Notes: generated by a model from the letters alone, not told the origin. DNA of 64,000 nt from Bugula neritina (GCA_964035545.1 OZ037767.1:7822581-7886580), one strand, 5' to 3'. Shown: positions 1 through 64,000, numbered from the stretch's first letter. Numbers and translations: made by a program.

Positions 1-290
1 TTATAAGCCACAGTTGTCTTCCCTCAATAAGCGCTATGACTTTTTATCCATATGCAGACATAGTAGTAAATTTCTACTCAAGAATGCTGTAACATAGCCA
101 ATTAATTCCAATGCTACCTCTTTGTTATATTTTTGATCTTCTAGCTTTAATCTGTGTATATTTACGTATTACATTATTTATAGTTGTAAGCAATCATAGT
201 GGCTAATTTATCTGACGAGTGCACATCGTTCTTGTGTACGAAACTACTAGTAATAAATGCCATTATATTAATCAAATCTCATTTTATTTC

Positions 291-295
<5 letters not shown>

Positions 296-375
<80 letters not shown>
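296..375. repeat. (TA)n microsatellite
   Basis: About 40 TA units; source of the spurious IYIY ORFs 199..426 and 279..488. Confidence 0.97.
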
Positions 376-379
<4 letters not shown>

Positions 380-699
380 GTGTGTATATGTATGTATGTA
401 GGAGTGCATTAGGAGTGAGCAAGTGAGGGGGTGCTAATAGAAGGGTAGAGCATAACGGGAAGCATACTGAAAGCATAGAACCAATCAAGTGGCAGCATCA
501 TAAAATACATTGATTTATTCATATATTTACTCATGAGAAAAAGATGCAAACATGGATTCTTTGAGAAACAACATTTTTTAGAAATAAACCCACAAGTTAT
601 AATTGTAATAATGTTCTTTTCCTATTTACTAGATTTCTATTTACTAGATCTATTGTGCTTTTAAATCCTAACTGTTTACCGGTTTTTTTGAAAAATTAA

Positions 700-1545
700 A
701 CCAGTTCAATCAATCTTACAAAATAGGTATAATTTTTACTGATATCCAAATAAATTTACATGTTGTGAAAATGATTGCAGGTAAAATGTAAACAACTTTA
801 GTTTTTTTATGACTTTATCTATGTTTCAGTAACTGTACAAAGTATAGTTTAAAATATGAGCAAAAATCAAAATTTTTCCATGAAGGAACAATATACAAAC
901 GTTCAGTTTTTAAAAAAACGTAATACATACCAACATCTTTAAAATGAAACCATTTTTAAAAAAAAATTATCTATACCCACATTGAGTTTTCTCCTCATGA
1001 AATAGCGCTCAATTTGAAAATTTTAGGATTTCAGCACATAATTGTGATGAAAATTAAGCCAGTAAACAGCTGAAACCTTTTTAATGTATTGTATATAATA
1101 TAGTTGTTAGGGGCTAAAAATATCAAGATCATAGCTATTTGTAAAAGGTGAGTTTTAAGTGCCTGAAAATTGATGATTTTGAAGAACCGCCAAATTATTG
1201 GCCTAAAAACGTAATGCATCAGAAAATTTTTCTCAACACTTATGGCAGATTTGATGTTTTGATTTAAATAAAATTAAATAGAACTATCATTTACAAAAGT
1301 ATGAAAGGTTTGTCTTAAATTGCCTCCGAGATATAAATTCATGGAGGTGACCTACGGAACGAAAAACCATGAAAAAAGTACCGATTTTTTACTAACCTTT
1401 GCTCACAAAAAGTGCCATCACTACAAAGCTATTAGGAATTAAGGGCTAATATTTGATGTATTTTTATTTGACATGTCCTGGAATACTCTAGAAAAAACTT
1501 AAAAAAATCTGAAGTGGGGTCGGTTTTGGCCTTGTTGCAAGTCTA
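700..1545. mobile_element. Probable DNA-transposon terminal region (possibly Academ-like) truncating the 3' end of Gypsy-1
   Basis: Gypsy-like sequence stops abruptly at about 1546. The minus strand then reads TAGACTTGCAACAAGGCCAAAACCGACCCCACTTCAG, resembling a TIR start. The partner end was not found and the left boundary is a guess. Confidence 0.3.
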
Positions 1546-2325
1546 CTCTCAACTGCATCAGCGTAAAAAAAGACTGGAAAATGTGGTTGTGGCACGTGAC
1601 TGGGGCATCTCACAACCAGCAAAATAATTTCACTCGTCGTTCCGCCCATGTAAAAGTCCGTTTTTACATTGAGCCCACAACTCCTGTAATTGACTGATGG
1701 TTCTTCCGTATAGCACCCCGCTGGACTTACATACTCGCCGCTTTGAACGCAGTTACATATGAAGTTTTATAGGTATGGGGGGGGGTTGCCTGGTACGTTG
1801 TCCTCGTTCTAAGGAAGGCCATGAAGTCTCCAGCGGCCTATCAAGTTCCACTGGTAGAACTTCCAGCTTGTTAAAGGCTGGCTCATCTCTAACTCTTCCG
1901 AATGAAGCCCCATCCTCTGTGGAGGTTTCCACTTCTGAGCCAAGCCCGAGCCCCTGAAGTGACGGTGGCCGACCTGGCCCTGGCGCCGGAGGCGGTGGAC
2001 TCACCTCCGTTGGGAGAAGCGGTCATTCGTCTCTCACCAGATCCTTCTCCCACGACACGACCATCTCACATCCGGGTTCATGCCGCCGTTGCCCGCACGT
2101 TGCTGTCTGCCTTCGGGGCTCTAAAAAAGGTGGAGTGTGTCTTTCCCACCACCTCAGGGCTGGTCCAATGCGGCTTCAAGCGAGCCTCATTTTAAATGAA
2201 CACTTGTCTTGAGCGCTCAACCTTGTAGGTATGGTTTGGCATCGCCTCGACTACTACGTAGGGCCAATGAATTTAGGCAGTAGTTTAGCCGCCTGTCCGC
2301 GACGCCTATGGTGGTTGACCATCCA

Positions 2326-3081
2326 CACAGGATAGTTAAGGGCAACCTTTTAGCTGCAACTGCCTTGCTGAGGTTTGCATTGTAATCATATAAGAATTCA
2401 GTACCAGTAAAATAAAATCTCACCTAATTGTGCTAGAGTCAAAATTTAAAAACTATGTTGTAGATCTTCTTTTTCTCCAGTGTAAGTTTTTTGGATATTT
2501 CAATTTTCATTTTTTTTGCGAAGTTATAGACAAAAAACTGCCGAATTTTGGCCAATTTTGCCTGAAAAGCTGACTTTTCAGTACCAGTAAAATATCTCAG
2601 CAGCAAAGCATGATATCTGAATAAAAATTGCACTGCTGGAATCCTGAGATATTTCTCCAGTGTAAGTTTTTTTCTTTCTTTAATAACTCTGCTAGATTGC
2701 TCATAAATTGGTGATTTATACACTGAAAATGCCATATTTTCTCATAAGAAACTAGCAGCGCGCAGCGCTTCACGCTTCACTGAGCACGTAGGGATGAGAA
2801 GATATTGGCGCCTACATAATAATTACAGGCTAGCTAGCTGGCAGGCTATAATGAATAGCTTGCTTTGTACTTTGTTTATGTAGCACCAATAATGGAATGT
2901 TGATAGATAACGCAGCCCTAACGGAGGTTGCTGCTTATTGGTTGTAGTTTAATCTTAGGCTAAACAATTACAAGTAGGCAACACGCATGCCACCCGCAGA
3001 GCAATATTATTCAAGAACCCGAACTACATTTTGAGAGAAATTTATGATATTCTTAGTGAGGATGCCCTTAACTATCCTGTG
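2326..3081. mobile_element. Non-autonomous TIR element (MITE, 756 bp), CMC/EnSpm-like, inserted in the Gypsy-1 integrase
   Basis: 19-bp TIR CACAGGATAGTTAAGGGCA / TGCCCTTAACTATCCTGTG with 2-bp TSD CA (2324-25, 3082-83). Removing it restores integrase DWVWMV. Confidence 0.9.
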
Positions 3082-6000
3082 CATACCCAGTCTCTTACTT
3101 GATAGAGGGGTGGTTCTTCTGAGTCTTCACCCCACACCTTCAACTGCTTCTCTCGCAGCATTTTGTGTGCGGTCCTCATTCGTTCCACTAACTCACTGAC
3201 ATGCTCGTGAACTAAATTATTCTGCTCAGGGACATGGTAAGTAAGATGGTCGAAGACCCGAGTCTTTTGACCAAGCATCAGGATATTGGGGGTTTCACCA
3301 GTACTGGTGTGTGGGATATTTCGATAGGCACGCATGACTAGCGGCAGAACTGTATCCCATTCATCCTGACTGCGGCGAAAGAGCGGACTCCAGAGGGCAT
3401 TACCTAGCATTCAGTTATCGCGCTTCACCACCACGTTGCCTTGTGGATGGTAGGGGTTGGTCATGCTCTAATTTACTCCCCAGAGGCAACAGAAGTCACT
3501 CATTAGCTGAGACTAAAATTGAGCACCTTGGTCTGAGTTTATCTGTTCGGGAAAACTGAAATAACAGAACACATTTTGATCCAGCACCAGGGCCGCCGTT
3601 GGAGCTGACGCATCTTGAACAGCTAGGGCGCTGGCTCACCTGGTTGAGTGGTTAGTCAACACTAGGATCTAGCTGTTGCCTCTAAGAGTTGGAGGCATGA
3701 GTCCGACCAGGTCGACATCTACCACCTGCCACGGCCGTCCAACGTATAACCTTCGTTGTTCCACTTCACCAGGGTGATGACAATGTTTACTGGCCAGGCA
3801 GATTTCGCACTGTCTTGCTCTGAGTCGCGCGTCACATCCCATCTTGGGCCAATACCACCGGAGTTGCAACTTGGTGATCACCTTCTGGACTCTTGCGTGA
3901 GCCTGTTTGTGAGTGTCCCAAATTAACTCACGGAGTATGGCAGTAGGACAGACCACCCTCTTCCTCTCTGGGTGTCTGCCACTGGCAGCTAGAGAAATGA
4001 TCAGCAGAGCATCCTGCCTGATCCTCAGCGAGTCCCAACGCTGGCAGAATAGCCGAAACTCGGCGTATCCCTGCCGTAGTTGTTCTTCGCTCGGTAATCG
4101 CCCTTCCTTTTTGGCCCGATATATGTCTGCGACTGCTCCAGGTGACTCTTCCTAGAGCTTCTTCAGCTCCCGTACATTTTCGGCCAAAACAGGGTTGGTG
4201 CGGAGGTTTTGTACAACCTCCAGCGACTCGTGCACCTTCTGTTGGAGTTGACCCTGGTCCCAGTCAAACAGTGCTCCGGGGTGAGCCAGCGTCTCTAATT
4301 TACATTGTGGGGGACCTCCGTTTCTTTTTTGATGTTGAGACACTGCTTGCAACCTCCATCAGGTCGGCGGCTCAAACTATCCGCATTGCCGTGCTTCCTG
4401 CCCGGCCGGTGTTCGATCCGGTAGGAGAGCTCAGCTAGGATTTTGAGCCACTGGGCGACCTAACTGGACGGTTCCGCCCTCTTGCCCAACCAAATCAGGG
4501 AGGCATGATCCGTCTGCAGCCCGTACTTCCTGCCGTGCAGGTATGGTCTGAAGTACTTCACTGACTTGATTACTGCCAGCGACTCCTTGCAGGTAGTGCA
4601 GTAATTTCGTTCAGTGGGTGAGAGAGACTTGGTGTAGTAAGCTACTATTACCTCTCGGCCTTCCTGCACTTGAGACAGCACAGCGCCAATATTTGGTCAC
4701 TGGCGTCTGTGTCGAGGATATGCTCCAGAGTCGGATCTGGGTAGGCCAAGATGGGTGCTGTCAGTAGGCAAGCCTTGAGGCGGTCGAACGCTCCTTGTTT
4801 GACCGGGGTCCACTGCCACGTCACTCCTTTTGCGGTGAGCCGGTTTAACGGCTGTCCTATCCCCGCAAAGTGTGGTATGTATTGTCTGTAATACCCTACC
4901 AGACCCAAGAAAGCCCGGAGTCCGGTCAAGTCTTTGGGGGTGACCCAGTCCTCTATCGCCCGTACCTTCTCGGGATTCGTTGCCACGCCGTTTCGACCGA
5001 CACTGTGCCCTAGGTACTTGACCTCTGGCTGCAATAGAGCGCACTTGGAAAATTTTAATTTCATACCGGCACCTCTGAGTCTTTCGAAAACCTCCCGCAG
5101 ATGACTGGCGTGTCTCAAAGTCTGGGGAGATCACGATGACATCATCGAGGTAGACCAGCAGTGTTTTCCAGTGGAGTTCCTGAGGACTTGCTCCATCAGC
5201 CTCTGAAGGTGGCCGGGGCAGAAGTTAACCTGAAGGGCAGCACCTTCCACTTCCACAGTCCGTCCCGTGTGATAAACGCCGCCTTCTCCTGGGCATCGGG
5301 ACTCAAAAGAACCTGCCAGTAACCGCTCAACAAATCTAACGTATTGAAGTACTTGCTGCCGGCTAGGGCTTCCAGTGATTCATCTATACGAGGTAGAGAG
5401 TAGGCGTCCTGTATGGTCACGCTATTGAGCTTGCGGTAGTCCACACAGAACCGCCAAATGCTGTCTTTCTTCCGGGCGAATACGACCGGCGAGCTCTATG
5501 CACTGTGGGCTGGCTCGATGAGGCTGCGGTTCAGAAGATCCCGAAATTGTCGGCTGACCTTCTTTTCCGGCCTCAATCTGCAGGTGGGTTGCCGAATAGG
5601 GACTGTCTCTGCAGTCAGCGGTATCTCGTGTCTGACAGCTTCAGTCAGTCCCACGTTGTGATCTCCGCCACTGAACGCATCACCGTAGTGGCGTAGCAAC
5701 TTTGCCATAGCCTGGCGTTCCTCGTTGCTCGCACAGCCACCACAAGCTGTCTCATATTACTCTCGGATGTGTGTTGGGACAGCCCCTCGCCCTCTTTTAG
5801 GGTGTCGAGCGAGTTCCTCCTTCGCATCTCCCAGCGTCAGGCCCACGTCTTCCTCTTGGACGTAGTGAAACGGGCGCAGCATAAACCCAGCTGGTAGCTT
5901 GATGGACTCAGTGAAGGGGTTTACAGACTGCACCAAGATCTCTCCTCGCTCAATCAGTTGATTTAAACTGCTGGCAAGTTGGATTCTTTCGTGCGCGACT

Positions 6001-7747
6001 TCAACTACCCCAAGTCCAGAGATCCGGTTATTGTTCACTCGGCAGTGGATACTGGCCCGAGAGCGCCCCGGTACAGTGCAGTTCTGGACTACCTGGACAC
6101 CGCCCACTAGAGGACGCCGGGACTTATTCACACAGGCGAGTTCTCGCCCGCCCATCAGCACTGCCGACTTACTAAAGTCTATGCGGCATTGGTGCCGTTT
6201 CAAGAAGGGCATTCCAAAGATAGCATCTTCCTTTAGTTGGCTTATGACGAAGGTCTCCTGTACAGCCTGGTCTCGGACACGCCCAGTGAGTTTGATAATA
6301 CAGTGGAAGGGAATACACGACCCATCTGCTATGGTACCATGTTCTCCCGTATACGGTCGCACTTTGGCCCTGTCTTGGCGGGGCAGTGTCTCGAAGACCC
6401 TAAGACTGAGAAGGTTCGTGGTACAGCCGGAGTCTAGCAGGAAAGTGAAAGCCTTACCCGCCACTTTTCCCGGTAGGAAATAGCTATCTCCGTGTGGTTG
6501 ATCTTTCACCCCCTCGCATGCTCAGCTCTACCTAGGTAGGGCTGCAGAGTTTTGCCCATGGTTTACGGGGCCTCCGGCGACGTGGTTTGCGCCTGAGCGG
6601 CCCTGAGCCTCCCACTGGGCCTTCCAGCTCTACATCAGTGGTGGGCTTCGCTTCCTCGGATAACCGATTGAACCGGTTAGCGAGTGGCAGGAAAAAGGTA
6701 CCTGGCCGTGTGGTGGTCGGCTGGTCCTGTGTGGTACCTGCCACCCATGGGAAGCATACCGTCGCGTCTGTACAGATGGTCGGCGGCGTGTCCCGTCATG
6801 TTCCTTCAGTCTCGGCCGGCGGAGAAGAAAGGCGTCCGCGGGCCGTGACAGTCTAACGCCCTTTGATCCTGGGGCGTCCTCTCTGAGCTGGTGGTTCTGA
6901 CCACCACCTCCCCAGCTCGGCATCGTAGATGCCATAGGCAACTGCGGGGCCTAGCTGGGGCCGGCGTGAGCGAGAATCGCTATCAGCTGTTCCAGTATCC
7001 CGGTCATGCGGTTTACCTCCGCGTCCAAGGGGGGACCTTCGGAACCATTGTGGCCTGAGAGAGAGATTGTGGTGCCGCGTATCCTTCTGCGGCGATAACT
7101 CCAACTGGTGGTGGGTTTTCTTGTCTGCTATGTAGTTGGGTAGCCAATAGGTGAGCCTCTCTATCTTTTAGGGCGTCCTCCATCTTGGTTACTCCTTTGG
7201 CTTGCAATTGGTAGTGTAGACCCAAGTCGTTCAACGACCGAACAAAAGCATCATAGGTATAATAGCGCTCTTGGTGTTGCTCTGGTAAGTCGCCGTATGC
7301 GAACTGTGCCAGTCTCTTTACCGTAGCAGCATGCTCTTGTAGCGAGGTCTGCGGAGTGTGGCATAACCTCTGTAAGCGGGCCCTGGCGTCTACTACGGAG
7401 ATGCCGAAACGGGCCCATAGCGTAGCAAAGATCCCGTCTAGGTTAGTTCCTAGCCCATACGGCTTGGCCTGCTCTGTCAATGCTCTGAGTAGTTGGATAA
7501 GGGCCACTCTAGGTGGCTATTGAGCGAGGTCTATTTTCTCTCTAAATTCTTGTATAAATTGTTCCACATTTTCTGACCCAGTAAAGGTGGGGGCTTTCAA
7601 TCGGTACCGATAGGCCTCTTCTCCTTGTAACACTGGGCCCTCTGGGGTTATTGTAATATTAGGCTCACCTTCTCTTTGTCTAGCTGATTCTCTCGCCATC
7701 TTTGTCGTGGTCGTCAGTTAGGTTGCATCTGTGCTAATATACAGTAA

Positions 7748-7766
7748 TCCCACTGCTGCCACCACT
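7748..7766 (-). promoter_or_regulatory. Primer-binding site complementary to the tRNA-Leu 3' end
   Basis: TGGTGGCAGCAGTGGGATT 1 nt after the LTR end; matches the ...ATCCCAC(C/T)GCTGCCA-CCA end of tRNA-Leu. Confidence 0.85.
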
Positions 7767-7767
7767 G

Positions 7768-8076
7768 TTATAATTTTCGCAATTATATTAGGTATGGGGA
7801 TTCGTGTATGTTGTAGTTATCAAGGTTGCATGGTTAGACACCAGACGAAGAATCGAGATAGAAGAAGGTTTATTTAATACACACTTACAGAATAAAAGTA
7901 ATACAAGTTAAATACACACGTAGACATAAAACTCTCTTATCGTAATCAGCATCACGCTCTAACTGTGCACACTAACGTTATTGTCTGGAACCTAGTTACT
8001 AAACCGAGAAAAGTCATGTGTCTAAAAGATAATTGGCTAGAGAGCACATGGCCCTACGCCTCGCTGCTCACTACAA
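7768..8076 (-). repeat. 5' LTR of Gypsy-1 (about 310 bp, TGTAGT...TAACA)
   Basis: TG...CA termini on the minus strand, an internal AATAAA, and the PBS immediately downstream. Confidence 0.8.
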
Positions 8077-8399
8077 TATTGTCTGCAGTTATGTAAGTGT
8101 TTTTCTGATGTTGTAGAGTTTTACTTTTGTATATTGGATTTAAATAAAGCATATAATTAACTTTAACTTGACAATTAGTTAATGCACAGTCTCACAACAA
8201 TGCAGCTTTGTTATATTATTGCGCTGTTGAATGTGGATTATTATGTGATTTCAAATTTCATGCTGCCTAATTAGGCATAATAAAAAAAATCAAATTCCAA
8301 TTGGTAAAAATTGAATAGTTTCTAGACTTTCTACATAGAAAGCTTTTAGACTAGAGCCAGCAAAATATAAAGCAATATAAAAAGGCTATTTGCATAAAT

Positions 8400-8484
8400 T
8401 GCCATCTTATAGTAATCTGCATGAGTTGCTAAATACTTGTTGTTGTTCAAGTATTTAGCAACTCATGCAAATTACTAGATGGCA
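8400..8484. repeat. Inverted repeat / hairpin (22-bp perfect core, 8-nt loop)
   Basis: tgcatgagttgctaaatacttg (8418-8439) and caagtatttagcaactcatgca (8448-8469), with imperfect outward extension. Confidence 0.9.
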
Positions 8485-8917
8485 CTTGTTCAACCTTGAA
8501 TAATGCCAACTAATACTATTGCTTTGTTGTACTTTTACAAACACTTGTGTAGTGTTTATATTATTTACCAGTTTTGAAAAAGAAGTCTTTTACAAAATTG
8601 ACTGTAAGGCATGGTGATATTTCTCACAATTGGAAATTTTTTGAGAAGTTATAATTATATTTCTATGTTTACCAATAAAACTAATTGATACAATATTTTA
8701 TATTTTGAACCATTCATTTTTATACAAATTGATTCTCTGAGTTAGATTACTGCCAGCAATTATAAAATTGTTCACAAAGGTACTAAGCTTCCTTACATTG
8801 GTTCAATTGCTCAACACAATGTTCACATTGTGGTAAACTTTCTAGTTACTGACACATGTCATTACATTAATTCTATACCAAGAAAAAGAAATAATCTGAT
8901 AAACTGCACAACTTACA

Positions 8918-10043
8918 GTCCTGTTCATACACTTCTACTTCAGCCAATGAAAGAGCTTCTGTGTGAACACTGTATACAGCCACATGTCTAACAAAAACAT
9001 CAGCTTCTAAGATAAGATTTGCTTCAGCTCCGTATGGTTTATCTCTGTATGATCTGGTCATCCAGGTACTGGCCTTGGCTAGAGTCGGCTCCCCTGGTAT
9101 ATCTTCAGCAGACGTGAGGATGTAAATCTTCTGAAGCCTGTGACCTAAAGTTATAAAAATGATCTCATAACAATTCTGCATAATATGCGTAAAAAGCAAA
9201 CAAAGCATCAATTGGCAAAATTTGAATTTCTGTAACTTACAACTTGTTACCTTAACAGATTAAACTAAAATTTGCTTTGATGAAAATCACACAGTAGCAA
9301 CATATTATACTTTCTTGATATACTCATATACATACACTGGCGGCAGTTATTATCCTGTCTGTTCCATATATTGATCCTGCTGACATGAAACTTCTCCTCC
9401 AAATCTACCATCCACCATTTCTCAACAGGCACGCGTGAAGTGTGAGTGAAATCATCAATTTTTCCATTGACCGCATTTTTTGCCTCATACATTCCATACA
9501 TGGTTGATTGACGACATGGTTTGTTTAGAGCTAAATTATCTACAAATATATTCTATTAGAATACTAATTCTAATCAGAAACTGTTCCATATGATGCACCA
9601 TTATTTTATTGAAGCCAATGAAGACAATGCCTAATATGATGCTACCTGCGATACACATTATTTAATAAAATATGTTGTGAATAAAAAAATTGCGTTTTCT
9701 GTCTTGAACAAAAAGTTTTCCAGTCGATTAATAACAACTTTTAAAAACACAAACTTTTTTATATACTGCAAATCATAAAATATTTGAAAAAGTTAGTAGC
9801 GACTCAATCGGTATTTTGTATGTGCTGACACTGGTGCAACCACTCATCAGTATTTAAAAAACACAACCTAACTGGCTCAATTATTACACCTAAATAATTA
9901 CACATAATTTTATAATGAAGCACTCAATTATAAAAATAAATGCCTAAAACACTGTACCATGCATTACCTTGAGCAGTGCTGACTGAAAGACATACTGAGT
10001 ACATCACAATCAGCAACCAGAGTTTTTCCACGCCAACCTTCAT
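8918..10043 (-). CDS. Gene C, exons 1-3: signal peptide and first F-type lectin domain; paralog of gene B; remainder outside the window or lost
   Basis: Exons 9968-10043 ([25 protein letters not shown]), 9336-9539 (NLALNKP...FTHT...WWMVDL...NRQD) and 8918-9144 (HRLQK...LSLAEVEVY). Phases are compatible and the introns also match gene B. Confidence 0.85.
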
Positions 10044-13000
10044 TCTCCCATCTGTACTCTGTTAACATTCAGTGCAAAATAAACTAACAGAGGAAGAAGA
10101 AGGAAGTTAGTTTGTAAAAACATTTACGTAAGTAAATCTATTTATTAGATTCCTACATAATAAAGGGGGTGTTTTATTTAACCATTGTTACAAAGCAAGA
10201 ATATGTTTAAATAGGTAAAAGGTTTTTGAATGCACTAAGCTCATTCATTCTTTTACTACTCAATTGTATGAGTTGCCTGTATTAAATAAATACAATCTTC
10301 ACAATTCTATACAATCACTTTCTCTTTTATTTCTAAACTTGCTCTCTGTAATGCAAGCATAGTAACTCAAGCATATGTGCCAACTAGTCATAACAGGTTT
10401 TAGTAGCTAGTGTTGTTTCACATGAAACAGAGTCTACAGCAGTAGAATCTAAACTAACTAATTATTTCCAGGATTCATCAATACCATATATTCACCCAAA
10501 TACTCTAATTTATGACTACTGAGTAAAGTTATCCTGTTTTTTCAAAAGTACACTGGTGTTTAGAGTAATAAAAAAACTTCTTGGCATCTCATTACTAGTA
10601 GCTCTAGTAAAAGTAGATTTTAAATGCCCCAACAGTAAACACAACAACCACCAATGACCTCATTGACCCCATTAAAGTTCCTGTTTATGCCTTGCATTGG
10701 TGGCATTACTCATCTACTTTGCACTGATTGTTAGATCTGTAGTTATGTGAGAGTGGTTTGGGTGACTAGCCCATGTTTTTGCCCCACATTTTCCGCCACA
10801 ATATTGTGGTGAGGTGATACAGGAAATGTTCAAATCTACTAAAATCTAAATAAAATCATATGACACTGAACGCATGTTAACAAAAGTAGCAGCAGTGTCA
10901 TTAATTTTGTTTTTCGCTGTTTTGCAGCTAAATGTGCCTAGGGGCGCTACCTCAATCAATTAAAACTAATTAATTTTGTACACTATTACACAAACTCAAT
11001 CAAAATTCCTAAGGGAAGTCTCAATTGCAAATAATTTTCATAAAATGAAGTTTGTTGACACCATAAATTAGGATGTTCCATAAGGAACAGTTGTGCAAGC
11101 ATGCGCGTATGTGTGCGTACATGTGTGCCTGTTATTTATATTCTTCAACGCAATTGGATGCCTAATGACAATTGAAGCGTGGAAAGACAAGGGTATATAG
11201 TTTAACTAATCAGTCATTTAGGCTTATAAGGCAAAAATGAGTTGCTTCAGAGCTGATGCGTATTATAAATATCTATACCAAAGTGCTTGTTCTAATAAAA
11301 GTAGCTGTTAAAGTTCAATACTTTGCTATGAGCATTCCTGCAAATACTCAATTAGGTTTCACTCTCGAAATTCTAAACAAGTCCACCATTTTTAATAAGT
11401 TATTTTAAAAGGCAAGCTACCTCAAAAATATCTGAAGCAATCACAATTTACGGTCTGCGATGAAATAAAGCTAGTTTATTAATTTTATGCTAAACAGTTG
11501 AATAATAAATTTTACTATCTGGTTTCTTTTTGTAATTCAATATATCTCTAGCTTGGAGACTGAGAAATAATTTAAAAAAAATTATTTAGTGAACATTTGG
11601 CTTATCAAAAAATATTTTTGATACACAAAATTTGTTTAATATAAAATAAATTATTTCAACAATTGTTCAAGTAAATAATAAAGATAAAACTCAACCTAGG
11701 CAAAAGTGAAAAAAAACATGTTTTTATATATATAAAAATATATTTCCTAATTCTTTTTAGGCACCTGAGATTTGATATTTGTAGCAACAGAAGTTGTCTG
11801 TCCATAAAAAGCAACAAATGCAGCACCAGCCAGCCAACAAGAAATTGCTTGCTTCTAACTTCAAATAGAGAAGCTACATTTAATGCTCAATTTTTTACAA
11901 TAAAGCAAAACTGTGTCTTTTCTAAAAAAGTTGCCCAACTGATGTATATAATTGCCCTTCTCACAAAAGAATCCTTCACAGGCAAAAATATTTTTTGTCT
12001 GTATTTAAAACTAGCAGAACAAAAGCTTTGGAGTGACATAAAGCAAAAACAATTGCATCTATATTATGTCTAACCCACCCAATTTTGTATGTCAGCACCC
12101 CTGCCACACCAAAATCTGGATGGAAACTTTTGACTATTGGTTATTATTAAGCTGCATGTTTGAACTTTATTAGTAGTGAAAGCCATTGCATAAAAACACA
12201 CTTGCTAATAATAAACCACTTGCTATTAAATTCAACCAGAGGTTTGATATTATGCAAATTGATTTGAAATAATGAAAATTTATTTCTAAGTAGACCAAAG
12301 CCACAAATAAATACATTAGAATGCATACTGTGGAGCAAAAGAAATGCTACAATTATAACTAAGAATATCGGCTAATATTTTAGCAGCTGACAGCAGCTAC
12401 AAGTTTAACAATATTGTTTATTCCATCTACGTATATACACTGTAAACAGATGTTATATGTCATAGAAAAAACTTTGTTTAAATGCAATTCATTGTTGCAA
12501 ATAAATAATGTTTTCGGTCTCCAAACATTCTTGTCTCGTTACAGAGCTATAAACTAGCTTTATTTCATGTGACATATAACATGTGAATAATAAAACAGAA
12601 CGCACAACTCAAAAAATTATATTGTCTTACAGATAAAAAAATGTGTTCTCACAGTCTCTATAACGCTGTGTATAAATTTCACTAAATAAAAATTAATATT
12701 TTAGTGCAAAACTACTCTGTATAATAGATATATAAAAATAAACTGATTACCATGACCAATAGTCATATTTCTCAATCATCATAATAATAACTCAAAACCA
12801 TAAATATTATAGCTTACCTTCCACAAATAGAGTTCATGAAACTTATTATAGAGAGTAGTCAACATTTTTTTTTCTAAATATTTGAAAGATATTTAATAAT
12901 TTTAAATGTTTGTAATCAATTTTTTGAATATAAAAAATAATAAAAGCAGTGAGTATTAAAAGTGAGTTGAAAATATTAAATAGTTTGCCATCATAAAGAT

Positions 13001-13093
13001 AGAATACTAGTTAATTTGTCTTATGTAATACTTCCAGTCGGATTTGTTAGATTTAAAAATTAAAAGCCATGTTAGAATAAGTATATTGAATAT

Positions 13094-13410
13094 TTAATTA
13101 GAAACTGCAGCATAAACATGATCTGAAGCAGCTGGTTGATCTATTTGCAGAACTTCATAATTTACATGCTCCTCTTTTTCAAAAGTTGTATTTATGTAAG
13201 TGGGTTGGCAAGCAGTTGTAGCAGACATGATATTAGAAGGTACTTCATAGGCTGATCCATTGTTTCTATCATTCGCAACAGGTGTAGGGAGGCCCAAATC
13301 TTTCATTGAGGCATTCTTTTTTCTTAGCATAATAATTATGCCACCAAATACAATTGCAATCATAAAGGTCAATGATAGGGCTGCTGATAATCCAATCACA
13401 ATAAAAGAGT
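13094..13410 (-). CDS. Gene B terminal exon: TM helix and cytoplasmic tail with four tyrosine motifs
   Basis: [31 protein letters not shown], then YEVP, YINT, VNYEVL, HVYAAV and stop. Confidence 0.85.
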
Positions 13411-16400
13411 CTGAAAATAACAAATTATAAAATGGGAAAAGAATGAACTTGGCTGATTAAACAACCTACTTATATTTACTCTTTAATTAAAGATAAATAG
13501 GTTAAAAGCAATGAACATACTAAAGTTTGCTGATTAAATGACCTACTTATATTTACTCTTTAATTTAAGATAGATTTTCAATAAGTTAAAAGCAATGATG
13601 GCATCCAAAAACAATGCATTTAAAACAACTACCTTTAAATTCATTGCTATACCTATAGTAATCACCATGCAACCAGAATGTTACTATGCAATGTACTACA
13701 AAAATAATATTTAGGATTATAATTATTTAGCTTTCACCCATTTAGGACTATATCTTATATATACAAAAGCTGTCTTACTAGAGTCTTTACAGATCAGCGG
13801 CTCTCCTAACCATTCAGTCATCAACTCAGTATTCACCACACAGTGTAGGTGATGGTCTCCTCCTTCTTGTTCTTTTCCTTTTTCACATTCATAGAGGATA
13901 AACTCCCCAATCTGTACTGAATCTCTTGGAGATGATTTAGTGCCAACTCCAGCTGGTGGGTTTGAGCATGTGGTAAGAGGAACTACAATCAATTGTAATA
14001 TAACAGCTATGTTTGAACGGCAAAAATAGTAAAAAACACTATTGGAATTTCAATATGTATGAAAATAACATGCTTTCTGGTTTGAACATATAGAATGGTA
14101 CCTTTGTGCTATAATATTTATTGAAAGGTTGCAGTAAGACCCTCAGTTTTTGCATATTATTATTACTCTTTACATAAAATCAAATAGTTGTGAGTATAAC
14201 CTATTAGTACCACACAATCAAAAATGCTAACCTTTGAAGCTGTGTCCTTCCCCAAGTAGTTTCACATACTCATCGTCAGAGCCCTGTAAACATAATTACA
14301 TTAAAGTAAAATATATAAAGCTAATACACATTCTCTGACTATAACTAACTTGTTAGGTAGACCAGAGAAAGAAGCAGCTTTTGATATAAAAGAGAGTGCA
14401 GCTGCTAAAGCCGGAAGAACGATTCGTATATCAGGCTACACCGTTTTTACTCCTTAGTGTGACTATATACACAGGATAGTTAAGGGCATCCTCACTAAGA
14501 ATATCATGAATTTCTTTCAAAATGTAGTTTAAGTTCTTGAATAAAATTGCTCTGCGGGGGGGGGGAGGGGGGCATGCATGTTGCCTACTTGCAATTGTTT
14601 AGCCTAAGATTAAACTACAACCAATAATCAGCAACCTTCATTAACTTTCTAATGCCTAATTATTGTGATTGTTGCTAAAGCTTCAAGTGCAATGAAATTT
14701 TTATGAAATATGCATTCCGGAGTTATATTACTATTGTTACCATTTTTTCGTTTTATAATAATACCGATACTAGAAATTTATTGTTCAAATTTCGGGTCTT
14801 CCTAAGTGCAAACCCCTCCCCCCAATTTTCGGACAACAAAGGATATTTTGTGAGCGTGTACTTTGTTCTGTTTGTATAAAAGCAGGTGAGTTTCCAATGT
14901 AGATTCAGTCTACCACTGGAGCTCGACTGTTGAAGACTACTCTATTACACTACAATAAGGATTGCTACTACTGAAGAATACCATCCATCTTGTTCTTTCT
15001 TACAAAGAGATATTGTAGTAACTTGTGGGTAATTGAATGAAATCAGGCGGGGAACATATTTCCTTGTTATAGAAGAGACAAGAGAGAGAATTGAAATAGC
15101 GGTGTGTGCTGTATCTTTATTGTATCTTTGATCCTTCAAGTTCGAGCTACAGTCCTCAAGTGAATGAAGCTCAAAAATAGGTTTCCTTTTATACTAGCCA
15201 GACATAGGAACTCTAGAACCTTCTACCGACAGTAGGCAAAAGCTTGGTAGGGTATGGTGACATTTGTCATGTCAATAACCGACAGACGAATGTCGGCATC
15301 CACTTGCCAAACTCAGTCCAGCTGTCGCTTCACATGAATCAGCAAAAATGAACCCAACCAAGTGTATGCCTATTGTAACTTGGGGGAAGAGAGATTAACT
15401 ATTTACTATGCTGAAGGCTTAGCAATAGCCATAGTTTTTAAGGTGTTAGAGAGTTATGCCACACACTTAGCTATAACTACAGTATTTAGAAAATAGCCAT
15501 AAGTAATGTCTCAAGGGAGACAACTGTGATGTTTACCACAATATGTTCAGCACTTAAGTTTTATTCAATCCACAAAGTTACTACAATGGTGGCAGCAGTG
15601 GGATTCTGAATAACTAAGTATCACCAAAGAGAACAAAATGGCCCAAGGGGAAAAAGAGAGGACAACCCCTGGAGCGCCAGAGACAGTAGCCCACACAATT
15701 GAGGCTCTGGTGACAGCCCTCCAAGAATTACAGGAGACTGGGCAAGCGCCACCTGGTGACAGGTACCACCTCAAACCCTCGATTTTCGGAGGTGAAGGAG
15801 ATGTCGAGCAGTTGATCCTCGAGTTTGAGGATGTGGCCACCATTGCTGAACGGCCAAGAACGGTGAGCATCTTTCATCTCTGGGCCTGTTTGACAGGCCG
15901 GGCCAAGAGTTTTGCACTTGGGCCTGGCAAAGCTCACATCATGCAAGCTTTCAGGGCCCAATTTGGCCTAACGACCGAGGAGGCCTCAGACCAACTACAA
16001 GCTACGAGAAGGGATCGGAGGATGCTTTTGCAAGACCACGCTAACGCGGCGAAACAATTGGCCCAGGCTGCCTTTTGGTTAGGCCACAGGTGCCGAACAA
16101 TGCCTGCAAATAGAGAAGCGGGACGGGGACCCGTTCGCCTTGACGTGGAGACAGAGCTAGGGCAGGCCATCTTTCGACCAAAACCCACTCATTTTGGTCA
16201 AATATTTAAGTTTTGGTAATATTTCAATTTATTTTATTGAACGCTTACATTTCTGTCACATGGACCCTATTTTTGATATATAATGTGGAACATGTATAGT
16301 AAAGCCATTTATGTGGTTTCTAATATCTTGTTACTGCACCTACCCCATATCTACTGTACATTAAAAACTTATATCTAGATTATAGCATTTGTTGTAAATA

Positions 16401-19400
16401 TGGTGCATGTTTGAGCTGATGCCTTGCTATAAACTTGCAAATTACACTTTGAAACGTGCTGCAAAAGCTTCAATTTTAAGCTAAAACAGAAGATAATTTT
16501 GACTCGGGAGGGCTCTCCTCCGGCCCTCCCGCACCCTCTCAGGCGGCCCATTGTGCGGGCCAGAGTTGTCCTTCCTATTGTCTCAGAGTACCAGTTGATA
16601 AACTTTTCATACCAACACGCCACTGGTCACTGCTGCTGGTTTTCTTGATTCTATTGGCTCTCCTTCTTTTGCTTCAGCCATCCTGCTTTGCTATTCTCAT
16701 ATGCAAGCCTACTTAATTATTCTGAAACTCGCCGCTGCCACCAATGTACTGACTTTTTTGGGTAGAAAGCAATTAAGTGGGGAGCGTACCTCCGCAGTAT
16801 AAGAAACAAGATAGCTTGTCCATGTTGAGTAGAATAATCTTTATTAAGTGCTATGAATTTATCTGGTTGTCTTCACCCAGCGAGCTCGGGTGGAAGACCG
16901 ACCCTACTCTATAACTATCTTCGCCTAACAAAATACTAAGAAATAAAAATAAGTTGAATGTTCAAAGAACACTTTTAGAAAACAGAATGTATGATTTCCT
17001 ATCTTCCCCTTCATAGTTTTCTAAATAAAAAGCAAAGTCTAGATTACAATCAAAAAGAATTGCCTGTAAGCCCATAAGTGTGTTTAGAATTGTATATATA
17101 GTAATTTGCTTACACTGTGATAACTTACATGGGGCACCCAGGTAGTAGCCATCCACACATCATAGTCTGCTGCCGAAGCCAGGTTTGTATTTGTGTAGCC
17201 ATTGTAACTTTTTCCATCTCCAACAGTGAACTCATATCCACCAGGGGTATAGACCTTTGTGTCATTAGCCAGTATCTCAGCTGTTACGTAACAATTTTGA
17301 GTGAGAGTAAGACTTGCTCTAGATACTGACTTGGAGTGAGAAGATTGAATACAGTTGCTACTAGATACAGCTCTTTTACTCCTGGTCTTTCTTTGAACCA
17401 GTATCAAGTAGGACCTGCAGCAAATGTTACCCAAAAAAATCATTTACCCGAACTATTTATTATGTGGTTTGTCTGACAAAAATGTGGCTGGTCAGTAACA
17501 AGAGACGAACTTGTGAAAAAGTATAAAAAAGATTTTGCAGAGTTGCTTATAGATTACAGATGTCAAAATTGGTAGATCTTATAGCTGAAGCTTTAGTTTC
17601 AGCTTCTTTTCTGCAAATATAGCCAAAAAGATCTTGATATAGTTATTGCAGAGTTATGCAATTAAATTTGAAAAGCCAGACTCTTTCAGTAAACTGGCAT
17701 CTGGAAATGCAACTTTGGTTGAAACATTGAATTAAATCAAAGAATTAACTGGACATGCTAATTAATCATCTGGTGACCACCATATTGTTTGACTATTATA
17801 CAAAGTATATCTTGTACAACCTTGCAATTCTGGTAGTCAAAATGAAATACTAAATAATTATACCTTATTTTAACAACCTCTTGCTGAAGTGGTAAAATGA
17901 TAACTGTAACTTTTCCTGAACACACCACAAGCTTGGTAAACAGGCTCTGATTCTTGACTAAAATTATTATTCAATTGTTAAAAAAAGTGAAACATAAACA
18001 GCTTCAGCGAGTGAAAAGTTATAATATTTAGAAAACAGTATAAAAAGAGCTGAAATAACTACGAAATTGAAGCAGTAATCTAATTGTCATTTGTCAACAT
18101 AATCGCCTGTTTGAAAAGTTGATAATGCTGATAAGACCAATTGTAGTTTTAGAAGAGCTCTGTGATCATGTTTACTTACTTATAAACTTTATTACCAATA
18201 AATTTCACTATAGAATGTTGTGGACTTTATTAACTAATGTTGTGACAAAACCAAAAATTCAAATCCGGCTGCATTTGGATATGTAGCCTTTGGTAGTGTC
18301 TAGAATAAAAAATTTAGGTTATTATTGCAGAGCTGCGCTTGTAATGTCACAATAGTTGTATTTATAAAAAAAAAGAATTTTACCATGATATGTCCTATAT
18401 AGTGTTTTAATGAGGGAGCAGCTGTGGTCTAAAGGTTAGATAGTCTGCTTAGTAAGCAGTGAGTTATGGGTTCGAGCCCAGACAAAGACCATTGGTGATG
18501 TTAGGAGGAGCATCTAGCCATAATTGCTCCCTATCTAAATGAGTACATAGCCTGATTTAACAAAAAACCTTTCTATCAAAGTTTTCTCACAGGGATGGCA
18601 ACTATAAATTCTTGTGCAAGTTTAAAGTGTTTTGATTGTAGTTGAAATATTTTTTGGACAAAACAAATCATAAACAATATGTTATTTACTTTGCTATGGG
18701 CTTTGTACTTCCTGATGGTTACTAGTTCTTTGAATAAGGTTGTTATTTATTATTGCAGAGCATAACAATTAGTCCCAAAATTTAAAAAGAAGTTTTGAAG
18801 AATATTATCCCACAATATTAAAAATTATACGAAATGGTAAGTTGAATTGAAATGTAATACTAACTGATGAATTCAGTAACAGTAGTTGCTGGTAGACTGG
18901 CAGGACTTGGAGCATATACTGAACCAGCTTGAGCTGTGCATTCTATCACAAAAGCAGACGCTATATTACATATAGAAGTCTTTTCTTCACCCTGATTGGT
19001 TGATGTGAAGTTGACTAATGGTATGACACCAGCTGTATTTTTGTAGTTACATTCAATCTAAAAGATAAAGCATTTCATACAAAATAATTATGCATTGACA
19101 ATTTCATGATTTTTATCTACATTAGTAAACCAGCTATATAGCTACAACTAGCTGACCCATCAATGCAGTTTCAAGATAATAAGCAGTCTTGTATACAGTT
19201 TTGGAAATATCTTGAAATAGATTACTGTCAGAAGAAAATCATAGCACCAATCACTGTTTGTTGTAATTGTAGTTAAACTCACTAAATAATAAGTAGTTAC
19301 TCCTGTGTATTCTCTAGGCTTGTTTAGAGATACATTTATGCAGTTTTCTTCCGATGATTCCAAAGCAATACTGGGTGGAGTTGTTGGTTCTACAGCAAAT

Positions 19401-22400
19401 TACAAAATAATAGAAAGTAATATTTCATTTATTAATTTAGAGTAAAGACACAATTTTGATACATGTGAATAAACTAAATGCTAGTCTCTGAGTATATTCA
19501 TGCTATAATTATTGGTGAATTTCAACTGTTTGGTTAATTTCTTGAGAAATAATTATAATATTGTGAATTTAAAAAAATGTTTGTACCAATATTTCCAGTC
19601 ATAACTGTCAGTTCTTTGGTTAAATTTTTGTTTTGTTCATTTCTAGCCTCTACTTCAAACTGGTAGCTGGTGTTGGCCATCAGATTAGAGAAAACATTCT
19701 GTTTACTGAACCCTGGCTGAGGAGAACTTTTCATCCTGAAACTCAATTCTGTTGTACCATTTGGCCCACACCCACTCAGGAGGCTCTATTAGAAAGTCGC
19801 AAAACATTGCATACAGTATGTAAAAGGGCATAAGATATTACTGACATTTAGCAAGGTTTTTATTGCCAAAATGACATTAATATAGAAATAAAAAATATTA
19901 TGCAATGTACAAATCAGTGAATGAGCATACCTGGTTTTTAACAATTATTGTAACCTCCCGGTAACTGTTCCAGTTATTTTGATAAACATACTCATCTGTA
20001 TAATCTATTTTTCCCACAAACTCTGGTGCTGAAAGAGAAGTGTCACTAAACACATGTGAAGATGTTGTGATGCACTTGAAGGTTCAACCTGTAGACTTAT
20101 GGTACATTTTTATTGCTCCTTCTTTATAAAATTGCTGTGTAAGCTTAGTGTCAAAAGAACACACGTACAAATGATATAACATCACATATACGGTATCTTA
20201 TAGTAACAATGGCACCGGTAAAATGGCCCAAGTAAGAATGGCATAAAGCATGGTAAAGTAGGTACAATGACACATTTTTAAAATATGGGCTTAAGATCAG
20301 ACTGGGTGTTTGGGATAGGAGTTCAGGTTTGAAAATAGGGGTTTGAGTTTGGAATTGGTGTTCAGGGGCTGAGGGTTTGAGCTTGGGGTTTGAAAATTTT
20401 AATGTTGTGTGCTATTTCTTCCTATACTTTTATTTTTTATTTTAACCTACCCATCTCTTTCTGCTATTATTACTTGTGCCACGTTTACCTAAAATCCATA
20501 TATGCATATATACCAGATGACAAGCAGCATACCTGTACACTCCTTAGTCATTACATGCAGAGAGATAAAAGGTCCAGGACACGTATCAGAATTTTCTGTA
20601 TGATGAGAGACTAGAAATCTGTAACCAGTTCCTGGATTCAACTGAGTGGCAGTAAAATTCACTCTACCATCTTCATTCTCAACATTCAGGTTCATTTCAC
20701 CAGTCAGACTGACTTCATACCTGTATATTGTGAAAAAATACAAAGTAGTTACTGTTATGCATACTTTTTGTTACCATTTTATTGAGCAACAGATAACAGT
20801 TAATATGGTATTAATATTTGTTGGATGTTGATAGAAACATGCTTTTTCACATGTCACATATACTTACTGCAAGTTGCTGTAATGAACTTGAGGATTACAA
20901 TTAAAAATCCAGGGTTGGGATTCACGATTCCATTGACTGAAAGATGCTGTTACAGAAGTATAGTCTGGATATACTATGTCAGCATTCTCTTTTACACTGA
21001 ACGTTGGGATATGATCTACAATATTTCATTAAGTGTCTAAATATAAAGTGGTTTAAATACGTGACTTGACCAAGAATTATCTCAGTTTTTTAATAACTTG
21101 CATAGTATAAGCAACATATTACACTTGAGTAATTTAACATTAGGAATGTATATGTAGATATACATGTATAAAATTTGTGCATTTACAAGTTCAAAGCTTT
21201 TTATTGCTAAACCTAGTAAAAAATCATTACACAATGAAACTTATTAAACAAAGACTATACTTATAATAAAAAGTTATTGATTGAACTGCAAAATTGGTTA
21301 AAAGATCACACAAATAATAGTTTGTAATAATGCTCACTTTTTTAATAAGTGTTGTAAATGTATAGCAAAAAATGCTTAGAGTGAGTCCTGGAACATTGAA
21401 TAACATTTAATTGTCAGATTGCTAGTTAGCATGAGGGTGGTGACAGCTGTTTCCACCAGATGCAAACTACATTTGAAAGCTATTTTGTGTTAATTGAGGC
21501 TAGTAAGTAAATTAAAAAACTGATACAAAAATTCTATGCAATAAAAAAAGTTATATTAATAAGCTAAATACAATAGACTCTGCTCACCATAGCCATATAT
21601 TTCAACTTCTCTCAATGCTACTCCTAGAGCATTATCAGTGAGTATAGCAAACTGTTGTATGTATGGAGATACATTCAAGTCACATAACACATTAAACATA
21701 ACTCCTTGAGCCTTGTAAACATATCTACATCCCTTCCAGTTATTGTTTGACCCAGTGTTTGGTGGTTTGTTTACATCATGTGGGTCTGAGCTGGTCAGGT
21801 AGTACATCTGCTTTAGTCTGTCAGCTATAAATCATGATTAAAATAGATAATTATAAAACCAGTTAGTGACTGAACAATATAACGAATAAAACTGTTGTTT
21901 ATGATTTTAATTTGTACTTGTTCAAATGCACAGCACTTAGTAATGAATATTATCATAATCAAAAAATTTCATTGTGTTGAAATAAAAATTAGTCACAGGT
22001 AGCAATGATTTAATGTTATTCTAATCTCCTTTAAATAAAACCTCATTTCATGCTAGAGTGCTTCTATTCTAATCTAATTTGTCACCAACAGTGGTTGGTT
22101 ACTCAACTAGCTAATAAAAATTATTTTTATTATGAATATTTGCCATACTAATCAAGAAAATTAAAGATGCATAATTTTAACAAGCTACAAATAAGCAGTG
22201 TTGAAATTGCATTAACAATTGTGATGAAAATACATTAGGGTTTGCACATTATTAATATTTGTAGCTTTACACCTGATTTTTAATGCTCAGATTTTTTCAC
22301 AAATATTGCAATTATTTTCTCACCTTCCTCTGCAAAAAAATGCAATGATGACATATACCTAATATAAGGTAGAACTAAAATTGATGAAAATAATAACAAT

Positions 22401-25400
22401 GCAGATATACAACCTATATACTATTTTTGTAATAGCCATTTGTAATCGTTAATCAGTGGTTTTGCAATAAAACTATACAGAGCATAAATTGAATTACTGA
22501 ATAAATTTAACCAGTTCAAAATCTTCTAATTGGCATTATATTAGGCATGACAGTGACAGTTAGAATTATATAAAAGTTAAAAAAAGACAGAAATAATTCG
22601 TCTTATGGAGCACCAGTCCACTTATAAGTTCCAAGATAATATCAATTCAGTTTAAAAGAGGTAGTTAAAGATTTATGGAAGGCCAAAATTATTCTCCTAA
22701 TTGCTGCTTTGTATATTAGTTATTATGCTAACGTTACTTTTGTTATTAGTTTAAAATCATACCACAAGGGTTTCCATTACAGCCACCATCTCGAGCATAT
22801 ATTCTGGCAAATTGGAAAATGATTTTTCTCCCCAAGTCTACTTTCCACCATTCACTGGCTTTAGACTGTCCTGTGTTAGAGTAACTACTGTCTATTTTAC
22901 CATCAATAGCAACTTCAGCAGACCAGTTACTATCACCTCCTGTATAAGTTGACTCCTGATAGGCTGTGCCTTTAGTAGCATAATTTATTCCTGAAATCCC
23001 AAACATATTATGGCATTGTATGAAAATATGCATGCATGCAGTGCATGAAAATGTTAGCCGACAATTCTTAGACATTAAAGTCTTAAAGTCAATGTTGTAT
23101 CAAAAATATGATATATATTATGCAAAAGGTTGCAGGACAATATTACTATCACAAGAGAATATGCATGTCTGGTGCGATCAAAATTGCATTTTCTATTTAA
23201 GCTATGGCCATGCAATATTCATAAAATTTGGTTGGCAATGAGTTTTATTATTTTTAATAGAATAGTTGGTGCCAGAAACAATAGGCTAATTCTTTGCCAT
23301 TCAATGATTTATGAAAAATTGGCACTGAACCTAGCTTTCTAAAATTGCATGTCTCCTTTGAGCAATAATTAAAGGTAATCTAATATGAAATAGTAGAATT
23401 AACTAAAGTAAAGTTTATGTACCAAAGTTTTCTGTAGACTAGAATTAACAATGAAAAAAAAAAGGTCTCTTTTACTATTTTTTTTAAGAATTTATTGGAT
23501 CTCTTATCCAATGCGTGATTACTTTGTATAAGAGAAATACCTATCAGGAAAATCATTGTTGCAATAATAATCTTAGTAACACAATACGGTAGTTATCAAA
23601 GCAAATTGATGTTTGAAGAAAATTAGCATTTTTTTTTGTTAGAATAAAACTAGCCTCTAAATATTGGCTGGATAGGGTTTTGCAGAATTGAAAAAGGATA
23701 AAGATTTACAATGTAATAAAAACATCGAAGTTTTAAAAACACATTTAAACAAATTTTTAATATTGAAAGAAGTCTAGGGATTGTTTCAAACATTTTTACT
23801 TCAATGAAACATGAGAGCTTTTGGAAAATGCTTTGTTGAAAATTCAAAAAAAGAGCTTTTCGACAAGGCTATTGATTGAGCTGCTGTAGCAGTAGCAGAA
23901 AATAACAGGAAAGTCCAATTTAGTTGAAAACGTACTTAATTAGGTGCTGAATGTCTTATAGATGAAACACCGTGAATCCTGCCTATAGCTGTAACTTGTA
24001 AGAATGAAAATGTTACAGGCCATTATCTTAAGACAGTATTTTTATACCTAATTAATTGTAAAACTCACTTTTCTTTGAGAAGATTTGAACTTCTTTGAGG
24101 GAGATAATTCCTCTCTGCTCTCTAGAAACAGCAATGTACTTAAACCTTTCTACATTACTAAATTCAATGACATGGAGATAGTTTATTGGATCATTCTGAG
24201 GAGAGATAACTTCCCAGTCAGATAAGGAGGAATATGAAGTAGTGGATACTGTCTCTTTGTTAGAACCCCACACAGTTATATTTGATAGTCTGTCACCTAC
24301 AATATAATGTCTGCCATACACAACTTATACACTTATAATTTGTTATCATATGTTAAATAGTGTTCAAAATGACAACCACTGTTAGATGCTAAAACTGTAT
24401 TAATAAACTCAACAGTACATTTTCATGCAGGATTAGTGTTCGCAACTGAATTACACTTTATACAGACACACGTCCTACAGTGATGGAAATGGACATTTCA
24501 ACATCATGCAGTTTTGTCAAAAGTAAAAATGACAGTTATGCACAAAAGGTTGAAATATGCTTTTCTATATGTACAGCTAAATGTTAAAGCAGTTTTTAAT
24601 CATGTTTCGTTATTGTAAATGTTTTATATCACAAATGTTTTAAACTTAAAGTTTGATTTCAGAGAAATGAACTAGTAGAGAAACTAAATTCACATAGAAT
24701 ATGTAAGCTTTAGAAAAAGAAGCTACTAATGCAGTACAAAGTTCGAGGAAATCAAAATTCAGCAGGTATTTTAAACAGTCGTGTCTATTGCAGTGCACAG
24801 TATGCAAACCTTGCAATTAAGGACTATGATTTCCCACTTGATTGGCCATATCTTGAAAAATAATAGCCCTACTGACCTCAAATTTTGATATATTTTAACC
24901 ATGGGCCTACCCACACTCTTCCCTCACAATTTCAGAGGTCAAGGTTCAATTATAGCGATTTTGGCCGGAGCTCACTAAAGAGTTATATCCTCCTAGAATA
25001 ATAGTTCAATTCTGCTCTAACTCCATAATTTAAAGCTAGACATATTTATCTAGAACCCCTACCACATTTAGCCTTCTAGGTTTACTAGATAACAAAATCT
25101 ATGCACTTTTCGTCGGAGTTCTTTATTTTTAGCATGCAAGGTACCATGTATTGAGATGATCATATCTTGAAACTATTACATGCACATGCCCAATTCTGGT
25201 AGGGTTGCTAGAATAATAGTTCAATTCTGCTCTAACTCCATAATTTCAAGCTAAACATATTTATCTAGAACCCCTACCACATTTAGCCTTCTAGGTTTAC
25301 TAGATAACAAAATCTATGCACTTTTCGCCGGAGTTCTTTATTTTTAGCATGAAAGGTACCATGTATTGAGATGATCATATTTTGAAACTATTACATGCAC

Positions 25401-28400
25401 ATGCCCAATTCTGATAGGGTTGCTAGATATACATTTAGGCATATTATGTTCCAGATTTCATATGGGTAGGTCAAAAATTGTAGGAGGAGATAGAATTTTA
25501 CTATCATAGCAACAGGAAAAACACACAAATGAGAAAATTGAGGACGAAAACTCAATAAATTGAAATGACTATATCTTGAAACCTACAAGTTGAATATATA
25601 TTATTTTGGCATGGTTGTTAGAAACACATTTCATCATATTGTACTCCAACTTTCATAAAAATAGCATAAAACCTATAAGAGAAGCAATAATTTTACTACT
25701 GTAACAACCGAAAACACACAAATAAAAAATTCAATGACAAAAAATTGATATGATCTCATTTCAAAATCCTAGTTATATTTGCATGATTTTAAAAGAAATT
25801 ACAGAATAAATTATAAATTCAGTGAAGTTCCATCTCCAGAAAACTCCAGTCATGTAATACTTTGGCCAGACTGCTGCGCTTTGTGTCGGGAACTCACTAT
25901 TATTAGAAGATCTTTTTGTGGGTATAAATGGCAAACTGCTTCACAATCAGTGTTCCTAAAACAAAGTAAACAGGTACAAGATCAGTACTATTATCATTGA
26001 ATTATACAACAGAACAGCTGAAAACAAAAATAAACTTAGGTTTTTGCAAATTTTTCACTTTGGGGGCGAAGTAACAAAGTTAACTTATCTTCAAAGTTGA
26101 GGGTTTATTGAAATTTCATCTCTAAAAAGCTCCAGCTTGGTAGTCACTCCGGTCAGGTCGTCTGGCTATTGTTGCTCTTTGATAGGTGGCCCGTCTCTTT
26201 GAAGCCTTTATTCTCTGCAGATCTTTTTTGTGGGTGTGCATTACCAGCTGTTTTCCAATCGTTATTCCTAAAATATCATAAACAGCAGCAAAAGCAGTAC
26301 TACCATCATTGAATTGTAAGACAGCACAGTTGACAGCAAGTTCTAACCTAGGCTTCTGCACAAACTGCACTTTAGGGCAAAGTAGCCAAATTATCCTATG
26401 AAAAGACTCGTTATTATTTTGTGTACCCCCATGCAAGCATTTTGAAAGCAGAGAATCGGCTGTAAGAGCTTCAAAAACTGGTTTTATCTCTTCTAGTACA
26501 AAAGGTGGGAGACTATTCGAATTACCATCACCACTACCATTTACTGCCGGGCAAGAATTATCACATGAGCTATGATTCCTATTCCTATGATGCCATATTC
26601 TCCAAATGCTTGCTTTCATACCCTCTAAGTTTCCTACATTATTCCTAATACCTGCTCCATAATGACTCTGAATTCTCTTTATAGCAGCTTTATGCAACTT
26701 ACCACTACCTCTTATATCTTTATACTTACGGCCTTCCCTTACATTGCTGCACTTTATCTAATAAAAGCTTGCCCATTCGCTTTTGCACATGACCTACGCA
26801 TTCAAGTTTCTCAACAACAACATCTGGGCCATAGGGTTGGGCATTACTTACAACACTATAAGACTTGGAGTCTCCATCCCCTAAATATTTTACAAACCGT
26901 ACTCCTCTCTTTTCGACTGACCTCCTGAAAATTCTAACCATACCTACCTGCTCCATACCACCAGCTGAACCCTCATGATTTTTGACACAACTGTGCTCTG
27001 GTGGTATACTATCTTTATGACTGGCACATGTAAAACAATAACTAGAGAGAACTTCAGTATCAACTACTTTACCTGGTTTTCCTACTGAGTGGGTAATAAC
27101 AGTAGCTACCCCATTCTTACTAATAAAGCCCCTACGCTGCCAGGTACCATCACAAGATACTGTTATATCACTACTGTTACTCATACTAGCAGCTTCCCTG
27201 GCAGCCTGGTCCATTGACTTACTAGCTAGCTCCTTAGTAATTTTACCACTCACTAAAAGCGACAGGTGGGGGCAAATCTAGATGAGCAGAAATAGTTGCA
27301 GCAGTACTTCTATGCCCACCTGCCAAGGTTGTACCAAAAGCCAACCGAGTATTCAAAAAAAATCTATGATCTACATCACGATCACTCATTGCACTACTTT
27401 CAATAAGAACACCACAAACAGAACAGGTAAAATCAAAAGTCGGTACAACTCCACTATAGCATTTTACACTAATTCGCAAGGACATAGCAGGGCGATCTTT
27501 ACAAGCAATACTACCAGATGACAACCTACCCATAAGTTCTAAAATTAACTTAGTCTGCACTATAATACTGTCAGGCTGAGGATTTGCAGAACTAAATAAG
27601 ACATTTGAAGTACTTAGCTGACCATTTAGTTTAGAAGAGCTAGCAGTCGCAACAGGAGTAGTGCCGGTAACTGCAGGTGGTACAAGTTGATGGCCAGATG
27701 CAGCAGACTGGGGCTCCAATTGAAAGTCCATAGTACTAACTGAAAAGCTTGTAGATGCACTTAGATGTGCAGTAGAGTTAGTTACATTAGTGTTACTAAT
27801 AGTAGTAGCGATAACTGACGTAGCGGTGCCGGCAATAGTAGTAGTAGTAGTATAGTAATCGTCATGGGTGGTCTAGTCGTAGGCGTAGTTGTGGGCGTCG
27901 TTGCACTTGCAGGCGTCGTAGTAGTAGTACTAGTAGTACTATCAAGTAGTACTGAGTCTGCTTTTCTGTGCTGATTTCCTCGAAACTGCCTTTTTGTAAC
28001 TTTAAGCATGTTTACTGTGTCTGTAGTATACGTGCTGCTATGTTAGAGACTTATATAACGAGTCGGTACGAATATAAGTATTATGTAATATTACTAATGT
28101 CAAAATAAGTAAATCACGGCACTTTGTAAAACAAAATGTTGATAAATATAAAGTCAAATATGTCTTCTCTTTATTTTCACTGGTTGTAGAAGATCTAGAT
28201 GAAGGATTGATGATAAAGTATCAGATTGTTTTGGCAGGTTGGAATAACGCGCGTAGCTTCTTTGTTCGTTTTGGCAAACAAGATTTGCGTCACAGATCAC
28301 GCAATAAGCACAGCCAATAAATGATGAGAATCGCGGGTCACGGGGTCAGAGTAATAAAATCTGACCAAAATATGCTAAATCAATTAACTTTGTTTTGCCT

Positions 28401-31400
28401 CAATGCGCTTACTGAGAGGTGTTATACACTGCCCATTAGTAAAGTAGACTTTTCTGAAACTAATGCTGTACAGTGCAACTGAGAATGCCGAGTTGAAAAC
28501 AGTTAACAATGGTGCTAAAGTTAGTGATTATGGCTGCATTTTTTGTTTTTTTACAGCAGTTGCAACAAAGGGGTAACTTTAAATACACAATTTTAATAGA
28601 AAGAAAAGTAGAATATCAAAAAGAATCACATCACTCGAATCTGAAAATTTTAGAGTTTTGATGCATAGCAAAATCAAAATATGGCCAAATTGACCACAAT
28701 TTCTTAATTTTTAATCATAGTCCAGCCTTAAACAGTCGTATTTTTTGTAGTGAACAGTATGCAAACCGTATGAGTTGCATTTTGCTCATTTATATATATG
28801 ATGTTCTTTCAAGGGAGATGTGTCTACGGTAAGTTTTTAGCTCTGAAAATGATCAATTATCCAAAAGACCTGTGTCACTGGAAAGGTCATTTTGTAGACA
28901 GCAAAATAGGATTGAAGGTGTGAATGAGGTAGGGCTTAATATAGTGAGGAGGATTAAAGGCAACAACGAACCTAACTTCCTTATATCTGTAATGCAATAG
29001 TAATAGTGTAAGCAATGTCAATATACCAGACTTAGCTAGTAATCTATAGGTCGATAGGTTCATTGAACAAAGTCAAAATGTCAAATTAAATAAAATAATT
29101 TGTCATTTTTACATAAACTCAGGCAAGTTGATAGTCACCATCCCTGTGAGCACTTTGTCACTGGGTTCAGCAATGTGGCGGCCATCTGGCGATGGCCTGC
29201 CAGGGTTACTCTGATCCAGCTACGGTTGTGTCTGACAGGGCCGGCTAAACCCTATGGGATAGGCCAGGACGTCGGCAATATTTTTGAGGCATTGAGAGCC
29301 CGGCTTGGGCTAACGGCTTCAGATGCTCGTGTGCAGTCCCAAGGACTTAGGAGAAATCCTAAGACTACCTTTGCGAGAGCACGCAGTCGTAGTAGAACAG
29401 CTAGCACAAGTTGCCTATGGTGACTTGCCTGCAAATGGTCGGCACATTTTGGCACTAGATGCATTTCTCCAGTCTATTAACAACCTAGGGCTAAAGCAAC
29501 ACTTGCTGGTAGCTGAGGTTAAGACCATGGAGCGAGTTCTCAGGCTTGGAAACGCTTATTTCCAAGCCGACAGTACGTGCCGGCCTGAGACGACAGTACA
29601 GCAGGTGGAGGCCGACAACGACATGTCGACTAGCTTGACCACGAGCTTGGTTCGCGAGCTATTAGCCAAAATATGGCAACTAGACCAACAGTCAACAGCC
29701 GAGCAACCCACCAGGTTGCTGGCAGCTGTCGACGGCAGGCGGGGCCCCGTATGCTGGAGTTATGGTAATGGTTGGCACTTCGTACAAAGTTGACCCCGCA
29801 GTAGAGGGAGGCAGTTAAACGGAAACGGTCCACTATAGACTCCGCCTACCGTGGGCCTCGGTTTAACCCTCCAAGGCCAAAGCCAAAGTCCAATTGGGTG
29901 AGAAGGCCACCTTCGCCAGAGTGGCAAGCCCTTAAGAGAGTAAGCAGGCTGCAAGGCCCGCCAAAACCTCCAGCTTGGGCACTCGAAAACCGCTTTGAAG
30001 GTTGGCCTGTTGAGGGGCTGTACGCCGAGTGGGAGCGAGACAGGGATTTCCTTCAGTTGCCCACACGAGCGCAGGACCGAGCATTCACGCGGCCGCGCTT
30101 GTGTGAGCAAGAGCGAGGTGTAACCCGCTTGCCCACGAGACGTAGACGACCCCCTCGCAACCGAAAAGCACAGGTGCATTTCCAACCCCATGCACACGAC
30201 ATGTCACCTCTAGAGACAAACCGCTCAGTCAGTGCCCAGCCATATGGAAGCAGTTACTTCCTCCCGGGCAAACGTGCCAAAAAAGCTGCCACTTTCCTAT
30301 TGGATACTGGGTGTACCACAAATTTTCTGAGCCGGCATCTGTTTGACACACTCGGTGCTAGGAACCTGGCTAACCTGCAGCCATATGAAGAGGAACACAG
30401 CACGTTTGCGGACGGGTCAAGTATTCCTTTTTATGGTGTGATAGAGTTGATTGGTAAGGTCTGTGATCAGGTAATCAGCGAGGCCTTCATTATCAGTCAA
30501 CTCAAGGAGGACGCCATCTTGGGCATGCCATTTCTGAAGCGACACAAGTGCCACATTGACTTTAATAAGTCAGCAGTATTGATGACCGAGCGTGAGGTGG
30601 CCTGTGTCGACCGATTTGATCCTTGGTGGGGGAATGCAGGTGGTATAGCGCTGTACTGTACCTGAGCGCTCTCGGGCTACAGTTTGCTGCAGAGTGAACT
30701 GTAGAGAAATATCCAACTTAGGAAAGGGAAAAAGTGCGCTGGGAGGCGTCCAGCTCGCTAACAGTCTAAATAGACTAGATGAGCGGGGGAGTTTCTGGTC
30801 CAGTGTGTGAATCCTTTTATGGAGCCGGTAGAATTGCCAGCTGGGTCACTAGTGGGAAAGTTCCACTCCGTACAAGAAGAGGATGTCAGACCACAGCGAA
30901 AGAGCGGACAAGGCTCGACGGGTACCCACTAGGAACGGCAGGGGGCCGGTGCCTGAACACTTGGTTGAATTGTACGGAGATACCTGCAATGGCTGTGAGA
31001 GTAAGCGGAAACGCCTGGTAGTGGCCCAGTTACTCTCTGAGTACAAGGATGTGTTCAGTTGCGGCGACCATGACATGGGCCTGGCTGAGGCTGTCTGTCA
31101 TGAGATACCCCTGGCGACTGGGGCGGTGCCTATCAGGCAGCCGACCCGCCGGTTAGGTCCTGAATAGGAAAAGGAAGTGAGCCGACAGGTGCAAGACCTT
31201 CTGAACCGGGACCTGATTGAGCCAGCCCATGGTGCTTGGAGCTTTCCAGTTGTCCTGGTTCAGAAAAAGAATGGGAACTGGAGGTTTTGCGTAGATTAAC
31301 GCAAACTTAGCATCCAGGATGCTTACCCTCTTTCTAGGATCAATGAGTCGTTAAATGCCTTAGCTGGTAGCAAGTTCTTCAGTACGTTGGACTTGGTAGT

Positions 31401-34400
31401 GGCAGGTGCCCCTAAGCCCTAATGCACAGGACAAGGCCGCGTTTATTACGCGAGATAGGCTCTGGAAATAGAAGGTGTTGCTGTTTGGACTTACGCCTGC
31501 GCCGGCCACCCTCTAGCGACTCATGGAGCAGGTCCTTAGTGTGTTACACTGGAAGACCTTGCTCATCTATGTTGATGATTTCATTGTCATCACCCCCGAC
31601 TTCGTCACTCATGTCAGTCGGTTCAGAGAGGTGTTTGACAGACGTCAAGCTGCTAGTCTGAAGCTCAAACCCTCTAAGTGCACATTGTTGCAACAAGAAG
31701 TTAAGTACCTGGGCCATGTAGTTGGTCGAGACGAGGTCGCCACCGACCCTGAGAAGGTACGGGCTGTGAGGGACTGGGCTGCCCCTGTTGACCTCCCTGA
31801 ATTGCGTGCGTTCCTGGGGCTGGTAAGGAACTATCGTCAGTACATACCAGACTTCGCAAGAATTGCACAGCCACTAAACTGGCTGACAGCAAAAGGGGTG
31901 CAATAGCAGTAGACGCAGACAGAACAGCAGGAGTTTGACCACCTCAAGGATCGCTTGGTAAAGGCACCCATCTTGGCGTACCCTGATCCGGCGAAAGAGT
32001 AAATTTTGGATACTGATGCCAGTAACTATAATGTAGGGGCTGTGCTGTCTCAGGTCCAAGATGGCCGCGAAGTGGTGGTAGCGTACTATAGTAAGGCTCT
32101 GTCGGCGCCTGAGAAGAACTACTGTACAAAAGGGAGAGGGCTCCTGGCAGTAGTCAAGGCAGTGAAACACTTTAGACCATATCTGCACAAACGCACGTTC
32201 AGATTACATGCGTCTCCGATGTGGTTGAGTCAACGGGCTGAGCCATCTAGCCAAGTAGCGCGCTGGCTTGCAATTCTGGCAGAGTTTTCTTATCGGATCG
32301 AACACCGACCTTGTAAGAAACACGGTAATGCCGACAGACTGAGCCGCCGCCAGGCAGATGGGTGTAAGCAATGCCAAAATATCGAGCATAGGGATGGCGG
32401 ACCCCCTCGCTCGGACGTTGAAGAACAGATTGAGAAAGCAGGTATATACAGCTGAGAGGAAGGACAACTTGGGTCCGAAGCTCCCAGTAAAGCTGTTAAC
32501 AACCTTCATGCAAACCCTACGCTGCTGAGAAACGTCAGGAAGCTGTGTGGGCTCCAAGCTACACTACCTGGGGTAGTAGCTGACCGAGTCCGGGCAAAGA
32601 AGGAGGGACGGCGGCTTAGTGAGGCTGAACAGCGGGTTAAGTGTGCGGAGCTTAAATATTTTTGCCACCGCTGGGACTCCCTCTGGTTTAATGGCGCTGG
32701 GCTGTTAACGATAACGTTAGCAGCCGGCACAAATCGCCATGACTTAGAGAGGGTAGTCTGTCCATTTGCTCTGAGGCGGGAGTTAATCTGGGACACCCAT
32801 AAGCAGGCTCATGCAGGAGCTGAGCGGGTGACTAGGTGTCTTCAATTTCAGTGGTTTTGGCCCGGTATGACCCGCGATGTCCGACTCCTGGTGCGGAAAT
32901 GTGAGCTATGCCAAGCTAGTAAGCATGGCCGCTCCACTGAGACCACAGGGAGGCGCCGCCTCCATGCCGGTCATCCGTGGCAGGTAGTTGCTGTAGATCT
33001 GGTAAATCCCATGCTCACGACGGTGAGAGGTAATAACTGGATACTGGTGTTGACTGACCATTTCACACGGTGGGCTGATGCGCTGCCTATTCCAGATGTG
33101 TCGGCCCCCACGGTGGGCAGAGCCTTGGATCAGCAGGTGATCTGTTATTTCGGCTTGCCGGAACAAATACACTCTGATCAAGGCGCCCAGTTTCAGTCGC
33201 AACTCATGAGCGATCTCTGTAAAACGTAAGGGGTAAACCAGAGTCGGACGACCCCGTATCACCCGCAAGGGAATGGGGTTGTGGAGAAGAACAACCGAAT
33301 GTTAGGGGACTCACTGAGAAGCCTGCTTATCGGCAAGAGCCAGGAAGAGTTGGAGTTGGTACTGCCGTAAATCATGCGAGCTTACCGTAGTGCACCTCAC
33401 TCCAGTACACTGGAGACCCCTAATTTTCTCATGCTGGGGAGAGAAACAAGGGTTCTTGAACATGTAATTTACCTCGTTCCGGCTCCAGAGAGCAGCGTCC
33501 ATGATTATGTGGACGAGCTCGTGAAACGCATGAGGACGGCTCATGAGGTGCTACGTGAGCAGCAGTGGCAGGTCAGGAGTGGTGACTCTGACGACCCCCA
33601 TTTGTACAAAGTGGGAGACTGGGTCTGGATGACTAGTCATCGCCGGCGGTTCAGACAGACGGCAAAGTTACAGCCGAAGTTCGTAAGTCCTTATTGCGTG
33701 ATTGAGGTGATGCCATCTCACACCTATTAAGTGGACTGTTCTGGACAAGTGTCGATTTAGAACGAAGTACGGTTTAAACCATACTAGGCACACAGGATAG
33801 TTAACCCTTACGCGATCAATGGACCATATATGTCCCTTCAAGCGGCACTATTCGCAGGTCAATGGACCATATATGGTCTTTTGCGTAAATAAACAAGAGC
33901 GCTTACTTTAAACTTCCAGTTTTCAACTGAATAGCCTAATAGTTTTGTAATTAATGTTAATAGTACGGCTTGGTAATTTTTGAATAATTTTAAGCATTAA
34001 ATCTGATTAAATAGATAGCTACCAAGCCAGCTATTTGCTTTATAATCTAACCCTTATATTTCAAAATTAGCGATAAAATTTTACGCTACTTTCAAATGCA
34101 ACAAACTGCATTCAAACTACACGGAGCCAGACTATTTTATTCAGATTATATTTAGAAGAACATCTAAATAAACAAAAATGTTGACGTCACAATATTTCAA
34201 TTCACATTCATCAAGTTATTTTATCATTTCGAATTTTCAATTTTTAAATGACGGATATGAGAGGTCAAATTAAAATGACTGATTTTAGCTAGAATTGCAG
34301 TCTCCTGTCACTTAAAAAAGCTATTTATAATAGAAAATACTCTTAAATTTGTAATAACCATTTTATTTGAGGCCATAAACCATTGTAAGTTTTTGATAAT

Positions 34401-37400
34401 GAAATTAAAACTTATGCAAAAGTAGTTGGCAAATTCTGCGATAAACTCAAACGAGCCATAAAATTATGTAACTTCAAAGTTGATCGCGTAAGGGTTAAGG
34501 GCATCCTCACTAAGAATATCATAAATTTCTCTTAAAATGTAGTTTAGGTTCTTGAATAATACTACTCTGCGGGTGGCATGCGTGTTGCCTACTTGCAATT
34601 GTTTAACCTAAGATCAAACTACAACCAATAAGCAGCAACTTTCATTAGGGCTGCGTTATCCATCAACATTCCAATATAGGCGCTACAAAAACAAAGTACC
34701 AAGCAAGCTATTCATTATAACCTGCCAGCTAGCAAGCCTGTAATTAGCATGTACGCGCCAATATCTTCCCATCCCTACGTGAAGCACTGCGCGCTGCTAA
34801 TTTACTATGAAAAAATATGGCATTTTCAGTGTATAAATCACCAATTTGTGGGCAATCTAGAAGAGTAATCGGAAAAAAAAAAAATTGACTTTGGAGAAAT
34901 ACCTCAGGATTCCAGCAGTGCAATTTTTATTCAGATATCATGCTTTGCTGCTGAGATATTTTACTGGTACTGAAAAGTCAGCTTTTCAGGCGAAATTGGC
35001 CAAAATTGGTCAGTTTTTTGTCTACAACTTTGCAAAAAAAATGAAAATTGAAATTTCCAAAAAGTTACCCTGAAGAAAAAGAAGATCTTCAGCATAGTTT
35101 TTAAATTTTTACTCTAGCACAATTAGGTGAGATTTTAATTTACTGGTACTGAATTCATATATGATTACAATGCAAACCTCAGCAAGGCAGTTGCAGCTAA
35201 AAGGTTGCCCTTAACTATCCTGTGCAAGCCCTGGCGCGACAGGACAGGCTCCTTCACCCTTAGAGCCTACACAGGATATTGTTGCCCTCTCATGAGAGGG
35301 TGAGGTACGGCGTATAGAGAAATAGAGGAGGTACTGCTCGATCAGGAGAGAGCGGCCGACGCGCCGACCGACCCGCCCCGGCCGCGTCCGCCATAGGAGG
35401 AGGCGGCCGACACACCGGAAAACCGGTTTGAGCCGGCCCCATCACTAGTGGAGCCAGCCGACACACCTGTCACCCCGGATGAGATGGAATTTCCTCAAAT
35501 TCATGAGGAAGAGGCACCTGAGAGAGAACCACCCGTATTGGTGGACCCCCCCCCCCCCCCCCGTATTTGCAACACCACCCATGGTGGTACAGTCGCCAGT
35601 AGTAGCAGCAACCCCAATGCAGTTTCAGCGTAGCCACATATTAGGGCGCCACTATTTTATTTGAAGGATTTTTTGTGTGATGCAGTGGAAAAACATCCAT
35701 CAGCTATCATAAAGAAATCTGGGGGGACAAGCAATTGAGAGTTGCATTTCCTAAATACAAGGAGACACAACTGTGAGTTGCCTACCCAGTGGTGTACATA
35801 TATATTATAATTATGCCACCGGGGGTATAGGAAAGAGCGAAGCCAGCTCGCTACTGAAAGGGGGTGTTATGTAATCACTTTCACTGTGTAGAGCGTTCTT
35901 TTCAATGTTAACTGCTAAGGTGCAAGCACGTACTTGGCAGGCTGGCAAGCTACGAAGCCTATGTGGGCAGTAGACTGGCATCGTGCCTGTCTTATGGTAA
36001 GTCTACTAGCATGATTTTATTATTTAGGTAGAATTCAATCTAGTAGCATAAAAATTAGTCTCACTTTATCATAACGATGGAGTTAGTATTCTAAGTCAGA
36101 TGATTTCACTGACGACTCAGAGTGAGGCAGTCGCCCGTATGATTTTGATAATCAGTGGGTTGCTAGACTGCGCGACTCAGTCGTTGGTGTTGTACTGACC
36201 GGGTGGAAAACCCTACAGAATATTCTGGTATTCTGTTGCAGGCATTTCTTTCTCCTAGCACCACCGTCACGCAGTCACCCATCAATCCTCTTTTTTGCAT
36301 TCGCTTCACTAGACTCTTGGAAAGTCACCACAGCAGACCAGGTGGCTGTCGTGGCAGATGGTGCGCCCTTCAACTTCCAGCAAGGAAACTAAAAGTTCGA
36401 TGAGCAAGCGAGGATTCCTAATAATAAAGATAAACTGCATGAGCTAAATATGACTAACAGCCAAGACACGTAAAGTGTGGCATAAGAATTCTTCTCTTTT
36501 CTTGCCTGTAGCTTTATCTCGCTGCCTTGGCCTACTAAGGAAGGACGGCTAATAAAAATAATAATAATGATTTTAAAAATTTCAATAACTGCATGGTTAA
36601 CAAACAATATCGAAAAAAAACATTGTTCTTTTGCCACGTTTGATCCTTTGGTGGCAGGTCGACGCCACTAATACTGATGCTTGGCTTTGCCTAGATGGGT
36701 GTTCTCTTATTCCCCTCGTGTGGCTCTATCAAGAGCACTATCGATAAAGCATTTAATCCTGTGACAAGGCAGCTATGACATCGTTGCAGGACCGCTTGAA
36801 GACAAACCTCTTCTTCTCTCCCTCCTTTCTCTTTTTTTCGAACTGATGGTAACTTATATTTACTCCTCGGTGGCGGTGATATAAATAGATTGTGTGTAAC
36901 TAGTAGAATACTTATATTATGCTACATGTATATTCTGCATGTTTTATCATTTTTTTTTATTTCATATTCTTTTTCATTTATGTACTAGTTTAGTAGAGTG
37001 TACCTTTCGATAGGTGGAGAGGATTTAAAAAGTTTTAGTATTGTGTTCCCACTTGAGTAATTTTATATCGAAAGGATAACTCTATATCGGACTGATACAT
37101 GATGCGGTCAGCATCATGTCGCTAAGATGGCACCACCGTTTTGACCAATGTGATGTGACTAACAATTAGTAGTAGGCGGAGCTGCCAATGTATGGTGGAA
37201 GCTTGTTAGACAGCTAATTGATCGGCAGAGTAGATTGGATTTTAATCATGTAAAGTTGTGTATAAATCATTCTCTGTTATGTAATCGTGTACATTAGTGT
37301 TAGTAACTTTTATTGCTGTATAATTCGTAAATAATAAAGTCTATTCAAATTGTGAGAAACCTGGTGAAGTAGCTTTGCATAAGTAGACCCACTAATTATA

Positions 37401-40400
37401 GTCAATAGTAAATTCACTAACATTATATAAACATACTTTTTTAATATTCTCGAGAGCTAATAATTATTATCACATATTTTTTAAAAGAAAAACTATTTAT
37501 AGCACAAGAGAAACATGATAACTCATTAGTGTTATAAAAAACCAACTATATAGATTAAAAAGCAATGCTTGTACCGCGTGACAATTAACTTCTAGCTATA
37601 AAAGTTGTTTTTTACCACAGAATAAACCAAATATTGCAGTAAATTGACTAATAAAGTTTTTTTTACTTTGCTGATAACAATGAAATAACTGACTTAAATT
37701 ACATTAATATAAAATATTAGCACTTACATGTATGTTGCAAATGTAAACTATCCTGTTGCATTGTAACTCTTATGTTAGTAGCATGGAATAAAAGTAGTCA
37801 GTAGATTATGAACAAAAACACATGACTAATTAGTATATTAATAATCATAATTAGCAACATTAAAGATGGGATTGGCGTCATTAATATGTTTTAAGATACA
37901 ATGGTGAGCTTATAACTTTCGAAGCAAATTTTTGACTTGACAGCTTTTTTAATCTTTCAACATACAAAATAAGGGCAAAAGTTCTAAATGTCAAAAATTA
38001 TGCTGCAGGAGTAACTCGAGAAGTTTAATGCTGGCTTATATGAAAAATGCTTGAATAGCTTATAGTAAGCAAAAATTAATTTTTGTGTTGGTTTCACATG
38101 CATGTTACTAAAGACCTATAATATATACCAACAGGTGTCAGTAAATAATTTTCCCAAGTCATATTACTTATATGACAAAAAAAACAGTGTTAACAAATTT
38201 TTTTCATAATACGGAAAGTAGTTTGTCATGTTAACTTTAAATTACAATTATGACACTATATAATCAGATAGCTAGTGGTTTGTCTTAAGTCAATGAAGAA
38301 ACATGTATAAAGTAAGCTCATTGTATTCCATATTTAAACTGTTTCTACATCACTTGCATAAGGTATTACATTGCATGTGTATGCTGTATGCAGCATATAA
38401 TCTATCATTCTACACGACTATATTAGACATATAGACAAGGACAACATTGACAATGACAAGAAAACAGTAAAGATATTCAATATTTTTGTGAGTAAACAAC
38501 TTTTGAAATTGAAAAGCCTCAATTTGGTTGCAGAAGTACAGTAATAAATTATATAGATGGATATATTTATGAGCCAAAAATGTTTTGGTTGGCTATACAT
38601 AATTACCTTTGCGCAGCACTATAACAACTTTATACGTTGTTGAGTAAATAATATCAACAGAAGCAGATACTTACGGTGAATTCCCTGTCTGTTGTAAAGT
38701 TCAATCCACTGAACATCATACGTGTCTCCTAAATCAACCATCCAGAACTGTTTCTCCTTGTTTTGTGTATGGGTCACTAAGTAATCATCTGTATCAACAG
38801 CAGCTATTACTCCATCAACACCATAACTTGAAAAATGACTGATATAGGGGATTTTAGATTCGATGTAGGTGCTGCTTTCATGTGTTGTTTTTCTGTACGC
38901 CAAGTTATCTAAAAATATAAGAAGTAATATGTATATGTATATATATATATAAATATATATAAATATATAAGAATATATATATAAATATATATATATATAA
39001 ATATATATATAAATATATATAAATATATATATAAGAATATATATATAAATATATATAAATAGGTATACGAGAAACATTGTTGATTTATTACAGTACCTTT
39101 TCCTTTGTCTTGTTTAATTAATGCGATATCCTTATTATCATAGACCCTGATTATATTAACACAACACTCAACACACTTAATAATTTTCATCCTAACATAA
39201 AATTTACATACGAACTAGAAACCAATAAATCACTTTCTTTTCTGGATGTTACAGTTTTGCGACACAATAGCTCAGTGGAAACCACAGTATTCCGCAAGCC
39301 AACACATAACGATACATATTTACATTGGAACTCTTTCTCACTAAAAACATGGAAGCTAAGCACACTCAAGTCACTAGTATTAAGGGCTAATAAAATCTGT
39401 TCTACTCCAGCACTTAAGACCCAAGAACTTAACTATATTCGAAATGTTTTTGAACATAAAAATGGTTACCCTAAATATGTAATAGAGAAAACTATTAACA
39501 ACATTGGTGACGGACTACTTAGTGAAAAAGACAACAGGAAACACATTTTACTCCAGCTGCCTTATAAAGGAGTAACAGGAGAAAAACTAATCCGCTCCCT
39601 CAATAAATTAATTACAGACTCTTTTTCAAATGAACTCAATGCCCGGATTTTATTTAAAGGAACCCCTTTAAGTTCACATTTTAATCTCAAAGATAAAACC
39701 AATAAAGAACACATTCACAACTTAGTCTACAAAATAACCTGCCCTGAAGCTACCTGTCAACAAACATATGTAGGCGAAACCGGACGTCGCCTATCACACA
39801 GGATACATGAACACTGTCATGACATCAATTCCAAAATTTATCAACACTCTTCCACCACTAATCATGGAAACATATCAATAGACAATGTAACAGTTTTAAA
39901 TCATTCATTTAAAGGAATCCACCATCGAAAAGTAGCCGAAGCTCTCTACATTAAACAAATAAAACCGCAACTCAATAAACAAAATTACTCCATACCACTA
40001 AAACTATATCAATAGCTCCACACTACTCAACTCTTGCATAGTTTCACTAATTCTTGCCATTTTTATACTTGGATATCTATATATTTTTTTTGTCAACTCT
40101 AATTTATTTTTTATGCAAAACAATCAGTATAATTAATTTTTGACCTGCGTAATATATAAAATAAGATTATCTCCCTAAGTTTCAATAATTTACAATAACT
40201 GCCACTCTCTATTCTTTGTGTCATGCATAACGTCTAACGTAACATAATAATTTTTGAATTTCATTCATTGCTACTCTGAAGATGGGTACAGTGGTACCCG
40301 AAATATTAGTAGAAATATTTTACATATAATAAAGTAATAAATCAACAATGTTTCTCGTATACCTATTTATAATTAAATTGCTAGCTCGTAAAGATATATT

Positions 40401-40403
40401 TAA

Positions 40404-40479
<76 letters not shown>

Positions 40480-42824
40480 GTATACGAGAAACATATATAT
40501 ATATTTGTTTCATTTTGTTTTTAAAAATTGATGCTGCCGCCCCAATTGCTTTGTTATACGGTGCTGTTGAATTTGGATTCCTATATGTGCGTCAGGATTT
40601 CATGTTGCTTGATTGGACATAAGGAACAATAATAAACTCTGATTGGTGAATAAAAAAACACTTCTATGCCTTTTACAAAGAGACCTTTCAAGCTTGAGCC
40701 AGCAAAGTATGCAACGATATAGAAGGGTAATTTGTAGAATTTGCCACCTATAGCTATCCGCATAAATTGCTAATTACAGCTTCAACCTTGAATAATGGCA
40801 AATCATACCATTGCTCTATTGTAGTTCTGCAAATGCTTGCAATATGTAATGTTTTTATTTTTTGCCACTTAAAAAATAAAAACCTTGTATGGCTACACAA
40901 TGTTTTAGATTTCAAATATTTGGGAACAGCTATTTTGATGTGATTTGATTCACTGAGTTAAATTATCATCAGCAATCACAATGGTTCACTGAAAGCTTGT
41001 TGAATAACTACAGCTTTACTCACATTATCATAGCTGTGTTAGCTACATTATGGTTTTTTTCTATACAATGATTCTTGCTACTACAAAATATTTCGTTTTC
41101 AACTGCTATATAAACCCAGAAGCTTCTGTTATTTATTCACTTATGACTTATCTCTCTTTCTTTTCTTTCAGTTTGCGATAATCAACAGGCGTCTATATAT
41201 TAAAAACACAACAGTTTACAAGTGTTATACTAAACTTTAACTACATGTTTTGTTTAAACCTAATTATTTGCTCAACATAATATTCACATCGTGGTATTAA
41301 AATCTCCAGTTTATAACGCAGCTGATCACATGAATTCTATACTAAGAGAAAGAAAGAATCTATAAAGTGCACAACTTACAGTCCTGTTCATACACTTCTA
41401 CTTCAGCCAATGAAAGAACTTCTGTGTGGATGCTGTATATAGCCACATGTCTAACAAGAACACCAGATTCTAATATCACAGTGGCTTCAGCTAAATATTG
41501 TTTATCTCTGTATGATCTGATCATCCATTTACTGTCCTTGGCTAGAGTCGGCTTCCCTGGGTTATCTTCCGCAGATGTGAGGATGTAAATCTTCTGAAGC
41601 CTGTGACCTAAAGTTATGAAAATGATCTCATAACACTTGTGTATAATATGCTTAAAGGGTAAACAAAGCATCATTTGGCAAAATTGGAATTTCTTCAACA
41701 CACAACCTGTTACCTTAACAGATTAAACTAAAATTTGCTTTAATGAAAATCACACAGTAGTAACATATACTTTCTTGATATACTTATATACATACACTGG
41801 TAGCAGTTATTATTCTGTCTGTTCCATATATTGATCCTGCTGACATGAAACTTCTCCTCCAAGTCTACCATCCACCATTTCTCAACAGGCAAGCGTAAAG
41901 TGTGAGTGAAATCATCAATTTTTCCATTAACCGCATTTTTTGCCTCATACTGTCCATACATGTTTGATTGATGACATGGTTTGTTTAGAGCTAAATTATC
42001 TACAAATAGATCTTTTTATAGTAACTAATTCTAATCAGGAACAGTTCCATATAATGCACCATTCTTTTATTGAAGCCATTTATAGAATGTATGAGGAGAC
42101 AATCCTTTTATACAAAAACTTATATCTGAAGGTGCAACAAGCTAATTTTATTCTTCCGTGGTAAGTCGTATATAAGGAAACAAATTAGGCACATTAATTA
42201 TTGCTACTTGTATTACTAGAATAACAGTGAGATTTGCTAAATAAATTAGATGCGCATCAGTTTAGCATCAACTCGCAGTAGCTTCTATGACTTTTTAATG
42301 AAGAAATCGCTTGAAGCAATCTACAAAATGTTTTAATCTAGTCTCTATCTCTATAGGGTTAAAGATTGACATATTTAATACTGGTAGAATCTGTACTCAA
42401 TTTGAGAGAATGCTTAGTGATGCTACCTGCGATACACATTATTTAATAAAATATGTTGTGAACAAAACAATTGCGTTTTCTGTCTTGAACATAACATTTT
42501 CAAGTTGACTAATAAAAACTTTTAAGAACACATACTTGTTGATATACTGCAAGTCATAAAATATTTGAAAAAGTTAGTAGCAACTCAATTGGTATTTTGT
42601 ATGTACTGACACTGGTGCAAATACTCATCAGTATTTAACAAACACATCCTAAATGGCTTGTTTATTACACCTTAATAACTATACATAATTTTATAGAGAA
42701 GCACTCAATTATCAAAATAAATGTCTAAAATACTATACCATACTTTACCTTGAGCAGTGCTGACTGAAAGACATACTGAGTACATGGCAATCAGCAACCA
42801 GAGTCTTTCTACGCCAACCTTCAT
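13094..42824 (-). CDS. Gene B: type I receptor, SP - 3x F-type lectin - FN3 repeats - RPTP-like membrane-proximal domain with furin site - Sushi - TM - Tyr-motif tail (one in-frame TGA in this sequence)
   Basis: Approximate exons: 42749-42824, 41796-41999, 41380-41606, 38675-38908, 24070-24296, 22763-22990, 21588-21824, 20868-21015, 20553-20721, 19931-20088, 19587-19785, 19284-19390, 18865-19057, 17864-17958, 17129-17414, 14232-14283, 13779-13982, 13094-13410. All GT-AG with consistent phases. Confidence 0.78.
13779..13982 (-). CDS. Gene B Sushi/CCP domain exon
   Basis: CSNPP...YECEKG...GG...LHC...W.GEPLIC: the four-Cys and Trp CCP pattern, on a phase 1-1 exon. Confidence 0.85.
14470..14643. 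mobile_element. Truncated third copy of the CAC-terminated MITE
   Basis: Starts CACAGGATAGTTAAGGGCATCCTCACTAAGAATATC and follows copies 1 and 2 for about 170 bp. Confidence 0.85.
15013..16160 (+). mobile_element. Gypsy remnant 3: LTR-like sequence, tRNA-Leu PBS and partial gag
   Basis: ...ACTACA-A-TGGTGGCAGCAGTGGGATT at about 15581-15606. ORF 15638 ([14 protein letters not shown]) is homologous to Gypsy-1 gag and internally deleted. Confidence 0.8.
16150..16625 (-). mobile_element. Putative hAT-like non-autonomous fragment
   Basis: Minus strand starts CAGTGGCGTG followed by a GC-rich subterminal block; it separates two LTR remnants. No matching TIR or TSD found. Confidence 0.35.
16626..16930 (-). 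mobile_element. LTR-retrotransposon remnant 4 (LTR end and PBS)
   Basis: Minus strand ...AGTACA-T-TGGTGGCAGCGG (tRNA-Leu-like PBS, about 16732-16743), preceded by LTR-like sequence with AATAAA. Confidence 0.6.
18412..18625 (+). mobile_element. tRNA-derived SINE
   Basis: A-box TGGTCTAAAGG and B-box GGTTCGAGCCC; TSD agtgtttt(a/g)at (18401-11, 18626-36); empty site in the gene A paralogous intron near 62968. Confidence 0.8.
20190..20498. mobile_element. Small non-autonomous element with inverted subterminal repeats and a GGTTT-rich core
   Basis: Repeated (g)gtaa..atggca motifs on the left, their degenerate reverse complements on the right, and a central ggtttg-type simple repeat. Confidence 0.45.
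24993..25428. repeat. Two-copy tandem duplication of about 216 bp inside the transposon
   Basis: The unit starting ctagaataatagttcaattctgctc occurs at about 24993 and 25209 with few mismatches. Confidence 0.92.
26122..28009 (-). pseudogene. DDE transposase, broken into four ORFs
   Basis: ORFs 27782-28009, 27243-27731, 26726-27253 and 26122-26697. The frameshift near 26730 rejoins to [24 protein letters not shown]. Confidence 0.85.
33791..35224. mobile_element. Second full copy of the CAC-terminated CMC-like MITE, in the Gypsy-2 integrase 3' end
   Basis: Same TIRs as 2326-3081, TSD CA (33789-90, 35225-26), body is the reverse complement of copy 1; left TIR split at its TTAA. Confidence 0.92.
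33805..34494. mobile_element. piggyBac-type MITE (690 bp)
   Basis: TTAA TSD (33801-04, 34495-98), 15-bp TIR CCCTTACGCGATCAA / TTGATCGCGTAAGGG, and subterminal direct repeat caatggaccatatatg twice. Confidence 0.93.
39257..40015 (+). CDS. PLE RT thumb and GIY-YIG endonuclease (partial ORF)
   Basis: 252-aa ORF with VYKITC, YVGET, RIHEH, EALYI and LNKQ. Confidence 0.9.
   Translation: MRHNSSVETTVFRKPTHNDTYLHWNSFSLKTWKLSTLKSLVLRANKICSTPALKTQELNYIRNVFEHKNGYPKYVIEKTINNIGDGLLSEKDNRKHILLQLPYKGVTGEKLIRSLNKLITDSFSNELNARILFKGTPLSSHFNLKDKTNKEHIHNLVYKITCPEATCQQTYVGETGRRLSHRIHEHCHDINSKIYQHSSTTNHGNISIDNVTVLNHSFKGIHHRKVAEALYIKQIKPQLNKQNYSIPLKLYQ
40271..40312 (+). ncRNA. Minimal type I hammerhead ribozyme in the PLE 3' region
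   Basis: CUACU-CUGAAGA-U-GGGUAC(AGUG)GUACCC-GAA-AUAU-U-AGUAG: stem I, conserved core, stem II and a palindromic mini stem III. Confidence 0.85.
40409..40473. repeat. (TA)n microsatellite; degenerate partner tract at 38930-39060
   Basis: Directly visible; the two tracts flank the PLE. Confidence 0.95.
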
Positions 42825-44267
42825 TCTCCCATCTGTACTCCACTAACATTCAGTGTAAAATAAGCTAACAGAGAAAGAAGAAGAAGGAAGTTAGTCTGTA
42901 ATAACATTTACGTAAGTAATTCTATTCATTACATTCTTATATAATAGGGGAGGTGTTGTATTCAACCATTGTTACAAAGCAAGGATCTGTATAAACAGCT
43001 AAAAGTTTTTTGAATGCACTAAGCTCATTCATTCTTTTGCTACTCACTTGTATGAGTCGCCTGTATTAAATAAATACAATCTTCACAATTCTACACAATC
43101 ACCTTGTTTTTTATTTCGAAGTTTGCTCTCTGTACTGCGAGCATAGTAACTCTAGCGTATGTGTCAACTAACTAAAACAAGTTTTAGTAGCTAGTGTTGT
43201 TTCACATGAAACAGAGTCTACAACAGTAGAATATAAACCAAATATTTATTTCCAGCATTCACCGATACAATACATTTACTCAAATGTTCTAATTTATGAC
43301 TACTGAGTTAAATTAAACAGTTCTCATGTTTTTTTTCCAAAGTGCAGTGATGACTAGAGTATTAAACAAGTTTCTTGGCATCACATTACTGGTAGCTCTA
43401 GTGAAAATGCTTGTCAAATGCTCCAATAGTAATCACCATATAATAACAATGAACTCAATGACCCCATTAAAGCTCCTGTTTATGCTTGCATGGGTGACAT
43501 CACTCATCTACCTAGTGCTGACTATTAGATCTGTGGTTATGTCAGTGTGGTTTGGATGACTGTTGCCTTTGCCCCACATTTGCTGGGTCACATTGATGCC
43601 TTGAGGTGAGTCAGTATATGTTCACTATGTTTTATTTTCTCACTATCATTGTAGTGTTTTTAGATAGAATGTTGATTATTTAACATATTTTTGCCTCGTC
43701 CAGTAACAACAACAATATTATGCATAATCCCTTGACAAACTTTGATAATCGGTTGACAGCACTCTACATAGAATTGCTGTTCTTTATTGCACTGCCTTCC
43801 TGTATAAATTACTGATCACTTTGTATGCCAAACTAAATTAAAGTTAAACACTATTATGCATATTACATTATCTGAATTATTGGTTTTAGAGTAAAAGTTA
43901 TCATTCGTTTTTCTGTATATATGGATTTTTATCAACATTACTTTATTATTTTGTTGAATTTATCTATGTGTACCATCTATATAATCGCTTCTTATATATA
44001 AATTTTCTTTTTTTTTACCATAGCAATAAGTGCATAATCAAAGCTGATAAAACATAATGCAACGTGTGCTTTGTGAAATAATGCAAACAGAAACTGTTTT
44101 GTTTTGTTTCATAAGTAATAATCCAAGAGGCTTGCTGTTAGTTGACGACTACATATTTTGCCACCTCATTTAACTGAGACTATTTAATTGTTTACCCTAT
44201 TGTGCAGGAATATAGTTTCAAGGGCAATGTATCAATTACAATATTTTTTATGACATTGTGATGCGTA

Positions 44268-44378
44268 GTTTGAGTGGTTCAAGTAGTTCGAGTGGTTTGA
44301 GTGGATCTAGTGGTTCGAGTGGTCCGAGTGCGTGCGTGCGTTTGTGCGTGCGTGCGCTCGTGGGCGTGTGTGTGTGTC
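44268..44378. repeat. 9-bp GTTCGAGTG minisatellite followed by (GCGT)n/(GT)n
   Basis: About 7 degenerate units. Confidence 0.85.
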
Positions 44379-45974
44379 TATATATAGACCTACTGTATAA
44401 ATCATATATATATATTATGTATATATGTCAATAAAGAGGTGTTTGATGACAATTAAAGCATGAAAAGACAGAAATGTTTATAAGTTAAATATAGCTATAG
44501 TTTAATTAATTTTATGCTAAACAGTTGAATAATGTTTTTTACTGTCCTATTTCCTTTTATAATTCAATATCTGTAGCACGGAGACTTAAGAATATTTTTA
44601 AATAATTTGTTTACTGAATATTTGGCTTATCAAACAATGCTTTTGATATACACCAAATTTGTTATATATAAAATAAAATAATGTCACAATAGTTCAAGTA
44701 AGTCTTAAAGTGGAAACTCGTGTTGAAACAAAAGCAAAGGAGAAAAAAATTGTTTGATATATACTAAAACTGTATTTTCTTGCAATAAGAAACATATCTT
44801 GTCATTAATTATATACAATATGCTTTCTTTAGGTATCTGAGATTTAGTATTTGTAGCAACAGAAGTTGTCTGCTGATCATAAATAGCAACAAATGCAGCA
44901 CCAGCCAGCTGACAAGAAACTGCTTGCTCTTAAATTGAAGCACAATTTCAAATGGTTGCTGTGTAAAGAGAAAAAGCTATTTAATGCTCACCTTATTGCA
45001 AGGAGGCAAAACTGTGGTGCATGATGGTCACCATCGAGACTTATATGAATTTTCATGTAAAAATACAAATGCTGCAGTAAATAACTTTCCTGAGAATTTT
45101 AAATAAAAAAGTCACCTTCTCTTTAAACTAAACTAACATAAACATAAGCCTATTTTAAACTCCAATTTTCCTTTTGTTAAGTAACACAATTATAGTGATA
45201 ATTACTAATAATTTACAAGCAATGCAACAAAAGGTTTATTCTGCTATGAAATTTTCAAGTAATATTGTAATAAGAATAATTTCAAGCAGTTCAAATGAGC
45301 CTCATTATGTGAAAAGGAAAATTACTACTTTTCATTGCAGAAGTGGTTTATTGTAATTATTTGAGTGGTAATGCTTGTGTAGCGCTATTGTGGAGTTCTT
45401 GCACAAGCTGAGCATATTCACCACAAGGCTCACTAAATTACACTGCTAATTAATACAATGGTAATAACATCGCATAATTACGTGGAAGTAGTAAATGCTT
45501 ATGTTCACATCAGGCCATAAAAACAATTTCTACAATTTCAACTGCTGTTAGAAAAGTAAGCTAGAATAATAATAAAAAGTACATGTCTAGCTCATTGACA
45601 CCGTGTCAATACCAATCTGAGCATTTAATCTCTGTTCTTTTTTGTGCTATTATAGCTAATTATAGTTTGCTTATGTAGGTAATATATCCTACAACAATAA
45701 AAATATCCTCAAAAATTATTTTGAATTTTAAAATACTTGGTTTCTCTACAAGTAGTGGACTAGTGAAGCGTACTTATTGCTGAACGGTTATTCAGTTAGT
45801 GGGAAACTGCAAGAAAGAAAACTATGCAGTAGGGATATATAGAATAATTTAGCTTACAGAGAGATAAAAATAAATTAATATCAGATCTTCTGGAGTAGAA
45901 GCAACTAGGAGCGAATGCACCTTTTTTCCTGACATCACCAAGAAACCTGCTGAGATTGAAACTCATTACCTATC

Positions 45975-46150
45975 ATAACTATGATCTAGTTTGGCCATGA
46001 CCTAGTTTGACCATGACCTAGTTTGACCATGACCTAAAATGACTGTGTCCTGTAATAACTATGACCTAGCATGATCAAACCTTATTCTAATCATGACCTA
46101 GTTTGATCATGACCTAGAATGATTAGAACATAGCATGACCATGCACGACT
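45975..46150. repeat. 15-bp CATGACCTAGTTTGA-type minisatellite
   Basis: Several degenerate units. Confidence 0.85.
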
Positions 46151-48274
46151 AGTATATGTATATGGCCTGCTCAGTTGTATAGAATATATGTAGATTTGTG
46201 CAAATGATAACTGCAATGCTGTGGCGCAGTTTGCAGCAAGCAGTTTATTTGTTGTAATATAATGTAATATCAATACTTGAGCTTGTTTTCCTAGACAGCT
46301 TTGTTTTTTTCAATATCTATTATAATAGTTATAATATAACGTAGATGATGACTCTTAATTTACTTATGTTATGCAATTTTCACAAACAGCATATTTGTTC
46401 TGCTGTGTGGAATTATGCACGTTTTTAGTGCAGTGAAAGGGAGTAGTTGAAGGACTACAAACAATAATGAAGTTGCATTTCAGTTTCGTGATGGTCATAC
46501 CAGAAAGGTTATTAAAAGCCACTGTGGTTCAGGACGAAGGTACTTGAAGGGAACTTCAAACTCTATCACACGGATCAAGAAAGTGAGAAAAATGGGTGGC
46601 TGCTACTCTGGAAAAGTAAGTGCCATAACAGTACAATGTCCCTTAATGTTATTTAATCACAATATCATATTATAATACTTTTGTAGATTAGTAGAGCCAT
46701 GCATCATTACATTACCACTGTCTTGTTTTAAGATATGATGGAATTGAAACTTGAGAATGAAAGCCAGATACAGGAGAGTTAGCTCCTCAAGCAAACTACT
46801 TTACTTTAACGTTGCCCTATTTCATTTACTATGCATAATAAAGCCCATGTCATTAGTACACGGATAATTTTTTACCTGAAATTTTACAACATTTCATAAT
46901 ATATTATTTTCATGCCACATGACTTCATGTTGAACTCTGATTGCGAAAAATTTTCTAATTAAATTTTGATGTAAGTAAGTTGGCTGCTTAAAATAATGGT
47001 TATTTAGGCTTCTTATTCTTTTCCTTACATGTATTATTTATGCTGTTATTGAAGAATGGGTCATCATTGAGATGTTTAGGTAAAATACAAATGCTGCCGT
47101 ACATAAGTTTCCTGAGATTTTTAAATAAATAAAAGATGTCAAAATTTTTTTTAGTCAAATCACGTAAATATTATTATATTGTATTCTAATTTTCTTTTTG
47201 TTGTAACAATATTATGATGATAATTATTATTAATTTACACAAAATGCAATAAAATGTTTATTCTGCAATTGTATTTTTAAGTATGGTAATATTGTAATAG
47301 GAATATTGTCAAGCAGTTCAAATGAACACCTTTGTGAAAAAAATAAAACTTACTAATTTTATTGCAGACGTTTCTTACTGTAATTATTTGAGTTCTAATA
47401 CTTGTATAGTGCTATTGTAGAGCTCTTTGAGCAGAGTATACTTTGTGTACTTTGCCACTATATTCTTAGTTAGAAGATACAATGTAAGCCATTTGTGTGT
47501 ATGAGAGCAGGCTGCTCACACACCACTTATATGTTGCACACACAAAACATAAAACAGTTTCTTATTAGAATAAAAAGCAATTTATTACATCATAAAGTAA
47601 GTAATAACAGGAAAAGTTAAAAGCAGTAGCAAGAGAAGTTAAATTAGTAGCAAAAAAAGTCAAAATTTCAAAGTGAATTAAAATTTGAATTTTTTTCTAT
47701 TAATTGGCGTAAAATTCAAGATACACATATATATTTTAAATATTTGGTAATGCTTATGTTAATGCATTAGTAATAGTTTTCAATATTAAATAATATAACA
47801 TGTTAGATGGAGCAATATTATTCAATGATCGCTACATAAAAATATATTAGGCTTTTAAGCACAATTTGCCAGTAACAAACTGAAAAGCGAAGTCCATCTT
47901 TTATATTTTTAAAACATATTACTTTGTGTATACGGCAATTAATAATATTGCTATGTGTGTTGTAAAGCAGTTATCAAAGAGTAACACAGATTACAATATA
48001 TTGTTTTAAAAAAATAGTATATATGCGTTAATATAAAATTCTATCCAAAAGGTGAAGATATAAAAACATGAAAGTTAAAGAGTCAATTGAAGATATAATC
48101 ACATGTATAAAATAACAATGATGCTTGCAATGTTAGATTTTTAGTATAAGTAATAAAATAAAAGATAAAAGTGAAATGTAACTAGAGCTTACTGTGATGT
48201 TAGGAATATAATATAAGATCCCATCCAATCATATTTTAGAACCTGCCCTCCTCCCTCCTGCGTAGACACTGCAG

Positions 48275-51200
48275 CTAATTAAAGTTGGCATATTCAGCAA
48301 AGGAATCCGCATAGTTCTTCAGCACTTTGTAAATGAATAAGTAGTCGTCCTGTAACATGAGTTTCATCAGTTTTATGTTAATGTCCAGCAGTACAATTAT
48401 TAGTATTTAAACAATTAAAGATAATATTATTCTCGGTTTAAAATATCAGGATCAAAAGATGAGTGTTCAAAGATAGGTGTTGATTTTGAAAAATGACAAG
48501 TTCTGAATGCAGCAAATGCATGATGGTTAGTAAATAGATGTCAAATAAAACAAGAAAGTCTTTAAATAATTTTTTCAAATAATTGCATTGTAATTCAATA
48601 CGACCAACGGTGCTAATTTTTAAGCAATAAATATGTATTTTAAGCAATCTAAAATCACCTATCTAGCAGTTTAAAAAGTAAGATACACTTTTGAAATGAC
48701 CAGCAGTAAGAATAGTGTCAAATTCCGTAAACTCTAGAGTGTTAAAATTTTGGTTGACTAAATTAACTAGAAGGTAAACTAAAAATAAAACAAAAAAGAC
48801 ACCTGCTACAGCAAACTGACAAAACTAAAATATTTGGAGTATACTTAAACTTACAATTGTAGACACAAACTGAGGTCGTCTAGTCTTTGCCATCATAGTG
48901 GGACTGTACACATCAATCTCCTGCTCATTCTTAAACTTCTCAATAGCATTAGAAGCACTGATGAATATTCCACATCTTTTGCTGCCATCTCTAAACAATA
49001 AAGGATTGAAATGAAATTTTCTAAAATAGTAAAAGCAGTATGTGTTTTTTAGTAATATTATATCGTGGTGTGGTCCAACATTTTACAAAAAAGTTATGGT
49101 TTTTGTTTCTAAGAAATAAAAAACAGCTAAACAATTATGACAGAACTTACAAGCAAGTCACACAAGTTTTTTTGCTGCCGTCAGTCTTTTTGAGAATGTC
49201 TTCTACAGCGCCACACAAAGAGAGAATAGCTTCTCCTGTAGGATACTGCTCTGTTGTATCATGCCAAGCTTTCATTTGAAGGATGAAGATAGACTTCTCC
49301 AACTAGCAGGTAAAGAAATAGTATTAACAATGCATTGAAAGCAGACTAGTCATTCATATAGCTGAGCCAATCACAGTTTTCTAAATCTTCATCCAACATG
49401 CATGAAAGTAATTTTCTCCTTAGTTCATCTAGATGAGAAACCAGTAACAATTAATGCAGTGCAATGCAGTTAAATTATTTTGATTAATAAAACTACTTAT
49501 GGAATATAAATGGAGCAAAATAATATTTAATAATACTCAATATATTTCTATTCAAAGCTATATTATTACTTAAAACGTAATTATACTAGCATTCTGTTAA
49601 TTCTATAAAAAAATCAAATAGTGATTTCCAATTTATTAATAAAGTGAAAAATTAGCAGTGTATAGTTGCACCATTTTACAGTGCAATATAAAGCATTTAT
49701 TTGGTTATATATATGTTCGATTATATATATTCCCACTTGTGATGTTTGAATCTTCAATGGTATTATTCTGACGTGCTCTTTATCTTCAGAGGCTCCTCTA
49801 ACCAGAGAATGAAAGGAAGTTGAAAGTGTAGCCAAGTCAGTCATTGGAAAGAAAGGCATCTAAATTATATTATCAACATGTTCTACAACATTATCATACT
49901 GATATACTTATATACTTATATGGCTAAGAGTTACTGTGCAAAGTCTATTGTCACACTTGTAATATGAATATATGTTTTTTTCAAACAGCTATAGTACTAA
50001 TAATTTGTTTAGGTAAATTGCTAAGATAATAAAAATGTCATTGGTCGCTGAGCCATTGTGTGGCTTATCCAGCATCACAGTAAAAATGTCTACAAAATTT
50101 GGTTTTGGAATCTGAAAGTGTCACAAGTTGTCCTCTCTATGCATATCTGCTGTTGGCAAATCCGGTTTAATTATTTTCCTTTCCAATAAAATTTAGAAAC
50201 ATTGAAGTATGTAATACCAATAAAAGCAGCACCTAGCCTGATCTCAAAACATGTGAGTAAGCAGTATAGTCAATGTATACCAGTAGCAACAAACCTAAAA
50301 CTAATTTACCATAACTTTTATCATGAATAAATGAGTGCAATCATAATTAATCTTTTTAACCTTGATTAGAAAGGAGACAGGACAAAGCTCTCTTTAGAGA
50401 CTAGAAAAATGTTGATGAGATTATGATAAGTTTTTAGTCATTCGATAATAAAAGCATGTAGATGTGTTATTGGACTTATCTTACCTCTGCATGCTCCAAC
50501 TGAACAATCACTTTAACATCTTGCTCAATGATCAGTTGCCAGAAGTTGCTCAGTGTATTTGATAGTGGGAGTTGAGTGGCAATAAATTGGTGCTTGCATG
50601 TGTAGGACTACAACGGAATGCATAAAATCCATAATAACCATCAGTAAAATAAATTGTCACTATATGAATTTGATTAACTTCTATATTCCATGTTACGTCT
50701 GCGTCAAGAAAAAATTTGGAAAGAAAATTAATATTTTTCTTGCTTTTAAAAATTTTAATCAAAACTAAAAAGGTGAATAAAAAAATTAAATTGTATTAGG
50801 AAATTTTTTTGGAAATAAATGACATTTACAAAAACCTATTTAATATGTCATTATGTAACCATACTTATCATTTCTAAAATGTGTGCAATAAACTGCAAAA
50901 AGCAGTTTATATGTATTAGTAAAAACTGATTTCATTGTGAGCTAGAGGAATAAAAAATTATAGAACATGCAGAAAAATTGCCAACTCAAATAGCTTACCA
51001 TGCTGCAATAATGTTGAGGCTTTGTAATGTTAGGACCACTACAATTATATGGCCTGAGAATTCTATAAAACTTACAATTAATTTGGTTCAAAATTAAGCA
51101 AGGTCAAACAATAACCATTTATTGTCAGACAGAAGCGTCTAAGCCTTTTAGGCACTATTAAAAAGTAATAAATGACATGCAATATATTTAGATTACTATT

Positions 51201-54200
51201 CAAAGCATTTACACTTACGTCTACAAACACAGCATTTATGTATGATCCTTGTCCACTTGTAAGGAAGGGCATGTACTTGTCACCTACAAAAAATAAAAAT
51301 CATGATTTCAAAATTACATAAGCACTTACTCTGGTTATATTATCTAATTCTTTGAGCCAACATAGAAAATTTGTGTTTCTCAGTGGTGTAATAATGCATT
51401 AATTTACCATAATATACTGCTTACACATTTTTTAAAAAGCAAACAAAATATTTATTCTTAAAAAAGACTGAATTATTTGTAGCTCTTCAACTGACTAAAG
51501 AAGCTAACTCTGCAACTCAAAATTGATATTTATTCAAATATTTTACATTTTATCATTTTCTAAAAATATTCATCTATACTGTAAAAAAAAGCACACTATA
51601 TTATTTTCCATATTCATAAAATATTGCATGCAGAATTGAGTATACAGCATATTTTATCCTAATTTTGTTATAGACACACTTACAAGGAAGGATGTCAGGG
51701 AACCTGTTCTTTCCTGAGTTGTCTTCTTCCTGAGCTATGATGTACTTGAACTGCATACTTTGAAGGCAACTTTCCATGTGCTACAATTAAATGACGCAGA
51801 TAATATATGGGTCATTTATTTAGTATAATACCACATATATATATTATATATATGTGGTATTACTTATGTAAACCGGTGGTATGACACCTTTTTACAAAAG
51901 TAATACCACATATACGTAGTGCAACGGTTGCAACTGTAAATTAATAAAGATGAAAAGTGAGTATAATATCTATGTTAGAAACTTCTGGAGACAAGTTTTG
52001 CTGCTAAAAGCACACTGAATATACTAGTGCAGCATTGTGAAAGCAAGCAATAGTTTGTATGTTGCATACAATAACGGTGCAAATATGTTTAGGTATGACT
52101 AAATTGTTAAAAAATATATCCTTTGAAAGTCTGGAATCGAGCTTAATGTAATACCTACAGCTAACAATATATCTTAGCACTATAACAAACTTGGAACTCC
52201 TGTAGAATGCTGTCAGGTTGATCCTGGGTTTCTCTTTGTCCATGGGCATTAATTTTATCATTGATCTCTAAAGGAGAACATTTGATCCTTCAACTGCCAA
52301 TGACTCAGCCAGAACCTCATGCAAAAATATGTATTGATCCTAAAATAAATAATATATAGTCATTACCATAGTTAGTTTATAATTTTTTGTCACAGTAGAG
52401 TAAATCAAATATGCATAAAAATTATACATTATACATCTTCATTGTTCAGATCACATGATATTTGTCTATTTTTGAGACTTGAAGCTTAAAAATGATGCAT
52501 TTTGTATGGGCATGTTTCATCACTTGTGTTTAGATAAAAAAATAAAATCAAAAACGTTTTTATGCTTTTTAAATGATGATAAAATGAATTAAAGATATGA
52601 TAAAAAATTTTAAAATCAAATCTCATAGCTAAAATGATATTTTTTATTTGAGATCTAATTTAAAAAATATGCATTTTGTAGGCCTATTTTATGCACTAAA
52701 AAAGATTTCACCGTGCAGAGAAAATAAACAGGCAAAAAGAACTATCAATAAAAAAATAAATTTAAACTAAAAGCATTTCCAGGAAGCACACAACTTGACA
52801 AAGAAGTTTATTTGCAGCGACAATTTTGATGCTACACCTAATGCTCAAAAACTTGTGGTGATTTCATTTTGATTATCTCTTATTTTTAGAGCTTATGACA
52901 ATGGAACATTCTAACTAATATTCACATCTTTTTGAACCATGCAGGGTCTCCTCTTTCTCATTTCTTCAACACATCCAAACACGTCCACAGATCTTTCTCT
53001 CTTGGCTTGCTGAATCAAATATTCTAAAGCAATATACGTGCCTGTTCTGCCAACACCAGCACTACAGCATATAAAATATGAAAATACTTTAGTATACCAA
53101 CTATATATCACTAATAATTGGTGAATTAAACAGTTAAACATTATATGCATGCACATATCATCAATTGTAAACAAACAGATACGCAGCACATAATAATAGA
53201 TAATCATATTTTGACTCACAAACCTGAAGCAAAAGAACTCCTCAAAAACATACATATAAATATATACAAGGTGTGGAGTTTGTGTCTACCTTTATTATAT
53301 TATAAACACACGGTAGGTGATGCTTGGCTAGAAATTTTACCACTAAATAAAGCTTGCGACTGTTAGATTTCCAGTCATGTTTCAAGTTCACCTTTTGCCA
53401 ATTTTAAATTATGTCTGTGTAGCAATTAGTAGCAAATAGAAAAAACACCAGCCTGTGCCAACCAGAAATCTGATTATAACCACTGTAAACACACATTAAA
53501 GTTAGCAATATAAAACTATAAATACATAAATAAGCTCAATAACCTGCAGTGAATAAGGAGAGGACTTGTGGTATGGGAAACGAGTGACTTGATCTTGAAG
53601 TAGAAGGCAACATAAGAAGATAGGTCATCAGGTACTCCGTGATCAGGCCATGACAGGTAGTTAAAGTGTGACAGAGTTCTTGTCTCACCATCCTACAAAT
53701 GTCAGAAAATAGCTCGATCACATCAAAAGATGAGAACTTCAAATTAGTTTACTGCATTTAATATTTCATCACAAATTTCAAAAGTTACGCATAAGTGGTT
53801 TTAAAGTAGTTCCAAGTGTTTCATCTGAGATGTTTTTATTTGTCAATGTGGAAAGTGAATAATTATTATTTACTTGAGTTTGAAAATCTAAATTAGTTCC
53901 TATTTTTATTATCATCTGTTGCTAGCTTAAATCAAAACAAAAATTTGAACATCATATAATGATATAACTTGTATAAATATTAATTCAAGTTTTCTCACCA
54001 GTCTAATAAAACCAAAACAATTAAATAGTGCATTTGTTACTTGTCTTGCATGGTTCTTATCTAACAGGTGAATCTACCGGATGTTATTGAAAATCAATGA
54101 AAACATTCTTTTTGATGCAGGAATCAGCATCTCTTGACGCTAATCTTCTACGATTGTAAACAAATCGTATTACACAGTATTAGTGCATATATAGTCATTG

Positions 54201-56169
54201 AGCTCCCGCTGGCACTCACCTCAAAAAATTAGAAATTTCTATTAATCGCTCTGCTTGTAACTGCAGAGTAAATACTATAAATTGCGTCATGCTAATTTAT
54301 TTCTATACCTAAATTTGATGTCGCTAGAGTGCAACAGCATTACACTGCAATGAGCATAACATAATAGATCTTATATTTAAAATAGTGCTTATAAGACCAT
54401 ACCTTGGAAATACTCAAACGTGTTTGTGTAAAGTCTGCCCACGACTCAACAGACTTACTACACACAGTGATGTCTCCAAATTTCTTTGGTTGTTTGTCCA
54501 GAGGCCAGTACTGCTCACATTTGTTCTACAATTCAAACTTCAGTGATGTTAAAAGAATGAAGATATTACTAATTGAAGTGTAAATTCAAAATTTTAATCA
54601 AGAAAAAATTATACTATGACACATGAGTTCAAAACAAGTAAAAAAAAATAATTAAGAATACACCCATGAATTGAATATTTTTTCTGAAACCAACCTTTCC
54701 ACTTTCAACAGCTTTAGTTACCATAACTATAGCACTTGGTCTTTCTTGCCACACCATATACCAGAAGTCATTCACTGTTGCTCCAGTTGGACCTTAAATT
54801 ATTGTGATATTACTAATTGTAATTTTATACTAAGCGTTATTGATACTTGGCAATATTTTAAAATCAATAAACACGATTGAATGAAAAAGTTCAATATTTG
54901 AATATTTGTTTATTACTTATTGGTAATTAAAGTTGGTCAAATTTTTTGTGAGTGTAAGTTAATCAGCGAAGGCATGATTAACAGACTTAATAGAAGAGAC
55001 AAATTCTACATATAGTGCCTGTTTTTCATGTTAAATGGCGTTATTATCATCGTTCAATAATCATAAATTACATACATGTATATATGATAGTAAATAACAA
55101 AACACTGATTAGCTGCAATTTCATCGCAAGTTATCGATACTTATGAAATATTTCTTTCTGGTTTTATTTTGTTCATCATCCACCATTCAAATTTGTCTTC
55201 AAATACTATAATTAAATTTAACCAAGTAACACAAGCATTTTCGTAAACAAAATTTTAATACTTTATAGGCAAAACGTTAAAAGTTTCACAGTCGCGTGAA
55301 ATCATGTATACATACGATACATACCACTCCATATTATTCTAGCTAAGCTTACCTTGTGCTGCAATATATGCGTTTTCTTGGCTGTAACCCTAAAAACATA
55401 AAAAATAAAAATCGAAACATACGTTATTAGGACGAATTAGTTTGGCTAAATAAACTGTAAAGCAATGAATTATTTTGTTATAAACAGTGTAATGCACATA
55501 AGTATATTATTCCCAACTACAGCTACTATTTTTGTCAGTTAAACTATTTTTAAAATTCGGAAATGTTCTGATATTTACACAGTTTATGTAAACTTGGAGT
55601 TACCATTTTTTGATGTTTTAGCTGATCGATTGATATTTAGTTTTGAAAAAAATAGTCACTTCCTGTTTGACAATTTCTAGTGCTTGACTAAAAATAATTT
55701 ACAGATGATAACAAATCAAATGATAACCACTAAGTAAATAGACATCAATAAAATAAAACAGGAAATTGTTTACTTATACTGCAGTACCTTGTAGACTGTA
55801 GTAAAGCAAAAATATTAATCTTATTCAGCAGGAAATGCCAAATCAACTTATAAACCAACTTAGAAACATTCTTAAAGCTCAAATAAACTACAAATGTTCA
55901 GTATTGTAAATCCCCATGCACATTTATTCCTGCATTGTGCAGACTCTAATTTCCAAAAATTTTCGATTAGCAAACATGTTTCTAACAGACTACTTTGTTA
56001 AAACCTTGCCGCCCGAGTATTATTAATGAAATGTACTGCTATAAGAACACAATTATTAAATCTTACTGCAATAAAAGAAGCATTTATGAAATCATTTCCT
56101 TCTCCTTCTCTTCTCAGCACAACTCTGTGATTGTCAGCTGAAAAAAAATAGAGTGTATATATTAACATA

Positions 56170-56209
<40 letters not shown>

Positions 56210-59200
56210 AATATGTTTACGATGCACTAAATCACCTCAATGATTTTCTTGAGGACAATTAACCAAATTTCAAAATAATATTTTTGAAAAAACAAAGTTT
56301 ATAGCACTTTTTCTTTAAAAATTGTTAGTGCAGCTTGTTCTGGAATATTTCAACATCTATGCTAAATTAATTAAAGTTACTATAATATTTACTCAAAATT
56401 GTATTAAAAACACCAAAGTCAAGTGATTCTTTAAAAGAATATTGTGGGAAACACAAATTTTTGTACAGTAAAACACTTTGGGTAGAAATCTTCGGCAACA
56501 GCGATAATTTAATTAGTCAGGTAACATTTTAAAAATTGATAAACAAGCTAGGTTGGAATTTTTATTGTACTGATTGATGAACTTTGAACAGCCATTTTTT
56601 CAACATTAACTAATTCTTGCCTAAATTTTCGCAAAGAATATAATGAAACATGATTACATTTTTCTTATTGTATAATAATATTATAGTACAATAGAAAGAA
56701 TATAGTTTCTAATTGCTCAGAATTTCCTTTTATTCGTAATATTTTTCCAGGGAAGTAATTATTTGGCTGTTGAACAACCTTTATATCAAAACTAAAACCT
56801 TTTTTTACAAAGCTAGATCTGTCAGCCTGAATTTTAAATAGGGTTAATATGCAATATACAGCAAGAGTTTTACTTGGTTAATGTATAACATATGAAAATT
56901 TGCATCATGATATTATATCGTTCAATAACCACTCAGGAAAATGTCTAACAGTTATTCCTTTTCTACTGGTTAACTTAGCATTCAAAATTTAAATGAAACC
57001 AGTTTGCGCATCAATAATTTTGAATTGTGTTATAGCCTGCCACTTTAATTATATTACATATTTCTAGTAGCTGCTTCCAACATTGTATGAAAAATTTTTA
57101 CCAGGATAAAGTAGTTTGTATCTACACTTTCCTCTATTGTGAGGCATTAAAGCAACTTCCATTTTTGGTTTTGGCAGTGCTTCCAATTTCTGCAATTTAT
57201 AAAGCAATGATATTTTATTTGATTTACATCAATTTTAAACAACAAGCATTAAAATATAATTTCATAGTATGATTTGTCAAAGTTTTTTCTAAAATGAAAT
57301 TTAGCAATAACCCAAAGAAATTGTGAATCTAAAATAAACTTACTATTTGAAGCTTACCGCCAGAAAGTTTGACAAGATTTAAGTGGTAACTAACTATAGC
57401 ACAGTTATTTGCTTATTTGCAAGTGACTGCAATAAAATTAAAATCACTTATAATTTAATTACATGCATAAGTGTAGTCTTTATGCAGAAATGACTAGAAA
57501 TATAGTTCAACCATGCAGTGGTTGGTTTTCTTTCAAGAGTTTTTAGTTTGTAAGCCTTGCCATTGTGTTCTTTAAACTGTTTAAAAGATAAAATTTGTGT
57601 ACCTATAAATATACATAATTGCTTTAAAAAGAGTGAAGTGTTAAATGTTACCAAAATATTAGCAAAATAAAGCAGGTGAAAACAGAAAAAAATAAAAACA
57701 GAACTAAATATAAAAACTGTAGATAACTTCACTTTTGCCATCAATAAGATAAAAGGCAATTTGGACATATGTAATTAATAAAAAACTTTATACTGCAATT
57801 AAAATATGACTAATATGTCCTAATTCAGACAATACAATAACATACACTTTAGTAAAATAATCACCTACCTCAAACTGTGTTTTCATCAAGCCAACATTGT
57901 TAATAATAAAAGTTCTGAGTTCTGTCACAGGAATTCTGGTAATATCAGGTGGTAAGAGTTCTTCTACATTTTCATATTCAGCTCCTTTAGAATATGATAT
58001 AATCATACAATTTTAAAAACAGACAAACTCAGAGCTACAAGAAAAGCTAAAAAGAAATATTTATTTTAAATAAAATAATATACTTTTGAACAAACTATAT
58101 GTACAATAAAAAATATTACTATAACAAACTTGAAAGTAATAATTAGCCTGAAGCAGAATATTTGAAGAGTACTACCAACTACCTTATTAGTTTCAAATAA
58201 AATATATTGCAGTAGAATGTAGCATCAAACTTTGATCAAAAACTATATTTAAACTTGTATTAGCTTTTTGTTCCAATAAATACTATGCTGCTGCCGATTT
58301 GGAGAATTGGCTGTGTTTTAAGAGCTAAGAGTTTATAAAAAATGTATAATATTAGGGTTTTCCAAAAAAATATTAGTTTTAAGCACCAAAGCACTTAAAA
58401 TAAAATGGCTGCAGTGTAAACTAAATTTTCGAAACTGCTCACAAAATTTTTCACAAAAAATACTATTTAAACTTTGAAAAATAGAAATTTTTACTAGGCC
58501 TTGTGAAAACAGCTATATAACTCATCATTGTAAAACTTGCATAAATCTAACAAAACAATACATAAGTTAAGCTCACCAGGAAAAAATGCCATTAACACAG
58601 ATCGATATTCATTAACAAGTAAGTGTAGCGAACTAGGCTGGGATTTGGGCAATAAATCCTTACTGATGTCTTCAATTGTATTATTATTCTAACCTTACAT
58701 TGATTGACATCATTTGACACCTGGTGATATCGTCAAAATTTTTTTGCTTTCTTAAAACTACAACTAGTTTACTAGCAGCAACTATTGCAAAGTCTCAAAA
58801 TTCTTTTAGTTAGCGCTGGCTGCACTGTAGAAAGCTTTTCCTTGTAGGTTCTCAATATCGCTAACGTAGGTAAGCAAACTCACACTAGTTTCACTACAGA
58901 AACATTGCAAACTTAGGTATTGTAGCAAGTCTATAATATCTGATTATTGGCTGAGTTCTCATTTATAGCTAAATGCTAAACAATAAAAAAAATCTCAAAC
59001 AAAAGAGTTAAATGCCATACGGGGATTGTCTCTTCTTGAAACAGAGGAATTTGCACTTCCCGTTGGTTGAAGGTTGGACAGCTCATTGCCACTGCTATTG
59101 TCTTTTTCCCTGCCTAAAAGTGTTTTCCTGTAGTAAAAATTGTAAAAAGTAATTGAGAAATACATTGTTGCTTGAGCTACGATTATTCAGTGTACTATAA

Positions 59201-62200
59201 ACAAAAAAGATGTGATGTATCATGCAATAATTTCACAGAATTGCTAACTTACACATAAAGCAAACAAAGAAAAATCATACAATAATATGCATATTTGTCT
59301 TTGATTTTCTGTCAGGTTTTATTTTGAAGCACTGCCGATCTCACTTAAAAATGTTATTGAAATAAGGTTTGGAACTATATTGTAGCAACAATGCTATAGC
59401 CAGCAAAAACTAGCACTACCAGAGAAGAGTATGTTACATGTTGTAGCAGAACCTATGTGGCAAACAGATTAGCTTTTAGTTAAAATAAAGTTGACAGTTT
59501 TAGCCGGTTGAGGTACTTGAAGGGTTGATTAGCTTTTTTTTATAAAAAATAATATTATGGTCGCACTAAAATGTCCCAACACAGAAACACAATAAAAAAT
59601 CTGCAAGCTTTGGAAAACAATATTGACTTATAGACATAAAATTTTGACCCTTCTCTTAGTCACCCTTGTGTCTAATAGAATGCTTATTATTTAAGTATAG
59701 TTGCACTGCTAGGTAATTTATACACAAAATTTATTTTAAAAAAATAGATTTTTTTTGTATTGAGCTATTAAACATGTTAGACAATTTAAACACAGAAATA
59801 ACTGTTGTATTATATTATTTCAACACAGCAAAAATCGAAATCTTCAAATATATCACATACACAGAAAATGGTACAGCTGATAATGTGTTAAAGAATTGTC
59901 AACCTCATTTAAAAATAAAATTGTACATTATGAATGTTATTTATTAGTAAAAGTTTTAAACTTTTATCTGCTAACAAAACTTTTTTTGAAAACATCTAAA
60001 TTTAATCATTAATTCAACTCCGTTCATTTTAATAGTCTATTCTTGGAAACTTTACTGCAGTATCAATGTTTACCATTCACTACTCAATATATAATTAAAT
60101 GTAACCCAAAATATTATTTAGAAGGTGTTTTGTTGGAGAAAATTTCATATGCGGTCCTGGTAAATAAAACTAATGATAACAGCAATATTACTTGCAACTT
60201 GTGTTTAATGCAGTAGTTACATGTTTAGGGTGTGTCAGTAATATCATGGGATGATGTAGCAATGATATAGTTTATAGCTACTTATAGTAGTTTAGCAATG
60301 GGTTTTATAGCTTAGATGAGTAAAAATGTCATGAATTGGTTTACCTTCTTATTACCACTATGACAACAACAGCTGCTACAATAACAGCCACTACTCCACC
60401 TATAGCTCCTCCAATGAGTCCAGGCTTAGGTGGTTTCGAAGTAGTTGATTGAGAAATAGTCACAGATACTGGCTCAGGAGCTAAAACAGTATAGGTATTA
60501 GCCGTATGCGTTTCTCCCATTTCTGCATTAAAATAAGTATAATATTTGAGTAATGATATAAACCTATATAAAACTCTAACCTTTGAAGCTGTGTCCTTTG
60601 CCAATGACCTTCACAAACTCCTTATCAGAACCCTGTAAAAATAAGTTGCAGCAAAATTTACAACTGCAAAAAGCAATGTGCTTTAACATGTTAGAGAGAA
60701 GAAACTGAACACTAACCTTTCTACTGGAAAATAACGTCAAGCAACTGTAAGGGCTTTCAGATAACAAAAATTGATGAAAATAGTAACAAGTCAGTAATCT
60801 TACTTAGCAATAAAGAAAAATTCATAGTTTTATATGTAGATGTGCATCTTCTCAAATGCTCCAAATAAATACTAGTCATGCCTAGCCCCCCTTTTCTTGA
60901 AAAGACAAGGTTTTGTTTTGTTTTTGCTTTGATTAAAACAATGTTTCAAATATATCTTTGCAATTTTTAGATCACAAAGCAAAATATAGTTGGTTTTTAA
61001 CAACTTACATTGGGCACCCATGTAGTAGCTATCCATATATCATAATTTGTAGCCAAAACTAGTTTTGTATTTGTGTAGCCATTGTAACTCTTTCCATCTC
61101 CAACAGTGAACTCATATCCACCAGGAGTAGAGATCAGCTTTGTGTCATTAGCCAGTATCTCTGCTGTTATGTAACAACTCTGAGTGAAAGTAAGACTTGA
61201 TCTAGATACTGACTGGGAGTCAGAAGATGGGATACAGTTACTACTAGATACAGCTCTCTTACTTCTGGTATTTTTTTGAACTAATATCAAGTAGGACCTA
61301 CAAATGTTACACAAAAAATTCATTCACTGGGACTCTTCATTATATGTTTTGTCTGCCAAACATGTGGCTGGTCAATAAAAAGAGGCGGACTCGTGAAGAT
61401 TTTTGGACGACTTCCAAGTGATTCTCACAAGTGTGTGGCCGAGCCTTTAAGTTAATTATAATCACTATGCTTAAGATTCTATGTCTTTGACAGGTTGTCA
61501 CATTACAAATAATTTCAGACACTATATATAGGGTTTATAATATTGTGACAGAAACAACAATGATGCTTTTATTCAAAGTTAAAAGACTGTGCCTATATGA
61601 GATACAAAAAAAGTTTAAGTAGCAGCCATTAAAAATATTCTCTCTAAAACATTCGAAACAACTATTATCCTTTGAATGGTTTACTCTATTTATATGTTTT
61701 AATTGAGTTACTACATTGAAACCTTGAATTATTATGTTAGATACTTTCATGGTGCTTTAAGATTTGAACTTTCTAAACAATATTTCGTTTTGATTTTGAA
61801 ATATTGGCATAATAAATAGGCTGCAGTTACAACTTAAAGAAATCTTGCTTATAGATTCTAACTGTCAATATAGCTTCAGTTAAAATCATATACAGTATGA
61901 AGCGCTCTCACATCAGAACAGAGACCTGTGAATGGCATGCCGCAAGGAGGATCAGATGGAGATTTATGGTTCATAAAGGCATGCAAATCTTTGAAAAAGA
62001 AAGAATGCGACACAGAGACGAAGTTAAAGCTGGCCGCAAGAAGGCTTAGCTCAACAGACACATCGAGTGATGACCTCAAATGCCTCTGCTGTGACCGCAT
62101 ATGCAGATTACTGATAGGACTTAGCAGTCATCAAGCTACTCACAAACAGCTGTAGGCAGACATCATACTCTACTTAGAGGGATAGCAAAGAGAGAGAAAG

Positions 62201-64000
62201 AGAGAGGTAAAATTCTATAGTGTCAGCTTCGTTGCTGCAAACATAACGAAACTATGTTAGTGTAGTTATGGCAGATTTATTTAATTCAATTTGATGAACC
62301 AAACTTTTTCAGTAAACTGGCATCTGCATGGAAATGCAATTTTTGTCCAATCAATGAATTAAGTCAAAGAATTAACTTGATACGCTGAATCACCTGATCT
62401 CCACCATCTTGTTTGAATATTACACTACGTAGGCTACGTCTTGCACAACCTTGTAATTCTGGTAACTAGAATGAAATACCAAGTGATTACCTTATGTTGA
62501 CAATTTCTAGCTGAAATGGCAAAATGGTGACAGTAACTTTTCCTGAAGTCACGAGAGGCTCAGTAAATAGGCTCTGATTCTTAACTAAAATCATTATTCG
62601 AGTTTTAAAGTTATAAGTTATAATTTGAAAAAAGCAACACAAAAAAGCCAAAATTGAGACAGTCATAAAACTGTCATGCACCAACACAATCCCCAGTTTA
62701 AAGAGCGTATTAAAGTAATTGTAGTTTTAGAAAAGCTGTGTGATTGTTTTTACTTTGTAAAATCCTGGGCAAAAATATGTTTCACTATAACATGTTGTGG
62801 TCTTTATGAAACGATGTTGTGACTAAACCAAAAATTCATAGGAGATCACATTTGGATCTTTGGCATTGTGTATTGCTTTGAATAAAAATATTGCTGAGCT
62901 GAGCTTGTAATGTCGTAATTGGTATATTTAAAAAGAAAGATATTTACAATTATAATTGATTGCTATATTGTTTTAATTGTAGTTGAATAGAATTATATAG
63001 TGTGATACTAACTGAATAGTTCCGTAACAATAGTTGCTGGTGGACTGGCTGGACTTGGTGCGTATACTGAACCAGCTTGAGCTGTGCATTCTATCACAGA
63101 AGCAGACGTTAGATTACATATAGAAGTGTTTTCTTCATCTTGATTGTTTGATGTAAAATTAACGAATGGTATAACGCCATCTGTATTGTTGTAGTTGCAT
63201 TTAATCTAAAAGAGAAAGCATTTATTTTACCAATATACTTTGCATTTTATACAAAATAGTTATGCATTGATAACTTTATGATTTTTATCTACATTAGTTA
63301 ACCAGTCATATAAAACTGGCTGACCCATCAATGCAATTTAAAGATATGCAGTCTTGTATGCATTTTTGGAAATGTTTTGAAATAGATTACTGCCAGAAGA
63401 AAATTGTAGCACTAATCACCGTTTGTTATAATTGTAGTTAAACTCACTAAATAATAAGTAATTACTCCTGTGTATTCTTCAGGTTTGTTTAGAGATGCAT
63501 TTATGCAGTTTTCTTCCGATGATTCCAAAGCAATACTGGGTGGAGTTGTTGGTTCTACAGTAAATTACAAAATTTTGGAAAGTAGTCTTTCATATAATTG
63601 AATAGAAGCATAATTCTGATACAAGTGAATAAAATAAATAATAGTTTCTGAATATATTCATGCTATAATTGTGAATTTCAGCTGTTTGGTAAAATTCTTG
63701 AAAACTGAATAATCAAACCATATTTGGGTTTTGACTTTAAAATTGCCATGTTGTTCTTCGAAGCTTATGGAGTTTACAAGTTTCACTATGAGACTGTTGA
63801 AAGTTTGTTTATAGGTGATCTATATACTAAAAGGTTTATAATACAGTTTTTTATATATATTTAATAAAGTGTTCTTACCAATGTTTTTAGTGAAAACTGT
63901 CAGTTCTTTAGTAGAACGCTTGTTTTGTTCATTTCTAGCCTCCACCTCAAACATGTAGCTGGTGTTGGGCATCAGATGAGAGAAAACATTTTGCTTACTG
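48275..64000 (-). CDS. Gene A: receptor-type protein-tyrosine phosphatase with tandem D1/D2 domains (5' part outside the window)
   Basis: Approximate exons: 63879-64000+, 63448-63554, 63013-63205, 62491-62584, 61009-61297, 60581-60632, 60345-60480 (TM), 59021-59127, 57869-57984, 57102-57189 (KCRY), 56067-56137 (DFINAS), 55333-55389 (YIAAQ), 54695-54792 (DFW.MVWQ), 54403-54525 (KCEQYWP), 53544-53692 (WPDHG, IHCS), 52926-53061 (AGVGRTG), 52191-52339, 51684-51780, 51219-51283, 50485-50607, 49737-49859, 49151-49302, 48855-48990, 48275-48349 (FAEYANFN*). Confidence 0.93.
61888..62207 (+). mobile_element. 5'-truncated RTE-like LINE 3' end
   Basis: C-terminal CxxC...[13 protein letters not shown] zinc-finger-like motif, a short 3' UTR and an (AG)n tail; absent from the paralogous gene B intron (about 17560-17600). 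Confidence 0.75.

Follow-up and report, generated by a model that had tools for sequence, protein, structure and literature searches.

Clustered receptor genes of Bugula neritina join related F-type lectin ectodomains to a tandem tyrosine phosphatase or to a tyrosine-containing tail

We analyzed a 64,000-nt stretch of the Bugula neritina genome (GCA_964035545.1, OZ037767.1:7822581-7886580), here called the window, with positions counted from its start. Two adjacent paralogous genes lie on its minus strand, gene A (64000 to 48278) and gene B (42824 to 13094), as a preliminary description of this DNA had stated in calling them tandem paralogs whose stalk exons match one-to-one. Exon joins were predicted from splice sites, phases, and comparison of paralogs, and domains were assigned exon by exon against Pfam and solved structures. 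Both genes, like all other members of their family, follow one plan, consisting of a signal peptide, three F-type lectin domains (FTP1 to FTP3), an FN3 stalk, a receptor phosphatase (RPTP)-like membrane-proximal domain bearing a furin-like site, and a linker exon of 17 residues. The phase-1 intron after the linker exon leads to one of two endings, either a transmembrane (TM) segment with phosphatase domains D1 and D2 or a Sushi domain, a TM segment, and a 76-residue tail in which three tyrosine motifs are conserved. The size and order of the family were established by searching the whole genome with the tail, Sushi, membrane-proximal, D1, and FTP1 exons. The search yielded a tandem cluster on one chromosome with 12 related receptor genes, of which four are phosphatase type (PTP type; A and a gene designated C' among them) and eight are tail type, including B. 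The family thus displays one hallmark of paired receptors, namely, clustered genes with closely related ectodomains and differing signaling endings. A literature search found no paper on this receptor system.

Gene B (13094..42824, minus strand) is complete and of the tail type, with its ATG at 42824 and its stop codon at 13096-13094. Its 5' exons (38675..42824), the junctions of which are all phase 1, encode the signal peptide (42824-42749), FTP1 (41999-41796 and 41607-41380), and the first half of FTP2 (38908-38675). FTP2 is split by a 14.4-kb intron (24297..38674) containing a broken Mutator-like DNA transposon (approximately 25208-28000) and a fragmented, antisense LTR retrotransposon (approximately 28000-35224), whereas the FTP2 halves of paralogs E and C' are only 1.2 to 1.5 kb apart. 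The lectin exons between 42.8 and 38.6 kb had been described as a third copy, "C," but they are the 5' end of gene B, set apart from its other exons by the transposon-filled intron. The exons that follow (21588..24296) encode the second half of FTP2 (24296-24069) and FTP3 (22990 to approximately 22763 and 21824-21588). The FN3 stalk (17129..21025) includes the shared exons E1 (to 19587), E2 (19389-19283), E3 (19057-18865), E4 (17957-17864), and E5 (17414-17129), the last being the membrane-proximal exon. The GSD...GHSFK linker exon (14232..14283, phase 0 to 1) is followed by the Sushi/CCP exon (13779..13982, phase 1 to 1, with an AG acceptor and a GTAAG donor). The last exon (13094..13410, coding 13410-13097) encodes a TM segment free of charged residues (approximately 13405-13325) and the cytoplasmic tail of 76 residues with four tyrosines.

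The Sushi pattern, about 60 residues with four cysteines and a conserved tryptophan ahead of the final cysteine, is present in B and in all paralogs, the single exon scoring 15.3 bits against Pfam PF00084, below the cut-off of 20.7. The acceptors of the Sushi and tail exons and the phase-1 GTAAG donor between them are kept in eight paralogs, among which tail identity falls to approximately 50%, and in the independent metagenome contig L022; JGI contigs carry the membrane-proximal, Sushi, and tail exons in that order. No stop codon or frameshift was found in any recognized exon of gene B, and the splice sites are intact across the 14.4-kb intron, with matching phases. Searches with family exons detected no remnants of phosphatase exons 3' of the tail. 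The approximately 10 kb of transposon DNA within a single intron could impair expression of gene B.

Gene A is of the receptor tyrosine phosphatase type, and its in-window part occupies 48278..64000 on the minus strand. The exons for its signal peptide, three F-type lectin domains, and first FN3 exons lie past the window end (window-equivalent 64009-83459), so that lectin domains previously presumed for this gene have been located. Its stalk exons in common with B (61009..63999) are E1 (partial, 63999-63879), E2 (63554-63448), E3 (63205-63013), E4 (62584-62491), and E5 (61297-61009), the membrane-proximal Fn3_PTPRU-like exon with a furin-like R-S-K-R site. The GSD...GHSFK linker exon (60581..60632, 52 nt, ending in phase 1) is the last shared exon. 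Thereafter come a single TM exon (60345..60522), entered in phase 1 and left in phase 2 with the next acceptor at 59127, and the D1 and D2 exons down to 48278, with compatible phases where checked. D1 (52926..57985) is spread over seven or more exons. Its WPD loop lies in exon 53692-53546, whose final codon is the active-site cysteine, and the remainder of the [10 protein letters not shown] signature is read from 53063 onward; HC|[15 protein letters not shown] and MVQ (Q loop) were read directly. The pTyr loop is K-C-R-Y rather than K-N-R-Y, a variant also kept in paralog C'. D2 and the C terminus (48278..51741, stop just below 48278) retain CX5R as C-RDGSK-R, with W-H-D replacing WPD and K-N-R-F replacing KNRY.

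The phosphatase exons of gene A span the whole Pfam profile (PF00102 positions 13-222). With the D1 signature and the WPD, pTyr, and Q loops present, gene A is by sequence a classical receptor-type PTP, and D1 is a putative, apparently active phosphatase. Between A and C', the phosphatase cores have a dN/dS of 0.17, which argues for a maintained function; identity is 96.2% in the exons against 86.7% in the introns. In a Bugula neritina gene model from another data set, the membrane-proximal exon of the phosphatase type is spliced to the GSD and TM exons. Exon searches 3' of D2 found no Sushi or tail remnants.

Exon-by-exon comparison of A with B showed that every exon end quoted in the preliminary description, six per gene, carries a GT donor there or 1 nt away, the position given as 19284 in B being 19283, and the acceptors and phases of the shared exons agree. 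The six stalk exons correspond one-to-one with 70 to 91% protein identity and a dN/dS of 0.35. The introns had also been said to align; this holds for I1 to I4 (64 to 86%) but not for the last shared intron (44%), which is 2845 nt long in B and 376 nt in A. The membrane-proximal domain scores 35.8 bits in B and 36.1 bits in A against Fn3_PTPRU (Pfam PF23144, cut-off 24.7), with a remote match to a tick PTPRT-like protein. The GSD exon ends in phase 1 in both genes (B, 14283-14232; A, 60632-60581), after which A proceeds to the TM segment and D1/D2 and B proceeds to the Sushi domain, TM segment, and four-tyrosine tail, just as had been described. In these predicted gene structures, the phase-compatible intron that follows the linker exon is the point of module exchange. 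Exon DNA of A and B is 78 to 95% identical and the 3' modules differ; therefore, the two genes are not a haplotype artifact. The nearest ectodomain to that of A is in gene H (PTP type) and the nearest to that of B is in gene E (tail type), so A and B are not mutual closest relatives. Thus, the earlier proposal of paired receptors applies to the family, but not to A and B as a couple, and their ectodomain identity of 61 to 92% per exon does not imply equal ligand specificity.

The true third gene is C', a phosphatase-type gene with 5' exons at 8876..10043 on the minus strand (ATG at 10043; FTP1, approximately 9537-8876). It runs past an LTR retrotransposon (approximately 2000-8000) and off the window to a full PTP D1/D2 at window-equivalent -15.6 to -25.4 kb. 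A tract of 13.4 kb (8484..21831) is 98.3% identical to a stretch 94 kb away, rising to 99.6% in the central 7 kb and dropping to 84% past 21831. The distant counterpart consists of the 3' part of gene E and the 5' exons of gene F, and the tract therefore spans a gene boundary.

The lectin heads had been recognized as F-type from the start, and the best solved-structure matches, FBP32, Sm-hPAF, and eel agglutinin, bear this out. For FTP1a and FTP3a, the best PDB matches were FBP32 (E value, 4.7e-07), Sm-hPAF, a fucolectin-related protein, and 1K12; Pfam F5_F8_type_C and F5_F8_type_C_2 also score above threshold for the lectin exons. We looked for the sugar-binding triad as a histidine, then an arginine, then a second arginine or lysine approximately 7 residues on. 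FTP2 has the histidine and R-x6-R, the latter across the exon junction, FTP1 has the histidine with arginines 10 residues apart, an atypical spacing, and FTP3 lacks the canonical histidine. Sugar binding by these domains is therefore only putative. FTP1 has a dN/dS of 0.48 to 0.67, and a small number of its positions, next to the sugar-binding histidine and arginine, are hypervariable. The FTP1 tree requires at least three changes of tail type (starred branches) and places C' (PTP type) as sister to F (tail type) with support of 100/98, whereas the membrane-proximal exon tree nearly splits the PTP type from the tail type. The FTP1 tree and the 13.4-kb tract across a gene boundary indicate that lectin heads have moved between PTP-type and tail-type genes. 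For the cytoplasmic tail, dN/dS is 0.10 to 0.34 among close paralogs and 0.19 to 0.26 against L022. As read from the genome, this architecture has intact reading frames and splice sites that are kept among paralogs, and both signaling modules are under purifying selection, although much of the conservation among close paralogs could stem from recent duplication or conversion rather than from selection.

The tail of gene B has tyrosine codons at 13249 (not conserved), 13198 (YxN), 13159 (V-x-Y-E-V-L), and 13114 (V-Y-A-A-V). The motifs best kept across paralogs are QPxY[I/M]N, a Grb2-type YxN, then [V/L]xYE[V/P][L/M], and, 10 to 11 residues on, a C-terminal VYAx[V/I] with H, N, or D at position -2. 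The tail had been called ITIM type, and one tyrosine does fit the consensus (I/V/L/S)xYxx(I/V/L), namely, V-N-Y-E-V-L at 13159, with V/L at -2 and L/M at +3 in five of six distinct tail lineages; the other three do not. Such a motif match alone does not establish SHP recruitment. The ITAM consensus Yxx(L/I)-x6-8-Yxx(L/I) is not matched either, as B has a spacing of 11 and divergent paralogs one of 10, with V or I closing the second motif; the last two tyrosines fit only a relaxed, wide-spaced x6-12 ITAM-like definition. By motif, the tail therefore matches neither consensus cleanly. Activating members of paired receptors have a short tail and a charged TM residue that binds an ITAM adaptor; in B, the TM segment is uncharged and the tail carries motifs of its own. 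The same tail is also present on another FN3 receptor without the Sushi domain or this stalk (loci L009/L010).

On balance, we lean toward the view that this lectin-headed tandem family, in which one kind of ectodomain is mounted on either a phosphatase or a tyrosine tail, gives opposed outputs. Because the membrane-proximal domain is phosphatase-typical, a one-time exon replacement in a phosphatase-type gene is the probable origin of the tail type, and unequal recombination or gene conversion would then have swapped lectin heads between the types. The head would bind a glycan ligand, upon which a Src-type kinase may phosphorylate the tail type and SH2 proteins may be recruited, with a Grb2-like protein at YxN and Syk/Shark-like or SHP-2/Corkscrew-like proteins at the last two tyrosines. 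On the same or a similar ligand, the phosphatase type would strip phosphotyrosine locally, so that one recognition surface would give opposed outputs. We tentatively favor a docking or activating tail; an inhibitory, ITIM-type tail is possible but less favored. Invertebrate receptors are known to signal through ITAM and ITIM motifs with Shark and Corkscrew, as in Draper-I and Draper-II (PMC8092387).

The preliminary description had one member carry its own phosphatase and another, with an ITIM-type tail, recruit one through SH2 proteins. If the recruited enzyme were an SHP-2/Corkscrew-like SH2 phosphatase, both receptor types would deliver phosphatase activity, and the family would be purely inhibitory and Siglec-like. 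The motif at 13159 and the precedent of Draper-II, an invertebrate ITIM able to recruit Corkscrew (PMC8092387), are consistent with this. However, two of the three conserved tyrosines do not fit an ITIM, the best-kept motif is Grb2-type, the C-terminal motif has H, N, or D at -2, and two inhibitory arms on one ectodomain would offer no obvious reason for selection on both types; we regard this reading as unlikely. Somewhat less likely still is that no paired system exists and that the genes are an expanded adhesion or developmental RPTP family, with the tail types an offshoot having an unrelated job (larval settlement, gamete or symbiont contact, or a decoy or dominant-negative role). Cell adhesion RPTPs typically have such a membrane-proximal domain and furin-like site, the tick PTPRT-like match agrees with them, A and B are not nearest relatives, and the tail occurs on the other FN3 receptor. 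Against this stand the exchange of heads between types, head variation near the binding site, the large tandem cluster, and purifying selection on both modules. Such features in combination are the usual signature of recognition receptor families.

Two further explanations concern gene B and the assembly. Gene B could be dead or silent, owing to its transposon-filled intron or the lack of a working promoter, and its intact frames could derive from recent conversion by live paralogs. One of the transposons in the FTP2 intron is sense oriented, and since the 3' 13.4 kb is 98.3% identical to the gene E region, the intactness of B could be borrowed. We nevertheless consider this improbable, given recognized exons without a stop or frameshift and intact, phase-matched splice sites at the large intron; transposon-bearing introns of this size are common in animal genes. 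It is very improbable indeed that the tandem copies are haplotypes set side by side. B and E are 99.6% identical across 7 kb, within the allelic range; in X1, a run of DNA unitigs, some sites (14684 and 15637) show the E letter rather than the B-specific one, and unitigs common to B and E do not reach double the depth of B-specific ones. Yet A versus B and B versus C' differ by 12 to 30% and have distinct 3' modules, outside the tract B and E are only 80 to 84% identical and are set apart by 14 kb of insertions, and X1 contains B-specific unitigs; such an artifact could touch only the B/E twin and not the main finding.

Returning to the preferred reading of opposed outputs, the family resembles immune-cell paired receptors with their on and off members, a role in immunity or allorecognition being hypothetical. 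As in vertebrate paired receptors (KIR, Ly49, SIRP, PILR, LILR, and Siglec pairs), clustered genes place related ectodomains on different signaling endings, and recombination or conversion carries ectodomain segments from one type to the other. Here, however, a tandem phosphatase built into the receptor takes the place of an ITIM tail as the putative "off" arm. The opposite arm bears tyrosine motifs itself and lacks a charged TM residue with which to engage an ITAM adaptor. An F-type lectin forms the head instead of an Ig or C-type lectin domain, and ectodomain identity between types is lower (61 to 92% per exon for A versus B). The cleaved-ectodomain RPTPs (LAR/PTPRM/PTPRU and PTPRJ groups) share the FN3 stalk, the Fn3_PTPRU/PTP_tm-like domain, the furin-like basic site, the single TM segment, and D1 plus D2 with the CX5R signature, but the Bugula proteins differ in their three N-terminal F-type lectin domains and in K-C-R-Y in place of K-N-R-Y. 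We know of no described receptor phosphatase with an F-type lectin head, and a literature search for one found none. Draper-I and Draper-II of Drosophila, Megf10, and CED-1 are likewise single-pass receptors whose tail tyrosines are read by Shark (Syk family) or Corkscrew (SHP-2), and alternative endings on the one Draper ectodomain give opposite outputs (PMC8092387), as we propose here. The Draper endings, however, are splice isoforms of one gene, whereas these are separate genes with one ending a phosphatase, and there is no sequence relationship. Among F-type lectins (eel agglutinin AAA, 1K12; striped-bass FBP32, 3CQO; Streptococcus Sm-hPAF), the THT...WW.VDL...NR motif recurs in FTP1 and FTP2, with tandem domains as in FBP32; in Bugula, the domains are membrane anchored at the tip of a signaling receptor, each is split over two exons, and FTP3 lacks the histidine. 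Hydractinia Alr and Botryllus fester/uncle fester also present clustered, polymorphic-looking membrane receptors in colonial animals, with ITAM/ITIM-like tails in Alr and a Sushi domain in fester, but the domain families differ, and no bryozoan locus is known to be genetically linked to fusion or rejection.

A more speculative extension, which we hold to be rather unlikely, is that these genes form a germline glycan recognition system of a colonial animal, in which recombination, by moving variable lectin heads between the endings, gives each specificity an "on" version (kinase-recruiting tail) and an "off" version (phosphatase), an independent counterpart of vertebrate paired receptors for discriminating self from nonself, symbionts, or pathogens. 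If both types are coexpressed with related ligands, paired on/off logic would have arisen independently in a lophotrochozoan, with the inhibitory arm solved differently, by an enzyme built in rather than recruited by an ITIM. It would also be the first known receptor phosphatase with a lectin head, offering a handle on the extracellular cue that regulates receptor phosphatases, a long-standing problem. To our knowledge, no molecular candidates exist for bryozoan fusion or rejection or for recognition of the bryostatin-producing symbionts. The B. neritina genome paper mentions just weak Alr1 similarities (PMC7576161). The receptors described here would provide bryozoan candidates for both processes.

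All genes of interest lie on the minus strand of the window, which is AT-rich (about 30% GC outside transposons). Comparing the window with itself revealed two blocks of homology, one pairing 17122-19708 with 61002-64000 (70-85%) and the other pairing 8205-11864 with 40548-44939 (72-89%). The preliminary description had matched six exon ends between gene A, a phosphatase-type gene that enters the window at 64000 and ends at 48278, and gene B, a tail-type gene. We found a GT donor at every one of these ends in both genes, the sole shift being the second end of B, one base off at 19283. A and B also agree in acceptors and reading phases, the proteins encoded by the shared exons are 70-91% identical, and introns 1 to 4 can be aligned (64-86%). 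The last shared intron gave no alignment (2845 nt in B, 376 nt in A) because the copy in B contains retroelement fragments. These are LTR-like and gag-like pieces at 14466-14643 and 15565-16219, of which the part at 14479-14643 matches LTR ends at 2919-3085 and 34494-34647. In both genes the membrane-proximal exon scored above the Pfam Fn3_PTPRU threshold. A furin-like basic site, R-S-K-R then A-V-S, stands at the start of this exon (17390-17370 in B, about 61270-61250 in A); it is present in most paralogs and lost in the paralogs D and L. By analogy with LAR/PTPmu-type phosphatases, the receptor ectodomain may undergo two-subunit cleavage or shedding.

As had been proposed, A and B share the GSD...GHSFK linker exon, which in each is 52 nt long with a phase-1 end, and part company after it. 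B continues into a Sushi exon (13982-13779) and then a TM and tail exon (13410-13097), all sites being canonical and in phase 1; A continues, 58 nt on, into a distinct TM exon (60522-60345), followed by exons that span the whole phosphatase profile twice. The best matches of the lectin exons were solved F-type lectins, in agreement with the original assignment. The lectin head that had been presumed for A was found past the window end, at window-equivalent 83459-64009, where a signal peptide, three lectin domains and FN3 exons are encoded that are 61-92% identical to the head of B.

The divergent endings could have arisen if B were derived from A by deletion of the PTP exons, or could be alternative 3' ends of a single gene. 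Both explanations were rejected, since neither module leaves remnants downstream of the other: whole-genome exon searches detected neither phosphatase remnants after the tails nor remnants of Sushi or tail exons after D2, the second phosphatase domain of A. Both modules carry signs of coding constraint. The Sushi acceptor, the tail acceptor and a phase-1 GTAAG donor that directly follows the last Cys are kept in eight paralogs, to about 50% tail identity, and also in L022, a JGI metagenome contig with the exon order membrane-proximal, Sushi, tail. The dN/dS of the cytoplasmic tail was 0.10-0.34 when close paralogs were compared and 0.19-0.26 in comparison with L022. For the phosphatase cores of A and of a further paralog, C', it was 0.17, with exons 96.2% and introns 86.7% identical. 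With the membrane-proximal exon as query, HMMER found only 10 matches in the whole library, the close ones being single-exon ORFs and one B. neritina draft gene model; in the draft gene model, a prediction, the membrane-proximal exon is spliced to the GSD exon and then to a PTP-type TM. The search for tail-exon homologues gave one match, a JGI ORF. The public sequence closest to the window was the B. neritina draft assembly GCA_010799875.2 (PMC7576161), one contig of which is collinear with one cluster gene at only 87-88% DNA identity. Taken at the level of genomic sequence, the architecture of a shared lectin ectodomain with either a phosphatase or a Sushi-TM-tail ending is real and well supported.

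The preliminary description had taken lectin exons at 42.8-38.6 kb, between A and B, for a third gene, "copy C." These exons proved to be the start of B itself. They encode a signal peptide (ATG at 42824), the whole of lectin 1, divided over two exons, and from lectin 2 only the first half, at 38908-38675. The portion of B recognised earlier opens with a second lectin half alone (24296-24069), the split point is identical in every lectin domain of the family, and the phase-1 sites of the two orphan halves match. The halves of lectin 2 are 1.2-1.5 kb apart in C' and the paralog E; in B, insertions of a Mutator-like transposon and an LTR retrotransposon in the intron have widened the gap to 14.4 kb. 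The half-domain exons, matching phases and spacing in the two paralogs place B at 42824-13094 and argue against a separate truncated lectin gene, a reading that was rejected. The Mutator-like transposon (25208-28000) has at least eight copies with 92-93% identity on six chromosomes, and its family has been active in fairly recent times. There is also a 220-bp tandem duplication, at 24993-25427. The intron separating lectin 1 from lectin 2 carries a 252-residue open frame on the opposite strand (39257-40015, +), which had no Pfam match and is flanked by long TA/TATA-type microsatellites (38926-39077 and 40390-40508).

The true third gene is C'. It starts at 10043, its lectin 1 lies at about 9537-8876, and another LTR element, the second, interrupts it at about 2000-8000. 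Beyond the window it has a complete D1/D2 set matching that of A exon for exon, so that A (phosphatase), B (tail) and C' (phosphatase) follow each other in this order. Its homology to the paralogs ends with the FN3 stalk exon E3, and it apparently lacks the next stalk exon (E4), the membrane-proximal exon and the GSD exon (locus L016, window-equivalent -12232 to -12672). The TM exon of C' lies ~370 nt past E3, and the frame would hold, as the E3 end and the TM start are both in phase 1; the shorter stalk of C' may be a natural variant. In A, D1 keeps the HC-x5-R signature, split over an exon border, as well as WPD and the Q-loop Gln, and its pTyr loop reads K-C-R-Y, as in C'. D2 of A keeps CX5R, with W-H-D and K-N-R-F; regulatory D2 domains often show such changes.

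Copies and tail types were also counted by extending beyond the window, as first suggested, using whole-genome searches with the tail, Sushi, membrane-proximal, D1 and lectin-1 exons. The subfamily has 12 genes, 4 phosphatase-type (P) and 8 tail-type (T), all on the contig of the window (C3). Eight of them follow one another on the minus strand, namely A(P), B(T), C'(P), D(T), E(T), F(T), G(T) and H(P); the plus strand carries three, I(T), J(T) and K(P); and L(T) lies at 7.12 Mb. Just past A, two genes (L009 and L010; G000:C3:7914909 and 7941915) have a 37-40% identical TM and tail exon, with all three conserved Tyr motifs, directly after FN3-like exons and without Sushi or a matching stalk. 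More than one receptor family uses this tail as a module. Downstream of J and I (L011 and L012; G000:C3:8095075-8095633 and 8067515-8068085) are decayed duplicates of the Sushi/tail module, consisting of a second Sushi exon interrupted by three stop codons and of a tail exon that is truncated and has no tyrosine motifs.

Among six distinct tail lineages (37-100% identity), three tyrosines are invariant, in QPxY[I/M]N, in [V/L]xYE[V/P][L/M] and, 10-11 residues further on, in the C-terminal VYAx[V/I]xN; conservation does not extend to the first tyrosine of B (13249). The tail had been described as ITIM-type. This holds for the middle motif, which meets the ITIM consensus, but QPxY[I/M]N is a Grb2-type YxN, and the last two motifs jointly match a relaxed ITAM only. 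The TM of B has zero charged residues, and adaptor dependence is therefore not apparent. Draper-I signals via an ITAM and Shark, and Draper-II via an ITIM and Corkscrew (PMC8092387). Since invertebrate receptors can use either reading and the motifs are mixed, the tail signal may be either activating or inhibitory.

In the tree of the lectin-1 region, P and T types are intermixed, C'(P) being sister to F(T) (100/98), and the starred branches force at least three type changes. In the tree of the membrane-proximal exon, the types are almost separated, and the tail type may have a single origin. A 13.4-kb tract (8484-21831), holding lectin 3 and the tail of B, intergenic DNA and the first exons of C', shares 98.3% identity with a stretch located 94 kb away (G000:C3:7737310-7750664), which holds the 3' part of E and the first exons of F; past 21831, identity drops to 84%. 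The two trees and this tract together argue that exchange, through unequal recombination or conversion, reaches across gene boundaries. Phosphatase-type genes appear to receive heads from tail-type genes in this way, the stalk base staying with its own signalling module. The tract is most alike at its centre (28 differences in 7 kb; 71 in the first kb and 44 in the last), and one boundary lies <=7 nt from the lectin-3b acceptor (21824). Because the membrane-proximal domain is a receptor-phosphatase hallmark, the best reading is that the tail type descends from a phosphatase-type ancestor whose TM-PTP exons were replaced at a phase-1 intron.

A search for runs covering the stretch gave no RNA run; the only public run to contain it, X1, consists of DNA unitigs that reach 503 bp at most here and bear on neither splicing nor long-range contiguity. 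X1 had 78% of sampled words in common with 13050-19049. At 14684, 15637 and 17246-17254, X1 has only a letter differing from that of the window; 14684, 15637 and 17254 are sites of difference between B and E, and some B-specific letters are replaced by those of E. Extra variant unitigs occur at about half depth, and X1 probably stems from a different individual or haplotype. Its depth, read from short unitigs, is not doubled over sequence identical in B and E. The B/E twin may not be two loci in every individual; the A/B comparison is unaffected.

Lectin 1 evolves faster than the stalk, tail or phosphatase (dN/dS 0.48-0.67), and its changes cluster at a few positions beside the sugar-binding His and Arg, a pattern suggestive of shifting specificity. 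We infer the functional reading of the receptor system, comprising splicing, expression, ligand, enzyme activity and SH2 partners. A literature search found no published description of a lectin/phosphatase/tail receptor system. On the gene structures described here, the architecture represents a new version of the paired-receptor theme and gives the receptor phosphatase a head of a new kind.
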